Source: an uncultured Rhodospirillaceae bacterium
GTDB taxonomy: Bacteria; Pseudomonadota; Alphaproteobacteria; MPNO01; UBA2964
Assembly (NCBI GenBank): GCA_964492555.1
Contig: CAZBKQ010000005.1
Span: 8,503 to 71,580 of the forward strand
Length of the DNA: 63,078 nucleotides
Direction: 5' to 3'
Shown: in pieces, positions 1-63,078 of the stretch
Position numbering within the stretch: the stretch's first letter is position 1
How the letters are laid out: every line of letters begins with the position of its first letter
Translations under genes and position numbers: made by a program
The notes under the pieces: model-generated
Told to the model about the DNA's origin: nothing
The model's input: the letters and a program-made list of their open reading frames with translations, nothing else
The model's database searches: none

Positions 1-89
1 CGCTGCGCATCCTGGCCAGCCTGGCTATCTTGCCGCTGTCCGGCCTGATCGCCATCCCGGTGGTGGAGTGGCTGGGATTCGCGCCCTGA
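1..89 (+). CDS. 3' end of a gene truncated by the window edge; hydrophobic C-terminus, probable membrane protein
   Basis: Open frame in phase from nt 3 to TGA 87-89 (LRILASLAILPLSGLIAIPVVEWLGFAP*). Third codon positions are GC-rich. Absent from the ORF track because no start lies in the window. Confidence 0.4.
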   Translation, partial: LRILASLAILPLSGLIAIPVVEWLGFAP

Positions 90-103
90 GCCGGGGCGGG
101 CGG

Positions 104-138
104 CGAAAAAAACGCCCCGGACGAGCCGGGGCGTTTCA
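104..138. terminator. Intrinsic terminator hairpin between convergent genes
   Basis: Perfect 10-bp stem aacgccccgg (111-120) / ccggggcgtt (126-135) with a 5-nt loop. The A-run at 106-112 on the + strand gives a U-run for the minus-strand gene 157-1191. A short T-run follows on the + strand. Confidence 0.7.
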
Positions 139-156
139 GAAGCAAAAGCGGGAAAG

Positions 157-1191
157 CTACTTCTTTTTCTTTTTGCGCGGTTTGTCGAAGCCCAGCATTT
201 TCGCGAGTGTCTTATAGGCTTCGGGGCGCGAATTGAAAGTCTTGTCGATCGCCGCCTCGACCTGCTGATGGGTCTGCCAGCGTAGCGGCAGGAAGCGTGA
301 ATCGGCTTCCTTCCTGGTCGCCGGATCCTTCATGGTGTCCATGAAGCTCTTGCGGAGGGTCTCGAGCCGGGCCTTCGCGATGCCGGGCGGTGCGTAGAAA
401 GCCTGGCCGACATTGAAGCTGACTTCGAGAATATCCAGCATTTCCTTTTGCAGATCCGTCTTCAACGCATCCCGCAGGCGCGGCATGTCCTTGATATCGT
501 CACGTTCCGGTCCCATGCGGGCGAGGAAGGTGATTTTCTTGTCGCGGATCCATTCCGGACGAACACCCAGATAGCCCGCGTAGAAATTGCCGCGGCCCTG
601 GATTTCCCCCTTTTCGATGGCGAGATTGATGCGTCCGCCGCCTTTGTAACCGGTGATGATCTTGAACTTGGTCCCGATCGTCTTGTTCATGAAGGCGGGG
701 ATCAGATAGCTGGTGGACGATTTGCCGGTCGTCCCCATGATGACTTCCTGTTTGGTCGCGTCCTCAATGGTCTTGATCGGCGAGGTATGCCAGACACCAA
801 CCGTATAGGCGCGGCCCGACATGGAGCCCAGCCATTTCATCTCCCGCGTATCGAACCCGACATTGGGCCGCATCAGCGGAATGGCGATGGCACCCGGGTT
901 GATCATGGAAATCACCCCGCCATCCTTCGGCGCGGCGGTCACCATGTAACGTGCCGCCTTCGCGCCGCCGGCACCCGGCATGTTCTGGGTGATGACACTC
1001 GCCGTGCCGCCGCCGAGATGCTTGCCCATATGGCGTGACAGGATCTGGCAATAGAGGTGATAGGTGCCGCCGCTGCCCGATGGCACGACGATCCTGACGG
1101 TTTTGTCCTTGTAGAAATCATCCGCGATGACGGCACCCGGCAGCAATGCCGCGGCGCCGATAGCCAAAGCGGAAACGGCTATACGTTTCAT
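157..1191 (-). CDS. Tripartite tricarboxylate transporter (TTT) substrate-binding protein, Bug/TctC family; orphan, with no adjacent TctA/TctB
   Basis: 344 aa. Signal peptide MKRIAVSALAIGAAALLPGAVIA. The N-terminus DKTVRIVVPSGSGGTYHLY and the segment NMPGAGGAKAARY are typical of the family. Confidence 0.85.
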   Translation of the reverse strand: MKRIAVSALAIGAAALLPGAVIADDFYKDKTVRIVVPSGSGGTYHLYCQILSRHMGKHLGGGTASVITQNMPGAGGAKAARYMVTAAPKDGGVISMINPGAIAIPLMRPNVGFDTREMKWLGSMSGRAYTVGVWHTSPIKTIEDATKQEVIMGTTGKSSTSYLIPAFMNKTIGTKFKIITGYKGGGRINLAIEKGEIQGRGNFYAGYLGVRPEWIRDKKITFLARMGPERDDIKDMPRLRDALKTDLQKEMLDILEVSFNVGQAFYAPPGIAKARLETLRKSFMDTMKDPATRKEADSRFLPLRWQTHQQVEAAIDKTFNSRPEAYKTLAKMLGFDKPRKKKKK

Positions 1192-1356
1192 GTGAAAGTC
1201 CTCCCTTTTTTTGTGATAACGAAAGGCTGCCAGGGAGAAACTTCCCGGTCAACCATTTCCTTTTGCTGGCGCGTCACGTTGCGGCGGCATAAACAATATC
1301 TATGATGGGGCGGATGCGTGACATGCGCGCAATGGTCTGAGCAGGGATGAAGGAAA

Positions 1357-2886
1357 ATGGATAACGGTTCCGAGGGTTTCGATGCCGAATATGATGTGGT
1401 GGTGGTCGGGTTCGGCTTTGCCGGCGGCGTCTCGGCGATTGAGGCGCATGACGCCGGCGCGAAGGTGCTGGTGGTCGAAAAGATGCCCGATCCCGGTGGT
1501 ATCTCCATCTGTTCGCATGGCGCGATCTGTTCCACCCGCAATCCCGACGGGGCCTTTACCTATCTGAAGGCGACCAATGGCGGGCGCACCAATGACGCGG
1601 TTCTGCGCGCGCTGGCCGATGGGATGCAGGATAACGAGGCCCATGCCCGCAAGCTGGCCGAACTGACCGGCGGCGAATTCATGATCCGCGAACGCGGCGG
1701 CAATTACCCCTGGCCGGGCGAGGACAGTTTCTATTACACCCAGCTGGTCGATATCCCGAATTTCGATGCCTCACAGGTCTATCCGCAGGTAAAGGGCCGC
1801 CCCGGCGGGCCGATGGTGTTTTACATGCTGCAGCGCAATGTCGAGGATCGCGGCATTGATGTCTGGCTGAATTCACCGGCCAAGGACCTGATCACCGGCG
1901 CGGACAAGGAGGTCATCGGTCTGGTGGTGGAAACGCAGGACGGCATCAAGCGCGTCCGGGCGAAGAAGGGCGTCATCCTCGCCTCCGGCGGGTTCGAGAA
2001 TAACGAGGACATGAAAAAGCAGTTCTGGCAGATCATGCCGGTGACCACCGCGGCCAATGGCGGCAATACCGGTGACGGCATCCGCATGGCGCAGTCGCTC
2101 GGCGCCGATCTCTGGCATATGTGGCATTTCCACGGTTCCTACGGCTTCCTCCACCCGGACCGGGAAAAATATCCCTACGGCATCCGCGTCAAACGTTTTC
2201 CGGACTGGATCCCCGGCAAGGAAGTCCGCGCCGTGGTGCAGGCGCCCTGGATCATGCTGGATCAGGACGGCAAGCGTTTCATGAATGAATTCCCGCCTTA
2301 TGTGCAGGATACCGGCTGGCGCGATCTGGAGCATTACGACCCGGTGCGGCAATGTTTCCCGCGTATTCCGGCGCTGCTGATCTATGACGAGCTGGGCCGC
2401 CGGCGCTTCCCCATGGGCAACCCCGCCTATAACGAACGCGGCATGGATTATGTCTGGAGCCAGGACAATCTGAAGGAGATCGAGGAAGGCGTCATCAAGA
2501 AGGCCGATACGGTGGGTGAGCTGGCCGAGGCGTTCGGCTTCGACGGCGAGGCGGCGGAAGAATCGATGGCGCGCTGGAACGAGCTCTGCGCCACGAGGAA
2601 CGATACCGATTTCGGCCGCCCCGCCGGCACGATGATGAAAATCCAGCGTCCGCCTTACTATGGCGGTCTGGTCTGGCCGGTTCTGTCCAATACCCAGGGC
2701 GGGCCTGTCCATGATGAAAAGCAACGCATCATCGATGTGGAGGGCAAGCCGATCCCGCGCCTGTTCGCGGCGGGGGAGATGGGAAGCTCCTTCGGCTATC
2801 TCTATCTCGCCGGCGGCAATATCGCCGAATGTTTCGTGACCGGGCGCATCGCGGGGAAAGAGGCGGCGACACTGTCGAACGGCTGA
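1357..2886 (+). CDS. FAD-dependent oxidoreductase (FAD_binding_2 type; fumarate reductase / 3-ketosteroid dehydrogenase-like flavoprotein)
   Basis: 509 aa. Dinucleotide-binding motif DVVVVGFGFAGG at the N-terminus. C-terminal LFAAGEMG...GGNIAECFVTGRIAG is typical of this flavoprotein class. RBS GAAGGA precedes the ATG. Confidence 0.8.
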   Translation: MDNGSEGFDAEYDVVVVGFGFAGGVSAIEAHDAGAKVLVVEKMPDPGGISICSHGAICSTRNPDGAFTYLKATNGGRTNDAVLRALADGMQDNEAHARKLAELTGGEFMIRERGGNYPWPGEDSFYYTQLVDIPNFDASQVYPQVKGRPGGPMVFYMLQRNVEDRGIDVWLNSPAKDLITGADKEVIGLVVETQDGIKRVRAKKGVILASGGFENNEDMKKQFWQIMPVTTAANGGNTGDGIRMAQSLGADLWHMWHFHGSYGFLHPDREKYPYGIRVKRFPDWIPGKEVRAVVQAPWIMLDQDGKRFMNEFPPYVQDTGWRDLEHYDPVRQCFPRIPALLIYDELGRRRFPMGNPAYNERGMDYVWSQDNLKEIEEGVIKKADTVGELAEAFGFDGEAAEESMARWNELCATRNDTDFGRPAGTMMKIQRPPYYGGLVWPVLSNTQGGPVHDEKQRIIDVEGKPIPRLFAAGEMGSSFGYLYLAGGNIAECFVTGRIAGKEAATLSNG

Positions 2887-2976
2887 TACCCGCCGGGATT
2901 GCTCCATGTTAAGGCGGCGCGCATTGCGTGCCCGCTAATCTCTGCCCACGGGATTGCAAACACATGGAGAGTAGAA

Positions 2977-3456
2977 GTGTCCGACGCGGAAATGCGCGAA
3001 GTCGTCACCATCGACGGCAAGAACATCACCATCAAATCATCCGCAAAGCCGGTCGAAAATAACGGGCTTTCTGACGAAGGCGATGCGCTGCTGCGGGTCA
3101 ATGCCTTCGATCCCGCGCTGAAACCGGAGAATTATTCCAAGGCCGATGGCGCGCCGCTGCGCCTGTTTGACGCGACCGGGGTAAAGGTCGATGTGTCAAA
3201 GCGCAGCAAGGAGGATATGGGTTTCTGGCACCGCAATGTGGACGCGCATGAGATCATCTTCTGCGTGCGCGGCGCGCTCGGGTGGGAGACCGAACTCGGC
3301 ACCGTCACCCTGCATGAGGGAGAGATGATCCTGATCCCGCGCGGCATCACCCACCGGTCCTTCCTGGTCGATGAATCGGCGGAGGAAAACATCCTGCTGG
3401 AGCTGAAAATTTCCGGTGAGATCACCTATACCGGCCCCGACAGCGTGACGGGGTAG
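2977..3456 (+). CDS. Cupin-domain protein
   Basis: Cupin motifs FWHRNVDAHEIIFCVRGALG and GEMILIPRGITHRS. The track ORF starts at 2899, but the in-frame GTG at 2977 follows a GGAGAG RBS (2966-2971) and clears the upstream gene. Confidence 0.7.
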   Translation: MSDAEMREVVTIDGKNITIKSSAKPVENNGLSDEGDALLRVNAFDPALKPENYSKADGAPLRLFDATGVKVDVSKRSKEDMGFWHRNVDAHEIIFCVRGALGWETELGTVTLHEGEMILIPRGITHRSFLVDESAEENILLELKISGEITYTGPDSVTG

Positions 3457-3511
3457 GGGGGGCGATACGTCCCCTCCCGTTGCCAGTTTTTTCGCTTCCC
3501 TGTAGGTTCCG

Positions 3512-3530
3512 CCATACGGTTCCGTATTGA
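3512..3530. promoter_or_regulatory. Candidate TetR operator, copy 1 (ccATACGGttCCGTATtga)
   Basis: Perfect 6-bp inverted repeat ATACGG-TT-CCGTAT at 3514-3527, 31 nt upstream of the UbiD-1 ATG. The 19-nt block matches 5765-5783 at 17 of 19 positions. Confidence 0.5.
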
Positions 3531-3560
3531 GGGCCGGTGTAACAGGGAAGAGGCGCCAGA

Positions 3561-5207
3561 ATGGCGGAAGACAGGGGATATCCCGATTTTCAGGATCATC
3601 TGAAAACGCTGGAGGAGCGCGGGCTTCTGCAGACAATTTCCGAACCGGTCAACAAGGACACGGAAATGCATCCGCTGGTGCGCTGGCAGTTCCGGGGCGG
3701 CATCCCGGAACCGGACCGCAAGGCGTTCCTGTTCAACAACATCACCTGCTCGCGCGGCAAGGACTATCAGCTTCCCGTCGCGGTGGGCGCGTTGTCATCC
3801 AACCGCGAGATCTATTCCATCGGCATCGGCGCGCCGGTCGAGGAAATCGGCAAGGTGTGGTCGCACGCCATCGCCAACCCTGTGAAACCGCGCGAGGTCA
3901 CCGACGCGCCCTGCCAGGAAATGATTATCGAGGGCGGCGATCTGGAAGGCGAGGGCAAGGGGCTCGACTGGCTGCCCATTCCGATTTCCACGCCCGGCTT
4001 CGATTGCGCGCCCTATTTCACCGCGACCGGCTGTATCAGCAAGGACCCCGATACCGGCGTCCAGAACATGGGCACCTATCGCGCCGGGCTGAAATCCTCC
4101 ACCCGGATGGCGGTCCGCATGTCGGCGCGGTCCGGCGGGGCGGAAGGGCATCAGCACTGGAAGAAATACCGCGAACGCGGCGAGAAAATGCCGATGGCGA
4201 TCATTCTCGGCGGCCCGCCGGCGTTATGTTACTGCGCGCCGCAAAAGCTGCGCATGGGCGTTGATGAAATGGCGGTCGCGGGTGGTCTGGTCGGCGGGCC
4301 GATCAATGTGGTGAAGGGCCATACGGTCGATCTCATGATCCCGGCGGAGGCCGAGGTGGTGGTCGAGGGCTTCGTCGATCCCGACTATCTGGAGCCCGAG
4401 GCGCCGTTCGGCGAAAGCCACGGCCATATCGCGCTGGAGGATTACAACAACATTATGGAGATCACCGCGATCACCTATCGCAAGAACGCGGTGCTGGCCT
4501 CCATCATCAGCCAGGTGACGCCGTCTGAATCGAGCGTCATCAAGCGCGTCGCCTACGAACCCATCTGGCACGATCACCTGACCAACGGGCTCGGCATCAA
4601 GGGGTTGAAGCGGGTCTCCATGCATGAGCCGCTGACCAATATCCGCCGCGTGCTGTTCCTGGTGTTCGACCGGGGCGTGCCGACGACCGAAATCTGGCGC
4701 GCGCTCTATGGCGCCTCCACCGTCAACGCGGCGGTCGGCAAATATATCATCGCGGTGAATGAGGATATCGACCCCGATAATGGCGATGCGGTGTTCTGGG
4801 CGCTGGCCTATCGTTCGAACCCGGCGCTGGATGTGCAGATATTGCCCCATCGCGACAAGGGGCACGGGCCGAAAAGCGATATGCGTATGGGGCGCGAGGA
4901 CGCGACCATGCTGATTGATGCGACGCTGAAGTCCGACATGCCGCCGATTGCCTTGCCAAAGCGCGAATATATGGAAGCCGCGAAGGAGCTCTGGGAAAAG
5001 CTCGGCCTGCCGCCCTTGAAGCCGGAAAGCCCGTGGCATGGCTATTCGCTGGGCGACTGGAACAAGGAATGGGATGCCATGGCAAAACGCGCGGCCGATG
5101 GCGATTACATGGAAAATGGCCGCCGGTCGGCGCAATACCGCCGGTCCGATGTCGCGCCCAATACATCCGTCCGCGATGTGCCCGGCGGTCCGTTCGGGGA
5201 TGACTGA
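3561..5207 (+). CDS. UbiD-family (prenylated-FMN dependent) decarboxylase, long form (paralog 1)
   Basis: 548 aa. N-terminus INKDTEMHPLVRWQFRGG and metal/prFMN-region motif EPEAPFGESHGH. The C-terminal extension ...LPKREYME...PWHGYSLGDW... is shared with paralogs at 5871 and 22795. Confidence 0.88.
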   Translation: MAEDRGYPDFQDHLKTLEERGLLQTISEPVNKDTEMHPLVRWQFRGGIPEPDRKAFLFNNITCSRGKDYQLPVAVGALSSNREIYSIGIGAPVEEIGKVWSHAIANPVKPREVTDAPCQEMIIEGGDLEGEGKGLDWLPIPISTPGFDCAPYFTATGCISKDPDTGVQNMGTYRAGLKSSTRMAVRMSARSGGAEGHQHWKKYRERGEKMPMAIILGGPPALCYCAPQKLRMGVDEMAVAGGLVGGPINVVKGHTVDLMIPAEAEVVVEGFVDPDYLEPEAPFGESHGHIALEDYNNIMEITAITYRKNAVLASIISQVTPSESSVIKRVAYEPIWHDHLTNGLGIKGLKRVSMHEPLTNIRRVLFLVFDRGVPTTEIWRALYGASTVNAAVGKYIIAVNEDIDPDNGDAVFWALAYRSNPALDVQILPHRDKGHGPKSDMRMGREDATMLIDATLKSDMPPIALPKREYMEAAKELWEKLGLPPLKPESPWHGYSLGDWNKEWDAMAKRAADGDYMENGRRSAQYRRSDVAPNTSVRDVPGGPFGDD

Positions 5208-5210
5208 TCG

Positions 5211-5753
5211 ATGAGCCAGAGCCGGGAGGACTGGCTGGAGGCCGCCTGGTCGATGCTGGGCGAGGGCGGCGTCGAGGCGGTGCGGGTTGAAAAGCTCGCC
5301 GACAAGATGGGCGTCACCAAGGGCAGCTTCTACTGGCATTTCAAGAACCGGCGCGATCTGATCGACGGGTTGCTGGAACGCTGGTTCTCGATGCGCGAGG
5401 AGTTGCAGCCCGAATTCATGAAAACCTATCCGGAGCCGGAGGAACGTCTGTGGAAGGTGCTGGAACGGCTGATTACCAAGCGAAGCTCCAGCGGCCAGCC
5501 GACCGCGATCCGCCTGTGGGCGCAGAACCATCCCGAGGTCGGGGCGAAGATCGATGCGGCGGACGATCTGCGGCGGCAGATTTTTGTCGAGCAGTTCCGC
5601 GCGCTGGGTTTCGATGACGGCGAGGCCGAAGTACGCGCCGATCTTTATATGACGGCGATCAGCGCGGAGTTTCTTTATTGCGGCCGGTTGAATGAATCCG
5701 ACCGGCTGGCCAAGGCGCGGGAAAAGCACGACGTATTGGTGAAACGGGGCTGA
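5211..5753 (+). CDS. TetR/AcrR-family transcriptional regulator
   Basis: 180 aa. N-terminal HTH VRVEKLADKMGVTKGSFYWHFKNRRDL. The gene starts 4 nt after the UbiD-1 stop and sits between two UbiD paralogs. Confidence 0.88.
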   Translation: MSQSREDWLEAAWSMLGEGGVEAVRVEKLADKMGVTKGSFYWHFKNRRDLIDGLLERWFSMREELQPEFMKTYPEPEERLWKVLERLITKRSSSGQPTAIRLWAQNHPEVGAKIDAADDLRRQIFVEQFRALGFDDGEAEVRADLYMTAISAEFLYCGRLNESDRLAKAREKHDVLVKRG

Positions 5754-5764
5754 GCCCCAAAAAA

Positions 5765-5783
5765 CCATACGCTACCGTATTGA
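5765..5783. promoter_or_regulatory. Candidate TetR operator, copy 2 (ccATACGCtaCCGTATtga)
   Basis: Inverted repeat ATACGC-TA-CCGTAT (one arm mismatch) at 5767-5780. It lies in the 117-nt gap between the TetR gene and UbiD-2, 88 nt upstream of the ATG at 5871. Confidence 0.45.
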
Positions 5784-5870
5784 CTCATCGGGGTGCCGCT
5801 CATAGGGTGCGCCGCGCATGAAACGGGGCCCGGAAACCGGCCGGTCAGATCATAATTTGGGACGAGGAAA

Positions 5871-7616
5871 ATGGCGAAGAGCATTCGGGAACAAACCTTT
5901 GAAGATCGCGGTTATTACGACCTGCATGAACATATCGAGCGTCTGCGCGAAGCGGATTTGCTGTTCGAGGTCGATCGCGAGATCAACAAGGACACCGAAA
6001 TGCACCCGCTGGTGCGCTGGCAGTATCGCGGCGGGGTCGAGGAAGAAGACCGCAAGGCGTGGCTGTTCAATGATGTCACCGATTCCAAGGGCCGCAAATA
6101 CGATATCCCGGTGCTCGTCGGCGGGCTGGCGGCCAACCAGGCGGTGTACAAGCTCGGCATGGGCTGCGAGCTTGATCAGATCAAGGAAACCTGGATCAAG
6201 GCGCTTAACAATCCGATCGACCCGAACGAAGTACCGTTCGACGACGCGCCCTGCCACGATCTGGTCTATACCGGCGAGGATCTGCTGAATGGCTTCGGTG
6301 TCGATCAGATTCCGGTGCCGATTTCCTCGCCCGGCTGGGACAACGCGCCCTATTTCGCGGCCTCGCACTTCATTACCAAGGACCCCGAAACCGGCATCCA
6401 GAACATGGGCAATTACCGCGCCATGGTGAAAGCGCCGAACCGGGTGGGTTTCAACCCCTCGATCGAGCTGCGCACCGGCGGTTACATGCATTGGGAAGAG
6501 TGGAAGAAACGCGGCGAGCCGATGCCCTGCTGCATCGTGGTCGGCGCCCCGCCGGTTGTTTCCTTCACCGCCGTGCAGAAGGTTCCGGAAAAATACGACG
6601 AATTCCAGATTTCGGGCGGTCTCTGCGGCAAGCCGCTCAACGTCGTGAAGGCAAAAACCGTCGATATCATGGTCCCGGCCGAAGCCGAGCTGGTGATCGA
6701 GGGCTATATCTCCACCGATCTGCTGGAGCCGGAAGCGCCGTTCGGCGAATCCCACGGCCATGTGAATTTGCAGGAATATAACGGCTTCATGGATGTGACC
6801 GCGGTCACCCGCCGCAAGGACGCAGTGATGGTGTCCTGGGTCAGTCAGGTGACGCCGTCCGAATCGTCGGCGATCAAACGCCCGGCTTATGAGGCCGCCC
6901 AGATCGAGCATCTGCGCGATCATCTCGGCATCAAGGGCATCAAGCATGTCTGCACCCATGAACCGCTGACCAGCCTGCACAAGCTGATCATCGCCGTCGT
7001 CGACCGCGACATGCCGCGCACCGAAATCTGGCGCACGCTCTACGGTATTGCGTCCCTGCGCCGGGCCGAGGGTAAATGGGTCATCGCGGTGAATGAGGAT
7101 ATCGATCCGGATGATACGGATGCCGTGTTCTGGGCGATGTCGTACCGCTGTAAACCGCATCGCGATGTCGAAATCCTGAAGAACAAGGATGAAGGCCATG
7201 GGCCGCGTTCGCTGGAAGACAGCAACGATTCCGCTGTTCTGGTTGATGCGACGCTCAAGGAAACCTTTCCGCCGGTCTCCCTGCCGAAGCGCGAATATAT
7301 GGAACGCGCCGCGGTGATCTGGGATGAGCTCGGCCTGCAGAAGCTGCGGCCGAAACGTCCCTGGTACGGCTATGACATGGGCGAATGGAACGAAGACCTC
7401 GAAACCATGGCGCGCCGCGCGGTTGCCGGTGATTACTGGCAGACGGGTGAGGTGATCGCCCAGCGCCGCCGGTCCGATGTCAAGATGAACACCGAGGTCC
7501 GGACGCTTGGCGAAGGCACGCCGGGCGCCGGCGACCGGTCGAAAGATGCAGGAGAACTCACATGGGACGGTTTGAGGGACGCGTCGCACTCGTTACGGGT
7601 GCCGCCCAAGGAATAG
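5871..7616 (+). CDS. UbiD-family decarboxylase, long form (paralog 2), with an extra C-terminal tail of about 30 aa
   Basis: 581 aa. Collinear with the 3561 and 22795 proteins (INKDTEMHPLVRWQYRGG, EPEAPFGESHGHVNLQEYNG). RBS GAGGAA. The 3' end overlaps the next gene by 55 nt. Confidence 0.88.
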   Translation: MAKSIREQTFEDRGYYDLHEHIERLREADLLFEVDREINKDTEMHPLVRWQYRGGVEEEDRKAWLFNDVTDSKGRKYDIPVLVGGLAANQAVYKLGMGCELDQIKETWIKALNNPIDPNEVPFDDAPCHDLVYTGEDLLNGFGVDQIPVPISSPGWDNAPYFAASHFITKDPETGIQNMGNYRAMVKAPNRVGFNPSIELRTGGYMHWEEWKKRGEPMPCCIVVGAPPVVSFTAVQKVPEKYDEFQISGGLCGKPLNVVKAKTVDIMVPAEAELVIEGYISTDLLEPEAPFGESHGHVNLQEYNGFMDVTAVTRRKDAVMVSWVSQVTPSESSAIKRPAYEAAQIEHLRDHLGIKGIKHVCTHEPLTSLHKLIIAVVDRDMPRTEIWRTLYGIASLRRAEGKWVIAVNEDIDPDDTDAVFWAMSYRCKPHRDVEILKNKDEGHGPRSLEDSNDSAVLVDATLKETFPPVSLPKREYMERAAVIWDELGLQKLRPKRPWYGYDMGEWNEDLETMARRAVAGDYWQTGEVIAQRRRSDVKMNTEVRTLGEGTPGAGDRSKDAGELTWDGLRDASHSLRVPPKE

Positions 7617-8320
7617 GGGCCGCCTTCGCCAAGGGGCTGGCGGCGGAAGGCGCGAAAGTCGCGATTTCCGACCTCGACTCCGGCCAGACGGTTGTCGATA
7701 TCATCCGGCAGCAGGGCGGCGAGGCAATCGACGCGCCCTGCGATGTCTCGGATGAAGCCTCGGCCTTTGCCGCGGTGAAGCAGACGGTCGAGGCGTTCGG
7801 TCGGCTCGATATCCTGATCAATAACGCGGCGTTGTTTACTCAGATTCCGCGCGCCAGCTTTGATGAAATCACGGTCGAGGACTGGGACAAGGTGTGCGCC
7901 GTCAACATCCGGGGCTGTTGGCTTATGTGCAAGGCCGCCGTGCCCGAAATGCGCAAGAACGGTTACGGCAAGATCGTCAATATCTCGTCGGGGCGGGCGT
8001 TCAAGGGTTCGCCCGATTTCCTGCACTATGACGCCTCCAAGGCGGCGGTGCTGGGGATTACCCGGTCGCTCGCCAAGGAAGTCGGCGATGACGGCATTAA
8101 TGTCAACGCGCTGGCGCCGGGATCGACGGCGAGTGAAAACGTGCTGGCGCGTCAGACCGACAAGGGCGTGACGATGGAATCGACCATCGCGACCCGCGCG
8201 CTGAAACGCGTGGAAACGCCGGAAGACCTCGTCGGCGCCTGCCTGTTCCTGGCCTCCAATGACAGCGATTTCATGACCGGGCAGAGCCTGGTCGTCGATG
8301 GTGGCAGCGTGATGCACTAA
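7562..8320 (+). CDS. Short-chain dehydrogenase/reductase (SDR), paralog 1
   Basis: 252 aa. TGAAQGIG cofactor motif, NNAA, and catalytic YDASK. RBS AGGAGA lies 6 nt upstream of the ATG. Confidence 0.9.
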   Translation: MGRFEGRVALVTGAAQGIGAAFAKGLAAEGAKVAISDLDSGQTVVDIIRQQGGEAIDAPCDVSDEASAFAAVKQTVEAFGRLDILINNAALFTQIPRASFDEITVEDWDKVCAVNIRGCWLMCKAAVPEMRKNGYGKIVNISSGRAFKGSPDFLHYDASKAAVLGITRSLAKEVGDDGINVNALAPGSTASENVLARQTDKGVTMESTIATRALKRVETPEDLVGACLFLASNDSDFMTGQSLVVDGGSVMH

Positions 8321-8380
8321 CCCCGCCTTGACCGGCGGGGCGTTCGGGCCTTGAATCGTTCCCGGCAGGGAGCGCAGCCA

Positions 8381-9232
8381 ATGCAGATCAGAAAATTATC
8401 GGACGCGCTGGGCGCGGATGTATCCGGTATCGATGTCAGTGATATCGATGAGGCGACGGTTGAAGCCATTCATCAGGCGTTTCTGGAACATCTGATCCTG
8501 GTGTTCCGGGATCAGGATCTGACGCCGCAACAGCAGATCGCCTTCAGCGAACATTATGGTGAGGTGGAGGTCCATCTCGCCGCGGATCACCTGCATCCGG
8601 AGACCGACAAGGTCATTCTGATATCCAATAAGAAGGAAAATGGCCGCTATATCGGCGCGGTATCGGCGGGGGATTACTGGCATTCGGATTTGTCCTGCCA
8701 GGAACGCCCGAACCTCGCCTCCTTCCTGCTGGCGAAGGAACTGCCCCGGGAAGGCGGTGATACCGGGTTCTGTAATCAGTACAGGGCGCTGGAAACCTTG
8801 CCCGATGATCTGCGGCGCAAGATCGAGGGCCGCAAGGGCATACATACCTTCAACCGGATGCGCAATCCGCGCGTAAAGGTGCCGGAAATGCACAAGGGCG
8901 ACGCCCAGATGCGCTATGGCGACCGCGCGCCGCCCGATGGTATCCACCCGATCATCCGTACCCATCCGGAAACCGGCCGCAAGGCGCTGTTTGTCTCGCA
9001 TCGCTTCACGGTCGGGATCGAAGTTATGGCGGACGCGGAATCGCGGCTCATTCTGGATGCGATCTTCGAGCATCAGCTCAACGACGATCTGATCTACCGC
9101 CATAAATGGCGGCTCGGCGACATGGTCATGTGGGATAATCGCTGTACCACCCATCACGCCTATGGCGGGATTCCACCGGGACAGATACGCCACATGCACC
9201 GCACCTCGCTGATCGGCGACGTGCCGTATTGA
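8381..9232 (+). CDS. TauD/TfdA-family Fe(II)/2-oxoglutarate dioxygenase (paralog 1)
   Basis: 283 aa counted from the ATG at 8381 (the track ORF begins at TTG 8351). HxD iron motif in GDYWHSDLS, distal His in WDNRCTTHHA, and Arg in IRHMHRT. The layout is collinear with E. coli TauD. Confidence 0.88.
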   Translation: MQIRKLSDALGADVSGIDVSDIDEATVEAIHQAFLEHLILVFRDQDLTPQQQIAFSEHYGEVEVHLAADHLHPETDKVILISNKKENGRYIGAVSAGDYWHSDLSCQERPNLASFLLAKELPREGGDTGFCNQYRALETLPDDLRRKIEGRKGIHTFNRMRNPRVKVPEMHKGDAQMRYGDRAPPDGIHPIIRTHPETGRKALFVSHRFTVGIEVMADAESRLILDAIFEHQLNDDLIYRHKWRLGDMVMWDNRCTTHHAYGGIPPGQIRHMHRTSLIGDVPY

Positions 9233-9239
9233 GGAGGGA

Positions 9240-10091
9240 ATGATGCTTGTAACGCCTTTATCCGATGCGCTCGGCGCGGAAGTCACCGGGGTTGATCTGA
9301 CCGTCCTGGATGACGCCCTGTTTGAGAAAATTCACGCGGCCTTTCTGGAATATCAGCTGCTCTGTTTCCGCGATCAGGATCTGGCGCCGGATATCCATGT
9401 CTCGTTCAGCAAGCGGTTCGGGGCGATTGAATCGCGTCCCGACCGGCCCTTTACCTATCCCGGCATTCCCGAAGTGTCGGTGCTTTCCAACCGCACGGAG
9501 GCCGGGGAACCCGTCGGCGTCATTAATGCCGGTGATTTCTGGCACTCCGATCTTTCCTTCGGTCAAATTCCCTGCCGCACCACATTCCTGCACGCGCTGG
9601 AGGTGGCGGAGGAAGGCGGCGATACGGAATGGGCCAATATGTATACCGCCTATGACACGCTGCCGGAGGCGACACGAGCGCGGATCGACGGTTTGAAAGC
9701 CATTCACGTATTCGACCGCAGGCGTAACCCGCGCGCCCGGGTCGATGCGCAGTTCGAGAAAGAGGCCGACAAGGTCTATGGCATCCCCATTCCCGATGCG
9801 ACCCACCCGGTGGTGCGCACCCATCCCGAAACCGGCCGGAAAGCGCTTTATGTCTCGCCGCGTTTTGTCGTCGGGATCAAAGGGATGGATGATACGGAGG
9901 CGCAGAAGCTGCTGGACGAATTGTTCGCCCATCAGATACGGCCCGAATTCCGCTATCGGCATAAATGGCGCCAGGGCGATCTGCTTATGTGGGACAACCC
10001 CTGTTTAATTCACATCGGGCGGGGCAATATCAAGCCGCTCGGCATCCGCCATATGCACCGCACCATGGTGCTGGGCGAACAACCATATTGA
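9240..10091 (+). CDS. TauD/TfdA-family Fe(II)/2OG dioxygenase (paralog 2, tandem with paralog 1)
   Basis: 283 aa. Motifs GDFWHSDLS, GGDTEWAN, WDNPCLIHIG and IRHMHRT. RBS GGAGGG. Confidence 0.88.
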   Translation: MMLVTPLSDALGAEVTGVDLTVLDDALFEKIHAAFLEYQLLCFRDQDLAPDIHVSFSKRFGAIESRPDRPFTYPGIPEVSVLSNRTEAGEPVGVINAGDFWHSDLSFGQIPCRTTFLHALEVAEEGGDTEWANMYTAYDTLPEATRARIDGLKAIHVFDRRRNPRARVDAQFEKEADKVYGIPIPDATHPVVRTHPETGRKALYVSPRFVVGIKGMDDTEAQKLLDELFAHQIRPEFRYRHKWRQGDLLMWDNPCLIHIGRGNIKPLGIRHMHRTMVLGEQPY

Positions 10092-10098
10092 GAGAAAA

Positions 10099-11214
10099 AT
10101 GGAAGCCGCACTCAGATCGTTCGACCGTAACAAGCTGAAACTGGGATTTTTCGGGATGAACTGTTCCGGCGGGCTGTCGGCCACGCTGGTTCCCGAACGC
10201 TGGGAAGGGACCTGGGATGAAAATCTCAAGGCCGCGCGGCTGGCGGATGAGGCCGGGCTGGATTTTCTGTTACCGCTGGGGCGCTGGCGCGGCTATGGCG
10301 GGGAGACCGATCATAATGGCGGGGTGATGGAAACGCTGAGCTGGGCCGCCGGTATGCTGGCCTCGACCAGCCACATCATGGCGTTCAGCACGGTTCATGT
10401 GCCGCTGTTCAATCCTGTCGTGGCGGCGAAGCAGATGGTGACCGCCGACCAGATCGGCAAGGGACGGTTCGGGCTCAATATCGTCTGCGGCTGGAACCAG
10501 AAGGAATTCGACATGGCGGGCGTTGCGCTCAATGAGCATGAGCGCCGCTACGATCAAGGGCAGGAATGGGTCGATATCATGACCCGCGCCTGGACGGAGG
10601 ATGAACCGTTCGATTACGAGGGCGATTTTTATCAGGTCCGGGGTGTGCTCGCGAAACCGAAAATGTTTAAAGGCGGCAAGCCGCTGATGGTATGCGCCGC
10701 CAATTCGGGCACCGGGCGGGAATTCGCCGCGCGGAACTGCGACATGATGTTCACCGGCATCAAGACAGAGATCGATGAGATTTCAGCGGACATCGGCGGG
10801 TTGAAGGAAACGGCCAGATCCTACGGGCGGGAAATCGGCGTATTCACCAACTGCTATGTCGTCTGCCGCCCGACCCGGAAAGAGGCGGAGGAATATCACG
10901 AATATTACGCGGTGGAGATGGCGGACAAGGAAGCCGCCGCGACGCTGGTCGAAGGGCGCAACGTGCGCGGGCGCTATGACAGCCTGCCGGAATATATGCT
11001 GAAAAATCTGCATCAGCGCGCGGCCGGCGGGAACGGCGCTTTCCCGATTGTCGGCGACCCGGACGATGTCGCGGACTTGCTGATCCGGCTGCATGAGCAG
11101 GGGATCGACGCCTTTGCCATGGGCTTCGCCAACTATGTGGAACATTTCCCCTGCTTCCGGGATGAGGTTTTGCCCCGGCTGGTGAAGGCTGGCGTGCGGG
11201 CGGAGCCGCTCTGA
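10099..11214 (+). CDS. LLM-class (luciferase-like) flavin-dependent monooxygenase, SfnG/RutA-like size class
   Basis: 371 aa. N-terminus LKLGFFGMNCSGGL...LADEAGLDFLLPLGRWRGY and LNIVCGWNQKEF are typical of FMNH2-dependent LLM enzymes. Confidence 0.82.
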   Translation: MEAALRSFDRNKLKLGFFGMNCSGGLSATLVPERWEGTWDENLKAARLADEAGLDFLLPLGRWRGYGGETDHNGGVMETLSWAAGMLASTSHIMAFSTVHVPLFNPVVAAKQMVTADQIGKGRFGLNIVCGWNQKEFDMAGVALNEHERRYDQGQEWVDIMTRAWTEDEPFDYEGDFYQVRGVLAKPKMFKGGKPLMVCAANSGTGREFAARNCDMMFTGIKTEIDEISADIGGLKETARSYGREIGVFTNCYVVCRPTRKEAEEYHEYYAVEMADKEAAATLVEGRNVRGRYDSLPEYMLKNLHQRAAGGNGAFPIVGDPDDVADLLIRLHEQGIDAFAMGFANYVEHFPCFRDEVLPRLVKAGVRAEPL

Positions 11215-11216
11215 AT

Positions 11217-12311
11217 TTACTCCCGCAAACCCAGCCGCTGAAGCCTCGGCAGGATTTCTCCGGCCAGCCATTCCATGTCGTTCACGTAATTGACCAGACC
11301 GACGGCAATGCCGTTGAGCCCCGCTTCGGAAAGTTGTCTGAACCGTTCCGCGGCGTCGTCATAGGAACCGACGATGGGGTAGGTGCCGGTACCGCTGATT
11401 ATCGCTTCTTTCATTTTCGCGAGTTGCGGGCCGGAGGTTGACCCGCCCTTTGTCCGGATTTGCACCGTATGTTCGGCGGCTTCCCAGTCGCCATTCTCAT
11501 AGACCAGATAGTGATAATATTCCTCGGCTTCTTTTGTCGTCGGACGGCAGATCAGATGGCCGCTGGCATAAATGCCCGCGCCGTTCTCCCCCCGTTCGGC
11601 GCGCAGATCGGCGACCTTCTGCGGCAAATCCTGCAATTCCCGGATAGAGGTAAACAGCCCGTCCGCGTGACGCGCGGCGAAACCGCGCCCGGCGGGCGAA
11701 TTCCCGGCGCTGATGATCATCGGTGCGCCGCCGTTCCAGGGCTTTGGTTTGCACAGCACGCCCTTGAGGTCGAAATAATCGCCTTTGAATTCGAACGGCT
11801 CGTCTTCGGACCACAAGCGTTTGACCAGGCTCAGCCATTCCTCGGCATAGGCATAGCGTTCGTCGTGATCGCGGATCCGCACGCCGAACATTTCGTGCTC
11901 GCCGATATTCCATCCGGCGACGATGTTGAGCCCGAACCGCCCTGCGCCGATCAGGTCGGCGGTCACCATCTGGTTTGCGGCAAAGACCGGGTTGATGAGA
12001 GAGACATGAACCGTGCCGAAGATATTGATGCGGCTGGTCGAGGCCAGCATGCCGCAGGCCCAGCTCAGCGTCTCGAAGCTCGCTCCGGCGGTGTCGGTTT
12101 CGCCCTTGTAACCGTGCCAGCGCCCGATGGGCAGGAGAAACTCGACCCCGGCCTCATCGGCCAGTTTTGCGGCTTTCCGGTTATTCTCCCAGCTCGCGTC
12201 CCAGCGCTCGGGCACCTTGCTCATTGTGAGCCCGCCGGAGCAATTCATACCGAACAGCCCGATACGGAACTTGTTCGGGCCAAAAATGGGTGTGTCGCGA
12301 CGGTCGGTCAT
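11217..12311 (-). CDS. LLM-class flavin-dependent monooxygenase (paralog, tail-to-tail with 10099-11214)
   Basis: 364 aa. Motifs FRIGLFGMNCSGGL...LADEAGVEFLLPIGRWHGY and LNIVAGWNIGEH. Its stop lies 2 nt from the stop of the convergent paralog. Confidence 0.82.
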   Translation of the reverse strand: MTDRRDTPIFGPNKFRIGLFGMNCSGGLTMSKVPERWDASWENNRKAAKLADEAGVEFLLPIGRWHGYKGETDTAGASFETLSWACGMLASTSRINIFGTVHVSLINPVFAANQMVTADLIGAGRFGLNIVAGWNIGEHEMFGVRIRDHDERYAYAEEWLSLVKRLWSEDEPFEFKGDYFDLKGVLCKPKPWNGGAPMIISAGNSPAGRGFAARHADGLFTSIRELQDLPQKVADLRAERGENGAGIYASGHLICRPTTKEAEEYYHYLVYENGDWEAAEHTVQIRTKGGSTSGPQLAKMKEAIISGTGTYPIVGSYDDAAERFRQLSEAGLNGIAVGLVNYVNDMEWLAGEILPRLQRLGLRE

Positions 12312-12320
12312 GAGGTTATT

Positions 12321-12968
12321 TTAGTCACTGTTGGTTTCCCCGGAAACCCGTCCCGTCACGACATAAAGCGGGTCGGTCTCGAACGGGTTGGGGGAGATAT
12401 CGGTGACCTCCGGTGTTTCGAACCCGCCGGCATTGTTGAAATACCAGCCGACGACCCTTGAATGGTCGACCGGGCCGGAGGCCGCGCGCCAGACGGCGAC
12501 GGCCTTGGTCGGGAACATCCGGTTGGAAAAGGACACCGCGACCAGCCCGCCGGGCTTTACCACCCGGGCGATTTCGCCGAAGACCTCCAGCGGGTGGACC
12601 AGATATTGAACCGACACGGCGATGGTGCAGGCGTCGAACTCATTATCCCCAAAGGGCAGGGTAGGATTTGTTGTGAGGTCGTGGACCAGCCATTCGGAAA
12701 GCTGTTTGTTTTCGGCGAGTTCCACCGCGTTCATGCCGAGGCCGCAGACCCGGTTATAGGTGACATCCATCGGCAGATGGCTGACCCAGGCGGACATCAG
12801 ATCGAGAATTTCGCCGCCTTCGGGCAGGTTATCGCGGTACCAGTCCGCTAACGCCGCGCAGGCGGCGTCATCGATATGGGTGACCAGACGCGGCATTTCG
12901 TAGAACACGGCGTCGTCGTCTTCATCGACGCGGGCGACATGGGCGGGGGTGAGTTGATCATCGGTCAT
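12321..12968 (-). CDS. Class I SAM-dependent methyltransferase
   Basis: 215 aa. Motifs ILDLMSAWVSHL, FDACTIAVSVQYL and VVKPGGLVAVSF (methyltransferase type 11-like). It lies 9 nt upstream of the LLM gene on the same strand. Confidence 0.75.
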   Translation of the reverse strand: MTDDQLTPAHVARVDEDDDAVFYEMPRLVTHIDDAACAALADWYRDNLPEGGEILDLMSAWVSHLPMDVTYNRVCGLGMNAVELAENKQLSEWLVHDLTTNPTLPFGDNEFDACTIAVSVQYLVHPLEVFGEIARVVKPGGLVAVSFSNRMFPTKAVAVWRAASGPVDHSRVVGWYFNNAGGFETPEVTDISPNPFETDPLYVVTGRVSGETNSD

Positions 12969-13085
12969 ACGAGAAGCCTAGGGCAATTACGCGCTCCCGT
13001 CGCGTTTGACGGCTATTTCGGCGGGGCATAGACTTTTCCCAACGACCGGAAAACCGGTGAATTTCAAAACATCGGAGGGCGCATT

Positions 13086-13937
13086 ATGCAGATCACACCG
13101 CTTTGCGACGCGCTTGGCGCGGAAATTACCGGTGTCGATGTGTCATCGATCAGCGATGACGATCTTGCCGAAATAAAACAGGCATTTCTGGATTACTATG
13201 TTGTTGTCCTGCGCGATCAGAAACTGACGCCGGAGGAACATATCGAATTCAGCCGCAAGATGGGGCCGTTGGAGTTTCATATCTCCAAGAAATTTCTGCT
13301 GGAGGACAAGCCGGAAATTCTGGTGCTGTCGAACCGTAAGAAAAACGGCGAATATATCGGGGTCGAAAATGCCGGGGATTACTGGCATTCGGATTTGTCC
13401 TACATGGAGAAGCCGAGCCTGGGGTCACTGTTGTACGCGCTGGAAATCCCTCCGGAAGGCGGCGATACGGAATGGTCGAACCAGTACAAGGCCTATGAGA
13501 CCCTGCCCGAGGAAACGCGCAGGAAGATCGAGGGCAAACGCGCTATTCATTCCTTCAACCGGGCGCGCAACAAGCGCGTCCATATTCCGGAGCATTCGAA
13601 GGAGGGCGCGGCGGAACGCTACGCCAAGATCAGCCCGCCCGACGCCTATCACCCGATCGTGCGCACCCACCCGGAAACCGGGCGCAAGGCGCTGTTTGTT
13701 TCACCGCGTTTTACCATCGGGATAGAGGGGATGGACGATGCGGAGGCGCAGCCGCTTCTGGATGAGTTGTTTGCGCATTCCATCAAACCGGAATTCATCT
13801 ATCACCATAATTGGCGGTTGGGCGATTTGTTGATGTGGGATAATCGCTGCCTGCTGCATCTGGCCTGCAGGGGTATTCCGGAAGGGCAGATCCGCCATAT
13901 GCACCGCACCACGCTTTCGGGCGACGTGCCGGTATAG
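13086..13937 (+). CDS. TauD/TfdA-family Fe(II)/2OG dioxygenase (paralog 3)
   Basis: 283 aa. Motifs GDYWHSDLS, GGDTEWSN, WDNRCLLHLA and IRHMHRT. RBS GGAGGG. Confidence 0.88.
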   Translation: MQITPLCDALGAEITGVDVSSISDDDLAEIKQAFLDYYVVVLRDQKLTPEEHIEFSRKMGPLEFHISKKFLLEDKPEILVLSNRKKNGEYIGVENAGDYWHSDLSYMEKPSLGSLLYALEIPPEGGDTEWSNQYKAYETLPEETRRKIEGKRAIHSFNRARNKRVHIPEHSKEGAAERYAKISPPDAYHPIVRTHPETGRKALFVSPRFTIGIEGMDDAEAQPLLDELFAHSIKPEFIYHHNWRLGDLLMWDNRCLLHLACRGIPEGQIRHMHRTTLSGDVPV

Positions 13938-13950
13938 AGGAGTAACCGAG

Positions 13951-14802
13951 ATGGAAATTAATCCGTTGCCTGTCGGGTTCGGCGCGGAGATCACCGGGGT
14001 CGATCTCGCCAAAATCGACGATGCGCAATATGCCGATTTGCGTAACGCGCTGCTGACCCATCAGTTGCTGATCGTGCGTGATCAGGATCTGGCGCCCGCA
14101 GACCAGATGGCGTTTTCCAAACGGTGGGGGCAGCTTGATATTCATGTGCAGATCAACGATCAGCATCCGGACTTCGAGGAAATCCTGGTGCTGACCACGA
14201 AAATGGAGGACGGCAAATATATCGGCGCGCCGCATGCCGGGGATTACTGGCATTCCGATCTCTCCTATGTGGAGGAGCCGACCTTCTGCACCATCCTGCA
14301 CGCCGTTCAGGTGGCCGATGAAGGCGGCGATACCGCCTTCGCCGATATGTACCGGGCCTATGAAACCCTGCCGGAAGAAACCAGGGAGCGGATTGCCGAT
14401 CTCAAGGCGCGCCATTCCTATGACCGGCTTCTGAACCCCCGTGTGGCGATCCCCGATACACACGCGGCGGTGGCCAAGGAACGCTATAGCGACCGAAGCC
14501 CGCCGCCGGCCGTCCATCCGGTGGTGCGCACCCATCCGGAAACCGGCCGCAAGGCGCTATATGTGACGGAGCGTTTCACCCTCACTATCGAAGGCATGGC
14601 GGAAGATGAGTCCGAGGAATTGCTGCAGGAACTCTTCGCCAACGCCGCCCGGCCCGAAAACACCTATCGCCATAAGTGGGAAAAGGGCGATCTGGTGATG
14701 TGGGATAATCGTTGCATGATGCATCTGGCGTGTGGCGGTGTGCCGAAAGGCCAGATCCGCCATATGCACCGGACCATCGTCCGGGGCGACCACCCTTATT
14801 GA
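13951..14802 (+). CDS. TauD/TfdA-family Fe(II)/2OG dioxygenase (paralog 4, tandem with paralog 3)
   Basis: 283 aa. Motifs GDYWHSDLS, GGDTAFAD, WDNRCMMHLA and IRHMHRT. RBS GAGGAG. Confidence 0.88.
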   Translation: MEINPLPVGFGAEITGVDLAKIDDAQYADLRNALLTHQLLIVRDQDLAPADQMAFSKRWGQLDIHVQINDQHPDFEEILVLTTKMEDGKYIGAPHAGDYWHSDLSYVEEPTFCTILHAVQVADEGGDTAFADMYRAYETLPEETRERIADLKARHSYDRLLNPRVAIPDTHAAVAKERYSDRSPPPAVHPVVRTHPETGRKALYVTERFTLTIEGMAEDESEELLQELFANAARPENTYRHKWEKGDLVMWDNRCMMHLACGGVPKGQIRHMHRTIVRGDHPY

Positions 14803-14830
14803 GCAAAACCGAAAGCCATAGGAAACAAAA

Positions 14831-15259
14831 ATGGACGACGAAGCCCCGAAACAGCCGAGCAAGCCCCGTATCCGCCACACCATGCTGCGGGTCGCCAACC
14901 TCGATGAATCCGTGAAGTTCTACGAGGAGGTTCTGGATATGAAGGTCTTCCGGCGAAGCGACAATGAAAGCCAGAAATATTCGGTGGTTTTTGTCGGGTA
15001 TGAGGATGAGGAAACAAACCCGGCGATTGAGCTGACCTATAACTGGGGTGTCGACGAGCCTTATGACAAGGGCACCGGCTATGGGCATGTCGCTATCGGC
15101 GTGCCAGATATTTACGAGGTCTGCCGCCGGGTCGAGGCGCGCGGGATGGAAGTGCCGCGCCGACCGGGGCCGCTGAAGGGGCGGGGGCCGAACGGTCCGG
15201 TGATCGCCTTTATCCGCGACCCCGACGGCTATTCGATAGAGCTCGGCGAACGGCCGTAA
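14831..15259 (+). CDS. gloA: Lactoylglutathione lyase (glyoxalase I)
   Basis: 142 aa. Nearly collinear with E. coli GloA: HTMLRV.NL..S..FY, ELTYNWGV, GYGHVAIGV, FIRDPDGYSIEL. Confidence 0.88.
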   Translation: MDDEAPKQPSKPRIRHTMLRVANLDESVKFYEEVLDMKVFRRSDNESQKYSVVFVGYEDEETNPAIELTYNWGVDEPYDKGTGYGHVAIGVPDIYEVCRRVEARGMEVPRRPGPLKGRGPNGPVIAFIRDPDGYSIELGERP

Positions 15260-15277
15260 GTCAAAAAAAACCTCGCA

Positions 15278-15347
15278 CCGGCTCTCTCCCGCGCCCGGCA
15301 TCCACAAGGATAGCTTTGTGAGTGGGGCGGTTAGGGGAGAGGGCCGG
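15278..15347. repeat. Long imperfect inverted repeat / structured intergenic element
   Basis: ccggctctctccc (15278-15290) pairs with ggggagagggccgg (15334-15347) at 12 of 13 positions. The 43-nt loop carries an inner cacaa/ttgtg hairpin. The element lies between gloA and UbiD-3. Confidence 0.4.
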
Positions 15348-15373
15348 AACCGACTTTTACAGGATTAAAAACA

Positions 15374-16867
15374 ATGGCGACGCGCGAATCCATTCAACTG
15401 CAATCGGGCCATAACGTCCGGCATAATTTCGCGTATGAGGATTTGCGGGGCTGGATAGACGAGGCCGACCGGTTGGGAGAGCTGGAACGTATTTCCGGCG
15501 CGAGTTGGGAAAAGGATATCGGGCTGGCGGCGACTGTCGTCAAATACAAGGAAGACGCGCCGGCGCTGCTGTTTGACGACATTCCCGGCGTCGAAAAGGG
15601 CTTTCGCGTGCTGGTCAATATTTTCGGCGGCAAGCGGAAGAACATGACGCTGGGCTTTCCGACCGATCTCAACAAGGTAGAGCTTTCCGACGCCTGGACC
15701 AGCGTGTTTGCCCATGACGCGGGCGCGCTGATCCCGCCGGTCTTTGTCGAGGACGGGCCGGTATTCGAAAACGTCATGATGGGCGATGACGTCGATGTTC
15801 TCTCCTTTCCGTCGCCGCTCTGGCACGAGGAAGATGGCGGGCGCTATATCGGCACCGGCACCTATAACGTGACGCAGGACCCCGATACCGGCTGGTATAA
15901 TCTCGGCGCCTACCGGGTGATGGTGGTCGATGAAAAGACCGTCTGTTTCAACACCGCGCCCGGCAAGCATGGCCGCATCCATATGGAAACGCTGGCGAAG
16001 CGTGGTGAAAAAATGCCTGTGGTCATGGTGGTCGGGGGCGAGCCGGTGACCTTCATCATGGGCGGCTATGAAATACCCGACGGGATTTCCGAGTTTGATG
16101 TGGCCGGGGGGTTACGTGGCAAGCCGCTGGAACTGGTGCGCGGCAAGGTGACCGGATTGCCTTTTCCGGCGAATGCTGAAATTGTCATCGAAGGCTGGGT
16201 CGATCCGGAAGACCTGATCCCCGAAGGGCCGTTCGGGGATTGGTGCGGCTCCTACACTGAATCCGGCCGCGTGCGCCCCAAATGCACGGTCGAGGCGATC
16301 TATTACCGGAATGATCCGATTATCCTCGGCTTCCCGCCGCAAAGCCTGCCGGATGAATATTCGCGTTTCCGGGCGATTACCCGTTCGGCCCTGATGAAGC
16401 AGAACATCAAGGCCGCCGGCATTCCCGATGTGCATGAGGTCTGGTGTCATGAGGTCGGCGGCGGACGCATGCTGACCGGCGTCTCGATCAGGGCCCGCTA
16501 CCCTGGTCACGCCGTTCAGGCCGGCCATATCGCGAGCCAGTGCTTCGCCGGGGCCTATGCCGGGAAATGGGTCATCGTGACGGATGAGGATATCGATGTT
16601 TCCGATCTGGAAGAGCTGATCTGGGCGGCGTTGATGCGCTGCGATCCGGCGACTGAGATCGATTTCATCAGGAACGCCTGGACCTCGAACGCCGACCCGC
16701 GCCTGCACCCTGATGAAAAGGCGCGCGGCAATGTCACCAATTCGCGTATGATCATTGATGCGACCAAGCCGTTTCACTGGCGCGACCGCTTCCCGGTATC
16801 GACCAAACCGCGGGAGGATTTGCTGGCTGAGGCGCGTGAGAAATTCGGATATTTGCTGGAGAAATAA
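15374..16867 (+). CDS. UbiD-family decarboxylase, standard-length subtype (paralog 3; VdcC/BsdC-like size)
   Basis: 497 aa. Motifs EGPFGDWCGSY and GGEPVTFIMGG. It lacks the C-terminal extension found in the other three paralogs. Confidence 0.85.
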   Translation: MATRESIQLQSGHNVRHNFAYEDLRGWIDEADRLGELERISGASWEKDIGLAATVVKYKEDAPALLFDDIPGVEKGFRVLVNIFGGKRKNMTLGFPTDLNKVELSDAWTSVFAHDAGALIPPVFVEDGPVFENVMMGDDVDVLSFPSPLWHEEDGGRYIGTGTYNVTQDPDTGWYNLGAYRVMVVDEKTVCFNTAPGKHGRIHMETLAKRGEKMPVVMVVGGEPVTFIMGGYEIPDGISEFDVAGGLRGKPLELVRGKVTGLPFPANAEIVIEGWVDPEDLIPEGPFGDWCGSYTESGRVRPKCTVEAIYYRNDPIILGFPPQSLPDEYSRFRAITRSALMKQNIKAAGIPDVHEVWCHEVGGGRMLTGVSIRARYPGHAVQAGHIASQCFAGAYAGKWVIVTDEDIDVSDLEELIWAALMRCDPATEIDFIRNAWTSNADPRLHPDEKARGNVTNSRMIIDATKPFHWRDRFPVSTKPREDLLAEAREKFGYLLEK

Positions 16868-16868
16868 T

Positions 16869-17630
16869 ATGGGCAGGCTTGAGGGACGGGTGGCGATCAT
16901 AACCGGCGGCGCGCAAAGCATCGGCGCGGCGTTCGCCAAGGGGATGGCGGCGGAAGGCGCGAAGGTGGTTATCGCCGATCTGTCGCCGGCGGATGACATC
17001 GTCAACATCATCAAACAGGCGGGTGGCGAGGCCATGTCCGTGACCGCCGACGTAACCGATGAGGCGGCCTGCGAAAACATGGTGGCAGAGGCCGTGAAGG
17101 CTTATGGCAAGCTGGATATTCTGGTCGCCAATGCCGGTATCTGGGTACAGCTCGGCCGGGAGGACGCGACGGAAATCGACGGTGATACCTGGGACAAGGT
17201 GATGAACGTCAACGTCAAGGGTACCTGGCTGTCCGCCAAGGCGGCGATCCCGCAAATGGTCGAACAGGGTTACGGCAAGATCATCACCCTGACATCGACC
17301 CGCGCGATCAAGGGTGGGGCCAATATGCTACATTATGACGCCTCAAAGGGGGCGATCATGGCGATGACGAAAAGCCTTGCCCGCGAATGGGGCCCGAAGG
17401 GCATCCGCGTAAATTCCATCGCGCCCGGCGCGACCGATACCGAATTCAGCCTGGCCCATATGGATGCGGTGCAGGAGGAACGGCGCAAGCTGACCCCGCA
17501 GACGCGGTCGATCAAACGCGCGCAGGACGCGGAAGACCTGGTCGGGACCTGTATCTTTTTGTCATCCGGCGCGTCCGATTTCATGACTGCCCAGACTGTC
17601 CCCGTCGAAGGTGGCGCAGTCTTCTGGTAG
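16869..17630 (+). CDS. SDR oxidoreductase, paralog 2
   Basis: 253 aa from the ATG at 16869, 1 nt after the UbiD-3 stop (the track ORF 16755 includes a spurious overlap). Motifs TGGAQSIG and YDASK. Confidence 0.9.
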   Translation: MGRLEGRVAIITGGAQSIGAAFAKGMAAEGAKVVIADLSPADDIVNIIKQAGGEAMSVTADVTDEAACENMVAEAVKAYGKLDILVANAGIWVQLGREDATEIDGDTWDKVMNVNVKGTWLSAKAAIPQMVEQGYGKIITLTSTRAIKGGANMLHYDASKGAIMAMTKSLAREWGPKGIRVNSIAPGATDTEFSLAHMDAVQEERRKLTPQTRSIKRAQDAEDLVGTCIFLSSGASDFMTAQTVPVEGGAVFW

Positions 17631-17639
17631 GAGAGAATT

Positions 17640-18404
17640 ATGGTTTCGATATCCGATTACGAACCGGTCGTGCCGCGCGCGCGGCTCGGCTTCATCATCC
17701 CGGCTTCCAACCGCATGGTGGAACCGCAAGTGCAGCATTTCTGCCCGGACGGCGTGGTGCCGCATTTCGCCCGCGCGGGCATCACCAACCGTCATGCCGC
17801 GCCGCTGGCGGAGCTCAAGCAACGGATCGCCTATCAGGCGGAATTGCTGGGCGATTCAAAGGTCGACGTGGTGGTGCTGCAATGTACCGGGACGTCCATG
17901 GGCGACGGACCCGAAGCCGAACAGGAAGTTGTCGCCGCAATGGCGGAGGCCGCCGGTACGGCGGCGTTGTCCACCGCGCGCTGTGTAACCGCGGCGCTGA
18001 ACGCGCTGGGCGCGCGCAAGCTGGTATTCGCGTCCGAATCCAAAGAGGCGGGGCACGCCAAGAAGGAACGCTATCTGGAGGGCGAGGGGTATGAGCTTGT
18101 CCGGAGCAAGGGCATGGCGCTGCCCGGCAGTGATTATTCCTGTACCACTCCGGCGGAATACTGGTTCGACGCGTTGGGGGAGATGAAGGACGCGGCAGCG
18201 GAGGCCTTTTTTATTTCCTGCGCCAATGTGCATGCCACCTACAAAATTCCGGAGCTCGAAGAAGCGCTTGGCGCGCCGGTGCTGACCAGCAATCAGGCGG
18301 CGCTCTGGTGCGCGCTGCGGACCGCCGGTATCGAGGACGATATCCCCGGTCTGGGGAGTCTGTTTCGTCATCAAATGACCGCCACAGCGGCGGCGGCGGA
18401 ATAG
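17640..18404 (+). CDS. Asp/Glu/hydantoin-racemase superfamily protein, maleate cis-trans isomerase / arylmalonate decarboxylase-like
   Basis: 254 aa. Motif RLGFIIPASN. Two candidate catalytic Cys residues, VVLQC(82)TGTS and FISC(194)ANVH, match the two-Cys isomerase/racemase pattern rather than the one-Cys AMDase pattern. Confidence 0.7.
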   Translation: MVSISDYEPVVPRARLGFIIPASNRMVEPQVQHFCPDGVVPHFARAGITNRHAAPLAELKQRIAYQAELLGDSKVDVVVLQCTGTSMGDGPEAEQEVVAAMAEAAGTAALSTARCVTAALNALGARKLVFASESKEAGHAKKERYLEGEGYELVRSKGMALPGSDYSCTTPAEYWFDALGEMKDAAAEAFFISCANVHATYKIPELEEALGAPVLTSNQAALWCALRTAGIEDDIPGLGSLFRHQMTATAAAAE

Positions 18405-18524
18405 TCGGGTCCGGCCGGCATTCGAACGCCGCGTGAAAAAGCTGGAGGCGTTTTGACGTCGCCGGTTTCGTATTAAGCTACGCACAACGCGTACCTATCG
18501 GGTCGGAAAAGACGGGAGGGACAC

Positions 18525-19409
18525 ATGGCTGCCAGGAAATTCAATCGCGCGCAGGAAGATGTCGGCAATATCGTCGGGCTGGAGCACATGAATGTGCTGA
18601 TCGGCGATCAGATCAAGGCGACCCTGTTTTATGTGAAAGGGCTGGGGTTCACCCGCGACCCCTATATGATGACCAGCGTCGATAATATGTGGATCAATCT
18701 GGGGCGCAGCCAGTTCCACCTGCCGACCGGAAAGCCGCAGGTTCTGCGCGGCAGGACCGGGCTGGTGGTCTCAAGCCACGAAAAGCTGCTTGAGCGGCTG
18801 AAATCGGTGCGCCAGGACCTTTCGGGAACCAAGTTCAAATATGCGACCGACAAGAAACGCAAGGTGGTTGATGTTGTCTGCCCCTGGGGCAACCGCTTCC
18901 GTTGTCACGAGGCGGGCGCGTTTGGCAAGATGCGGGTCGGCATGCCCTATATCCAGTTCGATGTGCGCACCGGAACCGCCGCCGGTATCGCGCGGTTTTA
19001 CAAGGAAATGCTGGGCGCGCCGGGACACGTCGGCAAATGGGACGGGGCGAAGGCGGCCATCGTTCAGGCCGGTACGGATCAGAGCCTGGTTTTCCGTGAA
19101 AAGCGCGGGCCGGAGGCGAAGTTCGACGGACACCACATCCAGATCTATATCGTGGATTTTTCAGGCCCCTATAACCGGCTGATGGAACGCGGTTTGGTGA
19201 GCGAGGAAAGCAATCAGTACCAGTACCGCTTCGTCGATATTACCGATCTCGACAGCGGTGAGTTGCTGTTCAAGATCGATCACGAGGTCCGGGCGCTGTC
19301 GCACCCGATGTATGGGCGGCCCTTTGTGAACCGAAACCCGGACCAGCACATAAGACGTTTCGTCGACGGCTATGAGACCACGCCCTGGCTGCAGCCGGCC
19401 GGGGCCTAA
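18525..19409 (+). CDS. Conserved protein with a VOC (glyoxalase/dioxygenase)-like N-terminal module; function unknown
   Basis: 294 aa. Strong RBS GGGAGGG. LEHMNVLIGDQIKATLFYVKGLGFTRDP resembles the first beta-alpha-beta-beta-beta VOC module. I recognise no complete characterised family, so the coding call is strong and the function call is weak. Confidence 0.5.
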   Translation: MAARKFNRAQEDVGNIVGLEHMNVLIGDQIKATLFYVKGLGFTRDPYMMTSVDNMWINLGRSQFHLPTGKPQVLRGRTGLVVSSHEKLLERLKSVRQDLSGTKFKYATDKKRKVVDVVCPWGNRFRCHEAGAFGKMRVGMPYIQFDVRTGTAAGIARFYKEMLGAPGHVGKWDGAKAAIVQAGTDQSLVFREKRGPEAKFDGHHIQIYIVDFSGPYNRLMERGLVSEESNQYQYRFVDITDLDSGELLFKIDHEVRALSHPMYGRPFVNRNPDQHIRRFVDGYETTPWLQPAGA

Positions 19410-19416
19410 ATAAGCC

Positions 19417-20412
19417 GTGACGAATATTCCGATTGCGGTCGCCTGCGGTCCCTATGACCACATGGAGGCATTGTCGCGCGGGCTGGTGCAACCGACCGGC
19501 ATTGATGTGACCTATCTCGGCATTCAATCACCGCCCGAAATCTTTGCCCGGATGATAAAGACCAATGCTTTTGACATTTCCGAAATGTCGCTGTCTTCCT
19601 ATTTCAACCTTCGTTCCAAGGGTGATTTCCCCTTTATCGCCCTGCCGGTGTTTCCCTGCCGTGTTTTCCGTCACGCCTATATTTATGTAAACCGCGACGC
19701 CGCAATTTCCGGGGCCAGGGACCTTGAAGGCAAAAATATCGGCGTGCAGCAATATCGTCAGACGGCGGCCACCTGGATTCGGGGCATTCTCGCGCAGGAA
19801 TACAGCGTTGATTTTTCCGGGGTAACCTGGGTCGAGGGCGGTGTGAATGTCTCGCGTCCGCCGGACAAGGACATGGATTTGATGCCGGGGGCGCAGATCG
19901 ATATAGCGTCCGCGCCGCCCGGAAGATCGATCAATGATTTGCTGCAGTCGGGAGACATCGCGGCCTATTTCGGCGCGCGAACGCCGGACTGTTTTCGCAC
20001 CCACGATAATATTGTTCGACTGTTTCCCGATTATCGCAAAGTCGAACGCGCCTATTATGACAAGACCGGCATTTTTCCGATCATGCATACGCTGGTCATC
20101 CGCGAGGAATTGCACCGCGAAAAACCCTGGATCGCGGAGAACATGGTGGAGGCATTCGAGGCGTCCAAGCGGTGGGCGCTGGACCACATGCGTTTCACCG
20201 GCACCATGCGCTACATGGTACCGTGGCTTAATCACGAGTTGGAAGAGGTGGACGAGATGTTTGCCGGCGGTGATCCCTATCCCAACGGGGTCGAGCCAAA
20301 CCGGAAGGTTCTTGAGACCCTGATGCAATATCTGGTTGATCAGGCTTTTGTTGCGCCGCCGCCGCCGGCCATCGATGATTATTTCGTACCGATGGTCGCC
20401 TGGGCGGAATAG
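19417..20412 (+). CDS. 4,5-dihydroxyphthalate decarboxylase-like protein (PhtD/Pht5 family, periplasmic-binding-protein-like fold)
   Basis: 331 aa with a GTG start. The N-terminus AVACGPYDHMEALSRGLVQPTGIDVTY...PEIFARM...FDISEMSLSSY...FRHAYIYV matches my recollection of Pht5/PhtD sequences. Confidence 0.6.
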   Translation: MTNIPIAVACGPYDHMEALSRGLVQPTGIDVTYLGIQSPPEIFARMIKTNAFDISEMSLSSYFNLRSKGDFPFIALPVFPCRVFRHAYIYVNRDAAISGARDLEGKNIGVQQYRQTAATWIRGILAQEYSVDFSGVTWVEGGVNVSRPPDKDMDLMPGAQIDIASAPPGRSINDLLQSGDIAAYFGARTPDCFRTHDNIVRLFPDYRKVERAYYDKTGIFPIMHTLVIREELHREKPWIAENMVEAFEASKRWALDHMRFTGTMRYMVPWLNHELEEVDEMFAGGDPYPNGVEPNRKVLETLMQYLVDQAFVAPPPPAIDDYFVPMVAWAE

Positions 20413-20429
20413 GCGGCGGTTGCCGGAAT

Positions 20430-21227
20430 TCAGGCCGCCAGCGCGTCTCCCGAAACCTTGCAGCGGCGCAAACGCCGGTCATCGCCAAGCTCGAAATGCG
20501 TGCGCGCGTGGATGGTCGAAAGATTATCCCAGACGATAAAATCGTCGGGCTTCCAGGGATGTTCGTAGATGAATTCCCGCTTTTCGGCGTGATCGAAAAC
20601 AGGTTCGAGAATGGCGCGGCTTTCGGCCTCATCCAGCCCCTCAATCTGACAGGTCATCAGACGGTTGACGAACAGAGCCTGTCGACCGGTATGCGGGTGG
20701 GTAACCACCGCCGGATGCCAGGCATGTTCGATCTCGTCGAGCTTGGCCAGGTCGGGGCGTTCGATGGTTGCATAGTCATAGACATTTAGCGCTCTTTTCC
20801 CATCCAGCGCCGTTTTCAACTCATCGGGCAGGGTATTCCAGGCCGCGTACATATCGCCCCACATCGTGTGCCCTCCTACCTTTGGAACCGCGACGGCGTA
20901 CAGCATGGTGAATTTGTCGGGCTCCGGCGTGTAACAGGTATCGTGATGAAACCACATTTCCCCATCCGGAATGATTCCGGTCGGCACGCCCTTTTCGTCC
21001 CTTATATTGCTGACATAGGCGATACCCGGCGTGTCGTAGGAGCTTTCGGGTGAAAAGTAATTATCCGGCAGTTTGCGCCGCCGGACCGGACCAAGCGCCT
21101 TGGCGAAAGCGAGCTGCTCCGGCGCCTCGAATGTCTGTTCCGGGAACAACACCATCTGATAGGCGTAGATGATCTCGCGCAGTTCGGCCGCCAGAGATTC
21201 GTCCGGCGTGTTGCTGAAGTTCAGCAC
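20430..21227 (-). CDS. TauD/TfdA-family Fe(II)/2OG dioxygenase (paralog 5), apparently 5'-truncated or frameshifted
   Basis: 265 aa from the GTG at 21227. Motifs MWFHHDT (HxD), GGHTMWGD and WDNLSTIHAR. Conserved N-terminal residues continue in frame upstream without a start codon, and the only ATG (21271) is out of frame. Confidence 0.7.
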   Translation of the reverse strand: MLNFSNTPDESLAAELREIIYAYQMVLFPEQTFEAPEQLAFAKALGPVRRRKLPDNYFSPESSYDTPGIAYVSNIRDEKGVPTGIIPDGEMWFHHDTCYTPEPDKFTMLYAVAVPKVGGHTMWGDMYAAWNTLPDELKTALDGKRALNVYDYATIERPDLAKLDEIEHAWHPAVVTHPHTGRQALFVNRLMTCQIEGLDEAESRAILEPVFDHAEKREFIYEHPWKPDDFIVWDNLSTIHARTHFELGDDRRLRRCKVSGDALAA

Positions 21228-21344
21228 TTCGATACGTGCCCCAAGCGGCGCATCAAGCGGTAAATTTTCATTGGTGACAAATCGCGATCTGTAATGCGGT
21301 ATAAGTTAATTTTAGAATCACATGCGGAAAAAACCAAAGCCATC

Positions 21345-21872
21345 GTGACCAGGAATTTTCAGATACGGCAATCCGCCGCAAAAGATAATCCGGCGATCCT
21401 CTCGCTATATCCGCGCGCCTTTCCGGAGGAAGAGTTGCGGCCGCTGGTCACGGCATTGCTTGAACCCGGTGAGCCGGTCCTGTCTCTGATCGCGGAAGAC
21501 GAGGGGGAAATCGTCGGCCATGTCTGTTTTACCCGCTGCGGTATCGTCGGTGGAAACGATCCGCTCGCGCTGCTGGGACCGCTCGCGGTTTCGCCCCCGC
21601 GCCAGAAACAGGGCATTGGCAGCGCGCTGATCGGGGAGGGAAACACCCGCATGGCGGAAGATGGCGTATGCCGGGTGCTGGTGCTGGGCGATCCGGCTTA
21701 TTACGGGCGGTTCGGATTTGCTGAAGAATCCGGGATCGAAACACCAATCCCGATCCCGCCGGAGTGGCATTCGGCTTGGCAATCTCTGGCATTGGGCGGC
21801 GAAAAGTCGGCCATTGAGGGCCTGCTCGATGTGCCTTCCCCGTGGGGCGAACCAGACCTTTGGGCCTCTTGA
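21345..21872 (+). CDS. GNAT-family N-acetyltransferase (YhbS-like)
   Basis: Motifs LGPLAVSPPRQKQGIGSALI and VLVLGDPAYYGRFGF match YhbS-type GNATs. The start is uncertain: GTG 21345 aligns best with YhbS, and the track ORF starts at ATG 21294. Confidence 0.75.
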   Translation: MTRNFQIRQSAAKDNPAILSLYPRAFPEEELRPLVTALLEPGEPVLSLIAEDEGEIVGHVCFTRCGIVGGNDPLALLGPLAVSPPRQKQGIGSALIGEGNTRMAEDGVCRVLVLGDPAYYGRFGFAEESGIETPIPIPPEWHSAWQSLALGGEKSAIEGLLDVPSPWGEPDLWAS

Positions 21873-21942
21873 TGGCGGCGGTTGATCGCGCGGCGAGTTG
21901 CGGCCACACTGCGCCGAATTTCGGAGAACGCTGGAGAATAAA

Positions 21943-22701
21943 ATGGGCCGGGTAGACGGACGGGTAATCATTGTGACGGGCGCGGCGCAGGGGCTGGGTG
22001 CGACCTATGCGCGCGCGCTGGCGGCGGAAGGCGGCAAGATTTGCGTGTCTGACCTTGTCAGCAGCGCGTCAGTGGTTGAGGAGATCAGGGCGGCCGGTGG
22101 CGAGGCGATCGATGTTCCGGCGGATGTCTCCGATGAGGCGGCTTGCGAGAATATGGTGGCCAAAACGGTCGAGGCATTCGGGCGCGTCGATGTGCTGGTC
22201 AATAACGCGGCGATCTTTACCGCCGTCGAACGCAAGAAGTTCGATGAAATTCCGGTCGAGGAGTGGGACAAGATGCACGCGGTGAATGTGCGCGGCACCT
22301 GGCTATGCTGCAAGGCGGCGGTGCCCGAAATGCGCAAGAACGGCTATGGCAAGATCGTCAATATTTCCACCAGCCGTGTGTTTCAGGGCGTGCCGTTTTT
22401 TCTGCATTACGATTCCACCAAGGGCGCGATCGTCGGGATTACCCGAGGCCTCTCGAAGGAACTCGGCGAGGACAATATCTGCGTCAATGCCGTCGCGCCC
22501 GGCTCGACCCTGAGTGAAAATGTAAAAAAGCGCACCAACTGGATGGGGTCCGGCAAAGCGGCGCAACTGTCCAACCGGGCGATCAAGCGCGAACAATTCC
22601 CGGAAGATCTGGTGGGGTCGGTAATTTTCCTCGCCTCTGGAGAAAGCGATTTCATGACCGGCCAGACATTGCTGATCGATGGCGGTATTTCCGCGCATTG
22701 A
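21943..22701 (+). CDS. SDR oxidoreductase, paralog 3
   Basis: 252 aa from the ATG at 21943 (MGRVDGRVIIVTGAAQGLG). Motifs NNAA and YDSTK. It closely resembles the SDR at 7562. Confidence 0.9.
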   Translation: MGRVDGRVIIVTGAAQGLGATYARALAAEGGKICVSDLVSSASVVEEIRAAGGEAIDVPADVSDEAACENMVAKTVEAFGRVDVLVNNAAIFTAVERKKFDEIPVEEWDKMHAVNVRGTWLCCKAAVPEMRKNGYGKIVNISTSRVFQGVPFFLHYDSTKGAIVGITRGLSKELGEDNICVNAVAPGSTLSENVKKRTNWMGSGKAAQLSNRAIKREQFPEDLVGSVIFLASGESDFMTGQTLLIDGGISAH

Positions 22702-22794
22702 TTTGGAATTGCGTCAATCCGCGCCCCTTGGCCAATATCCGCCGCTGCGCTATAGCAGGGGCCAAATCCATATCTAAGACAAAGGAATTGAACC

Positions 22795-24444
22795 GTGGCG
22801 ATTGAACCCCGCAAGCTGGAACGCGGCTATCCCGATCTGCATGACCATTTGAAGGCGCTGGACGAAGCCGGTCTTCTGGTCACTATCGACCGTGAAATCA
22901 ACAAGGATACCGAGCTGCATCCGCTGGTGCGCTGGCAGTTCCGCGGCGGCATAGAGGAAAAGGACCGCAAGGCGTTCCTGTTCACCAATGTCGTCGATTC
23001 CCAGGGCAACAAATATGACATTCCGGTCGCGGTCGGTGTTCTTGCCGCCAACCGGCAGATCTATTCCATGGGGATGGGCTGCCCGGTGGAAGACGTTCAG
23101 GCGCGATGGCAGGAAGCCATCTCCAACCCCATTCCGCCCCGGGAGGTGTCTTCCGAAGAGGCGCCGTGCCACGAAATCATTATCGAGGGTGAGGATCTGG
23201 ACAAGCCGGGCAACGGGCTCGACGCGCTGCCCGTGCCGATCTCCACGCCGGGCTGGGATGTCGGACCGGTGGCGACGCTGACGCAATATGTCACCAAGGA
23301 CCCCGATACCGGTCTGCAGAATATGGGCAATTACCGCGCCCAGGTGAAGGGACCCAAACGTATGGGTATGAACCCTTCGCTGGAGCTGCGCCCCGGCATT
23401 TATCTTCATTGGGAAAAGCAGCGCGCCAAGGGAGAGCCGCTGGAAGCCGCCGTCGTTCTCGGCGGGCCGAGTTGCACGACTTTTACCTCCGCGCAGAAGC
23501 TTTCCGAGAATATGGAAGAGCTTCATGTCGCGGGCGGGCTGGTCGGCGCGCCGGTCAATGTGGTGAAGGCGCGAACGGTCGACCTTTGGGTCCCGGCGGA
23601 GGCCGAAATCATCATCGAGGGCAAGATCAGCACCGACATGCTGGAGCCCGAAGCGCCGTTCGGTGAATCCCACGGTCATGTGAATCTTCAGGAATTCAAC
23701 GCCTATATGGATGTGACCTGTATCACGCGGCGGTCGAACGCGGTGCTGACCTCGATCATCAGTCAGGTTACGCCGTCGGAATCCTCCTGCATCAAGCAGG
23801 TGGCATACGAAACCATCTTCATGGATCACCTGCAGAACGCGCTTGGTGTAAAGGGCGTGAAGAAGGTCACGATGCATGAGCCGCTGACCAATATCCGCAA
23901 GGTGATCGCGGTGGTCTGCGAACGCGGCATGCCGGCAACCGAGGTCTGGCGCGCGCTCTATGGCACGGCGACGCTGCTGCGCGCGGGCGGCAAGTTCGTC
24001 ATCGCGGTCAATGATGATATCGATCCGTCAAACGCCGATGCGCTCTTGTGGGCGATGTCGTATCGCTGCAACCCGATCCTCGACATGCAGGTGCTGCCGC
24101 ATCGCGATCAGGGGCACGGGCCGCGCTCGAAACGCAATAACGGCGAGGACGGTTCCGTCCTGTTTGATGCGACTCTCAAGGAAAATTTCCCGCCGATTTC
24201 GCTGCCGAAGCGCGAATTTATGGAAAACGCCAAGGAAATCTGGGAAGAGCTCGATCTGCCGGCGCTCAAGCCTCAGGAACCGTGGTTCGGCTATTCGCTG
24301 GGCGAATGGGAGGACGAATTCGACGAGGCCGCCGATATGGCGACGCGCGGCGAATACTGGGCCTATGGCGAACGCATCGCTCAGCGCCGCCGCAACGATG
24401 TTCCGATGAATACGGAAGTCCGCGACGTCGACGAGACGAAATAG
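22795..24444 (+). CDS. UbiD-family decarboxylase, long form (paralog 4)
   Basis: 549 aa with a GTG start. Motifs INKDTELHPLVRWQFRGG, EPEAPFGESHGHVNLQEFN, and the shared C-terminal extension LPKREFME...PWFGYSLGEW. Confidence 0.88.
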   Translation: MAIEPRKLERGYPDLHDHLKALDEAGLLVTIDREINKDTELHPLVRWQFRGGIEEKDRKAFLFTNVVDSQGNKYDIPVAVGVLAANRQIYSMGMGCPVEDVQARWQEAISNPIPPREVSSEEAPCHEIIIEGEDLDKPGNGLDALPVPISTPGWDVGPVATLTQYVTKDPDTGLQNMGNYRAQVKGPKRMGMNPSLELRPGIYLHWEKQRAKGEPLEAAVVLGGPSCTTFTSAQKLSENMEELHVAGGLVGAPVNVVKARTVDLWVPAEAEIIIEGKISTDMLEPEAPFGESHGHVNLQEFNAYMDVTCITRRSNAVLTSIISQVTPSESSCIKQVAYETIFMDHLQNALGVKGVKKVTMHEPLTNIRKVIAVVCERGMPATEVWRALYGTATLLRAGGKFVIAVNDDIDPSNADALLWAMSYRCNPILDMQVLPHRDQGHGPRSKRNNGEDGSVLFDATLKENFPPISLPKREFMENAKEIWEELDLPALKPQEPWFGYSLGEWEDEFDEAADMATRGEYWAYGERIAQRRRNDVPMNTEVRDVDETK

Positions 24445-24457
24445 AGGTTATTTCATT

Positions 24458-24480
24458 TGCGGTCCGGCCCGCATTTCTTC
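24458..24480 (+). terminator. Weak candidate terminator after UbiD-4
   Basis: tgcgg (24458-62) / ccgca (24469-73), a 5-bp stem with a 6-nt loop, followed by tttcttc. Confidence 0.3.
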
Positions 24481-24544
24481 CTGGCCATCCATTGAGGATA
24501 CTCCCGTGGGTGGCCGGGAGGGGAAGCGGGCCGGTGCGTCTTAA

Positions 24545-24835
24545 TTACCGGCAGGCGAAAATCGCATAGAAGCTCAATATGCCCGCGAGAAGCGTTATCG
24601 CCGTGACGATGGTAAATCGCCAGGCCCAGCCCTGACCGCGCTTGTCGAAATACAGATCGGGTTTCAGCAGATATGACGGCTTGATGTGGTTCTTCTTGCG
24701 GAACCACATATGTTTCGGCGGGGGCGGCGGCTCCAGCAGATGCTCGTTCAGCTTGCGCGACAAAACCGCCATGCAGGCGGACCCGCCGAGAAACATCCAG
24801 ATCAGGATTTTCGAGTATTCCTCAATACCGCACAT
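24545..24835 (-). CDS. Small hypothetical membrane protein (two predicted TM segments)
   Basis: 96 aa. Hydrophobic segments ILIWMFLGGSACMAVL and FTIVTAITLLAGILSFYAIFA. It lies 29 nt downstream of the OCD gene on the same strand, with GAGAG upstream of the ATG. I recognise no family. Confidence 0.4.
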   Translation of the reverse strand: MCGIEEYSKILIWMFLGGSACMAVLSRKLNEHLLEPPPPPKHMWFRKKNHIKPSYLLKPDLYFDKRGQGWAWRFTIVTAITLLAGILSFYAIFACR

Positions 24836-24864
24836 AATTTATCTCTCGGTGCGATTTCGAAAAA

Positions 24865-25974
24865 TTAATCCCGGATATCCTGCAACAGCCATTCGGTGGG
24901 TATTTCATTCCCGACCTTGGCATCGCGGGCGAGTTCAAAGACCCGTCCGGCAACGGCATGAAACTGGTTGCCCTGCAGATTGCCGCGTTCCGAATAGGTA
25001 ATTTGCTCGCGAGTCTGACGGCCGCGATTGGTGCCTTCAAGGAAATCCTTGAAATAGACGATGCGGTCTTCCATCACCACGCCATGGCCGCGCTGACCTT
25101 TGGGTTTGAGCGTAAAGCCGTAATCCTGGTCGCGGCGCGCGGCATAGGTAATGAATTCATCCGCCAGTCCGAATTCCGGCAACCCTTCGGGGGCGGGCGC
25201 GTTGCCGAAACGGAAATAGACATCGACGCGTTCCTGGGTTTCCTGCGTGACCATGCCGCGCGCGCCGACATTCAGCACATGTTGTCCCGCTTCCAGACAA
25301 CCCGGATCGATGACCGGAATGGCGGAATCCGTGCAACCCGCGACGATGTCCGCGCCTTTATAGATATCTTCGGGCTTGTCGCAGACCACGACTTCTATTC
25401 CGTGCCGGTCACGCACCCATTGGCCGAACTGTTCGCGGTGATCGGGTGTCGGGCTGAAGACCTGAAGTTTCCTGATATCGCGGACGCACATAAAGGCGTC
25501 GATATGAGTTTCCGCCATGCCGCCGGAGCCCAGCATGCCGACGACATGGGAGTCCTCACGGCTCATGTATTTGACGCCGATGCCGCCATCCGCCCCGACG
25601 CGCATATGCTGCAACACGCCGTCATTGATGAAAGCCAGCGGTTCGCCGTTTTCCGTGCTGGTCAGCAGGATCAGCCCGCAGAACAGCCCCGGCTCCTTGC
25701 AGTATTTTTCCTGGCTGCGCACGCCGTTATATTCCGTTTCGTAAACGACATCCGACTTCATGCGGATGGCGAAATAACCGCCGGCCTTACCGCCTTCCAT
25801 CGTTCCCCATTGGTAGGCCTTCTTCGGGTCCGATGTGGGGATCTGGATATCGATACGGGGCCGGCAGATGGCCTCACCGGCGGCAAGCGCCTGATAGGCG
25901 TCTTCCAGCACCTCAATCGTGTCCTTCATGGTGAGGAGCTGGGCAACGTGGTCGTTATTGATCATCAAGGTCAT
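24865..25974 (-). CDS. Ornithine cyclodeaminase / mu-crystallin family NAD(P)-dependent enzyme
   Basis: 369 aa. Rossmann segment VGMLGSGGMAETHIDAF and overall family-typical layout. Confidence 0.8.
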   Translation of the reverse strand: MTLMINNDHVAQLLTMKDTIEVLEDAYQALAAGEAICRPRIDIQIPTSDPKKAYQWGTMEGGKAGGYFAIRMKSDVVYETEYNGVRSQEKYCKEPGLFCGLILLTSTENGEPLAFINDGVLQHMRVGADGGIGVKYMSREDSHVVGMLGSGGMAETHIDAFMCVRDIRKLQVFSPTPDHREQFGQWVRDRHGIEVVVCDKPEDIYKGADIVAGCTDSAIPVIDPGCLEAGQHVLNVGARGMVTQETQERVDVYFRFGNAPAPEGLPEFGLADEFITYAARRDQDYGFTLKPKGQRGHGVVMEDRIVYFKDFLEGTNRGRQTREQITYSERGNLQGNQFHAVAGRVFELARDAKVGNEIPTEWLLQDIRD

Positions 25975-25985
25975 GGATGGGTTCC

Positions 25986-27848
25986 CTAGTTCAGTGAGGT
26001 GTGTACATCGACCAGCGCGACCTGCCCGCCTTCGACCGCCTTGACCGCGCGTTCGAACGCGCCCTTGAGGTCTTTCGGATCTCTCACCGGTTCTTCGGCA
26101 AAGGCGCCATAGCCGCGCGCGACCATGCAGTAATCCGGGTCGGGTCCGACCATGCGCTGGCCGATCCAGGCGTTCTCCGCCGGACGGCCACGCCGATTGG
26201 CGAGGGTGATCTGATGTTCCTCGTCATTGCCGAATGAGGTGTTGTTGTGCAGCACGATCAGGATCGGGATTTTGTAATGCGCCGCGGTCCAGATCGCCGC
26301 CGGACCCATGGTGAAGTCGCCATCGCCGATAATCGCGACGGTGAACTTGCCCTGGTCGCGTCCGGCGAGAGCGGAGCCGATGACGCCCGCCGCGCCATAG
26401 CCGATGCCGCCGCCGATGGAGTTGGACATGAACTGCCCCGCCCCGTCGAATTCCCAGATACCGTCATACCAGGCCCGGTAATTGCGCGACGCGAGCAGCC
26501 AGTCCTTGTCCTTTACGGCGTTGAACAGCTCCGCCGTCATGCGGGGCAGGTAGATCGGCACCTTGTCCCACTGCGCCATCATGACTTCCTTCTGCTCCGC
26601 GCGCAGCTTGTCGTGGATTACGGAAATCTCCTCGCGGCGTTCGACGGCGCGTTTGAGCCAGGCAGGTTCGCCTTCCGCGCGTTTGGTCAATTCGGCAACA
26701 AGTTGATTGACGCCATAGAGGTTATCGGCCTGCATCTGGATATCGACCGGTTGCAGCGGTCCGCCCAGATGGGTCCAGTGTTCGATCGAGAAATCGTTGA
26801 GCGACAGGTCGATAACGGTCTGCTTCTTTTTCTCGACCGCCTGACCCGCGCCGCGGGCGCCCTCATAGGCACCGACATTGTTGGAAATATCCAGGCAATC
26901 GACACACAGGATGGTGTCCGCCTTGCCGAGGAATTCCCGCTTGTATTCGCCTTCCGACTTGGTCCGGCCGAAGCTGCAATTCAAATTCTGCGGATGGTTG
27001 GATGGCATGCAGATAATGTCGTGCCCGTCCTGATAGGCGGCGCCGGTCATTTCGACCAGCTGTTTCATCGGCTCTGTCGATTCCGCCAGATAACCGATGC
27101 GGCCGCCGAAGATCAGCGGCCAGTCGGCATCTACCAGTGCGTCCGCCGCCGCTTCGACCTGTTCCCGCGGGGCCGCGATGGGGGCGGCAGGCTGATAGCG
27201 CGGCAGGGACATATCCGGCAAGGTCACCCCGTCCGGAATATCGTCCTCCTGGATTTTGGCATCGATCGAGACATAGGTGGGGGAGCAGGGCGCGCTGGTG
27301 GCGATCCGCTGGGCCCTGGCCATGGAGTCCAGAATGGCTTGAAGGGTAACCGGTTCGTCGGTCCATTTGGTGACGTCCCGGACGATATCGCACTGCGCAT
27401 TAGCGGTGTGTATCCAGTCGGTTTTGCGGCGATGGGCCGGATCCATCGGGCCTGATCCACCGAGGACGACGACCGGCGCGCGATCCGCCATCGCGTTATA
27501 AAAGGCCATTACCGCGTGCTGCAGCCCGACCAGGTCATGAACAAAAGCTAGCGCCGGCCGGCCGGTGGCTTTCCAGTAGCCTTGCGCCATGGCGACCGCC
27601 ATTTCCTCATGCGCGACGAGAATGATCTGCGGTTTGTGGTTTCTTGTGTGATTGACCAGGCTGTCATGCACGCCGCGAAAGGACGATCCCGGGGTCAGGA
27701 AAAGGTAATCGTGCCCCATTTCCCCCATCATTTCCGCGATCAGGTCAGAACCGTACTCGGCCTTGGGCTGGTTGTCGGGCAAGTTGATCGGCGCTTCCGA
27801 AACGAATTCCGGCGCGGCGGGGTAGTTGTCGTTGATCTTGTCGCTCAT
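25986..27848 (-). CDS. ThDP-dependent enzyme T1, divergent long subfamily (acetolactate synthase / benzoylformate decarboxylase superfamily); substrate unknown
   Basis: 620 aa. Catalytic Glu context VAHEEMAV, subfamily signature PGSSFRGVHDSLVNH, and ThDP motif IGDGDF...VLHNN. RBS GGAGG. Confidence 0.85.
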   Translation of the reverse strand: MSDKINDNYPAAPEFVSEAPINLPDNQPKAEYGSDLIAEMMGEMGHDYLFLTPGSSFRGVHDSLVNHTRNHKPQIILVAHEEMAVAMAQGYWKATGRPALAFVHDLVGLQHAVMAFYNAMADRAPVVVLGGSGPMDPAHRRKTDWIHTANAQCDIVRDVTKWTDEPVTLQAILDSMARAQRIATSAPCSPTYVSIDAKIQEDDIPDGVTLPDMSLPRYQPAAPIAAPREQVEAAADALVDADWPLIFGGRIGYLAESTEPMKQLVEMTGAAYQDGHDIICMPSNHPQNLNCSFGRTKSEGEYKREFLGKADTILCVDCLDISNNVGAYEGARGAGQAVEKKKQTVIDLSLNDFSIEHWTHLGGPLQPVDIQMQADNLYGVNQLVAELTKRAEGEPAWLKRAVERREEISVIHDKLRAEQKEVMMAQWDKVPIYLPRMTAELFNAVKDKDWLLASRNYRAWYDGIWEFDGAGQFMSNSIGGGIGYGAAGVIGSALAGRDQGKFTVAIIGDGDFTMGPAAIWTAAHYKIPILIVLHNNTSFGNDEEHQITLANRRGRPAENAWIGQRMVGPDPDYCMVARGYGAFAEEPVRDPKDLKGAFERAVKAVEGGQVALVDVHTSLN

Positions 27849-27925
27849 TGGCGTTTTGGCCTCCCAGAAAAACTGGCGGCCATAATCTCTTAGCGACCCT
27901 GTTTCCGCAATGGCTCCGGGGCGGG

Positions 27926-28831
27926 TTATGAAAAAATGCCGGAACCTTCGACGAGGCTGCTGATCCGCGGGATCAACGGTTTACGGAAATCGTCGTTCCA
28001 GATCATCTCGAACTCGATCTGAAGCGGGTTGCCGATCGGCCGGGTTTCGATCTCGACCGAAAGGGTGGCGGAGGCGGGGACAAGCGCCACGCCCTCATGC
28101 GCCGCCAAGTAGGGCATGATCGCGCGGAATCCGATGTCTTGCGGATTGATCTCAGGCGCGAATCCTGCCGCCCCGCACCGTTCGGTCAGGCCTTTGAGAA
28201 AGAGCGGTTCATTTTTCTGGATGGGGGCAAGGGTGAAAACCCGTCCCCGTAAGTCGCGCCAATCAAGCGCGGGCTTTTTCGTGAGCGGGTCTTTTCGGGG
28301 CATGGCGACGACCAACGGTTCACTGACCAGCGGCGCCGTGGAGATACCCGCCATTTTCTGAAATCCGTTCGCCGGCGGTTGGAGAATGCCGATATCGATT
28401 TTTCCGGCGCGCAGCGCGTCGAGCTGTTCGGGGCTGGAATGCGCCAGCAAGGTAAAATCGACTTTCGGGAATTCCAATCTGAGATAGGAAATCAGCTTTG
28501 GCGTTACCGCCGACATGGCGCGCTGCGTGCTGGCGATCCGGATTTTCTCGCCCTGACCGGTCGCGGCGGCGCGGATGCGGTCGACGAGCCGTTCTGATTG
28601 AGCCAGGAGGTGCCTTGCTTCATCCAGCAGTTGTTCGCCGATCGGCGTAAGGTTGGTGCCCTGCCTGTCGCGTTCCAGGATGCGGGCGCCGAGGATATCT
28701 TCCAGCCGTTTGATCCGGACACTAACCGCCGACTGGCTGGTCGCGAGGCGTTTCGCCCCACGGGCAAAATTGCGTTCTTCGGCGACGGCGACGAAGGCGC
28801 GCAACAGCTGCAGATCAATCCGGTAATCCAT
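27926..28831 (-). CDS. LysR-family transcriptional regulator
   Basis: 301 aa. N-terminal wHTH LQLLRAFVAVAEERNFARGAKRLATSQSAVSVRIKRLE. It is divergent from the ThDP/FMN-dehydrogenase operon at 29090. Confidence 0.9.
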   Translation of the reverse strand: MDYRIDLQLLRAFVAVAEERNFARGAKRLATSQSAVSVRIKRLEDILGARILERDRQGTNLTPIGEQLLDEARHLLAQSERLVDRIRAAATGQGEKIRIASTQRAMSAVTPKLISYLRLEFPKVDFTLLAHSSPEQLDALRAGKIDIGILQPPANGFQKMAGISTAPLVSEPLVVAMPRKDPLTKKPALDWRDLRGRVFTLAPIQKNEPLFLKGLTERCGAAGFAPEINPQDIGFRAIMPYLAAHEGVALVPASATLSVEIETRPIGNPLQIEFEMIWNDDFRKPLIPRISSLVEGSGIFS

Positions 28832-28835
28832 ATCG

Positions 28836-28854
28836 TGATCGTAAATCAGTATCA
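28836..28854. promoter_or_regulatory. Candidate LysR-type box (TGAT-N11-ATCA)
   Basis: Dyad TGAT (28836-39) - 11 nt - ATCA (28851-54) fits the generic LTTR T-N11-A pattern. It sits 5 nt upstream of the lysR start, in the 258-nt divergent region. Confidence 0.3.
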
Positions 28855-29089
28855 GCTAAGCGCAAAGTGAGATTTCAGGAATTCAGGCCGGTGCCGTTGA
28901 CGCGGTATCGGGTGGGTCATACGCTCTTTCCATAAGAAAAATCCCGTCGGGGAGGCCAATCGCCAGAGGTAGCCAATGCCGTGCGAAACGCGCGGTAAGG
29001 TCTTTGTGCGATATGTTCCGTTTCCCCCGTGGGATATTCATCCATCGCCTCCGGCGTATCGGGGGTTGCGGCAACAGGGGAGACCATCA

Positions 29090-30811
29090 ATGCCCAAAAA
29101 GGTTATCGAAAACTGCACCGTTTCGGATGCATATCTGGCGGTGCTGGCCGATCGTGGCGTCGATTATCTGTTTGCCAATGCCGGTACGGATTTCGCGCCC
29201 TTGATCGAAGCGTTGGCGAAGGCGCAGGCCTTGGGCACGCCTCATCCGATCCCCATTACATGCCCGCATGAAAACACCGCGCAGCACATGGCGATCGGGT
29301 ACTACCTTGCCACCGGGCGACCGCAGCTCACCATGATGCATGTGAATGTCGGTACCGCGAACGGTATGAACGGGCTTCTTAATGCGTCGCGCGGTCAGGT
29401 GCCGATGATTTTTTCCGCGGGCCGCACGCCGACCAACGAAGACTCTCTGAAAGGCCACCGCACGCTGGATATCCACTGGACCCAGGAAATGTTCGACCAG
29501 GGGGGGATGACCCGTGAGGCGGTGAAGTGGGATTATGAACTTCGCAATGCTGAGCAGGTCGAAACGGTTATCGACCGGATTCTGAGCGTCATTATGAGTG
29601 ACCCCAAGGGGCCGGCCTATCTGTCGCTGCCGCGCGAGGTTCTGGCGCTTGAAATCGACCGGTTCGAATATGAATCGCCGGGCCGTATTCAGCCCGCCGC
29701 GCCTTCCATGCCGAATACCGCCGCGCTTGATGAAGCGGCCGCCATCCTTGCCGGGGCGGAAAATCCGGTAATCATCACCAACTGGGCGGGCCGCAATCCG
29801 GGCGTCATGCCGGCGCTGTGCGCGCTGGTGGAAGAATACGCCATCCCGGTGGTCGAATACCGTAACCGCTATGTCGCGATCCCGCGCAATCATTCGATGT
29901 ATGCGGGCGGCAATCCGAACCCTTATGTCGAGAATGCCGACGCCATTCTGGTGATCGATTCCGCGACACCCTGGCTGCCCTCGCAGGTTAATCCTTCGGA
30001 GGATTGCAAGGTCATTCATATCGCGCCCGATCCGCATTATTCCTACCTGCCGATCCGCGGCTTCCGCGCCGATATCGCACTTTCCTGCGATTCCGCGCTG
30101 GGTATCACCGCGCTGCACGGGGCCATGTCGGCGCACAAGAAATCCGGCGACGCGTATCGCGACAAGCGCCGCGCGGCAACGGAAGAGGCGCACACGGCAT
30201 TGGAGGAAAGCTGGGCGAAGAAGCTGGAGCAAGTAAAGGACCAGACACCGCTGCATCCGGCCTTTATTTCGCATTGCATCTCGCAGATCGCCGATTCCGA
30301 AACCATTTTCGCCAAGGAATCCCAGCTTCAGGTTCAGTATCTGGATACATCCAAACCGACCAAAATTCTCAATGCAGGGGCGTCTTCCGGGCTCGGCCAC
30401 GGGATGGGGGTCGCCCTCGGCGCCAAGCTCGCCCACCGGGACAAGCTGGTCATCGGTACGCATGGCGACGGGTCCTATATGTTCAACTGTCCGGTTTCCG
30501 CCCATTACGTCGCGGCGGAGCAGGAACTGCCCATCCTCACGATCGTCTTCAATAACCAGAAATGGCAGGCGGTGCGGGGTTCGGCCCTGTCCCTTAACCC
30601 GGACGGCTATGCGGCAAAGGCGAACCAGCCGCCTCTGATGTTCTTTACCGTTGATCAGCATTACGAAAAGGCGGTCGAGGTGTCCGGTGGTTACGGTGAG
30701 CAGGTAAATGATCCGAAGGACATGATGCCGGCTCTGGAACGCGCCCTGAAGGCGGTCACGGTGGAGAAGCGGCAGGCGCTGCTGAACGTCACCGCATCCG
30801 ACCCGACCTGA
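29090..30811 (+). CDS. ThDP-dependent enzyme T2 (acetolactate synthase-like fold, distinct subtype)
   Basis: 573 aa from the ATG at 29090 (RBS GGGGAG; the track ORF 28976 extends upstream without support). Motifs CPHENTAQHMA and HGDGSYMF...VFNN. Confidence 0.85.
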   Translation: MPKKVIENCTVSDAYLAVLADRGVDYLFANAGTDFAPLIEALAKAQALGTPHPIPITCPHENTAQHMAIGYYLATGRPQLTMMHVNVGTANGMNGLLNASRGQVPMIFSAGRTPTNEDSLKGHRTLDIHWTQEMFDQGGMTREAVKWDYELRNAEQVETVIDRILSVIMSDPKGPAYLSLPREVLALEIDRFEYESPGRIQPAAPSMPNTAALDEAAAILAGAENPVIITNWAGRNPGVMPALCALVEEYAIPVVEYRNRYVAIPRNHSMYAGGNPNPYVENADAILVIDSATPWLPSQVNPSEDCKVIHIAPDPHYSYLPIRGFRADIALSCDSALGITALHGAMSAHKKSGDAYRDKRRAATEEAHTALEESWAKKLEQVKDQTPLHPAFISHCISQIADSETIFAKESQLQVQYLDTSKPTKILNAGASSGLGHGMGVALGAKLAHRDKLVIGTHGDGSYMFNCPVSAHYVAAEQELPILTIVFNNQKWQAVRGSALSLNPDGYAAKANQPPLMFFTVDQHYEKAVEVSGGYGEQVNDPKDMMPALERALKAVTVEKRQALLNVTASDPT

Positions 30812-30825
30812 TCCGCGGATTGGGC

Positions 30826-31926
30826 ATGAGGCACATCACACTTGAGAACGCTGGCTCGCTCCAGCAGATCGCGGTCATGGCGCGGCGCAATCTGACGCGC
30901 AATGTCTGGGACTATCTGATGGGCGGATCGGAATCGGAAACCACGTTGAAGCGCAACCGGCTTGGCTTCGATTGCTGGGGGTTGCGGCCGCGTATCCTGC
31001 GGAGCGTGGCGGAGGTCGACCCCGGGGTGAATTTCCTGGGCAAGCATATCCGCCTGCCGGTGATGCTGGCGCCGATCGGCAGCCTGCAGGAACTGCATCC
31101 CGATGCGGCTATGGCGACGGCGCAGGCGGCGGCGGAAATGGGCACGATCAGTTTCATGAGCTCGGTCACCCAGCCGTCTCTGGAAGAGGTCGCCGCCTCG
31201 ACAAACGCGCCCAAGGTCTATCAGCAATATATTCGCGGCGACGATGACTGGCTGGACGGCCAGGTAAAGTGCGCCGTCGATGCCGGTTTTGATTTCTTCT
31301 GCCTTACGGTCGACACGGCGGTCTATAGCCGCCGTGAACGCGATCTTATAAAACGCTGGGCGCCGGCCTCGCGCCTGACCAGTGTCGACGGGTTCCGCTG
31401 GCAGTCGGCATTCACCTGGGACAACGTCAAGCGTTTCAAGGACAAGCACGACATTCCGCTGATCATCAAGGGCATCGGCTGCGCGGATGACGCCGCAATG
31501 GCGGTCGAACATGGCGCGGCCTGCGTTTATGTGTCCAACCATGGCGGGCGCCAGCTCGATCACGGACGCGGCTCGATAGAGGTGCTGCCGGAAGTCGCCG
31601 ACGCGGTCGGCGGCAAGGCGGCCATCGTCATGGATGGCGGTATTATGCGCGGCACCGATGTGGTCAAAGCGATGGCGCTCGGCGCGACCGCCGTCTGCAT
31701 CGGGAAATTGCAGGGGCTCGGACTCGGGGCCGGCGGCAAGGACGGCGTCGTCACCATGATGCGCCTGCTGGAAGACGAAATTCGGACCACCATGCAGCTC
31801 ACCGGGCTGCATAATTTCGAAGAGTGCGACAGGAGCTTTATCGAACCAGCGGAGCCGGTTGTGGCGCCGCACCAGATCAGCCCCTATCCCCATATAGAGC
31901 TACCGGAACTGGAGTATGGAAGATGA
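30826..31926 (+). CDS. FMN-dependent alpha-hydroxy-acid dehydrogenase/oxidase (L-lactate / mandelate / glycolate oxidase family), H1
   Basis: About 366 aa. The active-site segment VSNHGGRQLDHG is present. The start is ATG 30826 or TTG 30820. Its stop overlaps the next ATG (ATGA at 31923-31926). Confidence 0.88.
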   Translation: MRHITLENAGSLQQIAVMARRNLTRNVWDYLMGGSESETTLKRNRLGFDCWGLRPRILRSVAEVDPGVNFLGKHIRLPVMLAPIGSLQELHPDAAMATAQAAAEMGTISFMSSVTQPSLEEVAASTNAPKVYQQYIRGDDDWLDGQVKCAVDAGFDFFCLTVDTAVYSRRERDLIKRWAPASRLTSVDGFRWQSAFTWDNVKRFKDKHDIPLIIKGIGCADDAAMAVEHGAACVYVSNHGGRQLDHGRGSIEVLPEVADAVGGKAAIVMDGGIMRGTDVVKAMALGATAVCIGKLQGLGLGAGGKDGVVTMMRLLEDEIRTTMQLTGLHNFEECDRSFIEPAEPVVAPHQISPYPHIELPELEYGR

Positions 31927-33731
31927 CAGAACACCTAAAACAGTTTGACCGGCCGCAAAATCTGGGAAATCCCCAGATGGGCTGGGCCAGCGACGTAGCG
32001 GCGGAGATGATGCGCCGTTGCGGCATCAAATACGTGTCGCTGAACCCCGGGGCTAGCTATCGCGGCGTTCACGATTCAATCGTCAACTATCTCGGCAATG
32101 AAGAGCCGCAGATGCTGATCTGTCTGCATGAGGACCACGCGGTGCATGTTGCGCAGGGTTACGCCAAGCTGACCGGCGAACCGATGGGCTGCTTCCTGCA
32201 TTCCAATGTCGGTCTGATGCACGGTCTGATGGGTATCTTCAATGCCTGGTGTTATCGCGCGCCGATGTTGATCATGGGCGCGACCGGGCCTGTGGATGCG
32301 CCGCTGCGCCGTCCCTGGATTGACTGGATCCATACCGCCAAGGACCAGGGCGCGCTGCTGCGCTTCATGGTGAAATGGGATGACGAGCCGCGCTCAGCCG
32401 GCGCGATTGTCGAATCCATGGCGCGGGCGAACCAGATCATCCGGTCGGAACCGACTGGCCCGGCCTATATCTGCTTTGACGCGGGGCTGCAGGAATCGGC
32501 GCTCGAGGAAGAAATCGAGATGCCGGATATCGCGAACTATCAGCCCTCCGATCCGCCGCGCGCTTCCGCCGACGCGGTGCGCGAAGCGGCTGATATGCTG
32601 CTGGCCGCGAAGAACCCGGTGATGATGCTGGGCCGTATGGCGCGGACTGAGGAGGCCTGGAACAAGCGGGTGCAGCTGGCGGAGCTTGTCGGCGCCGGCG
32701 TGCTGACCAATCTGCGCAACCCGGCCTGCTTCCCGTCCGATCATGCGCTGCATATCGGCCGCCCGGCGGGCAGGCTCGCCGGATATGCGGCTGACGCGAT
32801 CAGGGACGCCGACGTCATCCTGTCGCTCAACTGGCTCGATTTCGGCGGCACGCAGCGGCTGATGAGCGGGCAGGGCGGCATTTCCGGCAAATGCATCCAT
32901 GTCTCGCTGGAGCAATATCTGCATAACGGGTTCGGGATGGAGCTGTTCGAGCTTCCCAAAACCGATCTCAACATCAATGCCGATCAGGATGCCTTTGTCG
33001 AACAGCTGCTGGAGGAAGTTTCCAACCGGCTCGACGGCAAGTCGAAATGGGACGGTTCGTCCAAGGGGCCGGAAGCACCGGAAGTGCAGCCGATCGCGGA
33101 TCGGGACGCGGCGGCGGATATTCTGCCGGCCGATATCGTCACTGCGCTGGCCGAAGCGCAGGGCAATCGCAAAATCAGCCTCAACCGCGTCAGTTCCGGC
33201 GGTGTCGGGCCGACCTATGAGTTCACCCACCCCTGGTCCTATCTGGGCCATGACGGGGGCGGCGGGCTGGCCTCCGGGCCGGGCACGTCGGTCGGCGCCG
33301 CGCTGGCGGTTGCCGATACGGACTGGCTTGCGGTTTCCGTGCTGGGCGACGGCGATTTCATGCAGGGCAATACCGCTCTCTGGACCGCCGCGAAATACCG
33401 CATTCCGATGCTGGTCATCATCTCGAACAACCGTTCGAACTTTAACGATGAGCTGCATCAGGAAACGGTGGCGAAGGATCGCGACCGTCCGGTGGAAAAC
33501 CGCTGGATCGGCATGCGGATATCCGAACCGGACATCAATCTGAGCGAGCTTGCCGAATCTCTCGGATTCGAGACCGCGGGCGGGCCGGTCACCAAGATGG
33601 GCGACCTGCTGCCGGCGATCGAGAACGGGCTGAAGGCCGTTGAGGCCGGCAAGTGCCATTTCATCGATATCCATGTCGATACCGGATATGCCGAACCGCC
33701 GCTGATGCGTGGCGGGTCGAAAGGCGAGTAA
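31923..33731 (+). CDS. ThDP-dependent enzyme T3, divergent long subfamily
   Basis: 602 aa. Motifs NPGASYRGVHDSIVNY, CLHEDHAV, RRPWIDWIH and LGDGDF...IISNN. It is translationally coupled to the upstream gene. Confidence 0.85.
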   Translation: MTEHLKQFDRPQNLGNPQMGWASDVAAEMMRRCGIKYVSLNPGASYRGVHDSIVNYLGNEEPQMLICLHEDHAVHVAQGYAKLTGEPMGCFLHSNVGLMHGLMGIFNAWCYRAPMLIMGATGPVDAPLRRPWIDWIHTAKDQGALLRFMVKWDDEPRSAGAIVESMARANQIIRSEPTGPAYICFDAGLQESALEEEIEMPDIANYQPSDPPRASADAVREAADMLLAAKNPVMMLGRMARTEEAWNKRVQLAELVGAGVLTNLRNPACFPSDHALHIGRPAGRLAGYAADAIRDADVILSLNWLDFGGTQRLMSGQGGISGKCIHVSLEQYLHNGFGMELFELPKTDLNINADQDAFVEQLLEEVSNRLDGKSKWDGSSKGPEAPEVQPIADRDAAADILPADIVTALAEAQGNRKISLNRVSSGGVGPTYEFTHPWSYLGHDGGGGLASGPGTSVGAALAVADTDWLAVSVLGDGDFMQGNTALWTAAKYRIPMLVIISNNRSNFNDELHQETVAKDRDRPVENRWIGMRISEPDINLSELAESLGFETAGGPVTKMGDLLPAIENGLKAVEAGKCHFIDIHVDTGYAEPPLMRGGSKGE

Positions 33732-33759
33732 TCGGGCCGAGAGTTAAGGAGATAAATCA

Positions 33760-35550
33760 ATGAGCGATCTTACCAAGTACGACCGGCCCCAGAATGTCGG
33801 AAACCCCGTCATGGGCTGGGCCAGCGACGTCGCGGCGGAAATGCTGCGGCGGATGGGCATCAAATATCTGTCGATGAACCCGGGGGCCAGCTATCGCGGC
33901 TTCCACGATTCCATCGTCAATTATCTGGATAATAAAGATCCGCAGATGCTGCTCTGCCTGCATGAGGACCACGCGGTCCACATCGCGCAGGGCTATGCAA
34001 AGGCGACCGATGAGCCGATGGGCTGCATCCTGCATTCCAATGTCGGTCTGATGCACGGCACGATGGGGCTCTTCAACGCCTGGTGTAACCGGGTGCCGAT
34101 GGTGGTGATGGGGGCGACCGGCCCGGTGGACGCGCCGAAGCGCCGTCCCTGGATTGACTGGATCCACACCGAAAAGGACCAGGGCGCGATCATTCGGAAC
34201 TTCGTCAAATATGATGATGAACCGCGATCAGCACAGGCGCTGGCCGAAACCATGGTGCGGGTCAACAAGATGGTGCGCACCGAACCGACCGCGCCGGCTT
34301 ATGTGTGTCTCGACGCCGGTCTGCAGGAAAGCGCCATTGATCCGGACATGAAGCTGCCCGACGTATCCCGCTTTTTGCCGCCCGCTCCGACACCCGCCCC
34401 GCAAGCGGCGATTGACGAGGCGGCGGAGCTGCTGGCCAACGCGGAAAACCCTGTCATCATGGTTGGGCGCGTCAAGCGTTCCGAGAAGGGTTGGGACGAC
34501 CGCATCAAGCTTGCGGAAATGCTCGGCGCCGGGGTGGTGACCGACATGAAGACGGCAGCCGGCTTCCCGACTGATCATCCGCTGCATCTGGCGCCGCCGA
34601 GCAACCGGCCGCGCGAGGAAGCGGTGACCGAAATGAAGAACGCCGATGTCATCCTCGATCTCAACTGGGTCGATCTGGCGGGCACCTTCAAACTGGCCTT
34701 CGGCCGTGACGACGTCTCCGCCAAGGTCATCCACGTCTCCATGGACTCGCTGATCCATAATGGCTGGTCGTCGGATCACATGGGCATGCCCTTGGGCGAT
34801 GTCACCATGCTGGCCCAGACCGAGGCCGTGGTGGAGCAGCTTCTGGAAGCGCTGGAAGCCAGGCTCGGCGATAAATCCAAATGGGACGGCGAAAACAAGG
34901 GACGCACCCCGGATGTCGATACGACATTTGCCGACCTTAAACCCGAAGACCCGATTTCGGTCGAGGCGGTCACGCTCTGCGTCAACGAAGCCCGCAAGGG
35001 CCGCAACCTGACGCTCGCCAACGTCACCATCGGTTGGGCCGCGGACGGGTATCACTGGACCCATCCGCTGGATTATCTCGGCAATGACGGTGGCGGCGGG
35101 TTGGCCTCCGGCCCGGCGACCTCCATCGGTGCCGCGCTGGCGCTGAAGGATACCGACCGTACCGTGATGGCGGTGCTGGGTGATGGCGATACCATGCAGG
35201 GGGCGAGTTGCCTCTGGACCGCGGCGCATTATCAGATCCCGGTCCTGCTGCTGATCTCCAACAACCGGTCGAACTTCAATGATGAAATCCACCAGGAAAC
35301 GGTGGCGAAGATGCGCGACCGCCCGGTGGAGAACCGCTGGATCGGACAGCGTATCGACGATCCGGAGGTCCAGATCGAGAAATACGCCGCCTCGCTCGGC
35401 GTGGACTCTGCGGGCCCGATCACCACGGTGGGCGATCTGCTGCCCGCCATTCAGGAGGGGCTCAAGGCCGTCGATGCGGGCAAGCCGTATCTGCTGAACG
35501 TGCATGTGGAGAAGGGGTACGCAACCCCGCCGCCGGCGCGCGAAGCGTAG
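33760..35550 (+). CDS. ThDP-dependent enzyme T4, tandem paralog of T3
   Basis: 596 aa. Motifs NPGASYRGFHDSIVNY, CLHEDHAV, RRPWIDWIH and LGDGDT...LISNN. Confidence 0.85.
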   Translation: MSDLTKYDRPQNVGNPVMGWASDVAAEMLRRMGIKYLSMNPGASYRGFHDSIVNYLDNKDPQMLLCLHEDHAVHIAQGYAKATDEPMGCILHSNVGLMHGTMGLFNAWCNRVPMVVMGATGPVDAPKRRPWIDWIHTEKDQGAIIRNFVKYDDEPRSAQALAETMVRVNKMVRTEPTAPAYVCLDAGLQESAIDPDMKLPDVSRFLPPAPTPAPQAAIDEAAELLANAENPVIMVGRVKRSEKGWDDRIKLAEMLGAGVVTDMKTAAGFPTDHPLHLAPPSNRPREEAVTEMKNADVILDLNWVDLAGTFKLAFGRDDVSAKVIHVSMDSLIHNGWSSDHMGMPLGDVTMLAQTEAVVEQLLEALEARLGDKSKWDGENKGRTPDVDTTFADLKPEDPISVEAVTLCVNEARKGRNLTLANVTIGWAADGYHWTHPLDYLGNDGGGGLASGPATSIGAALALKDTDRTVMAVLGDGDTMQGASCLWTAAHYQIPVLLLISNNRSNFNDEIHQETVAKMRDRPVENRWIGQRIDDPEVQIEKYAASLGVDSAGPITTVGDLLPAIQEGLKAVDAGKPYLLNVHVEKGYATPPPAREA

Positions 35551-35585
35551 TCGGGCAGGCTTGCTCGCACGTTAACACCGATTGT

Positions 35586-35612
35586 CACCCCGGCCTCCGA
35601 GCCGGGGTCCAG
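35586..35612 (+). repeat. REP-like palindromic element, copy 1
   Basis: 8-bp stem accccggc (35587-94) / gccggggt (35601-08) with loop ctccga. It matches the reverse complement of 39105-39134 at about 24 of 27 positions. Confidence 0.55.
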
Positions 35613-35678
35613 TTGGCTATATCGGCGGTACTATGGATTGTCGGCTCTCGCCCGGCAACGACCTACAAAATTGCTGAG

Positions 35679-35707
35679 ATGCCCGGGCTTTGACCCGGGC
35701 ATTTTTT
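35679..35707 (+). terminator. Intrinsic terminator of the T2-H1-T3-T4 operon
   Basis: 9-bp stem atgcccggg / cccgggcat with a 6-nt loop, followed by T6. The same stem sequence recurs at 39070-39092. Confidence 0.8.
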
Positions 35708-35856
35708 GTAGAGAAATTACCCCTCCCCGGAGAGGAGTGGCGCTATTTTATTTGCCTCCCTCGTCACGAGGGGGAGGGCAAGGGCGGGGGTGTGGCAGCA
35801 CGACGTCCACCCGCCTATAATCACCAGAACGATTGCAAATTTCAGGGAGACACATC

Positions 35857-36261
35857 ATGGCAAAACTTCGTCACATCGCGCTGAGCGTCAGCGATCTGCA
35901 GACCAGCGCCAAGTTCTACGAGGAAGCCTTCGGGATGGAACGCGTCCGCGAATCCGACGTCGCGGTGATGCTTTCGGACGGTGTTGTGTCTCTGGCGCTG
36001 CTGTGCCTTGAGAAAAACGACAATGCGCCGGATGAGCGCGGTTCCGGCTATCGCGGGTTGCATCATATGGGCTTTCTGGTCGATAGCGTGCCGGAACAGT
36101 CGGAGATGGTCGAAGCCGCCGGCGGCAAATATCACGGACAAATACTCAATGTCGGCGCAGGCGAGGAATTCGAACGCAAATACCGCGATCCCGATGGGGT
36201 GGTGATCGATGTGTCCTCGCCCGAACACGCGACCTCGTCCTGGCGCGTGCCGGTCGAATAG
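35857..36261 (+). CDS. VOC-family protein (glyoxalase / bleomycin resistance / dioxygenase fold)
   Basis: 134 aa from the ATG at 35857 (RBS GGGAGA). Motifs LRHIALSVSDLQTSAKFYEEAFGM and YRDPDGVVIDV. Confidence 0.8.
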   Translation: MAKLRHIALSVSDLQTSAKFYEEAFGMERVRESDVAVMLSDGVVSLALLCLEKNDNAPDERGSGYRGLHHMGFLVDSVPEQSEMVEAAGGKYHGQILNVGAGEEFERKYRDPDGVVIDVSSPEHATSSWRVPVE

Positions 36262-36280
36262 TCGCGTGGGAGATTAGCCG

Positions 36281-36499
36281 GTGGCGAAGGACCAGATGTC
36301 GGAAGGGACGAAACTGATCGTTTCCACCCTGGTCGTCACCGGGCTGTTACAGGCGGTTTGCGCCTTCCTGCTTTTCTGGATACCGAACTGGTTTCCCTTC
36401 GGGGAAAGCGGGGCCCTGTTTCTCGGAATATTTTTTGTCGTCCTCGCCCTGGCGAGCATCGGCGGCGCGGTCTGGTTCAGGGTAAAGGTCGTGTATTAG
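36281..36499 (+). CDS. Small hypothetical membrane protein (two TM segments)
   Basis: 72 aa. GTG start after GGGAGA. Third positions are GC-rich. Hydrophobic segments LIVSTLVVTGLLQAVCAFLLFWI and ALFLGIFFVVLALASIGGAVWF. Confidence 0.5.
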   Translation: MAKDQMSEGTKLIVSTLVVTGLLQAVCAFLLFWIPNWFPFGESGALFLGIFFVVLALASIGGAVWFRVKVVY

Positions 36500-37161
36500 G
36501 GCTGTTTTCTGATCGTTCCCGTTCGGTTCGACCAGATACCGAGATGGCGGGCGATCTCTCGCACGTCTTTCGCGCTCTCACCGATCCGTGCCCTGATTTC
36601 CGGGCCGCAGTCGGCGGGCGAGACGCTGCTTGCCGCCTCGTCAACGATGTCTTCGGGGAAGGGCATGTCCTCGACACCGCGCCGGTCAATCGCCGTGGCG
36701 ACCATGTGGTAAAAAGCAAAGAAATCGGGGCGCATCGCGCGGGACAACTGACGGCAGACCCGTTCCAGCCCGTATCCCCATACCAGCCGCGGAAATTCGT
36801 TTCGGAGGTAAAGGTTGAAAACATCGACCTCATAGGGCTGGCCGCCGACCTCCTTCACCAGTTTCTTCGCGGTCGCCCGCGCCTTGGCGACGACGGGCTT
36901 TTGATCCTGCTTGCAGTCGGGATATTTCAGCGCGGTAAAGCGGGGGTCTTTCTGCGTCGTCTCATATAGCCTGTCATCGTCGGAGCGTTGCAGCGCGGCC
37001 CTGATCTGCAGGAAATTCCATAACAGTTCGAAGCCGCCTTCGCCGATTACCGTCTCGCAATCCCGGTTGGCGATATGCCCCTGCAGGACGGTGGCGAACT
37101 TGCCCATCCGCGCATCGAACGCCGACTGGGCATCAGCGGCTGGCGCGAACAGCAACAGCAC
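36496..37161 (-). CDS. Hypothetical secreted protein with four Cys; the true start is probably upstream at a non-canonical codon (ATT 37203 or CTG 37197)
   Basis: 221 aa from GTG 37161. The in-frame upstream codons give a complete signal peptide (Q)LKPFCRSAAATLVLLLFAPAADA/QS, and GAGGG lies 7 nt before the ATT. I recognise no family. Confidence 0.6.
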   Translation of the reverse strand: MLLLFAPAADAQSAFDARMGKFATVLQGHIANRDCETVIGEGGFELLWNFLQIRAALQRSDDDRLYETTQKDPRFTALKYPDCKQDQKPVVAKARATAKKLVKEVGGQPYEVDVFNLYLRNEFPRLVWGYGLERVCRQLSRAMRPDFFAFYHMVATAIDRRGVEDMPFPEDIVDEAASSVSPADCGPEIRARIGESAKDVREIARHLGIWSNRTGTIRKQP

Positions 37162-37213
37162 CAGCGTGGCGGCGGCGCTCCGGCAGAATGGTTTCAGCTG
37201 AATGACCGTGCCC

Positions 37214-38992
37214 TCAGGTCAGCATCGCCTTGCCCTTGCCCCGGCGGCACACCGTGTCGACCAGAGCGGGCTTGCCCTGCTTGACCTGTTCGATGGCGCG
37301 TTTCACGGCCGCCTGCACGTCATCGCCGTTCTCGATCGGCCCTTCGGCCCACCAGCCCTGGGAGCGGGCGAGACCCGCGAAGTCGGGATCGGGGTCCAGC
37401 AGGTCCATGCCGATATAGGCGCGGGACGGGTCGGTGCCGCGGTTATTGGCGATTACGATCTGGTGGTTCCAGTCATTGTAATAGGCGCGGTTATTGTACA
37501 TCACGATCAGCATCGGAATTTCGTACTTGGCCGCCATCCAGAGCGCGCCTGCGTCAAACATCAGATCGCCGTCGGGCTGAAGATCGATACAAAGCCGTCC
37601 GGTGCCTTTGTTGGCCAGCGCCACACCGAGCGAGGTTCCGATCTGCGTGCCGGTGCCGAGCTCCCGCCCGCCATGACAGTAAGGCCGGTCAAAATCCCAG
37701 AGACGGCGGGCCGCGTCATGCATGGTGCCGGCGGTCAGGACCCAGTCCTCATCCTTGATGACCTCCCAGATTTCCAGCGCCAGACGGCCGACCGTCATGG
37801 GTGTGGCGTCCCAGTCTTCCTCGGCTTCCTTCCGCCATTGGGTGCGCAGCGCGCGGTGTTTTTCGCCGATCATCTCGGTGCGGTTGGCGATCTTCTCGGC
37901 CAGCCCGTCGGTCTTCGCGATGCGTTCCTTTAACAGATCGGTCAGCATGGGTGAGGCCGTCACCACATCGGCGGTCATCCGCACATCGGGATAGAGCGTG
38001 CGCGCATAATCCATCGACCATTTGGAGATTTCCTGATCGGTCCAGCCGATATCGATCCATTTGGCGTTTTCATTGACGCTCGGCTTCACCGTCCGGGTGG
38101 ATATGTCGCGCACATGGGTGTGCTTTTCGAAATCGGCGACGTCGAGCAGCAACACCGCGTCCACGCCTTCGTAACAGGCCTGCTGGTCCATCGAGAGGTT
38201 CAGCGGGTGCGTGCCGGGGAAGTTGAGCCGTGAATTCACGTCCCAGACGCTGGCCCCCAGCGTTTCTGCCAGATCGACGACATGATCCCAGCCATGCGGC
38301 GGGCGGGCGGCGAAATCAGCGACAATCGCCGGGCGTTCGGCGGCGGCGAGAATATCGGCGGCCTCCGTAAGGGCCTGCGGGTCGGGCGCGGCCTGGGCCG
38401 GGACGCGCACGCCGTCTTCCGGCGGCATGGCGATTTCATGATCCAGTTCCGCTTCCTGCAGCCCCGCGTCGTAACACATATAGATCGGGCCCTGACGGCC
38501 GGTCATCATCACCGAATAGGCGCGGGCGAAGCTGTCCGGCACATAATCGACGGTGACGGGTTGGGCGTCCCATTTGACGTAATCGCGGATCACCTGGCCC
38601 TGCACATGGGCGGAATGGATCCAGTCAATGAACGGGCGGCGTTTGGTTTCGTCCACCGGGCCGGTGGCGCCGATGATGAAGACCGGTGCCCGGTCGAGAT
38701 AGGCGTAATAGACCCCCATCGGGGCGTGCAGCAGCCCGACCAGATTATGCACGATGGCGATCATCGGCTTTCCGGAATGACGGGCATAGCCATGCGCCAT
38801 CTGCACCGCGATTTTCTCATGGGTACACAGCATCATCGGCGGATCGTTCTCGCCGTAATTGACCAGGCTGTCATGAAGGCCGCGATAGCTCGCCCCGGGG
38901 TTCAGCGCGATTTGCTCGAACCCGAACTGCTTGATCAGGTCGACGATAACGTCCGACTGGTATTTGGTGTTGGATTTCTTGATGCCGCTCAT
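37214..38992 (-). CDS. ThDP-dependent enzyme T5, divergent long subfamily
   Basis: 592 aa. Motifs NPGASYRGLHDSLVNYG, CTHEKIAV, RRPFIDWIH and PDGDLMF...VMYNN. Confidence 0.85.
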   Translation of the reverse strand: MSGIKKSNTKYQSDVIVDLIKQFGFEQIALNPGASYRGLHDSLVNYGENDPPMMLCTHEKIAVQMAHGYARHSGKPMIAIVHNLVGLLHAPMGVYYAYLDRAPVFIIGATGPVDETKRRPFIDWIHSAHVQGQVIRDYVKWDAQPVTVDYVPDSFARAYSVMMTGRQGPIYMCYDAGLQEAELDHEIAMPPEDGVRVPAQAAPDPQALTEAADILAAAERPAIVADFAARPPHGWDHVVDLAETLGASVWDVNSRLNFPGTHPLNLSMDQQACYEGVDAVLLLDVADFEKHTHVRDISTRTVKPSVNENAKWIDIGWTDQEISKWSMDYARTLYPDVRMTADVVTASPMLTDLLKERIAKTDGLAEKIANRTEMIGEKHRALRTQWRKEAEEDWDATPMTVGRLALEIWEVIKDEDWVLTAGTMHDAARRLWDFDRPYCHGGRELGTGTQIGTSLGVALANKGTGRLCIDLQPDGDLMFDAGALWMAAKYEIPMLIVMYNNRAYYNDWNHQIVIANNRGTDPSRAYIGMDLLDPDPDFAGLARSQGWWAEGPIENGDDVQAAVKRAIEQVKQGKPALVDTVCRRGKGKAMLT

Positions 38993-39069
38993 GGGAGTCC
39001 CTGCTGTTTGATTGGTGCCGGAAATTTAGCAGGCGGGCGTGAGGGCGGAAAGGGTGGGCGCAAAACTGA

Positions 39070-39092
39070 ATGCCCGGGACGTGCCCGGGCAT
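39070..39092 (-). terminator. Intrinsic terminator after T6 (same stem as 35679-35702)
   Basis: 9-bp stem atgcccggg / cccgggcat with a 5-nt loop. On the minus strand it is followed by tcagtttt. Confidence 0.6.
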
Positions 39093-39104
39093 ATTTCCTT
39101 ATGA

Positions 39105-39134
39105 CTGGACGCCGGCTCGGGGGCCGGGGTCCAG
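39105..39134 (-). repeat. REP-like palindromic element, copy 2
   Basis: ctggac-g-ccggc (39105-16) / gccgg-g-gtccag (39123-34), 11 bp plus one mismatch, with a 6-nt loop. It shares the 12-mer gccggggtccag with 35601-35612. Confidence 0.55.
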
Positions 39135-39149
39135 ACTCTCTGTTCTTCC

Positions 39150-40925
39150 TTAGGCCGCTTCACCCCTGCGCCAGGTGATGATATCGACCAGCGCCGGTTT
39201 GCCGGATTTCACAACCTTGAGCGCTTCGCGGACAGCCGGCTGGATATCGGCAGGGTTCATGATCGGCCCTTCGGCCCACCAGTCCATGCCGCGGGCGATA
39301 TGGGCGAAGTCGGGCGCCGGGCCTTCCAGATCCATGCCGATATAGGCGCGTTCCGGATCGGTGCCTCGCTTGTTGGCGACCGAGATCTGATGCGCCCAGT
39401 CATTGTAATAGGCGCGGTTGTTGTACATCAGGCACAGCATGGGGATTTCGTACTTGGCGGCGATCCACAATCCACCGAGATCAAACATCAGATCGCCGTC
39501 GGGCTGGAGATTGACCACCACCTTGTCGGTGTCCTTGTAGGCCAGCGCCACGCCAAGCGACATGCCGAACTGCGTCGCCGTGCCGAGCTCGCGTCCCGGA
39601 TGACGGTAGGGCTTGTCGAAATCCCATATCTTGCGGACCCAGTCCTTCAAAGTCCCGGCGGACAGCACCCAGTCCTCGTCCTTGATGACCTCCCATATTT
39701 CGGCGGCCATGCGGGCTTCGTGCATCGGGTCGTGATCCCAGAATTTTTTCACGTCCTCCTGCCACTTGTCCCACTGGGCGTGGTGCTTGTCGCTGACGGT
39801 TTTTGTGCGGTCCGCGATCTTCTGCTGCAGCGCCGCATCGCCCGCGATCTTTTCCTTGCAGGCTTCGGTCAGGGCCGGGATGGCGTTCGCGGTGTCGGAC
39901 AGAATCCGCATATCCCAGTTATGATGCTTGTTGTAATCGGTCGCCCACTTGGAAATCTCGATATCGGCAAATCCGATATCGATCCATTTGCAGTCCGGCG
40001 TGGTAATCGCCTCCACTTGGCGGGTTTCCCAGTTGGGCTTGTGCGACCCCCGGGTCCAGTCCACCACGTCCAGCGCGCAGACCACATCCGCGCCCTTGAA
40101 TGCATCACCATGCATGGAAACGCTGAGCGGATGCTTGTTGGGGAAGCCGAGGCGCTTATTGATATCGAATACGCCGCAGCCGAGTGTTTCAGCCAGTTCC
40201 ACCGTATCGTCGAACCCGATCGGCGCACGGGCGGCATATTCCGTGAGCAGGATCGGATAGTCGGCGGCCAGCAACATATCCGCGGCCTCTCCGATCAGCT
40301 TGGGATCGGCGGCGAGACGCGGCGGCACCTTGATTGCCTCGGGCGGCGGAATTTCGATCTCCTCGGTCAGTTCGCCTTCCTGCAGCCCGGCGTCATAGAC
40401 CATGTAAACCGGACCCTGCGGTTCGGTCATCATGATGGAATAGGCGCGGGCGAAACTGTCCGGCACGCCATGAATGGTGCCGGGCTGATAATCCCACTTG
40501 GTGTAATCGCGGATGGCGGACCCCTGCGCGAAGGCGGTGTGAATCCAGTCGATAAACGGCCGGCGGAGTTTTTCATCCATCGGGCCGGTCGCGCCCATCA
40601 GGAAAATCGGGCAGCGGTCGATATAGGCGTAATAAACGGCCAAGGGCGCGTGCAGCAGCCCGACCACGTTATGGACGATGGCGGGCATCGGCTTGCCGAT
40701 CGCCTTGGCGTAGCCGTGCGCGATTTGCACCGCCAGCTTTTCGTGGTTGCACAGGATCATCGGCGGGTCGTCCTCGCCGTAATTCACCAGGCTGTCATGC
40801 AGCCCGCGATAGCTCGCGCCGGGGTTCAGCGGGATCGCCGGAAAATCGTATGCCTTGATCAGATCGACGATGATGTCTGACTGATAGCGTGTATTGGCCT
40901 TGCGGATAAACTGGTCTTCGGACAT
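39150..40925 (-). CDS. ThDP-dependent enzyme T6, tandem paralog of T5
   Basis: 591 aa. Motifs NPGASYRGLHDSLVNYG, CNHEKLAV, RRPFIDWIH and PDGDLMF...LMYNN. Confidence 0.85.
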   Translation of the reverse strand: MSEDQFIRKANTRYQSDIIVDLIKAYDFPAIPLNPGASYRGLHDSLVNYGEDDPPMILCNHEKLAVQIAHGYAKAIGKPMPAIVHNVVGLLHAPLAVYYAYIDRCPIFLMGATGPMDEKLRRPFIDWIHTAFAQGSAIRDYTKWDYQPGTIHGVPDSFARAYSIMMTEPQGPVYMVYDAGLQEGELTEEIEIPPPEAIKVPPRLAADPKLIGEAADMLLAADYPILLTEYAARAPIGFDDTVELAETLGCGVFDINKRLGFPNKHPLSVSMHGDAFKGADVVCALDVVDWTRGSHKPNWETRQVEAITTPDCKWIDIGFADIEISKWATDYNKHHNWDMRILSDTANAIPALTEACKEKIAGDAALQQKIADRTKTVSDKHHAQWDKWQEDVKKFWDHDPMHEARMAAEIWEVIKDEDWVLSAGTLKDWVRKIWDFDKPYRHPGRELGTATQFGMSLGVALAYKDTDKVVVNLQPDGDLMFDLGGLWIAAKYEIPMLCLMYNNRAYYNDWAHQISVANKRGTDPERAYIGMDLEGPAPDFAHIARGMDWWAEGPIMNPADIQPAVREALKVVKSGKPALVDIITWRRGEAA

Positions 40926-41091
40926 GAAGCTTTCCTGTGTCTGGAGGGTTTGTCGTTGGACGTGAGTCTATCAAGCAAAACGCCTTGGGGCCAACCTGGA
41001 CGATGGGATTTTTCCGTCCCGCCTTTGCATAGTCGGTGGGGGGAACGCTATAAGGGGACAAAGAATTCTTGCTCAGGGAGATTCCCCCAAA

Positions 41092-43428
41092 ATGGTTCAG
41101 AAATTCGGCATCGGACAGCCCGTTCCCCGTTATGAAGACCCGCGCCTGTTGACCGGCGGCGGACGGTATATGGACGACAATACGCTGCCGCGTCAGACGC
41201 GCGCCTATATTCTGCGCTCTCCCTTTGCGCACGCGAAGATCCGTTCCATGGACATTTCAGCGGCCAAGGCGGCCCCCGGGGTGATCGAGGTACTGACCGG
41301 TCAGGATTATGTCGATGACGGGTACGGCATTCTGGAATGTACCCCAAAACGCAAGCGCCGTGACGGTACCCCGATGTATGAGCCCGCCCGCCGCGTCCTG
41401 GTGCTGGACGAGGTCAAGATGGTAGGCGATTACGTCGCCATGGTGATCGCCGAGACGCTGGAGCAGGCGAAAGACGCCGCCGAGCTGATCGAGGTCGATT
41501 ACGAACCGCTGCCCGCGGTTTCCACCCCTTATGAGGCGGCACAGCCCGGCGCGCCCAAGGTGTGGGATGAGTCCGAAGATAATATCTGTTTCGTCCATCT
41601 GGTGGGCGACAAGGAAGCCACCGACGCGGCGATCGCCAAGGCGGCCCATGTGGTGAAGGGGCGTTTGCCGGTGAACCGCAGCGCGCATGCCACGATGGAG
41701 CCGCGCGGCGCGATCGGCGATTACGACGCGGCCCGGGATTTCTGGACGCTCTATACCGCGGTTCATTACCCGTGGCAGGTCCGCGAAGAACTCTGCAACA
41801 AGATTTTCGACGTTCCGGAAAGCAAGATGCGGGTGGTCTGCGGCGATATGGGCGGCAGTTTCGGTCTGCGCGGCGGCACCTATCAGGAAGTCGTGCTGGT
41901 GCTGTGGGCGTCGAAACGCGTCGGGCGGCCGGTGAAATGGGTATGCGAACGTTCCGAAGGGTTCATGAGCGATCATCACGGGCGCGATGTCCATTGGGAA
42001 GGCGAGATCGCGTTGGATGAGAATTTCAGGTTTCTCGGGGTGCGGGCGCAAAGCTGGACCAACGTCGGCGCCTATCTTGCCTCCAAGGGCACGCTGCCGC
42101 CGGTCGCCAATCTCGGGACCATGGCGGGGACATATGATATTCCGGCGATGCATTGTGATGTCTCCGGCGTCTATACCAACACCAACCCGATTTGCCCGTT
42201 CCGGGGCAACGGGCGTCCGGAAGCCTCCTATGTGATCGAACGGCTGATCGACCTCGCGGCGGATGAGCTGGGCGTCGATCCGGCGGAGCTGCGCCGTCGC
42301 AACCAGATCGCGCCGGACGCTATCCCCTACAAGACCGCTTTGGTCTTTACCTATGACAGCGGCAATTTCGGGGACAATCTCGAAAAGGCGCTGGAGATGG
42401 CGGATTATGACGGGTTCGCGGGGCGTAAGGCGGAATCGGAAAAGAACGGCAAGCTGCGCGGCATCGGGATTTCCAACTCTATCGAGCGCGCGGCGGGGCC
42501 GAGCCTGGAACAGGTGCAAATCCGTTTCGATTCCTCGGGCACGGTACAGCTGAATGCCGGCACCAGCCAGCAGGGGCAGGGGCATGAGACGATCTACAAG
42601 CAGATCATGAATGAAACGCTCGGTATTGATCCCGATATCGTCAGCTTTGCTGAGGGGGATACCGCACTGCTGGCTTTTGGCGGCGGCACGGGTGGGTCGC
42701 GCTCGGCCACCATCGGCGGCAGCGCCGTGCTGAAATGCTCGGAAAAAATCATCGAAAAGGCGACAAGGATCGCCGCGCATCAGCTGGAAGCCGCCGAAGC
42801 CGATATCGAATTTTCGGAAGGCACTTTCACTGTCGCCGGCACCGACCGGACGATCAGTCTGACCGAAGTGGCGAAGGCGTCCTACAAGCCGGGCACATTG
42901 CCGCCTGATATTGAGCCTGGACTGGACGCGGTATTCACCTTTGAAGCCACGGCGGAAAACTTTCCCAATGGCTGTCATATCTGTGAGGTGGAGATCGACG
43001 AGGACACCGGCGTGATTGATGTCGTCCGCTATAACGTGGTGGATGATGTCGGGACGGTGCTGAACCCGTTGACCCTGAAGGGGCAGATACAGGGCGGCGT
43101 CGTCCATGGCGTCGGCCAGGCCTTGCTGGAAGAAATCGTATTCGACGGCGATAGCGGACAGCTGATCTCCGGGTCCTTCATGGATTACGCCATGCCGCGC
43201 GCCGATAATCTTTCCTTTATCGAGGTCCAGTCCAACCCGTGCCCGACAGCGACCAACCCGTTGGGCGTGAAAGGCGCGGGCGAGGCGGGAACGGTCGGCG
43301 CGGTGCCCGCCGTGATGAACGCGGTGGTCGATGCGCTTTCGGTTTACGGCATCCGGCATATCGATATGCCGGCGACGCCCGCGAAAGTCTGGCAGGCGAT
43401 ACAGGAGGCGAAGGCGGCCGCCGCCTGA
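41092..43428 (+). CDS. Xanthine dehydrogenase / aldehyde oxidase-family molybdopterin-binding large subunit (CoxL-like, not a form-I CO dehydrogenase)
   Basis: 778 aa. Motifs GQPVPRYEDPRLLTGGGRY, PFRGNGRPEA and GVKGAGEAGTVGA. The AYxCSFR motif of true CO dehydrogenases is absent. Confidence 0.85.
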   Translation: MVQKFGIGQPVPRYEDPRLLTGGGRYMDDNTLPRQTRAYILRSPFAHAKIRSMDISAAKAAPGVIEVLTGQDYVDDGYGILECTPKRKRRDGTPMYEPARRVLVLDEVKMVGDYVAMVIAETLEQAKDAAELIEVDYEPLPAVSTPYEAAQPGAPKVWDESEDNICFVHLVGDKEATDAAIAKAAHVVKGRLPVNRSAHATMEPRGAIGDYDAARDFWTLYTAVHYPWQVREELCNKIFDVPESKMRVVCGDMGGSFGLRGGTYQEVVLVLWASKRVGRPVKWVCERSEGFMSDHHGRDVHWEGEIALDENFRFLGVRAQSWTNVGAYLASKGTLPPVANLGTMAGTYDIPAMHCDVSGVYTNTNPICPFRGNGRPEASYVIERLIDLAADELGVDPAELRRRNQIAPDAIPYKTALVFTYDSGNFGDNLEKALEMADYDGFAGRKAESEKNGKLRGIGISNSIERAAGPSLEQVQIRFDSSGTVQLNAGTSQQGQGHETIYKQIMNETLGIDPDIVSFAEGDTALLAFGGGTGGSRSATIGGSAVLKCSEKIIEKATRIAAHQLEAAEADIEFSEGTFTVAGTDRTISLTEVAKASYKPGTLPPDIEPGLDAVFTFEATAENFPNGCHICEVEIDEDTGVIDVVRYNVVDDVGTVLNPLTLKGQIQGGVVHGVGQALLEEIVFDGDSGQLISGSFMDYAMPRADNLSFIEVQSNPCPTATNPLGVKGAGEAGTVGAVPAVMNAVVDALSVYGIRHIDMPATPAKVWQAIQEAKAAAA

Positions 43429-43438
43429 GGTCATAATC

Positions 43439-44335
43439 ATGCTGATGATCGATAAACCCGTCTGTATGGAAGACGGGGAGGAGCCTCTTTACGGATCGCT
43501 GATCTGGCCGGGAGATAACGAAAACGGCGACGCGGTGCTGATCTGGGCGGGTTCCGGCCCGACCGACCGGGACGGTAACGCGGCGGGACTGCAGAATAAC
43601 AGCATCAAGATTTTGGCGCAGGCGCTCGGCGGGGCGGGTTATGCCGTGCTGCGGACGGACAAGCGCGGGATCGGTGAAAGTCAGGACGCGATGGGCGATG
43701 AATCCGCCATCCGTTTTGGGACCTTCGTCGACGATATGTGTGCCTGGGCCGCCTGGCTGAAACGCGAGGTAAAGCCGAAGCGGCTTTTCCTGCTTGGGCA
43801 CAGCGAAGGCGCGCTTGTCGCCACACTGGCGGCGCAGCGGCTGGAGGCCGACGCACTGATTCTGGTCGCCGGTATCGGGTTTCCGCCGGCGCAGCTTTTG
43901 CGGCGGCAATTGGACAGTCCCGATGTCGCGCTCGCGCCCGACGATCTGCGAACGATTTTCGAGATCATGACGGCGCTGGAAGACGGCAAGACGGTTCCCG
44001 ATATCCCCGAGGAGCTGATGGGGCAGTTCCGTCCGTCGGTGCAGCCTTATCTGATTTCCTGGTTCGCCTATGATCCTGCGGCGGAGCTCGGCAAGGTCGA
44101 GATCCCGACGCTGGTGGTTCAGGGCACGCTGGATTTACAGGTTTCGATGGAAGACGCGGAGCGTCTGGCCGCATCACGCGATGGCATTCGTCTGGCGCGC
44201 ATTCAGGACATGAACCATGTGCTGAAATCGACGACCGATTACAACCCCGATAATTACGGCACCTATAACAAACCCCTCCTACCATTGGCGGAGGGGCTGT
44301 TTTCCGAAATCACGGGATTTATGGATTCGGTTTAG
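43439..44335 (+). CDS. Alpha/beta-fold hydrolase
   Basis: 298 aa from the ATG at 43439 (the track ORF 43331 overlaps the previous gene). Nucleophile elbow GHSEG in LLGHSEGALVA. Confidence 0.8.
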   Translation: MLMIDKPVCMEDGEEPLYGSLIWPGDNENGDAVLIWAGSGPTDRDGNAAGLQNNSIKILAQALGGAGYAVLRTDKRGIGESQDAMGDESAIRFGTFVDDMCAWAAWLKREVKPKRLFLLGHSEGALVATLAAQRLEADALILVAGIGFPPAQLLRRQLDSPDVALAPDDLRTIFEIMTALEDGKTVPDIPEELMGQFRPSVQPYLISWFAYDPAAELGKVEIPTLVVQGTLDLQVSMEDAERLAASRDGIRLARIQDMNHVLKSTTDYNPDNYGTYNKPLLPLAEGLFSEITGFMDSV

Positions 44336-44362
44336 GGCGCAAGGCGCCTGGTTTGATTTTCT

Positions 44363-45439
44363 CTATGCCACCGGGTTGGGGCCGAGATGCGGGAAGGCCG
44401 AATGTTCATGCGGCAAGCGCACCGGCATCGCGTCAGTGACATATTCCGGCGCCAACTGATCGAGCGATGTCACCCCGAGCAGACCCATCGTTGTGGTGAT
44501 TTCCCGCTCCATCAACTCCAGGCACTTCACCAGCCCTTCCGATGCCCCGGCGCCCAGCGCCCAGGCCTGAAGCCGGCCGATCGCCGCGTAATCGGCGCCC
44601 ATCGCGATCGCCTTGATGACGTCGGTGCCGCGCGTGAATCCGCCATCGATAATGATCTTGGCCTTGCCGTTCACCGCCGCGGCAATCTCCGGCAGGGTCT
44701 GGATATTGCCCAGCACATGGTCGAGCTGCCGCCCGCCATGGTTGGAGATATAGATCGCATCGACCCCGTGCTCGACGGCGAGCGCGGCGTCTTCCGCCGT
44801 CATGATGCCCTTGACGATAAACGGCCGGTCGCCGATCTCATCCTGGATCATTTTCACCGTGTCCCAGGTGATCTTTTTCTGCCAGTCGCGGGCGGGCACG
44901 CGGCGCAGGGCAAGCTGTGAGGGGTTGAGCCGTTCGCGGTTGCCGTAGAACGCGCTGTCGACCGTCAGGGTCACGGAGTGATAGTTCGATTTGACCACCC
45001 GTTTGACCAGGTCCTTGATCCAGTCATCATCGCCCCGGACATAAATCTGGAAGCTTTTCGGATGGGGGCTGTTATCGGCGACTTCCTCGAGGCTGGGCTC
45101 GGTCACGGTCGACAGGAAATTGACCGTCCCGAACTGTTCCGCGGCGTCGTCGACATCGAGCGCGCCCTTGGGCGAGAAACGATGGATGCTGCCCATCGGC
45201 GCCATCAGCACCGGCATGCGCAACTTGTGCCCGAAGAAATCGCTGGAGGTGTCGATTTCGCTGACATCGCGGCAGATACGCGGACGAAAGGCCAGGGAAT
45301 CCAGCGCCATCCGGTTGCGGCGTAAAGAGGTCTCGCTCTCGGCGGCGCCGCAGACGTAATCCCAGTTATCCTGATCCATATTGCGCCGGGCCATCAGGAT
45401 CATGTCGTGCATGGTCAGAAAATCGGCATGGGTGGTCAT
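44363..45439 (-). CDS. FMN-dependent alpha-hydroxy-acid dehydrogenase/oxidase, H2
   Basis: 358 aa. Motifs ISNHGGRQLDH and IIDGGFTRGTDV. Confidence 0.88.
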   Translation of the reverse strand: MTTHADFLTMHDMILMARRNMDQDNWDYVCGAAESETSLRRNRMALDSLAFRPRICRDVSEIDTSSDFFGHKLRMPVLMAPMGSIHRFSPKGALDVDDAAEQFGTVNFLSTVTEPSLEEVADNSPHPKSFQIYVRGDDDWIKDLVKRVVKSNYHSVTLTVDSAFYGNRERLNPSQLALRRVPARDWQKKITWDTVKMIQDEIGDRPFIVKGIMTAEDAALAVEHGVDAIYISNHGGRQLDHVLGNIQTLPEIAAAVNGKAKIIIDGGFTRGTDVIKAIAMGADYAAIGRLQAWALGAGASEGLVKCLELMEREITTTMGLLGVTSLDQLAPEYVTDAMPVRLPHEHSAFPHLGPNPVA

Positions 45440-45476
45440 CGGTATCTCCCTGTTGACTTATTTCTTAGAAGGCGGC

Positions 45477-46589
45477 TCAGGTCAGCCGGCCGCCGGGTAT
45501 ATGCGGAAAGGCGCTCATTTCGTGGCTCGGCCCGACCGGGCGCGTCTTGGTCAGATAGGACGGGTTCAGCTGGTCAAGCGAGGTGACGCCCAGCAAGCCC
45601 ATCGCGATCTCGATTTCCGTCTTCAGGATATCGAGGCAATTCATCAGGGCCTGCTGTCCGCCGGCGGCGAGCGCGAAGGCCTGCAACTTGCCGATCCCAA
45701 CGGCCCGGGCGCCGAGCGCGACCGCCTTGACGATGTCGGTTCCCCGCATGAAACCGCCATCGACATAGACTTCCGCCTTTCCGCCGACCGCCTCGACGAT
45801 ATCCGGCAAGACGCCGATACTGCCGCGGTCATGGTCCAGCTGGCGGCCGCCATGGTTTGACACATAGATTGCACTGGCGCCGTGATCGATGGCCATCAAC
45901 GCATCCTCGACGGTGCCGATCCCCTTGATGATCATCGGCCCGTCCCAGATGCGGACCATGTCGTCCCAGATATCCCAGCTCAGCCCGGCGAGATATTCGC
46001 GTCCGGCGGAGTTACGCCGCGTCGGCGGTTCCCAGCCATTCATCTTTTGCCGTTCGCGGTTGCTGTAGACGCAGGTGTCGACGGTGACGACCAGGGCCTT
46101 GTAATTGTGATCCTTGACCCGGCCGAGCAGTTCCTCGATCCATTCGCGCCCGCCCCGCACATAGATCTGATAGAATTTGGGATGCAGCGTGTTAAGGCCG
46201 ATTTCCTCAAGGCTCGGCTGTGTATGGCCGCTTTGAATGTTGATCAGCCCAAGTTCTTCCGCCGCTTCGTCGCTGCATAATGATCCTGCCGGGGTGACGA
46301 TTTGCAGGGATGCCACCGGCGCCAGAAAGACCGGCATCGATGACGGGTGGCCCAGGATGGTTGTCGACATGTCGACCTTCGACACGTCGCGCAGGACACG
46401 CGGAATAAAGGCGAGCGAATCCAGCGCGTGTCTGTTTCGCCGCATGGAGGTTTCGGTCTCGCTGCCGCCGGCGAGATAGTCCCATACCGGCCCGGTCGCG
46501 TTGCGCCGCGCGCGGACAATGATTTCGTGATTGGTCTGAAATTCCCACTCCATCGCGGGCACGGCTCCGAACTTGTTGGATGTTGGCAA
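45477..46589 (-). CDS. FMN-dependent alpha-hydroxy-acid dehydrogenase/oxidase, H3 (tandem with H2)
   Basis: 370 aa. Motifs VSNHGGRQLDH and YVDGGFMRGTDI. The true start could be the internal Met at MEWEF. Confidence 0.85.
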   Translation of the reverse strand: MPTSNKFGAVPAMEWEFQTNHEIIVRARRNATGPVWDYLAGGSETETSMRRNRHALDSLAFIPRVLRDVSKVDMSTTILGHPSSMPVFLAPVASLQIVTPAGSLCSDEAAEELGLINIQSGHTQPSLEEIGLNTLHPKFYQIYVRGGREWIEELLGRVKDHNYKALVVTVDTCVYSNRERQKMNGWEPPTRRNSAGREYLAGLSWDIWDDMVRIWDGPMIIKGIGTVEDALMAIDHGASAIYVSNHGGRQLDHDRGSIGVLPDIVEAVGGKAEVYVDGGFMRGTDIVKAVALGARAVGIGKLQAFALAAGGQQALMNCLDILKTEIEIAMGLLGVTSLDQLNPSYLTKTRPVGPSHEMSAFPHIPGGRLT

Positions 46590-46671
46590 AAACTTTAGTG
46601 CCGGACCGGAAGCTTGTCACCTCGCCGGCGGCGCTTTTACCAGGTCGGTCGGCTGGCGGGGAAAAAGCGAT

Positions 46672-46699
46672 AATATTCGTCTCTAACGAGACAATAATT
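46672..46699. promoter_or_regulatory. Imperfect palindrome in an AT-rich divergent promoter region
   Basis: aatattcGTCTCtaacGAGACaataatt, with a perfect 5-bp core dyad at 46679-83 / 46688-92 and AT-rich flanks. It lies in the 224-nt gap between H3 (-) and the TauD-like gene (+). Confidence 0.3.
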
Positions 46700-46813
46700 T
46701 TCTATGGCAATCATTTGATAAAAAAGAGACCTTTCGATAGGCTTCCGGTCATAAAAAATGTGATGGCGCACAGCGCGATGTATCGCCGCGCCCGGAAACA
46801 GGGAAAATTGATC

Positions 46814-47899
46814 ATGGCGACAGCGACCGAATTGACGACCCGCAAACCCGCGAAGCCTCAGGAACCGGTTATCGACCCGGCGGCGTGGACCAAGGACGAT
46901 CTCGACAGGGATCAGGGCTGGGTTCATCCGCTGACAGAGGGGCAGGTGAAAGAACTCGACGATACCGTCCGGCGTCTTGAAAAGGACGGCGTGGAGTTGA
47001 TGGACATCACGCCGGATATGTATGACATGCCGACGCTGTCGCCGCGTCTGGCGGAGATCAAGGCGGATATTATCGAGGGCAGGGGGCTGGCGGTTATCCG
47101 TGGCGTGCCGGTGGTGGATTACAGCCGCCTGCAATCGGCGATCGCCTTCTGGATTGTAGGGCAGCATATCGGGGAGCCGGTTTCGCAGAATGCCAAGGGG
47201 CATCTGCTGGGACATGTCGCCGATCTTGGGGGGACGACGCTTAAAAACCCGACCCATCGCGGGTATCAGACACATGAAACGCTGCCTTATCACTGCGACA
47301 GCTGCGATATCGTCAGTCTGCTGTGCCTGCATCCATCGAAGAGCGGCGGTGAATCGCTGTTGACCAGTTCGCTCAATCTTTACAACGAAATGCTCAAGCG
47401 CGCGCCTGAACTGGCGGCGGAGTTGAGCAAGCCGATCTATCGCGACCGGCGGAATGAAATTCCCGAGGGCAAGGACCCGTGGTTTATATTGCCTGTATTC
47501 AATTTCTATGAGGGTTACCTGAGCGTCAGTTGGCAGGGCGGCTATATCCGCTCAGCGCAGCGTTTTGAAGAGCTGCCACGGCATTCGGAGGCGCTCAAAC
47601 AGGCGATTGAGCTGTTCACGCAACTTGCCAATGAACTTGCCTATTCGATGGATTTCCGCCATGGCGATATCCAGTTCCTGCACAATCATGTGACGGTCCA
47701 TTCCCGGACGGAGTTCGAGGATTATCCGGAACCCGAACGCCGCCGAAACCTGCTGCGTTTCTGGCTTTCGACCCCGGGGGGGCGGCCGCTGCCTCAGGCC
47801 TATTTCGACCGCTATGGCCATCTGGGGCCGGATGACCGGCCTTCGGGCGGGGTTATCGTACCGGGCACAAAATTCTCAACACCGCTCTATCCCGAATAG
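46814..47899 (+). CDS. TauD/TfdA (clavaminate-synthase-like) Fe(II)/2OG dioxygenase, long divergent member (paralog 6)
   Basis: 361 aa from the ATG at 46814 (the track ORF 46580 runs through the promoter region). HxD in LPYHCDSCD and distal His in FLHNHVTVHSR. Confidence 0.72.
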   Translation: MATATELTTRKPAKPQEPVIDPAAWTKDDLDRDQGWVHPLTEGQVKELDDTVRRLEKDGVELMDITPDMYDMPTLSPRLAEIKADIIEGRGLAVIRGVPVVDYSRLQSAIAFWIVGQHIGEPVSQNAKGHLLGHVADLGGTTLKNPTHRGYQTHETLPYHCDSCDIVSLLCLHPSKSGGESLLTSSLNLYNEMLKRAPELAAELSKPIYRDRRNEIPEGKDPWFILPVFNFYEGYLSVSWQGGYIRSAQRFEELPRHSEALKQAIELFTQLANELAYSMDFRHGDIQFLHNHVTVHSRTEFEDYPEPERRRNLLRFWLSTPGGRPLPQAYFDRYGHLGPDDRPSGGVIVPGTKFSTPLYPE

Positions 47900-47982
47900 G
47901 GTTTGCGGATTAACATAGGTCAAGAATACTGCGGGTCTCATAAAATCTAAATACGCATAACCCCGCGCCACGGAGAGGGAAC

Positions 47983-49191
47983 ATGGAACTACCGACAAGT
48001 GATCGCTATCACAAGATGAGCATCGACAGCTTCAATACGGAGCAGCTGTTGACCAACGCGGCGCGCCAGCGTGATGCCCGCAATTTTCACGAATTTCCGA
48101 TCGTTGATGCCGACACGCATCAATATGAAAGCGAATCTGTTCAGGAAATCATCGATTACATCGAAGACGATGTGCTGCATCAGCTTATTTCCTCCAACCC
48201 GGGCATCATGTCCCGCGGACGTGGCGGATATCAGCCGATCGGCGGCCGGGTAACCCGTTATCCGCTGCGCAAGATCGAGGAAACGCCGGCGGACGGCGTT
48301 CACCGTGATGTCCATTTGGCCCGCCGTCACATGGATGCGATGGGCGTGGATTACATGGGGCTGTTCCCGACAGGCATGTTGTCGGTCGGGCTGATGCCGC
48401 AAAAGGAAATCGAAGTCGCCTATGCGCGGGCCTATTCACGCTGGCTGACCGAAAAGGTCCTGCCGCACGATCCGCGGGTGAAGGGCTTTATCTATCTGCC
48501 GTTCAATACCCCGGAGGAGGCCTATCAGATGGTCCTCGATTTCGGCGACAAGAAGGGCGTCATGGGCTTTCTGGTTACCAGCCCCCGTTATGCGCCGATC
48601 CATGACAATGCCTATATGAAGACCTATTCGCTGATTGAGGAGATGGGCATGCCCATCACTTTCCATTCAGGTTTAAACTGGAACGATCCGCTGATGTCGG
48701 TAACCAACCGCTTCATCTCGGCGCATGCGCTTGGTTTCACGCTTTATAACGTGATTCACATGTGCAACTGGATTACCAACGGGTTGAATGAGCGTTTCCC
48801 CAAGCTGAAGGTCATCTGGACCGAATCCGGTCTCGCCTGGGTGCCGTGGCTGGGTCAGCGTCTCGACAATGATTACAAGATGCGGGTCAGTGAATGTCCG
48901 TCCCTGAAAAAGCTGCCGAGCGAATACATGAAGGACATGTATTACACCAGTCAGCCGATGGAAATTCCGAACGATCACAGCTTCCTTGAATCGACGTTCA
49001 AATTCATCAATGCTGAAACGCAGCTGCTTTACGCATCCGACTATCCGCATTGGGATATGGATTTGCCGAGCACCATTTACGATCTGCCGTTCCTCGATGA
49101 GACCGCGAAGCGGAACATCCTCGGCGGTAACGCGATCAAGGTGTTCAATATGGATGTGTCGGACCGCTATCCTGACTACAAGGCGGCGTAG
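47983..49191 (+). CDS. Amidohydrolase-2 family protein (ACMSD / LigW / gamma-resorcylate decarboxylase-type metal-dependent hydrolase/decarboxylase), A1
   Basis: 402 aa. Motifs PIVDADTHQYE, ITFHSG and ASDYPHWDMD. RBS GGAGAGGG. Confidence 0.8.
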   Translation: MELPTSDRYHKMSIDSFNTEQLLTNAARQRDARNFHEFPIVDADTHQYESESVQEIIDYIEDDVLHQLISSNPGIMSRGRGGYQPIGGRVTRYPLRKIEETPADGVHRDVHLARRHMDAMGVDYMGLFPTGMLSVGLMPQKEIEVAYARAYSRWLTEKVLPHDPRVKGFIYLPFNTPEEAYQMVLDFGDKKGVMGFLVTSPRYAPIHDNAYMKTYSLIEEMGMPITFHSGLNWNDPLMSVTNRFISAHALGFTLYNVIHMCNWITNGLNERFPKLKVIWTESGLAWVPWLGQRLDNDYKMRVSECPSLKKLPSEYMKDMYYTSQPMEIPNDHSFLESTFKFINAETQLLYASDYPHWDMDLPSTIYDLPFLDETAKRNILGGNAIKVFNMDVSDRYPDYKAA

Positions 49192-49205
49192 CGGACAACT
49201 TTCGT

Positions 49206-49240
49206 CGAAGGCCGGGGCCAACCCCGGCCTTCGTTCTCTA
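49206..49240 (+). terminator. Intrinsic terminator after A1
   Basis: Perfect 12-bp stem cgaaggccgggg (49206-17) / ccccggccttcg (49222-33) with loop ccaa, followed by ttctct. Confidence 0.75.
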
Positions 49241-49303
49241 TAGAAACAGGGTAATCGGGACCGATAATCCCGAAAAGAACAAAGGTCAGAAAGGCAAGAG
49301 GAA

Positions 49304-49675
49304 ATGGCTAAGGAAATTCTCGTCGGCAAGACTTCCGAATTTGAGGAAGGCGGCAAAAAAATCGTTCCCAATGGGAAAAGCGAAATCGGCGTCTATCTGG
49401 TGAAGGGCGAATGGTTCGCCTATCAGAATCTGTGCCCGCATCAGGGCGGCCCGGCCTGTGAAGGGTTGTTGATGGCCAAGGTCGAGGAAGTCATCGACCC
49501 GGAGAAAAAGACCTATCACGGCATGCGCTTCAATCATGACGAAATGCATATCGTCTGCCCGTGGCATGGTTGGGAATTCCGTATGGATGACGGCGTCGCT
49601 TGCGGCGATTCCAAGTGGAAGTTGCGCAAGTATGATGTCGAGGTTCGGGGAGACGAGGTCTATGTCCTCGCCTGA
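49304..49675 (+). CDS. Rieske [2Fe-2S] domain protein (small ferredoxin-like component)
   Basis: 123 aa. The CPHQGG ... CPWHGWEF spacing fits the Rieske CxH...CxxH ligand pattern. Confidence 0.85.
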   Translation: MAKEILVGKTSEFEEGGKKIVPNGKSEIGVYLVKGEWFAYQNLCPHQGGPACEGLLMAKVEEVIDPEKKTYHGMRFNHDEMHIVCPWHGWEFRMDDGVACGDSKWKLRKYDVEVRGDEVYVLA

Positions 49676-50012
49676 GGAAAGGGTCGCAGACCCGCGCGAG
49701 GCCGATCTGCCCGAAGGCGGGGAGGTAATCGCCCACATTCCCGAGGAAGAGAAGCTTCTCAAGGAATGGTCCGCCAAGATCGCCGCGTTGCCGGAAGGGG
49801 AGCCCATTCCCGACCATCTGGTCAAGGAAGGGATTACAGCGCTGACGCGGCTGTATTCGACCAAATTCCAGTTGGGAGAACGGTGGGAGCCGTTCTCCGA
49901 CAATAACGTCGTGCCGGCGACGGCGGCGATGATCATGTGCACCGCCATGATGCGCCAGGTGAATGTGGAAGTGTTCGAGCTCGGCATGTGGCAGTCCTGG
50001 TCGGGCGCCTGA
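49662..50012 (+). CDS. Hypothetical protein (116 aa), overlapping the Rieske gene by 14 nt
   Basis: The ATG at 49662 lies in frame within track ORF 49536-50012. The acidic N-terminus gives way to a hydrophobic C-terminal half (VVPATAAMIMCTAMM). I recognise no family. It sits immediately upstream of A2. Confidence 0.55.
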   Translation: MSSPEERVADPREADLPEGGEVIAHIPEEEKLLKEWSAKIAALPEGEPIPDHLVKEGITALTRLYSTKFQLGERWEPFSDNNVVPATAAMIMCTAMMRQVNVEVFELGMWQSWSGA

Positions 50013-50034
50013 ACGATTAGCGAAGGGAAGCGTT

Positions 50035-51279
50035 ATGGACATAGCAACCAGCGATATTCACAAACAATCGATCGAATCCTTCGACACGGAAAAGCTGTTG
50101 AAAAATGCGGCGCGGCAACGCGACGACCGTAAATACGACACGTTCCCGATCGTCGATGTCGATTGCCATCACTATGAAAACGAATCCCTCAATGAAATCG
50201 TCGAGTATTTCGACGACCCGGTGCTCAAGCAGGTGGGCAAGGTCTATTCCGGCAGCGGCACGGGCGCGCAATCGCCCTTTGTCCCGGGTGGCACCGGTTA
50301 TCAGGACGTCGCGGGCCGGGTAACGCGCTATCCGCTGCGAAAGATCGAAACCACGCCGGCCGATGACAAGCATCGCGATATTCATCTGTCGCTACGCTGG
50401 ATGGATGCGATGGGTGTCGATTATTCCTGCCTGTTCCCGACCCCGATGCTGACCATCGGCACGCATCCGCAGAACGAGGTCGAGGCCCAGATGGCCAAGG
50501 GCTATAACCGCTGGCTGCTTGACAAGATCACGTCCAAGGAAAAACGCATCAAGACGATGATCTATGTGCCGTTCAATGATCCGGAAGCGGCCTATGAAAC
50601 AGTCAAGGAATTCGGCGATCACCCAGACGTTATCGGTTTCATGGTGGTCTCCGTCCGCTATAAGCCGGTTTATGACAACGCCTATATGAAGACCTATGCG
50701 TTGATGGAGGAAATGGGCAAGCCGCTTGGCTTCCACGCCGGTTTCAACTGGGGCGATCCGCTGGTCGGCAACACGAACCGTTTCCTCGTCACGCATGCGT
50801 TGGGCTTCACCCTGTTCAACACGGTGCATCTCTGCAATTGGGTCATCAACGCCCTGCCGGAACGTTTCCCCAAGCTGAAAGTGATCTGGATCGAATCAGG
50901 CCTTGCCTGGATTCCCTGGATCATGCAGCGCCTCGACAATGACTACAAGATGCGCTGGTCCGAGGGGCCCTCGCTCAAGAAACTGCCAAGCGAGTATATG
51001 CGCGATATGTATTACACCTCCCAGCCGATGGAAATTCCGGACCGGGAAGATGTGCTGGAAATGACATTCGACCTGATCAATGCCGACACGCAGCTCTTGT
51101 GGGCGTCGGATTATCCTCATTGGGATATGGATCTTCCCTGTGTGATTTATGACCGGCCATTCCTGAATGAGACGCAGAAACAGCGCATTCTTGGCGGCAA
51201 TGCGATTGAGCTTTTCGGTCTGGATGTGGCCGACCGGTTCCCGAACTACAAGGTGCCCGAGATCAACACCGCCTCCTGA
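50035..51279 (+). CDS. Amidohydrolase-2 family protein, A2
   Basis: 414 aa from the ATG at 50035 (RBS GAAGGGAAG). Motifs PIVDVDCHHYE, GFHAG and ASDYPHWDMD. Confidence 0.8.
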   Translation: MDIATSDIHKQSIESFDTEKLLKNAARQRDDRKYDTFPIVDVDCHHYENESLNEIVEYFDDPVLKQVGKVYSGSGTGAQSPFVPGGTGYQDVAGRVTRYPLRKIETTPADDKHRDIHLSLRWMDAMGVDYSCLFPTPMLTIGTHPQNEVEAQMAKGYNRWLLDKITSKEKRIKTMIYVPFNDPEAAYETVKEFGDHPDVIGFMVVSVRYKPVYDNAYMKTYALMEEMGKPLGFHAGFNWGDPLVGNTNRFLVTHALGFTLFNTVHLCNWVINALPERFPKLKVIWIESGLAWIPWIMQRLDNDYKMRWSEGPSLKKLPSEYMRDMYYTSQPMEIPDREDVLEMTFDLINADTQLLWASDYPHWDMDLPCVIYDRPFLNETQKQRILGGNAIELFGLDVADRFPNYKVPEINTAS

Positions 51280-51290
51280 CGAGCGGTCTC

Positions 51291-52520
51291 ATGGACCTGG
51301 CCACCAGCGATATCACCCGCCAATCCATTGCGGCGCTTGATACAGAGAAGCTGCTGAAAAATGCAGCCCGCCAGCGGGATGTGCGGGGACTGACAGAGTT
51401 TCCGATTATCGATGTCGACTCTCACCACTATGAGAACGAGTCGATCCGGGAAATCATCCAGTATGTCGACGACCCGGTCTTGAAGCAGAACGCCCTGGTT
51501 TACAGTTCCGGCGGGATCGGGGCGCAAATGCCGATGTTGCCGGGCAATGTCGGGTATCAGGACGTGGCCGGCCGGATCACCCGTTATCCGCTCAGAAAGA
51601 CGGAAACCACACCCGCAGACGGGACGCATCGCGATGTGCATCTGTCGCTTCGATGGATGGATGCGCTGGGTGTAGATGTCGCGACCCTGTTCCCCAGTCC
51701 GATGCTGGTATTGGGATTGCACCCCCAGCCCGAAGTGGAGGCGGGTCTTGCCAAGGCCTATAACCGCTGGCTTCTCGAAAATGTTTGCGCGCAGGAAAAG
51801 CGCATCAAGACGATGATCTATGTGCCGTTCAATGATCCCGAAGCGGCCTATGAGACAGTGAAGGAGTTTGGCGGGCATCCCGATGTCATCGGTTTTATGG
51901 TGGTCTCCGTCCGCTACAAGCCGGTTTATGACAATGCCTATATGAAGACATACAGGCTGATGGAGGAAATAGGTAAGCCGCTGGCATTTCACAGCAATTA
52001 TAACTGGAATGACCCGCTGATCGGCAACACCAACAGGTTTCTGGTCACCCATGCGCTCGGCTTTACCCTGTTCAACACAATTCATCTCTGCAACTGGGTC
52101 ATTAACGGGCTGCCGGAACGGTTTCCGAATCTGAACGTTATCTGGATCGAATCCGGGCTTGCCTGGATTCCCTGGATCATGCAGCGCCTCGACAATGACT
52201 ATAAAATGCGTTGGTCGGAAGGGCCGTCATTGAAGCGTCTTCCCAGCGAATATATGCGGGATATGTATTATACCAGCCAGCCGATGGAGATGCCGGACCG
52301 GATGGACGTATTGGAGATGACCTTCGATCTCATCAACGCCGAATCCCAACTCCTTTGGTCATCGGATTATCCGCATTGGGACATGGATATGCCGAGTGTG
52401 ATTTACGATTTGCCGTTTCTTGATGAAGCCACGAAACGGCGTATTCTCGGCGGAAACGCAATAGATTTGTTCGGGCTCGATCTGTCGGATCGTTATCCGG
52501 ATTATCGCGCGGCCTCATAG
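51291..52520 (+). CDS. Amidohydrolase-2 family protein, A3 (close tandem paralog of A2)
   Basis: 409 aa. Motifs PIIDVDSHHYE, AFHSN and SSDYPHWDMD. Long stretches match A2 at nucleotide level. Confidence 0.8.
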   Translation: MDLATSDITRQSIAALDTEKLLKNAARQRDVRGLTEFPIIDVDSHHYENESIREIIQYVDDPVLKQNALVYSSGGIGAQMPMLPGNVGYQDVAGRITRYPLRKTETTPADGTHRDVHLSLRWMDALGVDVATLFPSPMLVLGLHPQPEVEAGLAKAYNRWLLENVCAQEKRIKTMIYVPFNDPEAAYETVKEFGGHPDVIGFMVVSVRYKPVYDNAYMKTYRLMEEIGKPLAFHSNYNWNDPLIGNTNRFLVTHALGFTLFNTIHLCNWVINGLPERFPNLNVIWIESGLAWIPWIMQRLDNDYKMRWSEGPSLKRLPSEYMRDMYYTSQPMEMPDRMDVLEMTFDLINAESQLLWSSDYPHWDMDMPSVIYDLPFLDEATKRRILGGNAIDLFGLDLSDRYPDYRAAS

Positions 52521-52530
52521 AGAATTCAGC

Positions 52531-53826
52531 ATGCCCGCACTGACACAGGATCTGATCGCGCTGATCCGGGGGCGTGACGTCATGCCCGATGATCTTCACA
52601 AGACGGCGCTGTTTACGCTTGACGCGGTGGCGAATGCCATCGCCGGCCGCAATAGCGAACCGGGCCGTAAGTTGCTGGCCTGGGCGTCGGGAAGGCCGAT
52701 GGATGCCGGGCGGCGCGCCTTTGTCATGGGCGGTCTGACCCATATTCTGGAAGTCGATGACATCCACCGCGCCTCCGTGGTGCATACCGGCTGTGTGACC
52801 GTGCCGGCGGTCCTCGCGCTGGCGTCGGAGCGTGAGCTGTCCGGCGATGTTCTGCTGAAGGCGGTCCTTTTTGGATTTGAGGCGGCATGCCGTGTCGGCA
52901 TGGCGGTCGGGCCCGCCCATTACCGTATCTGGCACAACACGGCGACTTGCGGGCCTTTCGGGTCGGCTATGGCGGCGGCCACCCTTCTGGGGCTGGATGA
53001 TGAGGCGGCGATGAACGCCCTCGGCAATGCCGGTACGCAATCCGCCGGGGTGTGGGAGTTTCTGAAAACCGGCGCGATGAGCAAACATCTCCATGCCGGG
53101 CGGGCGGCGGAGGCGGGGGTTGTGGCCGCTGAACTGGCGGTAGAGGGCTTTACCGGCCCGCCGGCCATTCTGGAAGGGCCGACCGGTTTTTTCGCCGCCG
53201 CCTGTCCCGATCCCGACCCGGATGCGGTGCTGCGCGATCCCAACGCGCCCTGGCAGGTGCATCTGACGTCGATCAAACCCTGGCCTTCCTGCCGCCATAC
53301 CCATCCGGCGATAGATGCGGCTTTAGGCATCGCGGATCAGATTGATGCGGCGGCGGTCAAATCCGTCTCCGTGCAGACTTATGGTGCGGCGATCGATGTC
53401 TGCGACCGGCCGGTGGCGAATTCCGCCTATGAAGCCAAGTTTTCCCTGCAACATTGCGTCGCGGCTTCGCTCCAGCGCGGCAAGGTGGATTTTTCCGCCT
53501 TTGATGATGCCGCGCGCGAGAAGGCTGCTTCATTGGCGCTCAAGGTCAATGTCGAGGCGGGCGGAGACTATGCCACTGCCTATCCGGCAGCCTGGGGCGC
53601 GGGCATAACGGTTGAAACAGATGATGGGCAAGAGATCGCCGCCAGCGCGCCGGAATGCCGGGGTGATCCGGAAGCCGCGCTTAGCGATGATGAGATGATT
53701 GAGAAGGCGCGCGATCTTATCCGTTTTGGCGGCATCAACGATCCCGCCGCCATCGTGGATAGCGTGATGGGAGCAGCTGATGGCGGGCGTTTCCCCGATC
53801 CATCCACGATCCTCAGCGCCGCGTGA
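52531..53826 (+). CDS. MmgE/PrpD-family protein, short (431 aa) non-PrpD subtype
   Basis: Motifs LDAVANAIAG, HILEVDDIHRASVVHTGCVTVPAVLALA and KPWPSCRHTHPAIDA are typical of the family. Confidence 0.8.
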   Translation: MPALTQDLIALIRGRDVMPDDLHKTALFTLDAVANAIAGRNSEPGRKLLAWASGRPMDAGRRAFVMGGLTHILEVDDIHRASVVHTGCVTVPAVLALASERELSGDVLLKAVLFGFEAACRVGMAVGPAHYRIWHNTATCGPFGSAMAAATLLGLDDEAAMNALGNAGTQSAGVWEFLKTGAMSKHLHAGRAAEAGVVAAELAVEGFTGPPAILEGPTGFFAAACPDPDPDAVLRDPNAPWQVHLTSIKPWPSCRHTHPAIDAALGIADQIDAAAVKSVSVQTYGAAIDVCDRPVANSAYEAKFSLQHCVAASLQRGKVDFSAFDDAAREKAASLALKVNVEAGGDYATAYPAAWGAGITVETDDGQEIAASAPECRGDPEAALSDDEMIEKARDLIRFGGINDPAAIVDSVMGAADGGRFPDPSTILSAA

Positions 53827-53897
53827 CGCTTGCAAGGGCTGGGGCAACCCGGCATTCTTTGTTATCGTTTGATTCTGACTAAATTGGGGAGACTATT

Positions 53898-54851
53898 ATG
53901 AGGAAAACATTCATTTTTTCGGCGGTCGGAACGGCCATGTTGGCGACCGCGTCGCTGCCCGCGAGTGCGGCAAATTTCGCCTGTTCGACGGCGCAGCTGA
54001 TTGTGCCTTGGGGACCGGGTGGCGGTACCGCCGTCTTGTTTGGTCTGTTTGAGAAATACATGAACGAACATGGTGCCAAACCGAAAATCAAGGTGGTCAC
54101 CATCCCCGGACAGGGGGGCAACAAGGGCGCCAAGGTCGCGGTCAAGAAGAAAGCCGATGGCTGCAGCCTGTTCGCGATCCATCAGAGCGCGATTATTTCG
54201 CATCTGGCGAAGCGCGTCGATTTCAATTACACGGCATTCGACACTGTCGCGCATCTGACCGTGACGCCCAGCATTCTCTCAGCTAGCCCGAAAGCACCGT
54301 TCAGCGACTATGACGGCATGCTGAAGCATGTGAAGGCCAATAACGGCAAGGTAAAGGTCGGTGCCTCGCTCGGCGCGACCAGCCATTTCATCTGGCTCAT
54401 CATCGGGGAGAAGACCGGCACGTCATACAGTTTTGTCCCGGTTCAGGGTGGCACCGGCAAGCGCAAGCAGCTCCTGATGAACAATACCTTCATGCTGGCC
54501 GAAATGAACGAGGCGGCGGCGAAAAAGGAACTTTCCGATGGGCGGATGAAGCCTTTGGCGATTGCCGCGGCCAAACGGTCGCCGACGTTCCCGAATGTGC
54601 CCACGCTGCGTGAAAAAGGCATCGACCTGCTTTATGCGCTTAATCGCGGCATCGTCGTGCCGAAGGGCACAGCCAAGGACAAGATCGATCACTGGGCGGC
54701 CGCTTTCAAAAAGGCCGTTGATGATCCCGCGTTCGTGAAGCAGATCGCGGCAAAGGGCACCGGCCTGCAATATATGGGGCCGAAAAAATACGAGAACTGG
54801 TTCAAGGCCCAGACCGCGTTGTTCACCAAGGTCCACGCCAGCATCAAGTAA
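53898..54851 (+). CDS. tctC: TTT transporter substrate-binding protein
   Basis: 317 aa. Signal peptide MRKTFIFSAVGTAMLATASLPASA. Bug/TctC-like motifs LIVPWGPGGGTA and GGTGKR. It is followed directly by tctB and tctA. Confidence 0.82.
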   Translation: MRKTFIFSAVGTAMLATASLPASAANFACSTAQLIVPWGPGGGTAVLFGLFEKYMNEHGAKPKIKVVTIPGQGGNKGAKVAVKKKADGCSLFAIHQSAIISHLAKRVDFNYTAFDTVAHLTVTPSILSASPKAPFSDYDGMLKHVKANNGKVKVGASLGATSHFIWLIIGEKTGTSYSFVPVQGGTGKRKQLLMNNTFMLAEMNEAAAKKELSDGRMKPLAIAAAKRSPTFPNVPTLREKGIDLLYALNRGIVVPKGTAKDKIDHWAAAFKKAVDDPAFVKQIAAKGTGLQYMGPKKYENWFKAQTALFTKVHASIK

Positions 54852-54916
54852 GGCGTTCCGGATAAGGCGGGGCCCGCGAATTTGTGCGGGTTCCGCCCCG
54901 GCCTTTTTCCACCGCC

Positions 54917-55510
54917 ATGCAGCGCCTCAACCGCGATACCATTGTCGCCATCATCCTTTTGGCGCTGTGCGGCGTTTTCTTTTATGTCAGCTTCGATATC
55001 CGCACGCCGGAGTTCGAGCGTCTCGCGCCCGGTCAGATGGATCCCGGGTTGTGGCCGCGCATTATCCTGTCGGGCCTTGTCCTGATGGCGCTGATCTATC
55101 TTGCGCAATCGGTGATATCGCCGCCCGCGGACCAGGAAGAACGTGGTGGGCTGGGCGGCTGGTACCGGCATTACCGCAATCCCATCCATTGTTTTCTTGC
55201 GTTCGGCGCCTTCATGCTGCTTATCCCCTATCTCGGGATGCTGCTAGCGGGGATGCTGTTTGTTTTCGGCATGATGACCATGCTGGGGGGCAGGGAACGG
55301 TGGCTGATCGGGACCCATGCCACGGTCTCGGTCTGCACGGTGGGCGGGATGTGGTTCATCTTTGCCTGTTTGCTGAGCGTGCAATTGCCGCGCAGCAGCC
55401 TGTTTCCGGATGCGGAGGAATGGCTGCTGGTAAATATCTGCGGTATTTCCGAGGCAATCGGCGGGCTTTTCGCCGCCGCGCCGCGCGCCTGTGCCGTAAT
55501 CTTGGTCTGA
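54917..55510 (+). CDS. tctB: TTT transporter small membrane subunit
   Basis: 197 aa from the ATG at 54917. Four hydrophobic segments, and the position between tctC and tctA fits. Confidence 0.75.
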   Translation: MQRLNRDTIVAIILLALCGVFFYVSFDIRTPEFERLAPGQMDPGLWPRIILSGLVLMALIYLAQSVISPPADQEERGGLGGWYRHYRNPIHCFLAFGAFMLLIPYLGMLLAGMLFVFGMMTMLGGRERWLIGTHATVSVCTVGGMWFIFACLLSVQLPRSSLFPDAEEWLLVNICGISEAIGGLFAAAPRACAVILV

Positions 55511-55522
55511 GGGGCGGGCGCA

Positions 55523-57214
55523 ATGATCGAAAATATTCTTATCGCCGGAGCGGAGCTTTGGTCCGTCGGGACGTTGTTGCTGATGGCTCTTGGCGTGGTT
55601 GCCGGTCTGATCGCGGGCGCCATTCCGGGGTTTACCATCGCCATGGCGGTGGTGCTGGTTCTGCCCTTTACCTTCGGGATGAGCCCTGTGCAGGGGCTGG
55701 GCACCATGATCGGTGTCTATGTCGGCGGTCTGTCGGGCGGGTTGATGTCGGGCATTCTCACCGGCATCCCGGGGACGCCTTCATCGGTTGCCACCACATT
55801 TGACGGTTTTCCGCTGGCGCGCGGCGGCAAGGCCGGGCTGGCGCTTGGCGTCGGCGTCTGGGCGTCTTTTTTCGGCGGTGTGATCGGCGCCATTGTCCTT
55901 GTCCTTGTCGCGCCGCAGCTCGCTCGCATCGGGCAGGAATTCCAGCCATGGGATTATTTCGCGCTGATGGCGTTTGCGCTCACCGTGACGGCGTCTCTGG
56001 CGGGGGAAAATATGGTCAAGGGGCTGATTGCCGGGCTGATCGGTTTGCTGGTCGCGACGGTGGGCGAGGACTCGGTGGTCGGCGTGCCGCGTTTTACCTT
56101 TGGAGTGGATTCAGTTCAGCAGGGATTCGCTTTCCTGCCGGTTCTGGTCGGGCTGTTTGCCTTCTCACGTCTATTGGCCGACGTTCGGGATTCCGAATCC
56201 GCAAAGGGGAACCTCGGCGCGAAATCGGATGCCTCCATCCGGATCAATCATCTTGTGGCCGCGACGGAGGTTCTGAAACGCTGGGGCAATCTGGTGCGCT
56301 CTTCCCTTATCGGCGTCTTTACCGGGGTTTTGCCGGCGGCGGGCAGTTCGATCTCCAATATTCTCGCTTACGATCAGGCCAGGAAATATTCAAAGACGCC
56401 AGAGAAATTCGGGACCGGCCATTTAGACGGTATTGTTGCGCCGGAAGCCGCCAACAACGCGACGGCTGGCGGGGCGCTGATCGTCATGATGGCGCTGGGC
56501 ATTCCCGGCGATATCATTACCGCTGTGATGCTGGGCGCGTTACTGATCCATGATGTGGTGCCGAGCCCGACCTTTATCACCGAACAGCCGGTTATCGCCT
56601 ATGCGATTTTTATTGCCTTCTTCATGGCGAATTTCATGATGCTGGCCTTGCAATCCGTGACGTTGCGGGGATTCGTCCGGGTCACCCAGGTCAAGATATA
56701 TATGCTGGCTTCGGTCATCCTGTTTTACTGCGCGCTTGGCGTCTTCGCGCTCAATAATGTGGAATTTGATATCTGGACGCTCTTCTGGTTCGGCGTGCTT
56801 GGCTTTGTCATGTCCGCGCTGGGTTTTCCCATCGTGCCGGTTATTCTCGGCGTCGTGCTGGGCGGTATCGCCGAGAACGCGCTGGCGCAGGTTATCGCGC
56901 TGTCCGATGACCCGACCCATTTCGTGACCCGGCCCTGGTCGCTGTTCTTTATCGTGCTGGGGTTGTTCTCGTCCTTTTTCCATGTCTATCAGCGTCAGCG
57001 CGGCAGGAAGCGCTGGACGTTGGTCTTTATTCCGGCGATGTGTATCTGCCTTTCCGTTCCGGTTGCCATGATGGACGGGATTGTGCGGCCTGTTCTTGCC
57101 GCGCTGTTGGTTGTTGGCGGATTGTATTTGCTCTATCAACGCCACCGTGAGGGGTGGGTGGTCATGACAGAAGATCAGGGCGAGGCACCAACGATCGCGG
57201 AGGGAGGACCATGA
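55523..57214 (+). CDS. tctA: TTT transporter large permease subunit
   Basis: 563 aa polytopic membrane protein. Motifs GAIPGFTIAMAVVLVLPFTFGM and GVLPAAGSSISNILAYD are typical of TctA. Confidence 0.88.
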   Translation: MIENILIAGAELWSVGTLLLMALGVVAGLIAGAIPGFTIAMAVVLVLPFTFGMSPVQGLGTMIGVYVGGLSGGLMSGILTGIPGTPSSVATTFDGFPLARGGKAGLALGVGVWASFFGGVIGAIVLVLVAPQLARIGQEFQPWDYFALMAFALTVTASLAGENMVKGLIAGLIGLLVATVGEDSVVGVPRFTFGVDSVQQGFAFLPVLVGLFAFSRLLADVRDSESAKGNLGAKSDASIRINHLVAATEVLKRWGNLVRSSLIGVFTGVLPAAGSSISNILAYDQARKYSKTPEKFGTGHLDGIVAPEAANNATAGGALIVMMALGIPGDIITAVMLGALLIHDVVPSPTFITEQPVIAYAIFIAFFMANFMMLALQSVTLRGFVRVTQVKIYMLASVILFYCALGVFALNNVEFDIWTLFWFGVLGFVMSALGFPIVPVILGVVLGGIAENALAQVIALSDDPTHFVTRPWSLFFIVLGLFSSFFHVYQRQRGRKRWTLVFIPAMCICLSVPVAMMDGIVRPVLAALLVVGGLYLLYQRHREGWVVMTEDQGEAPTIAEGGP

Positions 57215-58035
57215 CGACACAAGCTGAAAAGGCGGAGAAGTTTCAGGCGCTGCACAGATCGGACGATATTCTCGTCCTGCCCAACGCCTATGACGCGGTG
57301 AGCGCCTGTGTGATCGCGGCGGAAGGGTTCGAGGCGATTGCGACGACCAGCGGCGGCTGCGCCTTTTCTGTCGGCTATTGCGACGGTGAAAACATGACGC
57401 GCGATCAGATGGCGGAAATTGTCGGGCGCATCTGCAACGCCGTCGATATCCCGGTCAGCGCCGATATGGAAGCGGGCTACGGCAAGGAGCCGGGGGCTGT
57501 TGCCGCCACCATCGCGGCGACGATTGAATCAGGCGCGGTCGGGATCAATATCGAGGATGGCAGCAAGGGGGGCGAACGGGTCCTGATCGACTTTGATCTC
57601 TCCGTCGAGCGTATTCGCGCCGCGCGCAAGGCGATTGATGATAGCGGTATCCCGATGGTGCTGAATGCCCGGACCGACGCCTTCATGACCGGCGAAGACG
57701 ACCCGGTGGCGGAGGCGACCCGCCGCGCTAACGCGTATCTGGAGTCCGGGGCGGACTGTACCTTTGTCATCGGGGTTTCCGATGCGGGCAGGATCGGGCA
57801 ATTGGCCAATGGCATTGATGGACCGTTGAACGTGCTGGCGGGGGCGTCGAGCCCGTCGATCGCGGAGCTTAAGGCGCTTGGTGTTAAACGCGTAACCTTC
57901 GGCAGCGGCTTCGCCAAGGCGGCGATGACCCTGGTGCAAAAGGGCGCGCGGGAATTGAAGGAAACCGGCACCTATGGCTGGGTCGAGGGGGCCATGGGCC
58001 AGCCTGATATTCATCGGATTTTGAAGGGCGGCTAG
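57211..58035 (+). CDS. Isocitrate lyase / PEP mutase superfamily protein (2-methylisocitrate lyase / oxaloacetate decarboxylase-like)
   Basis: 274 aa from the ATG at 57211, which forms an ATGA overlap with the tctA stop. Motifs LVLPNAYDAVSA, VSADMEAGYG and GINIEDG. Confidence 0.8.
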   Translation: MTTQAEKAEKFQALHRSDDILVLPNAYDAVSACVIAAEGFEAIATTSGGCAFSVGYCDGENMTRDQMAEIVGRICNAVDIPVSADMEAGYGKEPGAVAATIAATIESGAVGINIEDGSKGGERVLIDFDLSVERIRAARKAIDDSGIPMVLNARTDAFMTGEDDPVAEATRRANAYLESGADCTFVIGVSDAGRIGQLANGIDGPLNVLAGASSPSIAELKALGVKRVTFGSGFAKAAMTLVQKGARELKETGTYGWVEGAMGQPDIHRILKGG

Positions 58036-59708
58036 CCCTTTGCCGCTCTCCTCAGTCCCGTAATCGTTGCCCTTGGCGATATCTGGTCCTGATCGATCCT
58101 GACCTCGATCAGGGCCGGGCCGCCGCTCGCGCGGCAGCGCTCAAACGCCGGGGCGAAATCGTCCGTCGCCTCGACCAGTTCACCATGCAGCCCGTAGGCC
58201 TTCGCCAGCGCGCAAAAATCGGGATTGACCAGGTCGGTGCCGCTGACCCGGGTCGGGTAGAACCGTTCCTGATGCATGCGGATGGTGCCATAGGTGCCGT
58301 TATTCACAACCACGAAGGTGATCGGCAGGTCGTATTGCCGCGCGGTGGCAATTTCCTGCCCGCACATCAGGAAATCCCCGTCGCCGGAGAATGAGACCAC
58401 GATGCGGTCCGGATGCGCGACCTGTGCCGCGACGGCGGACGGCACGCCATATCCCATTGAGCCGCTTTGCGGAGCAAGCTGGGTCGGGTAATCGCGATAA
58501 CAGTAAAAGCGATGCACCCAGTTGCTGAAATTACCCGCCCCGTTTGTGACGATGGCGTCGTCGGGCAGGGTCTCGCCCAGCCACTGCACGATGAGTCCCA
58601 GATCGACAGGGCCTTTCATGTCGGGCGGGGAAATGTTTGCCTTATGATCCGCGTTGGCGGCCGCGGTCCAGTCGCTCCAGCCGGGCGCGCCATCGGGTGC
58701 AAGATCGCTGACGGCCGCGGCAAAATTATCCATCCCGGAATTAATGCCGAGATCGGGCTGATAAACCCGCGCGACTTCGTCCAGCCCGGCGGTGACATGG
58801 ACAAAATTCTGATGAGGGCAGGGGAGCGTGAACAACTCATATCCCCCGGTGATGATTTCCGACATCTGCGCGCCGAGGACGAATAGCAGATCAGCCTCAT
58901 CGACTCGTTTGGCCAGTGCCGGATTGACGCCGAGCCCGAAGTCGCCCGCATAGTTGGGATGGCGGTTATCGATCAGATCCTGCCGGCGGAACGCGGCGGC
59001 GACGGGCAGGTTCCAGGCTTCATAGAATTTTCTGATTTGGCGGAGCCCTTCCGCGTTCCAGCCCGAGCCGCCCAAAATCATCATCGGCTTCTTTGCCGCC
59101 GACAGCATTTCCTTTAACCGCGTTATAGAGGCCGGGTCGGGGGCGGGGTTGATGGTCTGGTACGGTTTCGCGTCATCCGCCGCCGCCTGTTGCTTCTGCA
59201 TGTCTTCTGGCAGGGCCAGCACCACCGGACCGGGCCGTCCGGAGGTCGCGACATGAAAGGCGCGGGCGACCATTTCCGGTATCCGGGCGGGGTCGTTGAT
59301 CTGCGCCACCCATTTGCACAGGGGCGCGTACATCTGGCGGAAATCGACCTCCTGAAACGCCTCGCGCTGCATCATGGCGCGACCGACCTGGCCGATAAAC
59401 AGGATAACCGGCGAAGAATCCTGATGCGCGGTGTGAATGCCGAGGCTGGCATTGGTCGCGCCCGGCCCGCGTGTCACAAAACAGATGCCGGGCTTGCCGG
59501 TGATCTTGCCATAGGCATCGCCCATATAGGTGACGCCGCCTTCCTGCCGGCAGACGATCAGCTTCAGGGCGTCGCGCACATCGTAAAGCGCATCGAGCGT
59601 TGCAAGGTAGGATTCGCCCGGCACGCAAAAGGCGGTATCGACGCCATGAATGCGGAGCTGGTCGACGAGGATTTGCGCGCCGGTGCGCAGGTTGGAACTT
59701 TCGGTCAT
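58032..59708 (-). CDS. ThDP-dependent enzyme T7 (classical acetolactate synthase large-subunit-like subtype)
   Basis: 558 aa. Motifs VPGESYLATLDAL, CRQEGGVTYMGDAYG, RGPGATNA and SGDGDF...VVNNGTYG. Confidence 0.85.
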   Translation of the reverse strand: MTESSNLRTGAQILVDQLRIHGVDTAFCVPGESYLATLDALYDVRDALKLIVCRQEGGVTYMGDAYGKITGKPGICFVTRGPGATNASLGIHTAHQDSSPVILFIGQVGRAMMQREAFQEVDFRQMYAPLCKWVAQINDPARIPEMVARAFHVATSGRPGPVVLALPEDMQKQQAAADDAKPYQTINPAPDPASITRLKEMLSAAKKPMMILGGSGWNAEGLRQIRKFYEAWNLPVAAAFRRQDLIDNRHPNYAGDFGLGVNPALAKRVDEADLLFVLGAQMSEIITGGYELFTLPCPHQNFVHVTAGLDEVARVYQPDLGINSGMDNFAAAVSDLAPDGAPGWSDWTAAANADHKANISPPDMKGPVDLGLIVQWLGETLPDDAIVTNGAGNFSNWVHRFYCYRDYPTQLAPQSGSMGYGVPSAVAAQVAHPDRIVVSFSGDGDFLMCGQEIATARQYDLPITFVVVNNGTYGTIRMHQERFYPTRVSGTDLVNPDFCALAKAYGLHGELVEATDDFAPAFERCRASGGPALIEVRIDQDQISPRATITGLRRAAKG

Positions 59709-60370
59709 ATCGTTATGAACTCATCCGCGAATATGGTGTAGCGCTGTAATTTGGGCTTCTCGGCGTCTTCGGGTTTCACATAGGAAATCGAACTTTTGCC
59801 CTTGAGGGCGCGGGGCAGGATCATGACCCGGGAGAAATAGCCGACCCTGTCTTTCGGTGCATAGGCCAGAACCGGATCGGGCCCTGTTTCGAACCAGGGC
59901 TCACCCGGAGAAATTTCGGTCTTGTGGCCCTGTGTCTCGACCGTGAAACCGCCTTCCAGCAGACAGCGCGTGCCCGGTCCCTGATGGGTATGGGTATAGG
60001 CGATGCCGCCCGGTGGAATATCGACCCGGTCGCAGCGCATCAGATAGCCGTCACCGGGTTCCAGCTCGACCGCCGCGTCATGCAGCGGCATCGTGGAGAT
60101 GTTGTCGCCATTGAGCATGGTGCGTGTCGCCTGAGGCTCGACAAGTTCATAGCGCAAAATTTCCACCCCGTCGGGCGAGGCGAAAATTTCCGTCTCTTCC
60201 GCGCTGAAAAAGGCGGAGTTGGCGGAAAGGGTGGCGGCGACGCCGCCGGAGACCGCCCGCGCCATGCCGGATTTTACATAAAGAACGCGATTGGCGGCGG
60301 GCAGCGGTGCGGTGGTCGAGGCGCGCGCGCCTAACCGGTCATTGAATAATCTCAGGGAATAAAAGGCCAT
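59705..60370 (-). CDS. Cupin-domain protein
   Basis: 221 aa from the ATG at 60370 (the track ORF 60469 would overlap the NIPSNAP gene). Motifs PPGGIAYTHTHQGPG and ISPGEPWFE. Its TGA overlaps the ATG of T7 (ATGA). Confidence 0.7.
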   Translation of the reverse strand: MAFYSLRLFNDRLGARASTTAPLPAANRVLYVKSGMARAVSGGVAATLSANSAFFSAEETEIFASPDGVEILRYELVEPQATRTMLNGDNISTMPLHDAAVELEPGDGYLMRCDRVDIPPGGIAYTHTHQGPGTRCLLEGGFTVETQGHKTEISPGEPWFETGPDPVLAYAPKDRVGYFSRVMILPRALKGKSSISYVKPEDAEKPKLQRYTIFADEFITI

Positions 60371-60378
60371 CGGATTTC

Positions 60379-60693
60379 TTACGGGTTGGGCGACCAGGGG
60401 GCGGGAATCAGTGTCTTGTTTTCCTGACGCAGGAGCAGCGGGCGGATTTTCGGCTGAAACGCCTTCCATGCCGGATCGGCGTAAAGCTGTGCGCGGCGCC
60501 TGTCGCGTTCCTCATACGAATCATAGGCCCACATATGGACGATCTGGTTTTGCGGCCCGAAATCGGTGAAATACCAGCCGATCATCTTGCCCAGGATGGG
60601 TTCCTGCGCGGCGCGGCCTTCTTCTTCGTAAAGTTTCATATATTCCGGCACCTTGCCGGGGTGCAGCGTGTAAATCCGTTCTTCGACGATCAT
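60379..60693 (-). CDS. NIPSNAP-family protein
   Basis: 104 aa. MIVEERIYTLHPGKVPEYMKLYEE...VHMWAYDSYEERDRRR is typical of the dimeric alpha+beta barrel NIPSNAP fold. Confidence 0.78.
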   Translation of the reverse strand: MIVEERIYTLHPGKVPEYMKLYEEEGRAAQEPILGKMIGWYFTDFGPQNQIVHMWAYDSYEERDRRRAQLYADPAWKAFQPKIRPLLLRQENKTLIPAPWSPNP

Positions 60694-60823
60694 CCCGAAT
60701 TCCCTGTTTCAGCGTCGGGAAAAGCTAATCACAGCGAAGGCCGGGTCACAAGCTGGCAAGATACACATTCGCCCTTCGATCCGGTATTATCCGCCGCCGG
60801 AATAAACAAGAACCAGAAAACCG

Positions 60824-62326
60824 ATGAAAGATCATATCGTTCGGGTTTACCCCTCAAAGGAAGATCTGCCGCGTGATGACCAGCTTGCCTGGAAGATCGC
60901 TTTGGTCGCATCCGACCCCGCGCCGATCGATGACGATGCCGCCGGGATGGTGATCAACCGGATCATCGATAACGCCTCGGTCGCGATCGCCGCCGCGAAC
61001 CGCGAACCGCCGACGGCGGCCCGGGCGCAGGCGCTGGCCCATCCGAGGGATGGCGGCGCGGCGGTATTCGGTTGCGGGCCGGATGTGCGCGTCGATGCGG
61101 AATGGGCGGCCTGGGCAAACGGCACCGCGGTGCGTGAGCTTGATTATCACGACACGTTTCTGGCCGCCGATTACGCCCATCCGGGCGATAATATTCCGCC
61201 GCTTCTGGCGGTGGCGCAGCAGGCCGGCTGCGATGGCGCGTCATTGTTGCGGGGCTTGCTGACGGGCTATGAAATCCAGGTCGATCTGGTCAGCGCGATC
61301 TGCCTGCATGAGCACAAGATCGATCATGTCGCGCATCTGGGGCCGAGCGCAGCGGCGGGGCTCGGCACCATGCTCGGCCTTTCGACCGGGGTGATCTATC
61401 AGGCGATCCAGCAGGCGCTGCATGTCACCACGGCAACGCGTCAGTCGCGCAAGGGCGAGATTTCGAGCTGGAAGGCGTTTGCGCCCTCTCATGCCGGAAA
61501 ACTCGCGATTGAGGCCGTGGACCGCTGCATGCGGGGCGAGGGCGCGCCGTCGCCAATCTATGAAGGTGAAGACGGCGTTATCGCCTGGATGCTGGGCGGA
61601 GCGGAGGCGCGCTACACCGTTCCCTTGCCGGAGGTAGGAGAACCGAAGCGCGCGATCCTGCGGTCCTTCACCAAGGAACATTCGGCGGAGTACCAAAGCC
61701 AGGCACTGATTGATCTGGCCTTCAGGATGCGGGAGAAGATTCCCGATTTCGAGGCGATTGAGAAGATTGTCATCCACACCAGCCATCACACCCATTATGT
61801 AATCGGCACGGGCGCCAACGATCCGCAGAAGATGGACCCCAACGCCAGCCGAGAAACGCTGGATCATTCGATTATGTATATCTTTGCCGTCGCGCTGCAG
61901 GACGGTGAGTGGAATCACATCAGATCGTACGGGCCTGACCGCGCGCAGCGTCCCGATACGGTGGCGTTGTGGCACAAGATCGAAACCGCCGAGGATCCGG
62001 ACTGGACCGCGCGTTATCATGATCCGGATCCCGACAAGATGGCGTTTGGCGGCCGGGTGGAGATCACCCTGGCGAGCGGTGAAGTGCTGGTCGATGAGCT
62101 GGCGGTCGCGAACGCCCACACGCTGGGCGCGCGGCCCTTTGCGCGGGAAGATTATATCCGTAAATTCCGCACCCTGACCGAGGGGCTGGTTTCTGAGGCG
62201 GAACAGAACCGCTTTCTCGATCTGGTGCAGGATTTGCCGTCGCTGCATGCCGCGCGGGTTGGCGAAATCAATGTCGAAATGGATGCGGCGGGACTGGCGG
62301 TCGGCGACAAGAAAGGGATTTTCTGA
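60824..62326 (+). CDS. prpD: 2-methylcitrate dehydratase (MmgE/PrpD family, long PrpD-type)
   Basis: 500 aa. Motifs [32 protein letters not shown] and [10 protein letters not shown]. It is coupled (TGATG) to a clear prpB. Confidence 0.75.
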
Positions 62327-63078
62327 TGCTGTTTACCGAAAAGACGGCGGTCGAAAAACGTGCCGCGTTCCGAAAAGGGCTGGAGAGCGGGGAAATCTTG
62401 CGTTTCCCGGGCGCACACGCGCCGCTGGTCGCGATGGAGATAGAGCGGCAGGGGTTCGACGGCATTTACATCTCCGGCGCGGCGTTGTCGGCAGATCTGG
62501 GTTTGCCGGATATCGGTCTGACGACATTATCGGAGGTGGCCCAGCGCGGGCGCCAGATCGCCCGGGTTACCAATCTGCCGGCGATGATCGATATCGATAC
62601 CGGTTTCGGTGAAGCGATGAGCGCCGCCCGGACCGTGCAGGAGCTGGAGGAGCTGGGCATTGCCGGCTGTCATCTTGAGGATCAGGTCAACCCGAAGCGC
62701 TGCGGTCATCTGGACAATAAGTCATTGGTGCCGGTCGATGAGATGATCCGAAAGATTCGTGCGGCGGCAGATGCAAAATCCGATCCGAATTTTATCCTGT
62801 TTGCGCGGACGGATTCTCGGGCGTCCGAAGGGATGGATGCGGCGATCGACCGGGCCAAGGCCTATGTCGATGCCGGGTCCGACGCGATCTTTCCCGAAGC
62901 CATGCAGGATGCCGCCGAGTTCGAAACCTTCCGCAAGGCGATTGACGTGCCGATGATGGCGAATATGACGGAGTTCGGAAAATCGCCCTTGCTCTCTGCC
63001 GATACGCTGGCGGACATGGGGTATAATCTGGTGATCTATCCGGTAACGACCCTGCGGCTCGCCATGGGGGCGATCCAG
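62326..63078 (+). CDS. prpB: 2-methylisocitrate lyase, 3'-truncated by the window edge
   Basis: My own translation from the ATG at 62326 gives [34 protein letters not shown]...IDIDTGFG...HLEDQVNPKRCGHL...ARTD... The KRCGH active-site loop is present. The gene is absent from the ORF track because no stop lies in the window. Confidence 0.88.
   Translation, partial: MLFTEKTAVEKRAAFRKGLESGEILRFPGAHAPLVAMEIERQGFDGIYISGAALSADLGLPDIGLTTLSEVAQRGRQIARVTNLPAMIDIDTGFGEAMSAARTVQELEELGIAGCHLEDQVNPKRCGHLDNKSLVPVDEMIRKIRAAADAKSDPNFILFARTDSRASEGMDAAIDRAKAYVDAGSDAIFPEAMQDAAEFETFRKAIDVPMMANMTEFGKSPLLSADTLADMGYNLVIYPVTTLRLAMGAIQ

Follow-up and report, generated by a model that had tools for sequence, protein, structure and literature searches.

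A chromosomal, multi-operon, probably catabolic gene cluster with several families of oxygenases, dehydrogenases and non-oxidative decarboxylases in an uncultured marine alphaproteobacterium

UbiD enzymes are reversible and some of them use non-aromatic substrates; the ThDP superfamily also takes in lyases, carboligases and hydrolases. The closest solved relatives of the UbiD proteins considered here act on heteroaromatic acids, namely HmfF for UbiD1, UbiD2 and UbiD4 and PhdA/HudA for UbiD3, and benzoylformate decarboxylase is the closest among solved structures for ThDP1 and ThDP3 to ThDP6. The amidohydrolase-related dinuclear oxygenases (AROs) carry the signature motifs D-x-H and D-x-P-H-x-D (PMC13154177) and have a Rieske ferredoxin encoded beside them (PMC10811679); a characterized ARO, SfbO, is a sulfonate monooxygenase (PMC10811679, PMC13154177). 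Genes of all these kinds occur in the window analyzed here, a stretch of 63,078 nucleotides. We find it to be a chromosomal, non-mobile, multi-operon cluster of an uncultured marine alphaproteobacterium, classed by NCBI under Rhodospirillaceae/Rhodospirillales, and our results support an unusual wealth of oxygenases, dehydrogenases and non-oxidative decarboxylases (UbiD, ThDP, PhtD-like) in this region. The original prediction for this DNA knew of no described pathway with such a composition, and we found none in the literature either.

Gene content and conservation of the region

A Pfam scan of all 56-57 ORFs reproduced the family counts first proposed: four UbiD genes (starts 3561, 5871, 15374 and 22795), seven ThDP genes (25986 on the minus strand, 28976, about 31929, 33760, and 37214, 39150 and 58032 on the minus strand), three Amidohydro_2 genes (47983, 49963 and 51291), one AMDase-family gene (17640), two MmgE/PrpD genes (52531 and 60824) and two PEP_mutase/ICL genes (57211 and 62326). 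The same scan gave six TauD, two LLM, three FMN_dh and three SDR genes, and a single gene each for FAD enzyme, Mo large subunit and small Rieske protein; the region further holds two small VOC and two cupin genes. The transport genes comprise TctC/TctB/TctA and an orphan TctC, a TTT solute-binding protein (157..1191, -; PF03401), and the regulators one TetR and one LysR, in agreement with the claim of a sole, TTT-type uptake system and only two regulators. Equally in line with prediction, Pfam detected no AMP-binding/CoA-transferase or beta-oxidation genes among the 56-57 ORFs, the window yielded no transposase, integrase, tRNA or Rfam feature, and GC content is flat at ~0.60. UbiX was found neither in the window nor in the loci of marine relatives, and no flavin reductase for the LLMs or ferredoxin reductase for the AROs was found. 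PrpB alone reached equivalog-level assignment to a characterized enzyme, and every statement on substrates below is therefore an inference.

The host lineage is widespread among seawater MAGs. About 20 species of marine MAGs labeled 'Rhodospirillaceae' share a syntenic UbiD/TauD/SDR/VOC core; together with the MTase, it occurs in 20 species-level MAGs, at means per locus of 2.6 UbiD, 4.1 TauD and 2.9 SDR. Paralogues within the window are 46-79% identical, their orthologues in other species 74-93%; the duplications are thus old, and the earlier description of the families as 'co-amplified' is misleading. The clustering is not chance: paralogues form proximal arrays, and 20 species-level genomes share the core in synteny. 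The entire supercluster is intact in the closest relatives only (~88-92% identity). In relatives at ~77% identity, the ThDP5/6 pair lies in an unrelated neighborhood and the UbiD-bearing module A is unlinked from module B, which holds most ThDP genes; no functional link between A and B is therefore required. Synteny was confirmed for the core, but not for the block as one unit. Several relatives' loci carry inserted TctC/TctA, and LLM, AMDase-like, PhtD-like, TTT, DUF3891, DLH and extra Amidohydro_2 genes have been gained or lost.

These differences in gene content, the age of the paralogues, the location of module B genes elsewhere in other genomes and an unrelated prp operon directly adjoining would all fit a piling up of unrelated catabolic operons in a flexible chromosomal region, the common theme being a side effect of some old duplications, few in number and local. 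However, gene order in the module A core is kept across 20 species, and genomes far apart in phylogeny share its combinations of families with the window. Among cultured bacteria, rhizobial chromids show linkage of UbiD1-type, Mo subunit, ThDP3/4-type and TTT genes. Rhizobial chromids or Tara contigs carry the sub-modules UbiD+Mo+ThDP+TTT, ThDP+FMN-dehydrogenase+Mo and ARO+Rieske+ThDP, and distant genomes also share the fuller sets ThDP+FMN_dh+Mo+VOC+cupin and ARO+Rieske+TctC+ThDP. We consider an accumulation of unrelated operons unlikely.

The explanation we favor, to which we give an even chance, is a vertically inherited catabolic supercluster in which at least four or five modules, each transcribed on its own, share one CoA-free chemical logic. 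Free (non-CoA) organic acids would enter via TTT transporters, and (hetero)aromatic and 2-hydroxy/2-oxo acids would be hydroxylated, dehydrogenated and then decarboxylated. TauD-type 2-oxoglutarate dioxygenases, LLM flavin monooxygenases and AROs with their Rieske ferredoxin would perform the O2-dependent hydroxylation; SDRs, FMN-dependent 2-hydroxy-acid dehydrogenases, the FAD desaturase-type enzyme and the Mo hydroxylase/aldehyde oxidoreductase the dehydrogenation; and prFMN-dependent UbiD, PhtD/OphC-type and ThDP enzymes the non-oxidative decarboxylation. Direct observations cover the identity of families and subfamilies, the catalytic motifs, synteny and the recurrence of sub-modules; we infer the order of reactions, their direction (decarboxylation, not carboxylation) and the substrate classes.

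UbiD, TauD and PhtD-like genes of module A

Module A (1.4-24.4 kb) opens with a FAD_binding_2 flavoprotein of the flavocytochrome c/KstD/TcuA-like desaturase type (1357..2886, +; Pfam, with sub-threshold NCBIfam matches only) and a small cupin (2977..3456, +; weak Cupin_2/HgmA_N matches). Its TetR regulator (5211..5753, +; Pfam) is encoded between two long-type UbiD genes, UbiD1 (3561..5207, +; Pfam UbiD N/core/C) and UbiD2 (5871..7616, +; Pfam, PDB match and motifs), the latter 88-91% conserved between species. The PhdA/HudA-like UbiD3 (15374..16867, +; Pfam) and long-type UbiD4 (22795..24444, +; Pfam, PDB match and motifs) follow downstream. All four keep the catalytic motifs N-x-G-x-Y-R and E-x-P-F-G-E/D, which read NMGTYR and EAPFGESHG in UbiD1 (top PDB match HmfF, 6h6x) and NLGAYR and EGPFGD in UbiD3 (top PDB match PhdA, 7pda, 323 bits).

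Between the UbiD genes lie 2-oxoglutarate/Fe dioxygenases, TauD1 and TauD2 (8381..10091, +; Pfam, HxD motif), which score 205-208 bits against the taurine dioxygenase model, under its 313-bit cut-off, TauD3 and TauD4 (13086..14802, +; Pfam, motif) and the divergent TauD5 (20430..21272, -). LLM flavin monooxygenases (Pfam) are encoded at 10099..11214 (+; LLM1, sub-threshold SfnG/NtaA-like matches) and 11217..12311 (-; LLM2), and SDRs at 7562..8320 (+; SDR1, Pfam), 16869..17630 (+; SDR2, Pfam and gene call) and 21943..22701 (+; SDR3). A UbiE/COQ5-like SAM methyltransferase (12321..12968, -; Pfam), a GNAT acetyltransferase (21294..21872, +; Pfam) and VOC1, a single-domain glyoxalase/dioxygenase fold (14831..15259, +; Pfam) found in 19 of 20 relatives, complete this group.

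The AMDase/maleate-isomerase family protein (17640..18404, +; Pfam) keeps both catalytic cysteines, C82 and C192, when aligned to AMDase and maleate isomerase; this isomerase/racemase dyad speaks against an AMDase-type decarboxylase. The next gene (18525..19409, +) encodes a Pfam-less, predicted two-domain VOC-fold protein of 294 aa, whose likeness to PcpA-type dioxygenases makes it a candidate hydroquinone-type ring-cleaving dioxygenase and casts doubt on the claim that ring-cleavage genes are lacking. The PhtD/OphC-like gene (19417..20412, +) has no Pfam or NCBIfam assignment; its single proposed assignment nevertheless stands, since the product is homologous over its full length to 4,5-dihydroxyphthalate decarboxylase (9JP7, E 1.9e-58). 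It is also 36.5% identical to the decarboxylase of a Phaeobacter phthalate-type cluster. Module A most likely decarboxylates hydroxylated aromatic or heteroaromatic acids; the VOC-fold protein may later cleave the ring and the two-cysteine isomerase may carry out cis-trans isomerization.

The combination of UbiD with a UbiE-like methyltransferase and several hydroxylases also resembles ubiquinone-type tailoring, and one may imagine a biosynthetic (secondary-metabolite or quinone-like) cluster in which these enzymes and the GNAT protein tailor an aromatic product. This is hardly credible: Pfam revealed no PKS, NRPS, prenyltransferase or terpene synthase among the window ORFs, importers accompany TetR/LysR regulators, TTT genes are inserted in relatives, and paralogue arrays are typical of catabolism.

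ThDP enzymes and FMN-dependent dehydrogenases of module B

Module B (24.5-46.6 kb) contains a LysR regulator (27926..28831, -), preceded by a 96-aa hypothetical protein (24545..24835, -), kept in relatives and matching no Pfam family, an ornithine cyclodeaminase/mu-crystallin (OCD) family protein (24865..25974, -) and ThDP1 (25986..27848, -). Beyond it lie ThDP2 (28976..30811, +), FMNdh1 of the alpha-hydroxy-acid dehydrogenase/oxidase family (30820..31926, +), the 58% identical ThDP3 and ThDP4 (31929..35550, +), VOC2 (35833..36261, +), a 221-aa hypothetical protein matching no family (36496..37161, -) and the 60% identical ThDP5 and ThDP6 (37214..40925, -; variant motif PDGD..NN). A xanthine-dehydrogenase-family Mo large subunit (41092..43428, +), with no FeS/FAD partner genes nearby, an alpha/beta hydrolase (43430..44335, +) and FMNdh2 and FMNdh3 (44363..46589, -) end the module.

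The catalytic Glu and the Mg/ThDP motif are kept in all seven ThDP enzymes of the window. Two of them exceed NCBIfam cut-offs, solely of uncharacterized models: ThDP2 (PRK08327, 641 bits versus 456) and, near the 3' end, ThDP7 (58032..59708, -; PRK08199, 850 bits versus 539). ThDP and FMN_dh genes are adjacent twice within the window. The ThDP5/ThDP6 pair is kept in L052, L055 and a contig of an 88% relative, and FMNdh2/FMNdh3 orthologues adjoin ThDP5/6-type genes in L052 and L053; orthologues of ThDP5/6 and FMNdh2 type occur together in an 88% relative and in 77% relatives, and also on a Tara contig with a MoCo orthologue. The linkage was not seen in Pusillimonas or rhizobial contexts. Module B most likely represents several parallel mandelate-type, MdlB/MdlC-like pairs, in which FMN_dh would oxidize a 2-hydroxy acid to a 2-oxo acid, the ThDP enzyme would convert this to an aldehyde and CO2, and the Mo enzyme would oxidize the aldehyde to an acid one carbon shorter.

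Amidohydrolase-related oxygenases, TTT importer and 3' end

Module C (46.6-58 kb) starts with the long, divergent TauD6 (46580..47899, +) and ARO-1 (47983..49191, +; DTH and DYPHWD motifs; PDB profile matches 8sm7/8sm6/AibH), followed by a 123-aa Rieske ferredoxin (49304..49675, +; CPH...CPWH), a small conserved ORF (49662..50012, +) 34% identical to its Phaeobacter counterpart, and the 79% identical ARO-2 and ARO-3 (49963..52520, +); the real ARO-2 start is probably near 50020. All three amidohydrolase-2 proteins carry D-x-H and D-x-P-H-x-D, the Rieske gene adjoins, and the trio's scores reach 150 bits with solved AROs but 39-45 bits with LigW, gamma-RSD and ACMSD. Motifs, scores and neighbor speak against the ACMSD/LigW/gamma-RSD-type decarboxylases first proposed and consistently point, at the sequence level, to an ARO set with its ferredoxin. 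The Rieske+ARO pair is also found in Phaeobacter and Sinorhizobium. Downstream lie PrpD1, an IDS-epimerase/IRG1-like MmgE/PrpD-family protein (52531..53826, +), the TctC-TctB-TctA tripartite tricarboxylate transporter (53898..57214, +) and PEP-mutase 1, a PEP-mutase/ICL superfamily protein without the K(R)xCGH lyase loop (57211..58035, +). Module C would combine a set of ARO/Rieske hydroxylases with a dedicated TTT importer.

The characterized SfbO acts on sulfonates, and organosulfonate or aminopolycarboxylate/opine-type metabolism might be envisaged, with TauD, SfnG/NtaA-like LLM and SfbO-like ARO enzymes cutting C-S or C-N bonds adjacent to an anionic group and Xsc-like ThDP enzymes. The closest relative of PrpD1 is iminodisuccinate epimerase, an OCD-family gene is present, and top NCBIfam matches include taurine dioxygenase, ScoE, SfnG and NtaA/DmoA. 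All these NCBIfam matches, however, fall far under family cut-offs, the window has no sulfite exporter, sulfite dehydrogenase or sulfonate ABC transporter, and four UbiD genes and the PhtD-like gene are left unexplained; we hold this very improbable.

At the 3' end, prpD and prpB (60824..63078, +; prpB truncated by the window end) are followed directly beyond the window by prpC. PrpD2 scores 856 bits, just below the 950 cut-off. This prpDBC is an ordinary methylcitrate operon outside the decarboxylase set, which rules out PrpD2 and ICL2 as members of the proposed island; at 60824 and 62326, both also start beyond its stated limits (1357-60693).

Overall, 12 of the 20 or so claimed decarboxylase-family genes are plausible decarboxylases (four UbiD, one PhtD-like, seven ThDP). 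Six are reassigned to non-decarboxylating subfamilies (the amidohydrolase-2 trio, the 'AMDase' gene, PrpD2 and ICL2, the truncated PrpB), and PrpD1 and PEP-mutase 1 belong to neither group. Three mechanisms are supported, not six. A single decarboxylase island stripping carboxyls from polycarboxylated alicyclic or aromatic substrates (CRAM-like DOM, naphthenic acids) could still draw on 12 plausible decarboxylases within 60 kb, a sole importer of tricarboxylate type, the lack of CoA genes in the window, a lineage widespread in seawater MAGs, and weak, sub-threshold matches of the FAD enzyme and SDR1 to the cyclohexanecarboxylate aromatization enzymes ChcC1/ChcC2/ChcB1. Yet half of its mechanisms are lost at subfamily level, its modules separate in ~77%-identity relatives, ring-cleavage candidates exist, and there are two separate regulators and many divergent transcription units. 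We judge it improbable. Between module C and the methylcitrate operon, cupin and NIPSNAP proteins are encoded beside ThDP7 (59705..60693, -).

Gene content and boundaries of the cluster

The window is a chromosomal cluster of catabolic genes in which paralogues form arrays; it is divided here into module A (1.4-24.4 kb, with a TetR regulator), module B (24.5-46.6 kb, with a LysR regulator) and module C (46.6-58 kb). Frame-specific GC analysis gives 56 to 57 genes. The original prediction had described a 'decarboxylase island', and Pfam scans of every ORF reproduced its family inventory almost exactly: four UbiD, seven ThDP, three Amidohydro_2, one AMDase-family, two MmgE/PrpD and two PEP-mutase/ICL proteins, together with six TauD, two LLM, three FMN_dh and three SDR proteins. 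Single copies are found of an FAD_binding_2 enzyme, a Mo large subunit, a small Rieske protein, TetR and LysR, and the transporter genes are TctCBA and an orphan TctC. Missing from the earlier list were a methyltransferase, a GNAT protein, an OCD-family protein, an alpha/beta-hydrolase, a NIPSNAP protein, two small VOC proteins, two cupins and four hypotheticals. The reported absence of CoA ligase/transferase, beta-oxidation, transposase and integrase domains holds for Pfam matches across all window ORFs. No flavin reductase or ferredoxin reductase gene is encoded in the window. NCBIfam scans covered 40 window proteins: only PrpB and two uncharacterised ThDP families scored above cut-off, so that no substrate could be read from equivalog naming, and no enzyme of modules A to C had an equivalog-level match.

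The observation is largely real; its headline of six decarboxylase mechanisms is overstated. Twelve of the 20 genes counted encode plausible decarboxylases and six are reassigned; the other two are PrpD1 (52531) and PEP-mutase 1 (57211). PrpD1 scores 120 bits to IDS epimerase, 113 to the B. subtilis IRG1-like protein, 54-59 to CAD and 30 to PrpD. PEP-mutase 1 scores 44 bits to the oxaloacetate decarboxylase PA4872, against 136-177 bits for uncharacterised structural-genomics proteins, and lacks the lyase Cys loop. A Pfam-level 'decarboxylase-capable' label is misleading for the amidohydrolase-2, AMDase-family, MmgE/PrpD and ICL/PEPM proteins. The second members of the last two families, PrpD2 (60824) and ICL2 (62326, cut by the window end), do not belong to a decarboxylase set: they are prpD and prpB of an ordinary methylcitrate operon. 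The truncated PrpB reaches 375 bits, above the 354-bit cut-off, and carries the KRCGH loop, PrpD2 reaches 856 bits on the PrpD model, slightly below its 950-bit cut-off, and a citrate-synthase-family gene lies directly past the window, 3' of prpD-prpB. As nothing about prpDBC is unusual, these genes should be removed from the 'island'.

On the 193-kb source contig, the analysis took in roughly 10 kb of sequence beyond the window on the 3' side and roughly 1 kb on the 5' side. On the 3' side (L043, 9667-18193), prpD-prpB are followed by the citrate-synthase-family gene (prpC), a hydrolase-like gene, EamA, a second NIPSNAP gene, alanine dehydrogenase and Zn-ADH genes, then a nitroreductase, an AMP-binding CoA ligase and hydantoinase B. 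The presence of the ligase means that CoA chemistry starts directly outside the 'island'. On the 5' side, about 1.1 kb upstream of position 1 and beyond the orphan TctC, at least three independent assemblies (L046-L048) stop within about 0.5 kb of each other, in a zone where only small membrane-protein ORFs are visible. These assembly ends may mark a repeat or a strain-variable boundary. The block itself appears non-mobile, as had been proposed: it has no integrase or transposase Pfam matches and no tRNA, its G+C stays within 0.55-0.62, and it shows synteny in 20 species. Searches for tRNA genes and Rfam families found none in the window.

The conserved UbiD-TauD-SDR core and its companions

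Many metagenome contigs, from ENA assemblies ERZ273130xx/ERZ273131xx and JGI metagenomes 3300017968, 3300018423, 3300020168, 3300020189 and 3300023173, encode exact matches of window proteins. The nearest species-representative genomes are uncultured marine MAGs labelled Rhodospirillaceae, Rhodospirillales or Alphaproteobacteria at NCBI. UbiD3 (paralogues are numbered in gene order) is 90-92% identical in two species-representative genomes and 74-80% in about 18 more, one of these genomes being a closed 4.15-Mb chromosome, OX638326.1. Comparison of window proteins with 20 species-level loci by tblastn reveals a core of conserved gene order: UbiD2, SDR, TauD, TauD, LLM, methyltransferase, TauD, TauD and VOC, continuing with UbiD3, one or more SDR genes, TauD5, SDR3 and UbiD4. 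The 20 loci hold on average 2.6 UbiD, 4.1 TauD and 2.9 SDR genes. TctC/TctA genes are inserted in several of them, and the PhtD-like, VOC-fold and isomerase genes are confined to the nearest relatives.

The junction to module B, formed by a 96-aa hypothetical protein (24545-24835), the OCD-family gene (24865-25974) and ThDP1, is preserved in several relatives. A relative at 88% identity retains module B with gains and losses, in the order TauD, three FMN_dh, hydrolase, Mo subunit, ThDP6, ThDP5, two more ThDP, FMN_dh and ThDP2. More distant genomes, at about 77% identity, have the ThDP6-ThDP5 pair next to glutamate synthase and an FMNdh2 orthologue about 6 kb away. Since linkage between modules is lost there, the supercluster as a whole is lineage-specific, with conservation at the level of the modules. 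The ordered core is syntenic in 20 species; the block as a whole is not a single unit but a composite that takes in the ordinary prp operon. The paralogues within the window are 46-79% identical, a level below that of orthologues in other species (typically 74-93%), which indicates old duplications and rules out a recent amplification.

All four UbiD proteins combine PF20695, PF01977 and PF20696, the three-domain UbiD architecture, and keep the N-x-G-x-Y-R and E-x-P-F-G-E/D motifs. We take the motif residues to be the metal/prFMN-binding Asn and the catalytic Arg-Glu-Glu(Asp), equivalent to Fdc1 N168/R173/E277/E282. None of the four approaches the equivalog cut-offs of the NCBIfam UbiD, VdcC, PPC, MqnL-type or BagN models, and only UbiD3 passes the generic TIGR00148. 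The closest solved relative of UbiD3 is the phenazine-1-carboxylate decarboxylase PhdA, followed by HudA. UbiD1, UbiD2 and UbiD4 (3561-5207, 5871-7616 and 22795-24444), which are 52-59% identical to one another, make up a subfamily of long proteins (548-581 aa); the furandicarboxylate decarboxylase HmfF (6H6X, 177 bits) is their closest solved relative. They share a conserved extension of about 100-140 residues past the Pfam UbiD_C match. Between species, UbiD2 keeps 88-91% identity, whereas its neighbour genes reach only 55-80%.

In the furfural/HMF pathway of Cupriavidus basilensis, HmfF and HmfG are UbiD and UbiX proteins and HmfABC a Mo dehydrogenase. The window resembles this system in that HmfF is the best solved match of the three long UbiD proteins and that their rhizobial homologues adjoin UbiX and XDH-family Mo subunits. 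However, the match reaches 177 bits only, the window proteins are 100-140 residues longer, and the window lacks UbiX, furoyl-CoA ligase and enoyl-CoA hydratase. A tblastn search with a rhizobial UbiX query found no UbiX in the window or in the marine relatives' loci (L007-L026); a UbiX may be encoded at another site in the genome.

The 'PhtD-like' call in module A is correct: the protein matches the 4,5-dihydroxyphthalate decarboxylase 9JP7 over its full length (residues 2-323 of 331, E 1.9e-58), a relationship that neither Pfam nor NCBIfam could name. Pfam detects no phthalate dioxygenase, reductase or cis-diol dehydrogenase beside the gene or elsewhere in the window. This differs from the Phaeobacter plasmid cluster, where a PhtD/OphC homologue has phthalate oxygenase, reductase and dehydrogenase neighbours. 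On Phaeobacter inhibens pP92_a (L057, 3534-9333), a phthalate-type Rieske oxygenase, a VanB reductase and a Gfo/Idh/MocA dehydrogenase lie together with an 'ABC transporter substrate-binding protein' that is 36.5% identical to the window PhtD-like protein; given this identity, it is probably a mis-annotated OphC-type decarboxylase. A like-named 'ABC substrate-binding protein' in the rhizobial UbiD cluster was considered as a further PhtD-like homologue and shows no detectable relatedness.

The AMDase-family gene had also been counted as a decarboxylase, a role that its residues argue against. AMDase has one catalytic cysteine, Cys188, and Gly74 where racemases carry their second; maleate isomerase and Asp/Glu-racemase-type enzymes have a cysteine pair. 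Cys82 aligns with Gly74 of AMDase and Cys76 of maleate isomerase, and Cys192 with Cys188 of AMDase and Cys194 of maleate isomerase; both catalytic cysteines are thus present, as in the isomerase/racemase configuration. The Ser76 and Tyr126 positions of the dioxyanion hole (Thr75/Ser76/Tyr126) are not conserved, and the protein scores 71 bits on the NCBIfam AMDase model against a cut-off of 225.

Between the genes for this two-Cys isomerase and the PhtD-like decarboxylase, a 294-aa hypothetical protein (18525-19409, +) matches nothing in Pfam, NCBIfam or PDB by sequence yet has more than 7000 homologues. It is predicted by AF2 (pLDDT 87.6) to consist of two VOC-fold domains, and a fold search places the model closest to 1ZSW, 3OAJ and the hydroquinone dioxygenase PcpA (TM 0.54-0.58). 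His21, His204 and Glu254 are invariant, which makes the protein a candidate for ring cleavage; it may represent an unrecognised family of ring-cleaving dioxygenases. The neighbourhood of one homologue holds hydantoinase genes and no decarboxylases, so it lends no support to a fixed partnership with PhtD. Nicotinate (nic) pathways combine a Mo hydroxylase, a decarboxylating step, a ring-cleaving dioxygenase, an alpha/beta-hydrolase and a maleate isomerase. The window likewise encodes a Mo hydroxylase large subunit, a neighbouring alpha/beta-hydrolase, a two-Cys protein of the maleate isomerase family and this candidate ring-cleaving VOC protein; unlike in the nic pathways, the genes are spread over several operons, and the likeness is one of protein families.

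The ThDP/FMN_dh/Mo and ARO/Rieske modules

All seven ThDP proteins contain PYR, central and PP domains and a ThDP/Mg motif. The catalytic Glu is found in an HE context in six; ThDP7 has no match to the simple 'HE' pattern and its Glu was not located there. ThDP2 belongs to NCBIfam family PRK08327 and ThDP7 to PRK08199, both uncharacterised. ThDP1 and ThDP3-6 are distantly PRK08327-like: their nearest structures are benzoylformate decarboxylase (about 130 bits) and 2-hydroxyacyl-CoA lyase, and they score 100-145 bits on the BFDC model, whose cut-off is 493. The seven are plausible 2-oxo-acid decarboxylases, in a superfamily that also holds lyases, carboligases and hydrolases. ThDP5 and ThDP6 (37214-40925, -) carry P-D-G-D...NN in place of the canonical G-D-G...NN form [GDG-x(24-30)-NN] of the ThDP/Mg motif. 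The XDH-family Mo large subunit (41092-43428, +) has no adjacent FeS or FAD subunit, either here or in the 88%-identity relative.

The mandelate pathway of Pseudomonas putida uses the FMN-dependent (S)-mandelate dehydrogenase MdlB, the ThDP-dependent benzoylformate decarboxylase MdlC and the aldehyde dehydrogenase MdlD. Similarly, the window FMN_dh genes adjoin ThDP genes whose nearest structure is benzoylformate decarboxylase, the chemistry would be CoA-free, and a candidate aldehyde oxidiser, the Mo enzyme, is close by. In contrast to the Mdl module, the window has no mandelate racemase, a Mo enzyme instead of an NAD aldehyde dehydrogenase, and, where Mdl has a single copy of each, three FMN_dh paralogues and six or seven for ThDP. 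Module B may be pictured as parallel pairs of MdlB/MdlC type that would convert 2-hydroxy acids to 2-oxo acids and these to aldehydes and CO2, with the Mo enzyme as a possible oxidiser of the aldehydes.

In module C, the three amidohydrolase-2 proteins had been assigned to decarboxylases of the LigW/ACMSD/gamma-RSD type. This assignment fails: they score 39-45 bits to such decarboxylases, against 97-150 bits to solved amidohydrolase-related dinuclear oxygenases (AROs; 8SM6-9, AibH), and 56 bits to PtmU3. ARO signature motifs are D-x-H and D-x-P-H-x-D, the former missing from amidohydrolase-2 decarboxylases (PMC13154177), and a small (<250 aa) Rieske ferredoxin within three genes has served as a genomic criterion for ARO discovery (PMC10811679). 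In ARO-1, ARO-2 and ARO-3, as we name the window proteins, the N-terminal motif reads DTH44, DCH67 and DSH43, within an aligned invariant column, and the C-terminal D-x-P-H-x-D/E motif is DYPHWD in all three. A 123-aa Rieske ferredoxin (CPH...CPWH) is encoded between ARO-1 and ARO-2. On this evidence, we assign the trio to the AROs.

The window AROs share both signature motifs and an adjacent Rieske ferredoxin with AibH1H2/AibG, SfbO/SfbR and PtmU3 (PMC7782822, PMC10811679, PMC13154177), and solved AROs are their nearest structures. Unlike the two-subunit AibH1H2, the window has three paralogues, all keeping the metal motifs; unlike these systems, it has an extra small conserved ORF and no reductase gene nearby. 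This ORF (about 49662-50012, +) lies between the Rieske ferredoxin and ARO-2. It is 34% identical to, and shares a C-terminal VFELGMWQ motif with, a 99-aa hypothetical protein that Phaeobacter inhibens plasmids encode at the equivalent place. Its position upstream of ARO-2 suggests that ARO-2 probably starts near 50020. Phaeobacter plasmids and one Sinorhizobium chromid likewise carry a small conserved ORF between the genes of a Rieske and ARO pair, and ARO/Rieske systems may thus have this ORF as a third conserved component. The window G+C is about 60% (range 0.55-0.62), and its sole compositional break, a dip to about 0.55 at 48-52 kb (48000-52000; about 0.60 elsewhere), lies over the ARO/Rieske genes. 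This segment is possibly a later acquisition.

Proposed chemistry and recurrence in other lineages

Taken together, the window may comprise several modules for free acids imported by TTT systems, with a common logic of hydroxylation, dehydrogenation and decarboxylation. In module A, hydroxylases and SDRs would be combined with UbiD and PhtD-type decarboxylases; aromatic or heteroaromatic acids are the substrates of the closest characterised relatives of these decarboxylases. Should the modules work in this way, they supply candidate genes for the CoA-free breakdown of carboxylated aromatic, heteroaromatic and 2-hydroxy acids in abundant uncultured marine bacteria.

A much broader hypothesis, which we consider improbable, is that this widespread marine Alphaproteobacteria lineage holds a conserved CoA-independent hydroxylate-oxidise-decarboxylate toolkit that would strip carboxyl or one-carbon units from carboxyl-rich DOM. 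Diverged paralogues of long-type UbiD, TauD, SDR, ARO, ThDP/FMN_dh and TTT genes would act collectively on heterogeneous carboxyl-rich (hetero)aromatic or alicyclic DOM; if true, this would provide a genetically defined route for the turnover of CRAM-like refractory carbon. The CRAM or polycarboxylate substrates suggested in the original prediction are rated as equally improbable. The nearest concept is that of SAR202, in which paralogue expansions of oxidative enzymes have been proposed to serve recalcitrant DOM oxidation (PMC6946804). Both cases involve an uncultured marine lineage with multiple diverged oxygenase paralogues and refractory carboxyl-rich molecules as hypothesised substrates. 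However, SAR202 belongs to another phylum, its enzymes are flavin-dependent monooxygenases rather than TauD, ARO, UbiD and ThDP proteins, and the window paralogues are physically clustered and syntenic. A role in sulfonate scavenging carries low weight: no sulfite-handling genes are found, and every match is sub-threshold.

As the original prediction suggested, the literature searched describes no pathway of this composition. Searches for UbiD with TauD/TfdA, UbiD with UbiX, Mo and pyridine dicarboxylates, CRAM with decarboxylase and Rhodospirillales, and UbiD with MAG and TTT returned nothing relevant. By sequence, the individual parts are already known as members or distant relatives of UbiD/HmfF/PhdA, BFDC-like ThDP enzymes, OphC/PhtD, ARO and PrpDBC. 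The remaining interest lies in uncharacterised parts: the UbiD-TauD-SDR core, which is conserved, and two kinds of module that recur, ThDP/FMN_dh/Mo and ARO/Rieske/ThDP. The analysis also flags large uncharacterised subfamilies, namely long-type UbiD, PRK08327-like ThDP, the triple ARO with Rieske and the VOC-fold family of more than 7000 members, whose homologues in culturable rhizobia and roseobacters are genetically testable.

Similar family combinations recur in distant lineages, which argues that these families work together rather than being adjacent at random. A Tara contig carries orthologues of ThDP6 (66%), FMNdh2 (54%) and the MoCo protein (44%) with cupins, VOC, CoxM/CoxS, an FAD_binding_2 enzyme and a TRAP transporter. 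Sinorhizobium mexicanum (L058, NZ_CP041241.1, 13210-19958) has a 7-kb stretch that holds genes for a Rieske ferredoxin, an ARO, TctC and a ThDP5/6-type enzyme (57%), and this proximity suggests a functional tie between AROs and that ThDP subfamily. On rhizobial chromids, two XDH-family Mo subunits (40-46%) flank a UbiD1-type gene (55%), and UbiX, TctC, a ThDP3/4-type gene (44-46%) and TctA come next; this arrangement offers a tractable model for the window UbiD1-type, Mo and ThDP3/4-type genes. This conserved, unannotated chromid cluster is seen in Neorhizobium petrolearium (L050, NZ_CP123001.1) and S. meliloti LMB1 pA (L051); its first Mo subunit is accompanied by CoxG, FeS and FAD subunits, and a GntR gene lies between the second Mo subunit and UbiX.

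Follow-up and report, generated by a model that had tools for sequence, protein, structure and literature searches.

Paired FMN oxidoreductase and ThDP enzyme genes in a probable modular catabolic island of an uncultured marine alphaproteobacterium

In the mandelate pathway, an FMN-dependent dehydrogenase (MdlB) acts first and a ThDP-dependent decarboxylase (MdlC) follows. In another described route, the Fe/2OG enzyme CsiD hydroxylates a carboxylate at the alpha position before LhgO oxidizes the product (PMC5974017, PMC6265302). Here, we compare with these systems a 63,078-nucleotide stretch of DNA (the window) from an uncultured marine Rhodospirillaceae-like alphaproteobacterium. We observe directly its gene content, its gene order and the conservation of that order, and the conservation of catalytic residues.

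Gene content of the window

Pfam and NCBIfam scans of the window detected six TauD-family genes (PF02668; TauD1 to TauD6), three FMN_dh genes (PF01070; H1 to H3), and seven three-domain ThDP enzymes (T1 to T7; Table 1). These are the counts given in a preliminary description, which covered positions 8381 to 46589; TauD6 and T7 lie at or beyond the end of that segment, and the rest lie within it. Alongside TctABC, the window contains four UbiD genes, three Amidohydro_2 genes, one AMDase-like gene, and a homologue of 4,5-dihydroxyphthalate decarboxylase. Identical or collinear contigs are present in independent assemblies, ruling out an assembly artefact. The families had been called co-amplified, and paralogs do exist; however, they are 46 to 60% identical within subgroups (about 24 to 35% between ThDP subgroups), and each has an orthologue at 77 to 95% identity in related MAGs. 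The duplications are therefore old rather than a recent amplification.

Table 1. Coordinates of features in the window.
Feature	Position	Strand	Family or match
TauD1, Fe(II)/2OG dioxygenase (TauD/TfdA family)	8381-9232	+	PF02668, E 1e-64
TauD2, Fe(II)/2OG dioxygenase (TauD/TfdA family)	9240-10091	+	PF02668, E 1e-70
Luciferase-like monooxygenase	10099-11214	+	PF00296
Luciferase-like monooxygenase	11217-12311	-	PF00296
Methyltransferase	12321-12968	-	PF08241
TauD3	13086-13937	+	PF02668 (Pfam, NCBIfam)
TauD4	13951-14802	+	PF02668 (Pfam, NCBIfam)
GloA	14831-15259	+	Pfam, NCBIfam
UbiD3	15374-16867	+	Pfam, NCBIfam
SDR2	16869-17630	+	Pfam, NCBIfam
AMDase/EutA-like protein	17640-18404	+	PF17645
Conserved ORF	18525-19409	+	no family match
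4,5-Dihydroxyphthalate decarboxylase-like protein	19417-20412	+	PDB 9jp7, E 1.9e-58, full length
TauD5	20430-21227	-	PF02668
GNAT	21294-21872	+	Pfam
SDR3	21943-22701	+	Pfam
UbiD4	22795-24444	+	Pfam
Small ORF	from 24545	-	
OCD/mu-crystallin family	24865-25974	-	Pfam, NCBIfam
T1	25986-27848	-	Pfam, NCBIfam
LysR-family regulator	27926-28831	-	PF00126, PF03466; 258-bp spacer, divergent from T2
T2	29090-30811	+	ThDP enzyme
H1	30826-31926	+	PF01070, E 4e-102
T3	31923-33731	+	ThDP enzyme
T4	33760-35550	+	ThDP enzyme
VOC2, VOC/glyoxalase fold	35857-36261	+	PF00903
T5	37214-38992	-	ThDP enzyme
GC-rich hairpin between T5 and T6	39070-39092		
T6	39150-40925	-	ThDP enzyme
CoxL-type molybdenum hydroxylase large subunit	41092-43428	+	Pfam
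Alpha/beta hydrolase	43439-44335	+	Pfam
H2, FMN 2-hydroxy-acid oxidoreductase	44363-45439	-	PF01070, E about 1e-101
H3, FMN 2-hydroxy-acid oxidoreductase	45477-46589	-	PF01070, E about 1e-101
TauD6, divergent Fe/2OG dioxygenase, HxE iron motif	46814-47899	+	PF02668, E 2e-31
T7, AHAS-like (PRK08199 family)	58032-59708	-	NF006052, 850 bits (cutoff 539)

H1 to H3 retain Tyr24, Tyr129, Asp157, Arg164, Lys230, His254, and Arg257 (glycolate oxidase numbering); at position 108, a smaller residue takes the place of Trp (Val in H1 and H2, His in H3). The start of H3 is uncertain (TTG at 46589 or ATG at 46550). In T1 to T6, the Glu that activates the cofactor is kept, as are the His70 motif of BFDC ('LHS/VHN') and the ThDP-binding motif, the last as a PDGD variant in T5 and T6, which are 60% identical to each other. 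The best characterized relatives of the T proteins in PDB and NCBIfam are BFDCs, at about 25% identity and 101 to 145 bits against a BFDC model cutoff of 493; BFDC Ser26 is Ala in the T proteins, and His281 could not be placed in the alignment. T2 passes NF006203 (641 bits, cutoff 456), and T3 and T4 fall under all NCBIfam cutoffs, with PRK08327 and then BFDC as best models. This uncharacterized and widespread ThDP clade is the main novelty here, and its multiple paralogs, like those of H, probably differ in substrate range. T7, beyond the previously described segment, is unrelated to the T1 to T6 clades (about 22% identity to other T proteins) and has no His70 equivalent.

Conserved modules and their neighbors

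T2-H1-T3-T4 form a tight operon (intergenic distances of 14, −4, and 28 nt), and the ATGA overlap reported for it was confirmed, with the H1 stop codon at 31924-31926 and the T3 ATG at 31923. The gene order is kept in seven other loci, with synteny of the whole module in MAGs whose T3 homologue is 76 to 93% identical. The OCD-T1 pair is common to four loci. VOC2 scores below the glyoxalase I cutoff, and its slot is variable among relatives.

Pairing of FMN_dh and ThDP genes recurs in related and unrelated genomes. In a comparison set of 80 species-level (GTDB) loci, each about 20 kb around a ThDP homologue, the two genes are direct neighbors in 12, with FMN_dh immediately upstream in 11; the upstream placement is also seen in Xanthobacter sp. 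KR7-225, where Aldedh follows the ThDP gene. In Rhizobium sp. WYJ-E13, an aldehyde dehydrogenase lies upstream of the ThDP gene and an alpha-hydroxy acid oxidase follows it; in Acidovorax, an aldehyde dehydrogenase comes after the ThDP gene, and an alpha-hydroxy acid oxidase lies close by. Phaeobacter and Thioclava carry an aldehyde dehydrogenase, the ThDP gene, an overlapping 2-hydroxyacid dehydrogenase, a Rieske oxygenase, and an alpha-hydroxy acid oxidase. The Phaeobacter cluster adjoins pcaGHCD/pcaF (protocatechuate), and a Marinibacterium homologue sits inside a phthalate pht operon. Most nonmarine T homologues lack an adjacent FMN_dh gene and have heterogeneous neighbors.

The aldehyde-oxidase-family molybdenum subunit and GloA noted earlier are both present, the former as a CoxL-type subunit and the latter as a glyoxalase I (140.8 bits, cutoff 120). 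The best NCBIfam models of the molybdenum subunit, glyceraldehyde dehydrogenase alpha and CO dehydrogenase large subunit, are both under cutoff, and it scores 535 bits against PDB 8uem. Its pairing with the alpha/beta hydrolase is kept in five loci. That it processes an aldehyde, as had been proposed, is plausible: 16 of the 80 loci have a CoxL-like gene close to the ThDP gene (in the single locus inspected, it belongs to a complete L-S-M operon transcribed divergently from the ThDP gene), although no gene for an Fe-S or FAD partner subunit was found in the window.

The TauD genes belong to a separate conserved module with flavin monooxygenases, found beside H/T modules only in this clade. The order TauD3-TauD4-GloA-UbiD3-SDR2 is common to four other genomes or contigs, and TauD(-), SDR, UbiD, as at TauD5, is kept in three loci. 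TauD1 and TauD2 score below the taurine dioxygenase cutoff and retain equivalents of His99, Asp101, His255, Arg266, and Arg270. The anion-binding His70 and Arg270 equivalents are both kept in TauD1, TauD3, and TauD4 (Arg only in TauD2), and the taurine amine ligands are lost, which makes an acid other than taurine a plausible substrate for TauD1 to TauD4. TauD6, outside the segment described earlier, has homologues of 361 aa. Both luciferase-like monooxygenases are closest to the SfnG model, below its cutoff, and the 10099-12968 slot holds luciferase-like monooxygenase, nitroreductase, and methyltransferase genes in relatives. Searches found no match for the ORF at 18525-19409. The protein at 19417-20412, a putative binding protein, has no signal peptide and is instead a cytoplasmic homologue of 4,5-dihydroxyphthalate decarboxylase.

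A proposed route and its alternatives

We consider it reasonably likely, as one overall reading, that the window belongs to a roughly 60-kb catabolic island, built of separately conserved modules for carboxylic acids, in which the H/T modules work like the mandelate pathway. An H enzyme would use FMN to oxidize an (S)-2-hydroxy acid, yielding its 2-oxo acid, and a T enzyme of the BFDC-like clade would remove CO2 to give an aldehyde one carbon shorter. The aldehyde would then be oxidized to the acid, here probably by the CoxL-type enzyme and in cultured relatives by an NAD(P)-dependent aldehyde dehydrogenase. The modules would comprise T2-H1-T3-T4 under the LysR regulator, with OCD-T1, T5/T6, and H2/H3 nearby. 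This route is supported because the pairing is conserved, cultured strains carry the aldehyde dehydrogenase, and the catalytic residues of H1 to H3 and T1 to T6 are kept; the oxidize-then-decarboxylate half of the original proposal thus stands, with H-T translational coupling as further support. Counting against the route are the distance of the T proteins from BFDC, the varied neighbors of most nonmarine homologues, a close MAG in which most of H1 is lost, and the molybdenum subunit's missing partner genes. What the substrates are, which way the flux runs, and what the molybdenum enzyme does are inferred: the route probably acts on aromatic acids, and the island's substrates are most likely aromatic or polycarboxylic acids imported via TctABC/TctC transporters.

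The T-clade enzymes could instead be C-C lyases, carboligases, or hydrolases, for example cleaving acyloins like benzaldehyde lyase, ligating like glyoxylate carboligase, or hydrolyzing cyclic 1,2-diones, with H products or other ketones from the breakdown of aromatic or alicyclic compounds as substrates. The match of T2 to BFDC is only slightly better than its match to benzaldehyde lyase and formolase, and T4 is matched equally well by plant AHAS and BFDC. Two loci in Binatia likewise pair T2-like with T-clade genes, and decarboxylation alone does not easily account for an operon with at least three different ThDP enzymes. We nevertheless regard this as unlikely, since an aldehyde dehydrogenase repeatedly lies right beside the ThDP gene in cultured strains, suggesting an aldehyde product, and T1 to T6 have the BFDC-type His70 that is missing from AHAS-like T7. 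T1 to T6 also have the activating Glu, a residue absent from glyoxylate carboligase. That the families are functionally unlinked, with gene order in a paralog-rich region kept in related MAGs by shared ancestry, would fit the separation of modules in more distant genomes, the variable slots and rearrangements within the island, and a close MAG that has lost most of H1 while retaining T2-T3-T4. It is very improbable given the H-T translational coupling and the recurrence of the H/T/aldehyde-dehydrogenase link in Xanthobacter, Rhizobium, Acidovorax, and Roseobacters.

The preliminary description had put TauD first: alpha-hydroxylation of free acids by TauD, oxidation by H, and decarboxylation by T as an iterative one-carbon shortening cycle for acids resistant to beta-oxidation. 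All three families do lie inside 40 kb, the TauD block adjoins the H/T block in at least three other genomes of the clade (and shares a contig with it in a fourth), and TauD6 is divergent from H3-H2 over 224 bp, also in GCA_038116945.1; the anion-binding residues and the CsiD-LhgO precedent are compatible with it. A functional link within the clade may therefore exist. However, the conserved neighbors of TauD are GloA, UbiD, SDR, and a flavin monooxygenase or nitroreductase rather than H/T, and the TauD-TauD-GloA-UbiD-SDR module also occurs with no FMN_dh or ThDP gene inside 10 kb. TauD lies near the ThDP gene in only 2 of the 80 loci, far below the six copies of the window; it is absent from marine H-T modules at 55 to 59% identity and from the cultured-strain clusters with the triad, and a TauD6 homologue at 66% identity has an unrelated context. 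We thus find this cycle quite unlikely. The analogy with PHYH and HACL1 fails because no CoA-activating enzyme is present (neither CoA ligase nor CoA transferase in the window); furthermore, the dioxygenases are PF02668 and not PhyH, and T scores are far below the 2-hydroxyacyl-CoA lyase cutoff. Organosulfonate degradation, in which TauD and the luciferase-like monooxygenases release sulfite, GloA clears oxoaldehydes, and H/T act as sulfolactate dehydrogenase, sulfopyruvate decarboxylase, and Xsc, is the least probable reading. Taurine dioxygenase is the top model for the TauD genes and the dimethylsulfone monooxygenase SfnG for the luciferase-like monooxygenases, the slot of the latter holds in relatives a nitroreductase-type gene that may encode a flavin reductase, and glyoxalase I is conserved immediately after TauD3-TauD4; but all those TauD and monooxygenase scores are under family cutoffs, T proteins reach 58 to 120 bits against an Xsc cutoff of 676, the putative binding protein is a cytoplasmic decarboxylase homologue, and genes for a sulfite exporter, sulfite dehydrogenase, phosphotransacetylase, or sulfonate ABC transporter are missing from the window.

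Comparison with known routes

The mandelate-like route remains our preferred reading. The absence of a mandelate racemase and of an NAD-dependent aldehyde dehydrogenase from the window counts against it; what it would share with the mandelate pathway is FMN-dependent oxidation followed by ThDP-dependent decarboxylation, as performed by MdlB and MdlC. Alpha-hydroxylation of a carboxylate by an Fe/2OG enzyme and subsequent oxidation is likewise a known route, that of CsiD-LhgO (PMC5974017, PMC6265302). The suggestion of a new bacterial system is weakened by these two precedents.

Gene content and integrity of the island

Genes were called by codon-position GC, and about 54 of them were scanned against Pfam and NCBIfam. 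The scans bear out the enzyme counts of the preliminary description: six Fe(II)/2OG dioxygenases (TauD1 to TauD6), three FMN 2-hydroxy-acid oxidoreductases (H1 to H3), and seven ThDP enzymes (T1 to T7), with TauD6 and T7 falling at or past the end of the stretch it had marked out. The Mo subunit is indeed of the CoxL/aldehyde-oxidase family, and glyoxalase I (GloA) is confirmed by a TIGR00068 score above the cutoff; VOC2, at 34.7 bits, falls below that cutoff and is not a member. The ATGA overlap between H1 and T3 is also real, with the H1 stop at 31924-31926 and the T3 start ATG at 31923. Gaps within the core operon T2-H1-T3-T4 are 14, −4, and 28 nt, and a LysR gene lies divergent from it across 258 bp.

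Positions of the TauD, H, T, Mo, and GloA genes in the window
Gene	Position	Strand	Family or model
TauD1	8381-9232	+	PF02668
TauD2	9240-10091	+	PF02668
TauD3	13086-13937	+	PF02668
TauD4	13951-14802	+	PF02668
GloA (glyoxalase I)	14831-15259	+	TIGR00068, 140.8 bits (cutoff 120)
TauD5	20430-21227	-	PF02668
T1	25986-27848	-	three-domain ThDP enzyme
T2	29090-30811	+	three-domain ThDP enzyme
H1	30826-31926	+	FMN_dh, PF01070
T3	31923-33731	+	three-domain ThDP enzyme
T4	33760-35550	+	three-domain ThDP enzyme
T5	37214-38992	-	three-domain ThDP enzyme
T6	39150-40925	-	three-domain ThDP enzyme
Mo protein	41092-43428	+	CoxL/aldehyde-oxidase-family large subunit
H2	44363-45439	-	FMN_dh, PF01070
H3	45477-46589	-	FMN_dh, PF01070
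TauD6	46814-47899	+	PF02668
T7	58032-59708	-	three-domain ThDP enzyme, AHAS-like

T3 and T4 are 58% identical, T5 and T6 60%, and T1 is ~33 to 35% identical to all four; T2 and T7 share ~22 to 26% with every other T protein. Mutual identity is 46 to 51% among H1-H3 and 48 to 57% among TauD1-4, to which TauD5 is ~30 to 34% identical, and TauD6 has no similarity to the other TauD proteins detectable by BLAST. Calling these genes co-amplified was therefore too strong: by their identities the paralogs are old, and orthologues of every one exist in related genomes. Recent amplification was considered and is ruled out by the same identities.

The arrangement is not a mis-assembly, because independent contigs and collinear MAG loci show the same order. 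An identical T3 protein occurs on ENA, JGI, and Logan contigs, with the same gene order where these reach beyond T3. The region is present in Rhodospirillaceae-labelled MAGs at 92 to 93% protein identity, and GCA_038146885.1 has two overlapping loci (L087 and L008) whose collinearity with the window spans the first UbiD through the alpha/beta hydrolase. Rfam and tRNA scans of the window returned nothing, a TPP riboswitch included, and a promoter scan gave no more sites than shuffled controls.

The H and T enzymes and their neighborhoods

H1-H3 match PF01070 (E ~1e-101), carry the SNHGGRQ motif, and keep the complete catalytic set of FMN (S)-2-hydroxy-acid oxidoreductases (Tyr24, Tyr129, Asp157, Arg164, Lys230, His254, and Arg257 in glycolate oxidase numbering). 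At the size-limiting Trp108 position, H1 and H2 have Val and H3 has His, which suggests substrates larger than glycolate. In one MAG (locus L009), whose T3 is 85% identical, only 81 aa of H1 are left between T2 and T3 (1924-2235); its ThDP genes are intact.

The cofactor-activating Glu (Glu47 equivalent) and the equivalent of His70 in benzoylformate decarboxylase (BFDC) are kept in T1-T6; the AHAS-like T7 is without the latter. The BFDC Ser26 position is Ala in the T proteins, and His281 is not alignable. T1-T4 and T7 have the canonical ThDP motif, and T5 and T6 carry PDGD where it has GDGD. T2 is a member of NCBIfam PRK08327 (641 bits on NF006203, cutoff 456). T1 and T3-T6 are not (218 to 245 bits) and form a separate clade, whose best models are PRK08327 and then BFDC, both far under cutoff. 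The T proteins do not qualify as BFDC orthologues (101 to 145 bits on NF005485, cutoff 493), and the closest solved structures to the T1/T3-T6 clade in the PDB are BFDCs at an E value of only ~1e-23. We found no solved structure, curated family model, or paper for this clade, and literature searches on the gene combination, PRK08327, and Phaeobacter mandelate use yielded nothing on this cluster. T3/T4 and T5/T6 are both kept as tandem pairs, which makes hetero-oligomers a possibility. A perfect 9-bp GC-rich hairpin at 39070-39092 separates T5 and T6 (37214-40925, minus strand) and could be a terminator or attenuator between the paralogs.

Of 8,000 candidates scored in a search with the T3 protein, 7,995 reached E ≤ 1e-10. 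The T1/T3-T6 clade is widespread, with at least 590 genomic matches among GTDB species representatives and thousands of members among metagenome proteins, ranging over marine and soil Proteobacteria and Binatia.

We annotated 80 ThDP loci against the window's proteins. MAGs at 76 to 93% identity keep T2-H1-T3-T4-(variable slot)-T5/T6-Mo-hydrolase, often with OCD-T1 upstream. Marine alphaproteobacteria at 55 to 59% have a compact backbone of TctC (minus strand), UbiD-SDR-UbiD, (T2), FMN_dh-ThDP, FMN_dh (minus strand), Amidohydro_2, PrpD, and a PEP-mutase-family gene, which follows the window's order but has no TauD block, T1, T5/T6, or Mo. The gene immediately upstream of ThDP is FMN_dh at 11 of the 80 loci and in Xanthobacter sp. 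KR7-225, and the two are adjacent at 12 of the 80; in the window, the H1/T3 overlap places FMN_dh and ThDP genes in one operon. Outside the FMN_dh-linked lineages, most homologues have no FMN_dh neighbor and their neighbors are heterogeneous. A Pfam census of 114 immediate neighbors of ThDP homologues at non-marine loci gave no single enzyme partner and included ABC transporters, TctC, SLT, and GST. The GBBH-like_N (DUF971) domain occurs in five immediate ThDP neighbors at non-marine loci; judged by ORF size, the carriers may be L040, L045, L049, L076, and L085 (~11750-12520), with ORFs of 126 to 164 aa directly downstream of the ThDP gene.

Cultured bacteria carry plasmid-borne homologues of the clade at 46 to 50% identity. 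On the Rhizobium sp. WYJ-E13 plasmid, the ThDP gene is followed by an alpha-hydroxy acid oxidase gene and has an aldehyde dehydrogenase gene upstream; in Acidovorax carolinensis, TctC and aldehyde dehydrogenase genes accompany it, and a gene for an alpha-hydroxy acid oxidase is close by. Plasmids of Phaeobacter and Thioclava combine aldehyde dehydrogenase, ThDP, an overlapping 2-hydroxyacid dehydrogenase, a Rieske oxygenase, and an alpha-hydroxy acid oxidase. The Phaeobacter cluster adjoins pcaGHCD and pcaF, and in Marinibacterium a phthalate operon, pht3-ophA1-pht4-pht5, includes the homologue. In Xanthobacter the aldehyde dehydrogenase gene comes right after the ThDP gene; Aldedh adjoins ThDP in this genus and in Acidovorax, Phaeobacter, Thioclava, and Rhizobium. 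The Phaeobacter and Thioclava plasmids also have a nadC-annotated, quinolinate phosphoribosyltransferase-like gene just upstream of ThDP (L096 8029-8880 and L098 6044-6835), an odd partner for a catabolic decarboxylase. The cultured Xanthobacter sp. KR7-225 has FMN_dh, ThDP, and aldehyde dehydrogenase beside EutA and a fused EutBC ethanolamine ammonia-lyase (L026 1338-13295), and a EutA gene lies upstream of T2 at a marine MAG locus (L005 2609-4405).

The window itself has no NAD(P)-dependent aldehyde dehydrogenase gene (PF00171), and the CoxL-type enzyme is the likely aldehyde oxidizer of the island. CoxL-like genes are found near the ThDP gene at 16 of the 80 loci. Only the large subunit is encoded in the window, which has no gene for an Fe-S (CoxS) or FAD (CoxM) subunit and no ORF with a 2Fe-2S motif. 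This subunit scores under the cutoffs for CO dehydrogenase and glyceraldehyde dehydrogenase, and a search of it for the CoxL active-site loops AYxCSFR and AYRGAGR found neither. An alpha/beta hydrolase gene follows (41092-44335, plus strand), a pairing conserved in relatives. At soil locus L049 (6036-9750), a complete L-S-M operon lies divergent from the ThDP gene.

The TauD module and the decarboxylase-rich surroundings

The His/Asp/His iron triad is intact in TauD1-5, as are the Arg residues for 2OG and for the substrate anion; the TauD6 triad is HxE. Of the five, only TauD1, TauD3, and TauD4 also have the substrate-anion His70 equivalent, and none has the taurine amine-binding residues (Tyr73 and Asn95 equivalents). 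Because the anion ligands are kept and the amine ligands are absent, the substrates are probably anionic but not taurine. Scores on the taurine dioxygenase model NF007104 are 121 to 229 bits (cutoff 313), with no match for TauD6. TauD1-5 are about equally similar to TauD and to RdpA (phenoxypropionate dioxygenase) in the PDB (E 1e-52 versus 1e-49). In a comparison of binding sites, the anion-binding His and Arg were common to sulfonate- and carboxylate-using TauD enzymes, and sulfonates, sulfate esters, and carboxylates are all candidate substrates.

TauD genes neighbor H/T genes only within this clade, since their module stands without H/T elsewhere, any TauD gene occurs at only 2 of the 80 ThDP loci, and a 66%-identical TauD6 homologue adjoins a molybdopterin oxidoreductase and defence genes. 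The genes that accompany TauD throughout are GloA, UbiD, and SDR. The module, traced through TauD4 homologues, reads TauD-TauD, then LLM, nitroreductase, and methyltransferase genes in one slot, then TauD-TauD-GloA-UbiD-SDR, and, farther along, TauD (minus strand)-SDR-UbiD. It occurs in GCA_038146885.1, GCA_964646825.1, and GCA_002720855.1, in the last of which it is contiguous with the T block, with three unrelated genes between. On an 812-kb JGI contig, a shorter module without the trailing TauD-SDR-UbiD is followed by TctC, TctA, and SDR genes, and no ThDP or FMN_dh gene lies within 10 kb of it. TauD6 is divergent from H3-H2 both in the window and in GCA_038116945.1. Plasmid homologues of TauD4 reach at most 45% identity and have generic annotation.

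The window further encodes four UbiD decarboxylases, three Amidohydro_2 proteins of the ACMSD/LigW group, an AMDase/EutA-like protein, two PrpD-family proteins, one PEP-mutase/ICL-family protein, one FAD_binding_2 oxidoreductase, and the transporters TctC and TctCBA. About 16 of the 54 genes belong to families whose characterized members are mainly decarboxylases. Decarboxylase-type genes are packed very densely in 3561-24444 and 47983-52520; the Amidohydro_2 proteins are 62 to 79% mutually identical and lie in a 55% GC stretch, and UbiD-SDR pairs are apparently translationally coupled. There is no gene for UbiX (prFMN synthase) in the window and no CoA ligase (AMP-binding) or CoA transferase among the ~54 genes scanned.

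The product of 19417-20412 (plus strand) matches 4,5-dihydroxyphthalate decarboxylase over its full length (PDB 9jp7, E 1.9e-58), has no signal peptide, and is cytoplasmic. Its sole Pfam match, weak and sub-threshold, is to a phosphonate/NMT1-type binding protein; a role as a sulfonate/phosphonate binding protein is ruled out by the full-length decarboxylase match and the missing signal peptide. Homologues lie on both sides of the ThDP gene at nine soil alphaproteobacterial loci and adjacent to it at four more. Between this gene and the AMDase-like gene is a 294-aa ORF (18525-19409, plus strand), conserved in GCA_038146885.1 and with no match in PDB or Pfam searches. The right flank (52531-62326) holds a PrpD-like gene, TctCBA, a PEP-mutase/isocitrate-lyase-family protein, T7, a cupin, and a second PrpD (856 bits, just below the 950 cutoff of the high-GC Gram-positive 2-methylcitrate dehydratase model); it looks like a polycarboxylate unit.

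Interpretation and comparison with known systems

The island is, with reasonable probability, a modular one for carboxylic acids, probably aromatic or polycarboxylic, in which H/T modules would act as mandelate-like one-carbon shortening units on a BFDC-like ThDP clade. A route from 2-hydroxy acid through 2-oxo acid and aldehyde to acid, in a setting of aromatic-acid catabolism, is predicted from sequence; it is supported by H/T adjacency, aldehyde dehydrogenase neighbors, the pca and pht contexts, and the CoxL links.

The preliminary description had put TauD first in a three-step cycle of TauD, H, and T enzymes. All three families share the window, but the TauD module is separate, with its own constant partners, and TauD genes reach only two of the ThDP loci; we consider such a cycle quite improbable. 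A wider version would make the whole island a marine Rhodospirillaceae-like system that strips carboxyls and side chains off dissolved organic matter (DOM) rich in carboxyl groups and resistant to beta-oxidation, with the TauDs feeding iterative one-carbon shortening by H/T. Behind it stands the set of 16 decarboxylase-type, six Fe/2OG oxygenase, and three FMN oxidase genes with the Mo hydroxylase; it includes the same TauD step, and we give it little chance.

Organosulfonate metabolism is highly improbable as the business of the island, and no sulfite-handling gene was seen in the window. It is unlikely that the T enzymes act as lyases or carboligases. That the families are merely co-located through shared ancestry would suit the separation of modules in more distant genomes, but H and T overlap in the window and stay adjacent outside it, and we hold it to be very unlikely.

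The mandelate-like reading of the H/T modules would give the T1/T3-T6 clade, through its partnership with 2-hydroxy-acid oxidases and aldehyde-oxidizing enzymes, a testable function as a new aryl-/alkyl-glyoxylate decarboxylase family. What makes the finding valuable is such an assignment for a protein family this large, for which Phaeobacter inhibens, Xanthobacter sp. KR7-225, and Rhizobium sp. WYJ-E13 are available as cultured proxies. The island also shows decarboxylase paralogs concentrated in an abundant uncultured marine lineage, which bears on the turnover of carboxyl-rich DOM.

On present evidence, no new kind of pathway is revealed, and the earlier claim of a new bacterial system is weakened: the pathway logic is that of mandelate, and Fe/2OG alpha-hydroxylation followed by oxidation is known from CsiD-LhgO. 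What is new here is a ThDP clade that is uncharacterized, multiplied, widespread, and partnered with a Mo hydroxylase.

The Pseudomonas putida mandelate pathway, as outlined from Tsou et al. 1990 in PMC6946804 (also PMC8193235), comprises mdlB ((S)-mandelate dehydrogenase), mdlC (benzoylformate decarboxylase), and mdlD (benzaldehyde dehydrogenase). As there, an FMN 2-hydroxy-acid oxidoreductase gene adjoins a ThDP 2-oxo-acid-decarboxylase-like gene, an aldehyde-oxidizing enzyme is near (an NAD(P) aldehyde dehydrogenase in cultured relatives, whose clusters are tied to protocatechuate or phthalate catabolism), and the substrates would be free acids rather than CoA esters. Unlike MdlC, the T proteins are ~25% identical to BFDC, under its model cutoff, and have Ala for Ser26. 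The window also differs in having three ThDP genes in the operon and six in the region, no mandelate racemase, a CoxL-type Mo subunit in place of the aldehyde dehydrogenase, and H proteins that are short (358 to 370 aa) beside their mandelate counterpart. The mandelate analogy survives for the H catalytic set and the H/T operon but not for BFDC orthology or a PF00171 gene.

The PHYH/HACL1 alpha-oxidation is peroxisomal and works on CoA thioesters with a PhyH-family hydroxylase and no FMN step. It too joins an Fe(II)/2OG oxygenase to a ThDP enzyme and shortens an acid by one carbon, but the analogy fails on family membership and absent CoA chemistry: all six window dioxygenases are PF02668 and none is PhyH (PF05721), there is no CoA ligase or transferase, and on the 2-hydroxyacyl-CoA lyase model NF058623 the T proteins reach 59 to 110 bits (cutoff 600).

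In CsiD-LhgO glutarate catabolism, bacteria alpha-hydroxylate a free carboxylate by an Fe/2OG enzyme and then oxidize it to the 2-oxo acid (PMC5974017, PMC6265302). CsiD belongs to a different Fe/2OG family from the window's TauDs, LhgO is an FAD enzyme and not FMN_dh, and the product, 2-oxoglutarate, enters central metabolism without ThDP decarboxylation. With the TauD/TfdA/RdpA/AtsK group, TauD1-5 share the fold, the HxD...H triad, the 2OG Arg, and the substrate-anion Arg; unlike that group, they have a 6-residue insertion ahead of the iron motif. They are arranged as tandem pairs alongside GloA, UbiD, and SDR genes, and we found no description of such an organization.

The Roseobacter clusters (the Marinibacterium pht operon and the Phaeobacter pca plasmid region) hold, with a T-clade homologue at 46 to 50% identity, a 4,5-dihydroxyphthalate decarboxylase homologue, Rieske oxygenases, alpha-hydroxy acid oxidases, and aldehyde dehydrogenases. 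Unlike them, the window lacks a ring-cleavage dioxygenase as well as any pca or pht oxygenase gene, and it carries many more decarboxylase paralogs together with the TauD module.

Follow-up and report, generated by a model that had tools for sequence, protein, structure and literature searches.

Six ThDP-dependent enzymes are encoded within 15 kb of DNA of a marine Rhodospirillaceae bacterium (positions 25986 to 40925 of the window, the whole stretch of 63,078 nt analyzed), which raises the question of what reaction they catalyze and why so many copies are kept together. The six full-length genes counted there in the earlier note, here called T1 to T6, and a seventh at 58032 to 59708 (T7) were all verified as ORFs, and chance is far from explaining six members of one superfamily in a run of 13 genes. 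T1 (25986 to 27848, minus strand; 620 aa) is a singleton, T3 (31923 to 33731; 602 aa) and T4 (33760 to 35550; 596 aa) lie in tandem on the plus strand, and T6 (39150 to 40925; 591 aa) and its downstream partner T5 (37214 to 38992; 592 aa) lie in tandem on the minus strand. All six proteins of the 15-kb stretch matched Pfam domains TPP_enzyme_N, TPP_enzyme_M, and TPP_enzyme_C in that order; for T1, T5, and T6 the TPP_enzyme_M match was weak and did not reach the gathering score.

By sequence comparison, T1 and T3 to T6 are one subfamily, as had been proposed, and stand apart from every curated equivalog and solved structure. Identity is 58% between T3 and T4, 61% between T5 and T6, 33% to 34% between the two pairs, and 32% to 35% between T1, which makes its own sub-clade in the tree, and the other members. 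The family profile scored its own members at 964 bits or more, T2 at 200 bits, and T7 at 108 bits. The best curated NCBIfam model for all five proteins was NF006203, which aligned end to end at 218 to 245 bits (T1, 220.7 bits) against a cutoff of 456. The benzoylformate decarboxylase (BFDC) model NF005485 ranked second, except with T6, where it ranked third, and all five fail it (101 to 145 bits; cutoff, 493). No solved structure exceeded 23% identity, neither the PDB nor the protein names used by the sources revealed an experimentally defined member, and the literature search yielded none either and no paper on any member, in agreement with the earlier failure to match these proteins to a characterized enzyme. 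The family is nevertheless large and widespread, with no characterized member in the sources searched: it comprises at least 150 clusters at 50% identity from Alpha-, Beta-, and Gammaproteobacteria, Binatia, and Actinobacteria, and its thousands of database members from many phyla, mostly single-copy, make it neither rare nor orphan. Their public names are generic ("thiamine pyrophosphate-binding protein"), and "acetolactate synthase large subunit" also occurs.

T2 had been regarded, together with T7, as a classical ThDP enzyme, a view that does not hold for T2. It is a member of NF006203 (PRK08327; 641.1 bits, cutoff 456) and the closest relative of the subfamily (23% to 25% identity to any of T1 and T3 to T6), forming the outgroup in a tree in which NF006203/PRK08327 is the sister group of the family, both being part of the decarboxylase (PYR-M-PP) superfamily. 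Its likely start is 29090 (29090 to 30811, plus strand; 573 aa), which is used by public gene calls; from the alternative start at 28976 the ORF has 611 aa, and the NF006203 alignment begins at its residue 46. Both family signatures described below are absent from T2, which reads NAGTDFAPLIEALA and HRTLDIHWTQE, the segment HRTLDIHW being of comparable length and at the position of the family's RRPWIDWIH. Since PRK08327 is without known function, the sister placement is uninformative on chemistry. T7 (minus strand; 558 aa) is an AHAS-like protein outside the family (18% to 23% identity), lacks such a segment, and belongs to NF006052 (PRK08199; 850.5 bits, cutoff 539), whose name is likewise generic.

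Two signatures had been listed as common to the five proteins. The N-terminal pattern NPG(A/S)S(Y/F)RGxHDS(L/I)VN was indeed found in all of them (TPGSSFRGVHDSLVN in T1), but the second, RRP(W/F)IDWIH in T3 to T6, is not exact for T1 (RRKTDWIH) because T replaces I before DWIH. The catalytic glutamate (E69 in T4, corresponding to BFDC E47) and the xDGD...NN motif are kept in all five, and no catalytic or ThDP residue is missing on alignment; only the GDGD form, present in T1 (GDGD..NN), gives way to PDGD in the Mg motif of T5 and T6. T1 and T3 to T6 are most likely active ThDP/Mg2+ enzymes. The middle domain that had been deduced from protein length is retained, as seen from the N-M-C domain order and the three-domain AF2 model of T4 (pLDDT 86.7, pTM 0.91).

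The nearest folds to the T4 model in Foldseek were the 4-hydroxybenzoylformate decarboxylases of P. fluorescens Pf-5 (6QSI) and R. jostii RHA1 (7ORX), BFDC (MdlC, 1BFD), and AHAS, at 18% to 23% identity. The decarboxylases, which have the same domain architecture, were the top matches (TM about 0.8, normalized to the target). BFDC His70, which has a catalytic role in BFDC, is conserved as T4 H92 and is invariant in the family. The signatures align with NPGS26NE of BFDC and with YPGGASMEIH and PRRMIGTDAFQ of AHAS; the large subunit of A. thaliana AHAS (1YBH), with a sequence score comparable to that of BFDC and a full-length alignment, pairs them with GGASMEIH and PRRMIGTDAFQE, both of which border the channel for substrate and herbicides in AHAS. 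In both AHAS and BFDC, the stretches that pair with the signatures border the active site or the substrate channel. However, at 18% to 23% identity to BFDC, the family proteins are 60 to 90 residues longer and have a conserved Arg/His/Asp set of their own. BFDC Ser26 aligns with Ala in T3 to T6, no equivalent of BFDC His281 turned up, and the hydrophobic pocket residues A460, L461, and F464 are apparently N, D, and H in the family, as extrapolated 4 to 8 residues past the aligned block. The family-specific residues (T4 numbering) R46, H49, D50, R128, R129, D133, H136, N507, D508, H511, and Q512 are polar or charged and sit in stretches that form the wall of the substrate channel in AHAS and BFDC. 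The substrates are therefore probably 2-oxo acids that bear carboxyl or hydroxyl groups and are probably aromatic, and not plain benzoylformate.

We consider it probable (about 0.6) that the family consists of BFDC-like 2-oxo-acid decarboxylases acting in modules that convert a 2-hydroxy acid via a 2-oxo acid and an aldehyde to an acid, diversified by old tandem duplication. This reaction type is predicted from genomic context and distant homology. T2, a gene for an FMN-dependent 2-hydroxy-acid oxidase/dehydrogenase (30826 to 31926, plus strand; Pfam FMN_dh), T3, and T4 form one operon, in which 14 nt separate T2 from the FMN_dh gene, that gene overlaps the start of T3 by 4 nt, and T4 follows T3 after 28 nt. 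The best NCBIfam matches of the FMN_dh product, none of which reached its cutoff, were L-lactate dehydrogenase, lactate oxidase, and MftD. T5 and T6 are flanked by two more FMN_dh genes, in tandem (44363 to 45439 and 45477 to 46553, minus strand; three FMN_dh genes in total), and by a molybdenum (Mo) aldehyde-oxidoreductase-like gene. In the mandelate pathway, as outlined in PMC7760541 (citing Tsou 1990 and Wei 2019), a 2-hydroxy-acid dehydrogenase, BFDC, and an aldehyde dehydrogenase act in succession. The operon and the flanking FMN_dh and Mo genes match this logic, which supports the decarboxylase reading, and the family resembles BFDC (PMC7760541) in having an FMN 2-hydroxy-acid dehydrogenase upstream, aldehyde oxidation downstream, and often protocatechuate or ring-oxygenase genes adjacent.

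In the proposed route, the FMN-dependent enzyme would oxidize a 2-hydroxy acid to the 2-oxo acid. Alternatively, an amino or imino acid would be converted by an ornithine cyclodeaminase/mu-crystallin family enzyme (24865 to 25974, minus strand; Pfam OCD_Mu_crystall), a possible source of the 2-oxo or imino acid. Its gene lies 11 nt downstream of T1, a pairing kept in three related contigs (L008, L011, and L012), and all of its NCBIfam matches were below cutoff. The ThDP enzyme would then release CO2 nonoxidatively to give an aldehyde, as in benzoylformate decarboxylase, and the aldehyde would be oxidized to the one-carbon-shorter acid, in other genomes by an NAD(P) aldehyde dehydrogenase (ALDH) encoded next to the ThDP gene and here probably by the Mo hydroxylase, a candidate for this step because no NAD-dependent ALDH gene was found in the window. 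The large-subunit gene (aldehyde oxidoreductase/CoxL-like; 41092 to 43428, plus strand; Pfam Ald_Xan_dh_C and MoCoBD_1/2) is divergent from T6, and its best NCBIfam match was glyceraldehyde dehydrogenase alpha (565.7 bits; cutoff, 790). No FeS or FAD partner genes were found nearby, and homologues occur near family members in eight loci (L019, L023, L029, L044, L046, L061, L065, and L098). A gene for a LysR-type regulator (27926 to 28831, minus strand; Pfam HTH_1 and LysR_substrate) lies upstream of T1 and is read divergently from the T2 operon, which the regulator would control; LysR genes also adjoin family members on pCAR3 and on Antarctobacter and Salipiger plasmids. Between the tandem pairs lies a gene for a small VOC/glyoxalase-fold protein (35857 to 36261, plus strand; Pfam Glyoxalase; kept in L008 and L009), and next after the Mo gene is an alpha/beta hydrolase gene (43439 to 44335, plus strand; Pfam Abhydrolase_1/6) with weak esterase and lactonase matches, kept in L008, L009, L011, and L012. 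The tandem FMN_dh pair, of which the first copy was scanned against NCBIfam, is kept in L008 to L012.

The same full block of genes is found in six related MAG contigs (L008 to L013), in which T3 orthologues are 76% to 93% identical. The T3-T4 order is kept in these and in several metagenome contigs, and the T6-then-T5 order in L097 (71% and 77% identity; 18-nt gap). T2, FMN_dh, and a single T gene are kept in L014 and L016, and L015 and L017 have FMN_dh followed by a single T gene; these four single relatives are equidistant from T3 and T4 (55% to 58% identity). PRK08327-like and new-family genes share an operon in the window, in L008 to L014, and in L016, and are close in Binatia (L025, L036, and L054). 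T3/T4 and T5/T6 are old, retained duplications with every copy intact, consistent with diversification: the three clades, including the two old pairs, would be paralogues with different substrates.

In this superfamily the dimer interface houses the active sites, and the tandem partners might instead form heterodimers with two nonidentical sites, the pairs then being functional units and not independent paralogues. This arrangement, which can coexist with decarboxylase chemistry, would account for pairs that are adjacent, codirectional, old, and kept in order across lineages, with all catalytic residues present in every copy. We nevertheless regard it as unlikely. A single family copy is present in 66 of the 70 loci L018 to L087, and since the family is mostly single-copy elsewhere, the ancestral enzyme was presumably homomeric; the equidistance of the single copies in L014 to L017 is what lineage-specific duplication predicts, and degeneration is seen in no subunit. 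In addition, a strong GC-rich palindromic hairpin (9 bp, followed by a T run; 39070 to 39092, minus strand), the top terminator-like site, separates T6 from T5 and may act as a transcription terminator or attenuator between the paralogues.

Neighbors were counted at 70 loci with a single-copy T4-like homologue. An ALDH gene lies within 3 kb in 14 of them and is the immediate codirectional neighbor in 9; genes for a TctC-type transporter binding protein and for a 4,5-dihydroxyphthalate-decarboxylase-like protein are each found in 26, and a gentisate-dioxygenase-like gene is found in 6. Outside marine lineages, FMN_dh seldom adjoins family genes (3 of 70 loci). On pCAR3 and on plasmids of Phaeobacter, Thioclava, Acidovorax, Antarctobacter, and Salipiger, the ThDP gene has an ALDH gene next to it or nearby; four of these plasmids, as annotated, also carry alpha-hydroxy-acid oxidase or 2-hydroxyacid dehydrogenase genes, and pca or Rieske/PDR oxygenase genes likewise occur on annotated plasmids carrying family members. 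In Salipiger abyssi, a T1 homologue (45.6%) has two flanking ALDH genes, with an alpha-hydroxy-acid oxidase gene beside these, and an open-ocean TARA scaffold (L098) has a T5-like gene with FMN_dh, an adjoining VOC/Glyoxalase gene, a complete Mo hydroxylase, and an FAA hydrolase. EutA-like genes are found in some clades. An aldehyde-handling neighbor fits an aldehyde-releasing lyase equally well.

Aldehyde-oxidizing neighbors being as compatible with them as with decarboxylases, the proteins could also be ThDP C-C lyases, carboligases, or hydrolases acting on oxidized alicyclic or aromatic intermediates from the oxygenases and SDRs of the island, by benzaldehyde-lyase acyloin cleavage, in the manner of 2-hydroxyacyl-CoA lyase (HACL) or oxalyl-CoA decarboxylase (OXC), or by CDH/IolD 1,2-diketone ring cleavage. 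The SDRs, luciferase-like monooxygenases, and seven TauD-family genes of the window could yield hydroxyketones or diketones, the best PDB sequence matches of T2 include benzaldehyde lyase and HACL-like proteins, and the strongly polar, Arg-rich pocket predicted from sequence could accommodate CoA or phosphate. A few homologous loci have acyl-CoA synthetase, AMP-ligase, or acyl-CoA dehydrogenase genes, but neither a CoA ligase nor a CoA transferase gene was found in the window. The HACL, OXC, Xsc, and glyoxylate-carboligase models reached only 55 to 100 bits against cutoffs of 557 to 791, and IolD was absent among the best 25 NCBIfam matches. With the counterpart of BFDC His70 invariant, in a comparison made with BFDC only, and the tightest linkage in the window being to FMN 2-hydroxy-acid oxidases, which produce 2-oxo acids, such chemistry seems quite doubtful.

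That the proteins are AHAS isozymes or other FAD-dependent members (pyruvate oxidase or glyoxylate carboligase) is highly improbable, since, against the "acetolactate synthase" name, the high rank of AHAS in sequence and fold comparisons, and the likeness of the family RR...Q segment to its AHAS counterpart, AHAS models scored far under their cutoffs (42 to 122 bits versus 509 to 1084), identity to AHAS structures is 18% to 21%, T4 has NWVDLAGT where AHAS has its FAD-contact motif RFDDR, the middle-domain match is subthreshold in three members, and neither a small regulatory subunit gene nor branched-chain amino-acid genes were found in the catabolic surroundings.

For the family as a whole, the prediction from context is a fairly ordinary one, that of a BFDC-like 2-oxo-acid decarboxylase, and the gene neighborhoods suggest a role in degrading carboxylated organic acids, probably aromatic ones, in which the paralogues may have diversified in substrate range.

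Six long ORFs occupy positions 25986 to 40925, and in each of them (T1 to T6) the Pfam domains TPP_enzyme_N, TPP_enzyme_M, and TPP_enzyme_C were identified in the order N-M-C; a seventh ThDP ORF (T7) is located at 58032 to 59708 on the minus strand. The gene models were compared with the public calls on identical metagenome contigs (ENA ERZ27313062 k141_1042093, 63.4 kb, and four others), which contain the same genes, with T2 starting at 29090 (573 aa) and T3 at 31923 (602 aa). The six ThDP genes in 15 kb and the further one in the window that the earlier note had counted are thus borne out by the ORFs, the Pfam domains, and the public calls. The tandem partners T3 and T4 are 58% identical and T5 and T6 61%; identity from pair to pair is 33% to 34%, and T1 is 32% to 35% identical to the rest of this group of five, here called the new family. 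T2 (23% to 25%) and T7 (18% to 23%) are more distant from the others. The two signatures by which that note had united the five, one near the N terminus and one after the PYR domain, are present in all of them, but T1 deviates in the second and reads RRKTDWIH. Likewise, the D-G-D...N-N of the ThDP motif is invariant in the five, but T5 and T6 read PDGD and not GDGD. The catalytic Glu, which was said to be kept, is invariant in all seven proteins (E69; residue numbers are those of T4 unless BFDC, benzoylformate decarboxylase, is named), and a check for missing ThDP or catalytic residues found every invariant catalytic position in all five. The idea that one tandem partner is a degenerate or regulatory subunit was rejected for this reason. 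The proposed retention of a middle domain agrees with the N-M-C order in T1 to T6 and with the three alpha/beta domains in the AlphaFold2 model of T4; the TPP_enzyme_M match is below the Pfam gathering score in three of the five new-family proteins (T1, T5, and T6). Taken together, the ORFs, public gene calls, identities, signatures, and invariant catalytic motifs confirm the cluster.

The domain order and the match of the T4 model to DC-family structures place these proteins in the DC superfamily (PYR-M-PP architecture). The diphosphate/Mg2+ motif GDG-X(24-27)-NN is represented by D475, G476, D477, N501, and N502, all invariant in the five, its first Gly is replaced by Pro in T5 and T6, and many clusters of the family have P, S, or A there. 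T2 belongs to NF006203 (PRK08327, "thiamine pyrophosphate-requiring protein") at 641.1 bits against a cut-off of 456, and T7 is a member of NF006052/PRK08199. NF006203 was also the top model for all five new-family proteins, but their scores (T1, 220.7; T3, 222.6; T4, 217.9; T5, 244.9; and T6, 229.5 bits) miss its cut-off. The BFDC model NF005485 (EC 4.1.1.7) was the next-best NCBIfam model for four of the five and the third for T6, at 101 to 145 bits against a cut-off of 493. The models for acetohydroxyacid synthase (AHAS), Xsc, HACL, and glyoxylate carboligase scored far below it, and OXC models were not among the best 25 NCBIfam matches of the five.

A profile of the five gave at least 964 bits for its own members, 200 for T2, and 108 for T7. 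All 150 of the listed cluster representatives at 50% identity scored at least 349 bits against the family profile, so the family comprises at least 150 such clusters. In a neighbour-joining tree built from 90 full-length sequences, T1, T3/T4, and T5/T6 each fell into a different sub-clade of a single radiation that excluded T2, and RRPWIDWIH and close variants were found across the family. Searches of PDB sequences with T4 and T2 gave top scores of 86 to 95 bits (at most 86.5 for T4 and 95 for T2), to AHAS, BFDC, and BAL, and revealed no characterised relative among the solved structures. The T4 model is confident (pLDDT 86.7; pTM 0.91), and its top fold matches were 4-hydroxybenzoylformate decarboxylases (6qsi and 7orx), BFDC, plant, fungal, and bacterial AHAS, and the acyloin synthase BbmA, at 18% to 23% identity, with nothing above 23% in the fold search. 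Apart from a single automatic "mdlC" label, the homologue and plasmid searches gave generic names (such as "thiamine pyrophosphate-binding protein" or "acetolactate synthase large subunit-like"), and our literature search returned no study of the new family. The subfamily is distinct and large, without an assayed member or solved structure in the sources searched, and its sixfold local concentration is unusual; none of the superfamily, the chemistry, or the pathway logic is new.

Structures and mutants define Ser26, His70, and His281 as active-site residues of BFDC. In HMMER alignments, BFDC E47 is equivalent to T4 E69, the catalytic Glu in both, and BFDC H70 to T4 H92, a His that is invariant in the new family and in T2. 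BFDC S26 corresponds to A43 (Ala in T3 to T6 and Ser in T1), followed by an invariant Ser in the new family, and the BFDC His281 region could not be aligned, with no conserved His seen there; the identity of the BFDC structures to the T4 model is at most 23%. The first signature, NPGASYRGxHDS, aligns with NPGSNELP of BFDC and YPGGASMEIH of AHAS, and the second, RRPWIDWIH...Q, with PRRMIGTDAFQ of AHAS. In AHAS, both aligned segments line the substrate and herbicide channel. Extrapolation by 4 to 8 residues beyond the aligned NN motif places N507, D508, and H511, which hardly vary in the family, at the BFDC pocket positions A460, L461, and F464; the new-family pocket therefore looks polar and basic, and not hydrophobic as in BFDC. 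The second signature and the segment after the NN motif have the lowest confidence in the T4 monomer model, which would fit mobile loops at a dimer-interface active site.

In the window, T2, a gene for an FMN-dependent 2-hydroxy-acid oxidase/dehydrogenase (FMN_dh), T3, and T4 are tightly packed (14-nt gap, 4-nt overlap, and 28-nt gap), with a divergent LysR regulator upstream. A gene of the ornithine-cyclodeaminase/mu-crystallin family begins 11 nt after T1. The gene for a Mo-hydroxylase large subunit (41092 to 43428, plus strand) is divergent from T6; its top curated match, glyceraldehyde dehydrogenase alpha, is below cut-off, and genes for its FeS or FAD subunits were found nowhere in the window. 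Two more FMN_dh genes follow the Mo-hydroxylase region. The 157-nt gap between T6 and T5 contains a perfect 9-bp GC-rich palindrome, ATGCCCGGG-ACGTG-CCCGGGCAT (39070 to 39092), with a T-run on the minus strand, giving a strong hairpin that is possibly a terminator or attenuator between the two genes. A promoter scan was set aside, as it yielded fewer sigma-70-like sites than were found in shuffled sequence.

Mandelate and aryl-C2 pathways start with the oxidation of a 2-hydroxy acid to a 2-oxo acid, which a ThDP decarboxylase turns into an aldehyde that is oxidised to an acid (PMC7760541, summarising Tsou 1990 and Wei 2019). By analogy, the gene contexts of the new family repeat this logic: one FMN_dh gene lies inside the T2-T3-T4 operon and two are nearby, and genes for aldehyde dehydrogenase (ALDH) and alpha-hydroxy-acid oxidase adjoin homologues elsewhere, the Mo-hydroxylase standing in the place of ALDH in the window. 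Of 70 loci with a single-copy T4-like homologue, 14 encode ALDH no more than 3 kb away, and in 9 the ALDH gene directly adjoins the homologue and runs in the same direction. TctC/Bug binding proteins and a cytoplasmic PBP-fold protein related to the window ORF at 19417 to 20412 (plus strand; 331 aa) were each found in 26 of these loci, and gentisate-dioxygenase-like genes in 6. That window ORF has a PBP/SsuA-like fold, no Pfam family above threshold, and no evident signal peptide, and it shares 34% identity over its whole length with a protein named 4,5-dihydroxyphthalate decarboxylase in a RefSeq record.

On plasmids, the ThDP gene is found in the arrangement ALDH-ThDP after a LysR gene and beside ring-hydroxylating oxygenase genes (Novosphingobium KA1, pCAR3), TctC-ThDP-ALDH with an alpha-hydroxy-acid oxidase gene nearby (Acidovorax), and ThDP-ALDH-GMC oxidoreductase next to genes for 4,5-dihydroxyphthalate decarboxylase and LysR (Antarctobacter). 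A T1-like gene (45.6%) of a Salipiger abyssi plasmid is located in ALDH-ThDP-ALDH, with TctCBA, alpha-hydroxy-acid oxidase, and LysR. Phaeobacter and Thioclava plasmids carry ALDH, a nadC paralogue, ThDP, 2-hydroxyacid dehydrogenase, MarR, a TRAP transporter, a Rieske oxygenase, and alpha-hydroxy-acid oxidase, and in Phaeobacter only, this region is also beside pcaHCD, pcaF, and 3-oxoacid CoA-transferase genes. The neighbours of a T5-like gene on an open-ocean TARA scaffold encode FMN_dh, VOC, cupin, and FAA hydrolase proteins, a TRAP transporter, and a Mo-hydroxylase with all three subunits.

On plasmids of Phaeobacter inhibens (pP92_a; L089), Thioclava (L091), and Thalassospira (L090), an additional nadC gene (quinolinate phosphoribosyltransferase) is next to or near the T4-like gene, in company with genes for a Rieske oxygenase, a PDR/VanB reductase, a Gfo/Idh/MocA dehydrogenase, or an alpha-hydroxy-acid oxidase. 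Phthalate operons characteristically carry a nadC paralogue (ophE in Burkholderia cepacia DBO1), and by analogy this context raises the possibility that carboxy-substituted aryl-glyoxylates, 2-carboxybenzoylformate for example, are the substrates. Unlike the hydroxy-acid and aldehyde modules elsewhere, the genes adjoining T5-like genes of the soil bacteria Telluria beijingensis (L096; 4042 to 6819 and 10205 to 13024) and Phyllobacterium (L094; 10720 to 13522) form a recurring pair encoding a hypothetical protein of ~400 aa and an EutA-like (PF06277) protein.

We propose, with a probability of roughly 60%, that the five proteins are BFDC-like non-oxidative 2-oxo-acid decarboxylases whose substrates are polar 2-oxo acids, probably aromatic ones with carboxyl or hydroxyl groups, and which have diversified by duplication. 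A 2-hydroxy acid would first be oxidised to the 2-oxo acid, the new-family decarboxylase would convert this into an aldehyde, and the aldehyde would finally be oxidised to an acid. Since the cut-offs of BFDC, AHAS, OXC/HACL, Xsc, and even PRK08327 are not reached, the proposal is that the enzymes work like BFDC and not that they are BFDCs.

The same decarboxylase chemistry would be compatible with tandem partners that form heteromeric enzymes, and the conserved pairs could in that case additionally have two different active sites, a reading that we consider rather unlikely.

When one genome for each GTDB species was scanned, at least 600 pattern matches were obtained, and 595 of the 600 listed were confirmed; among the matches listed, the closest genomes were marine and estuarine Rhodospirillaceae and other alphaproteobacterial MAGs. 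Members 46% to 53% identical to T4 were found in the genera Xanthobacter, Bosea, Amorphus, Polaromonas, Ramlibacter, and Pigmentiphaga and in Salipiger bermudensis HTCC2601, in Binatia and Solirubrobacterales, and on plasmids of Phaeobacter, Sinorhizobium, Cupriavidus, and Novosphingobium KA1 (pCAR3). The full block (T1, LysR, T2, FMN_dh, T3, T4, VOC, T5, T6, Mo-hydroxylase, hydrolase, FMN_dh, and FMN_dh) is conserved in this order, complete in one homologous locus (L008) and entirely or mostly present in five others (L009 to L013), with ThDP genes 76% to 95% identical and T5/T6 inverted in L011 and L012. In more distantly related marine MAGs (L014 to L017) there is one T gene, which follows T2 and FMN_dh in L014 and L016 and FMN_dh in L015 and L017. 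This single gene is equidistant from T3 and T4 (55% to 58% identity), indicating that T3/T4 arose by a lineage-specific tandem duplication. A T6-then-T5 pair in the same order is present in another genome of 5 Mb (71% and 77% identity), and outside these lineages the new-family gene is nearly always single-copy. Very recent duplication was rejected as an explanation of the pairs, which are 58% to 61% identical and of which both copies have orthologues at 71% to 95% in other genomes. Sites fixed differently in T3 and T4 orthologues concentrate at T4 residues about 400 to 430 and 530 to 540, the start of the PP domain and roughly where BFDC has pocket residues, which weakly supports a divergence close to the active site.

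Two homologues are split into two ORFs or CDSs by a frameshift or an assembly error, namely, the T1 orthologue of MAG JAYQSM01 (L008; 2547 to 4097) and the T4-like gene of Acidovorax plasmid pACP3.2 (L092; 6974 to 8781). Three Binatia loci (L025, L036, and L054) contain a PRK08327-like gene, 38% identical to T2, on the opposite strand about 4.7 to 5.4 kb from the new-family gene; T2-type and T-type enzymes thus co-occur in very distant lineages. The same loci also have an arylmalonate-decarboxylase-like (Amdase) gene and several TctC genes.

Lyase, carboligase, or hydrolase chemistry in place of BFDC-like decarboxylation appears improbable. Genes for CoA activation (CoA-ligase or CoA-transferase) do occur in a few distant loci; however, the window has none, and the HACL model gave 59 to 98 bits against a cut-off of 600. 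AHAS or another FAD-dependent enzyme is a very remote prospect, given AHAS scores of 42 to 122 bits against cut-offs of at least 509, the lack of an ilvN/ilvH-like gene (AHAS small regulatory subunit) in the window, and the replacement of the FAD-contact motif RFDDR by NWVDLAGT in the T4 alignment, from which FAD binding by the new family seems unlikely. Organosulfonate (Xsc-like) chemistry, prompted by TauD, SsuD/SfnG-like, and SsuA-like neighbours, was rejected because the scores against TIGR03457 (58 to 101 bits) are far below the cut-off of 676 and no phosphate acetyltransferase (pta) gene is among the called genes of the window; the SsuA-like protein was set aside as support owing to its 34% identity to the RefSeq-named 4,5-dihydroxyphthalate decarboxylase.

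The whole window (1 to 63078) is a catabolic island that is unusually rich in decarboxylase-family genes of several mechanistic classes. In addition to the seven ThDP genes, it contains four UbiD genes (3561, 5871, 15374, and 22795), three LigW/ACMSD-type amidohydrolase (Amidohydro_2) genes (47983, 50035, and 51291), an Amdase-like gene (17640), two PrpD-family genes (52531 and 60824), a gene of the PEP-mutase/isocitrate-lyase (ICL) superfamily (57211), and the dihydroxyphthalate-decarboxylase-like gene, together with seven TauD, two luciferase-like monooxygenase, three FMN_dh, and several SDR genes and TctABC. Every one of these non-ThDP genes that was scanned against NCBIfam scored below the equivalog cut-offs. 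TauD-family genes form two tandem pairs (8381 to 10091 and 13086 to 14802), and the two luciferase-like monooxygenase genes (10099 to 12311) are a convergent pair with ends 2 nt apart; pairing of paralogues is therefore a general feature of the island and not special to the ThDP genes. As a tentative and rather doubtful extension, the ThDP paralogues might be one arm of a dedicated decarboxylation island for polycarboxylated 2-oxo acids, by which pelagic and estuarine Rhodospirillaceae strip carboxyl-rich aromatic and alicyclic dissolved organic matter (DOM) carboxyl by carboxyl. Candidate targets would be benzenepolycarboxylates, lignin-derived acids, and CRAM-like compounds, and the new-family pocket would be rich in Arg, His, and Asp where that of BFDC is hydrophobic.

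ThDP enzymes of the DC superfamily are workhorses of biocatalysis, used for decarboxylation and asymmetric carboligation, and the segments that set substrate scope in the ThDP superfamily are those that are distinctive in the new family. This family is large and phylogenetically wide, with thousands of sequences, yet databases call its members "acetolactate synthase" or "TPP-binding protein"; being generically named and without a solved structure or assayed member, it marks a plain gap in annotation and offers new catalysts, which may suit polar or carboxylated 2-oxo acids. Its function is directly testable, since there are cultivable carriers, including Phaeobacter, Salipiger, Thalassospira, and Novosphingobium KA1 with plasmid pCAR3. 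The island to which the cluster belongs is conserved in marine and estuarine Rhodospirillaceae and has an unusual wealth of decarboxylases and oxygenases; the substrates, once known, would show which carboxylated organic acids these bacteria take from DOM.
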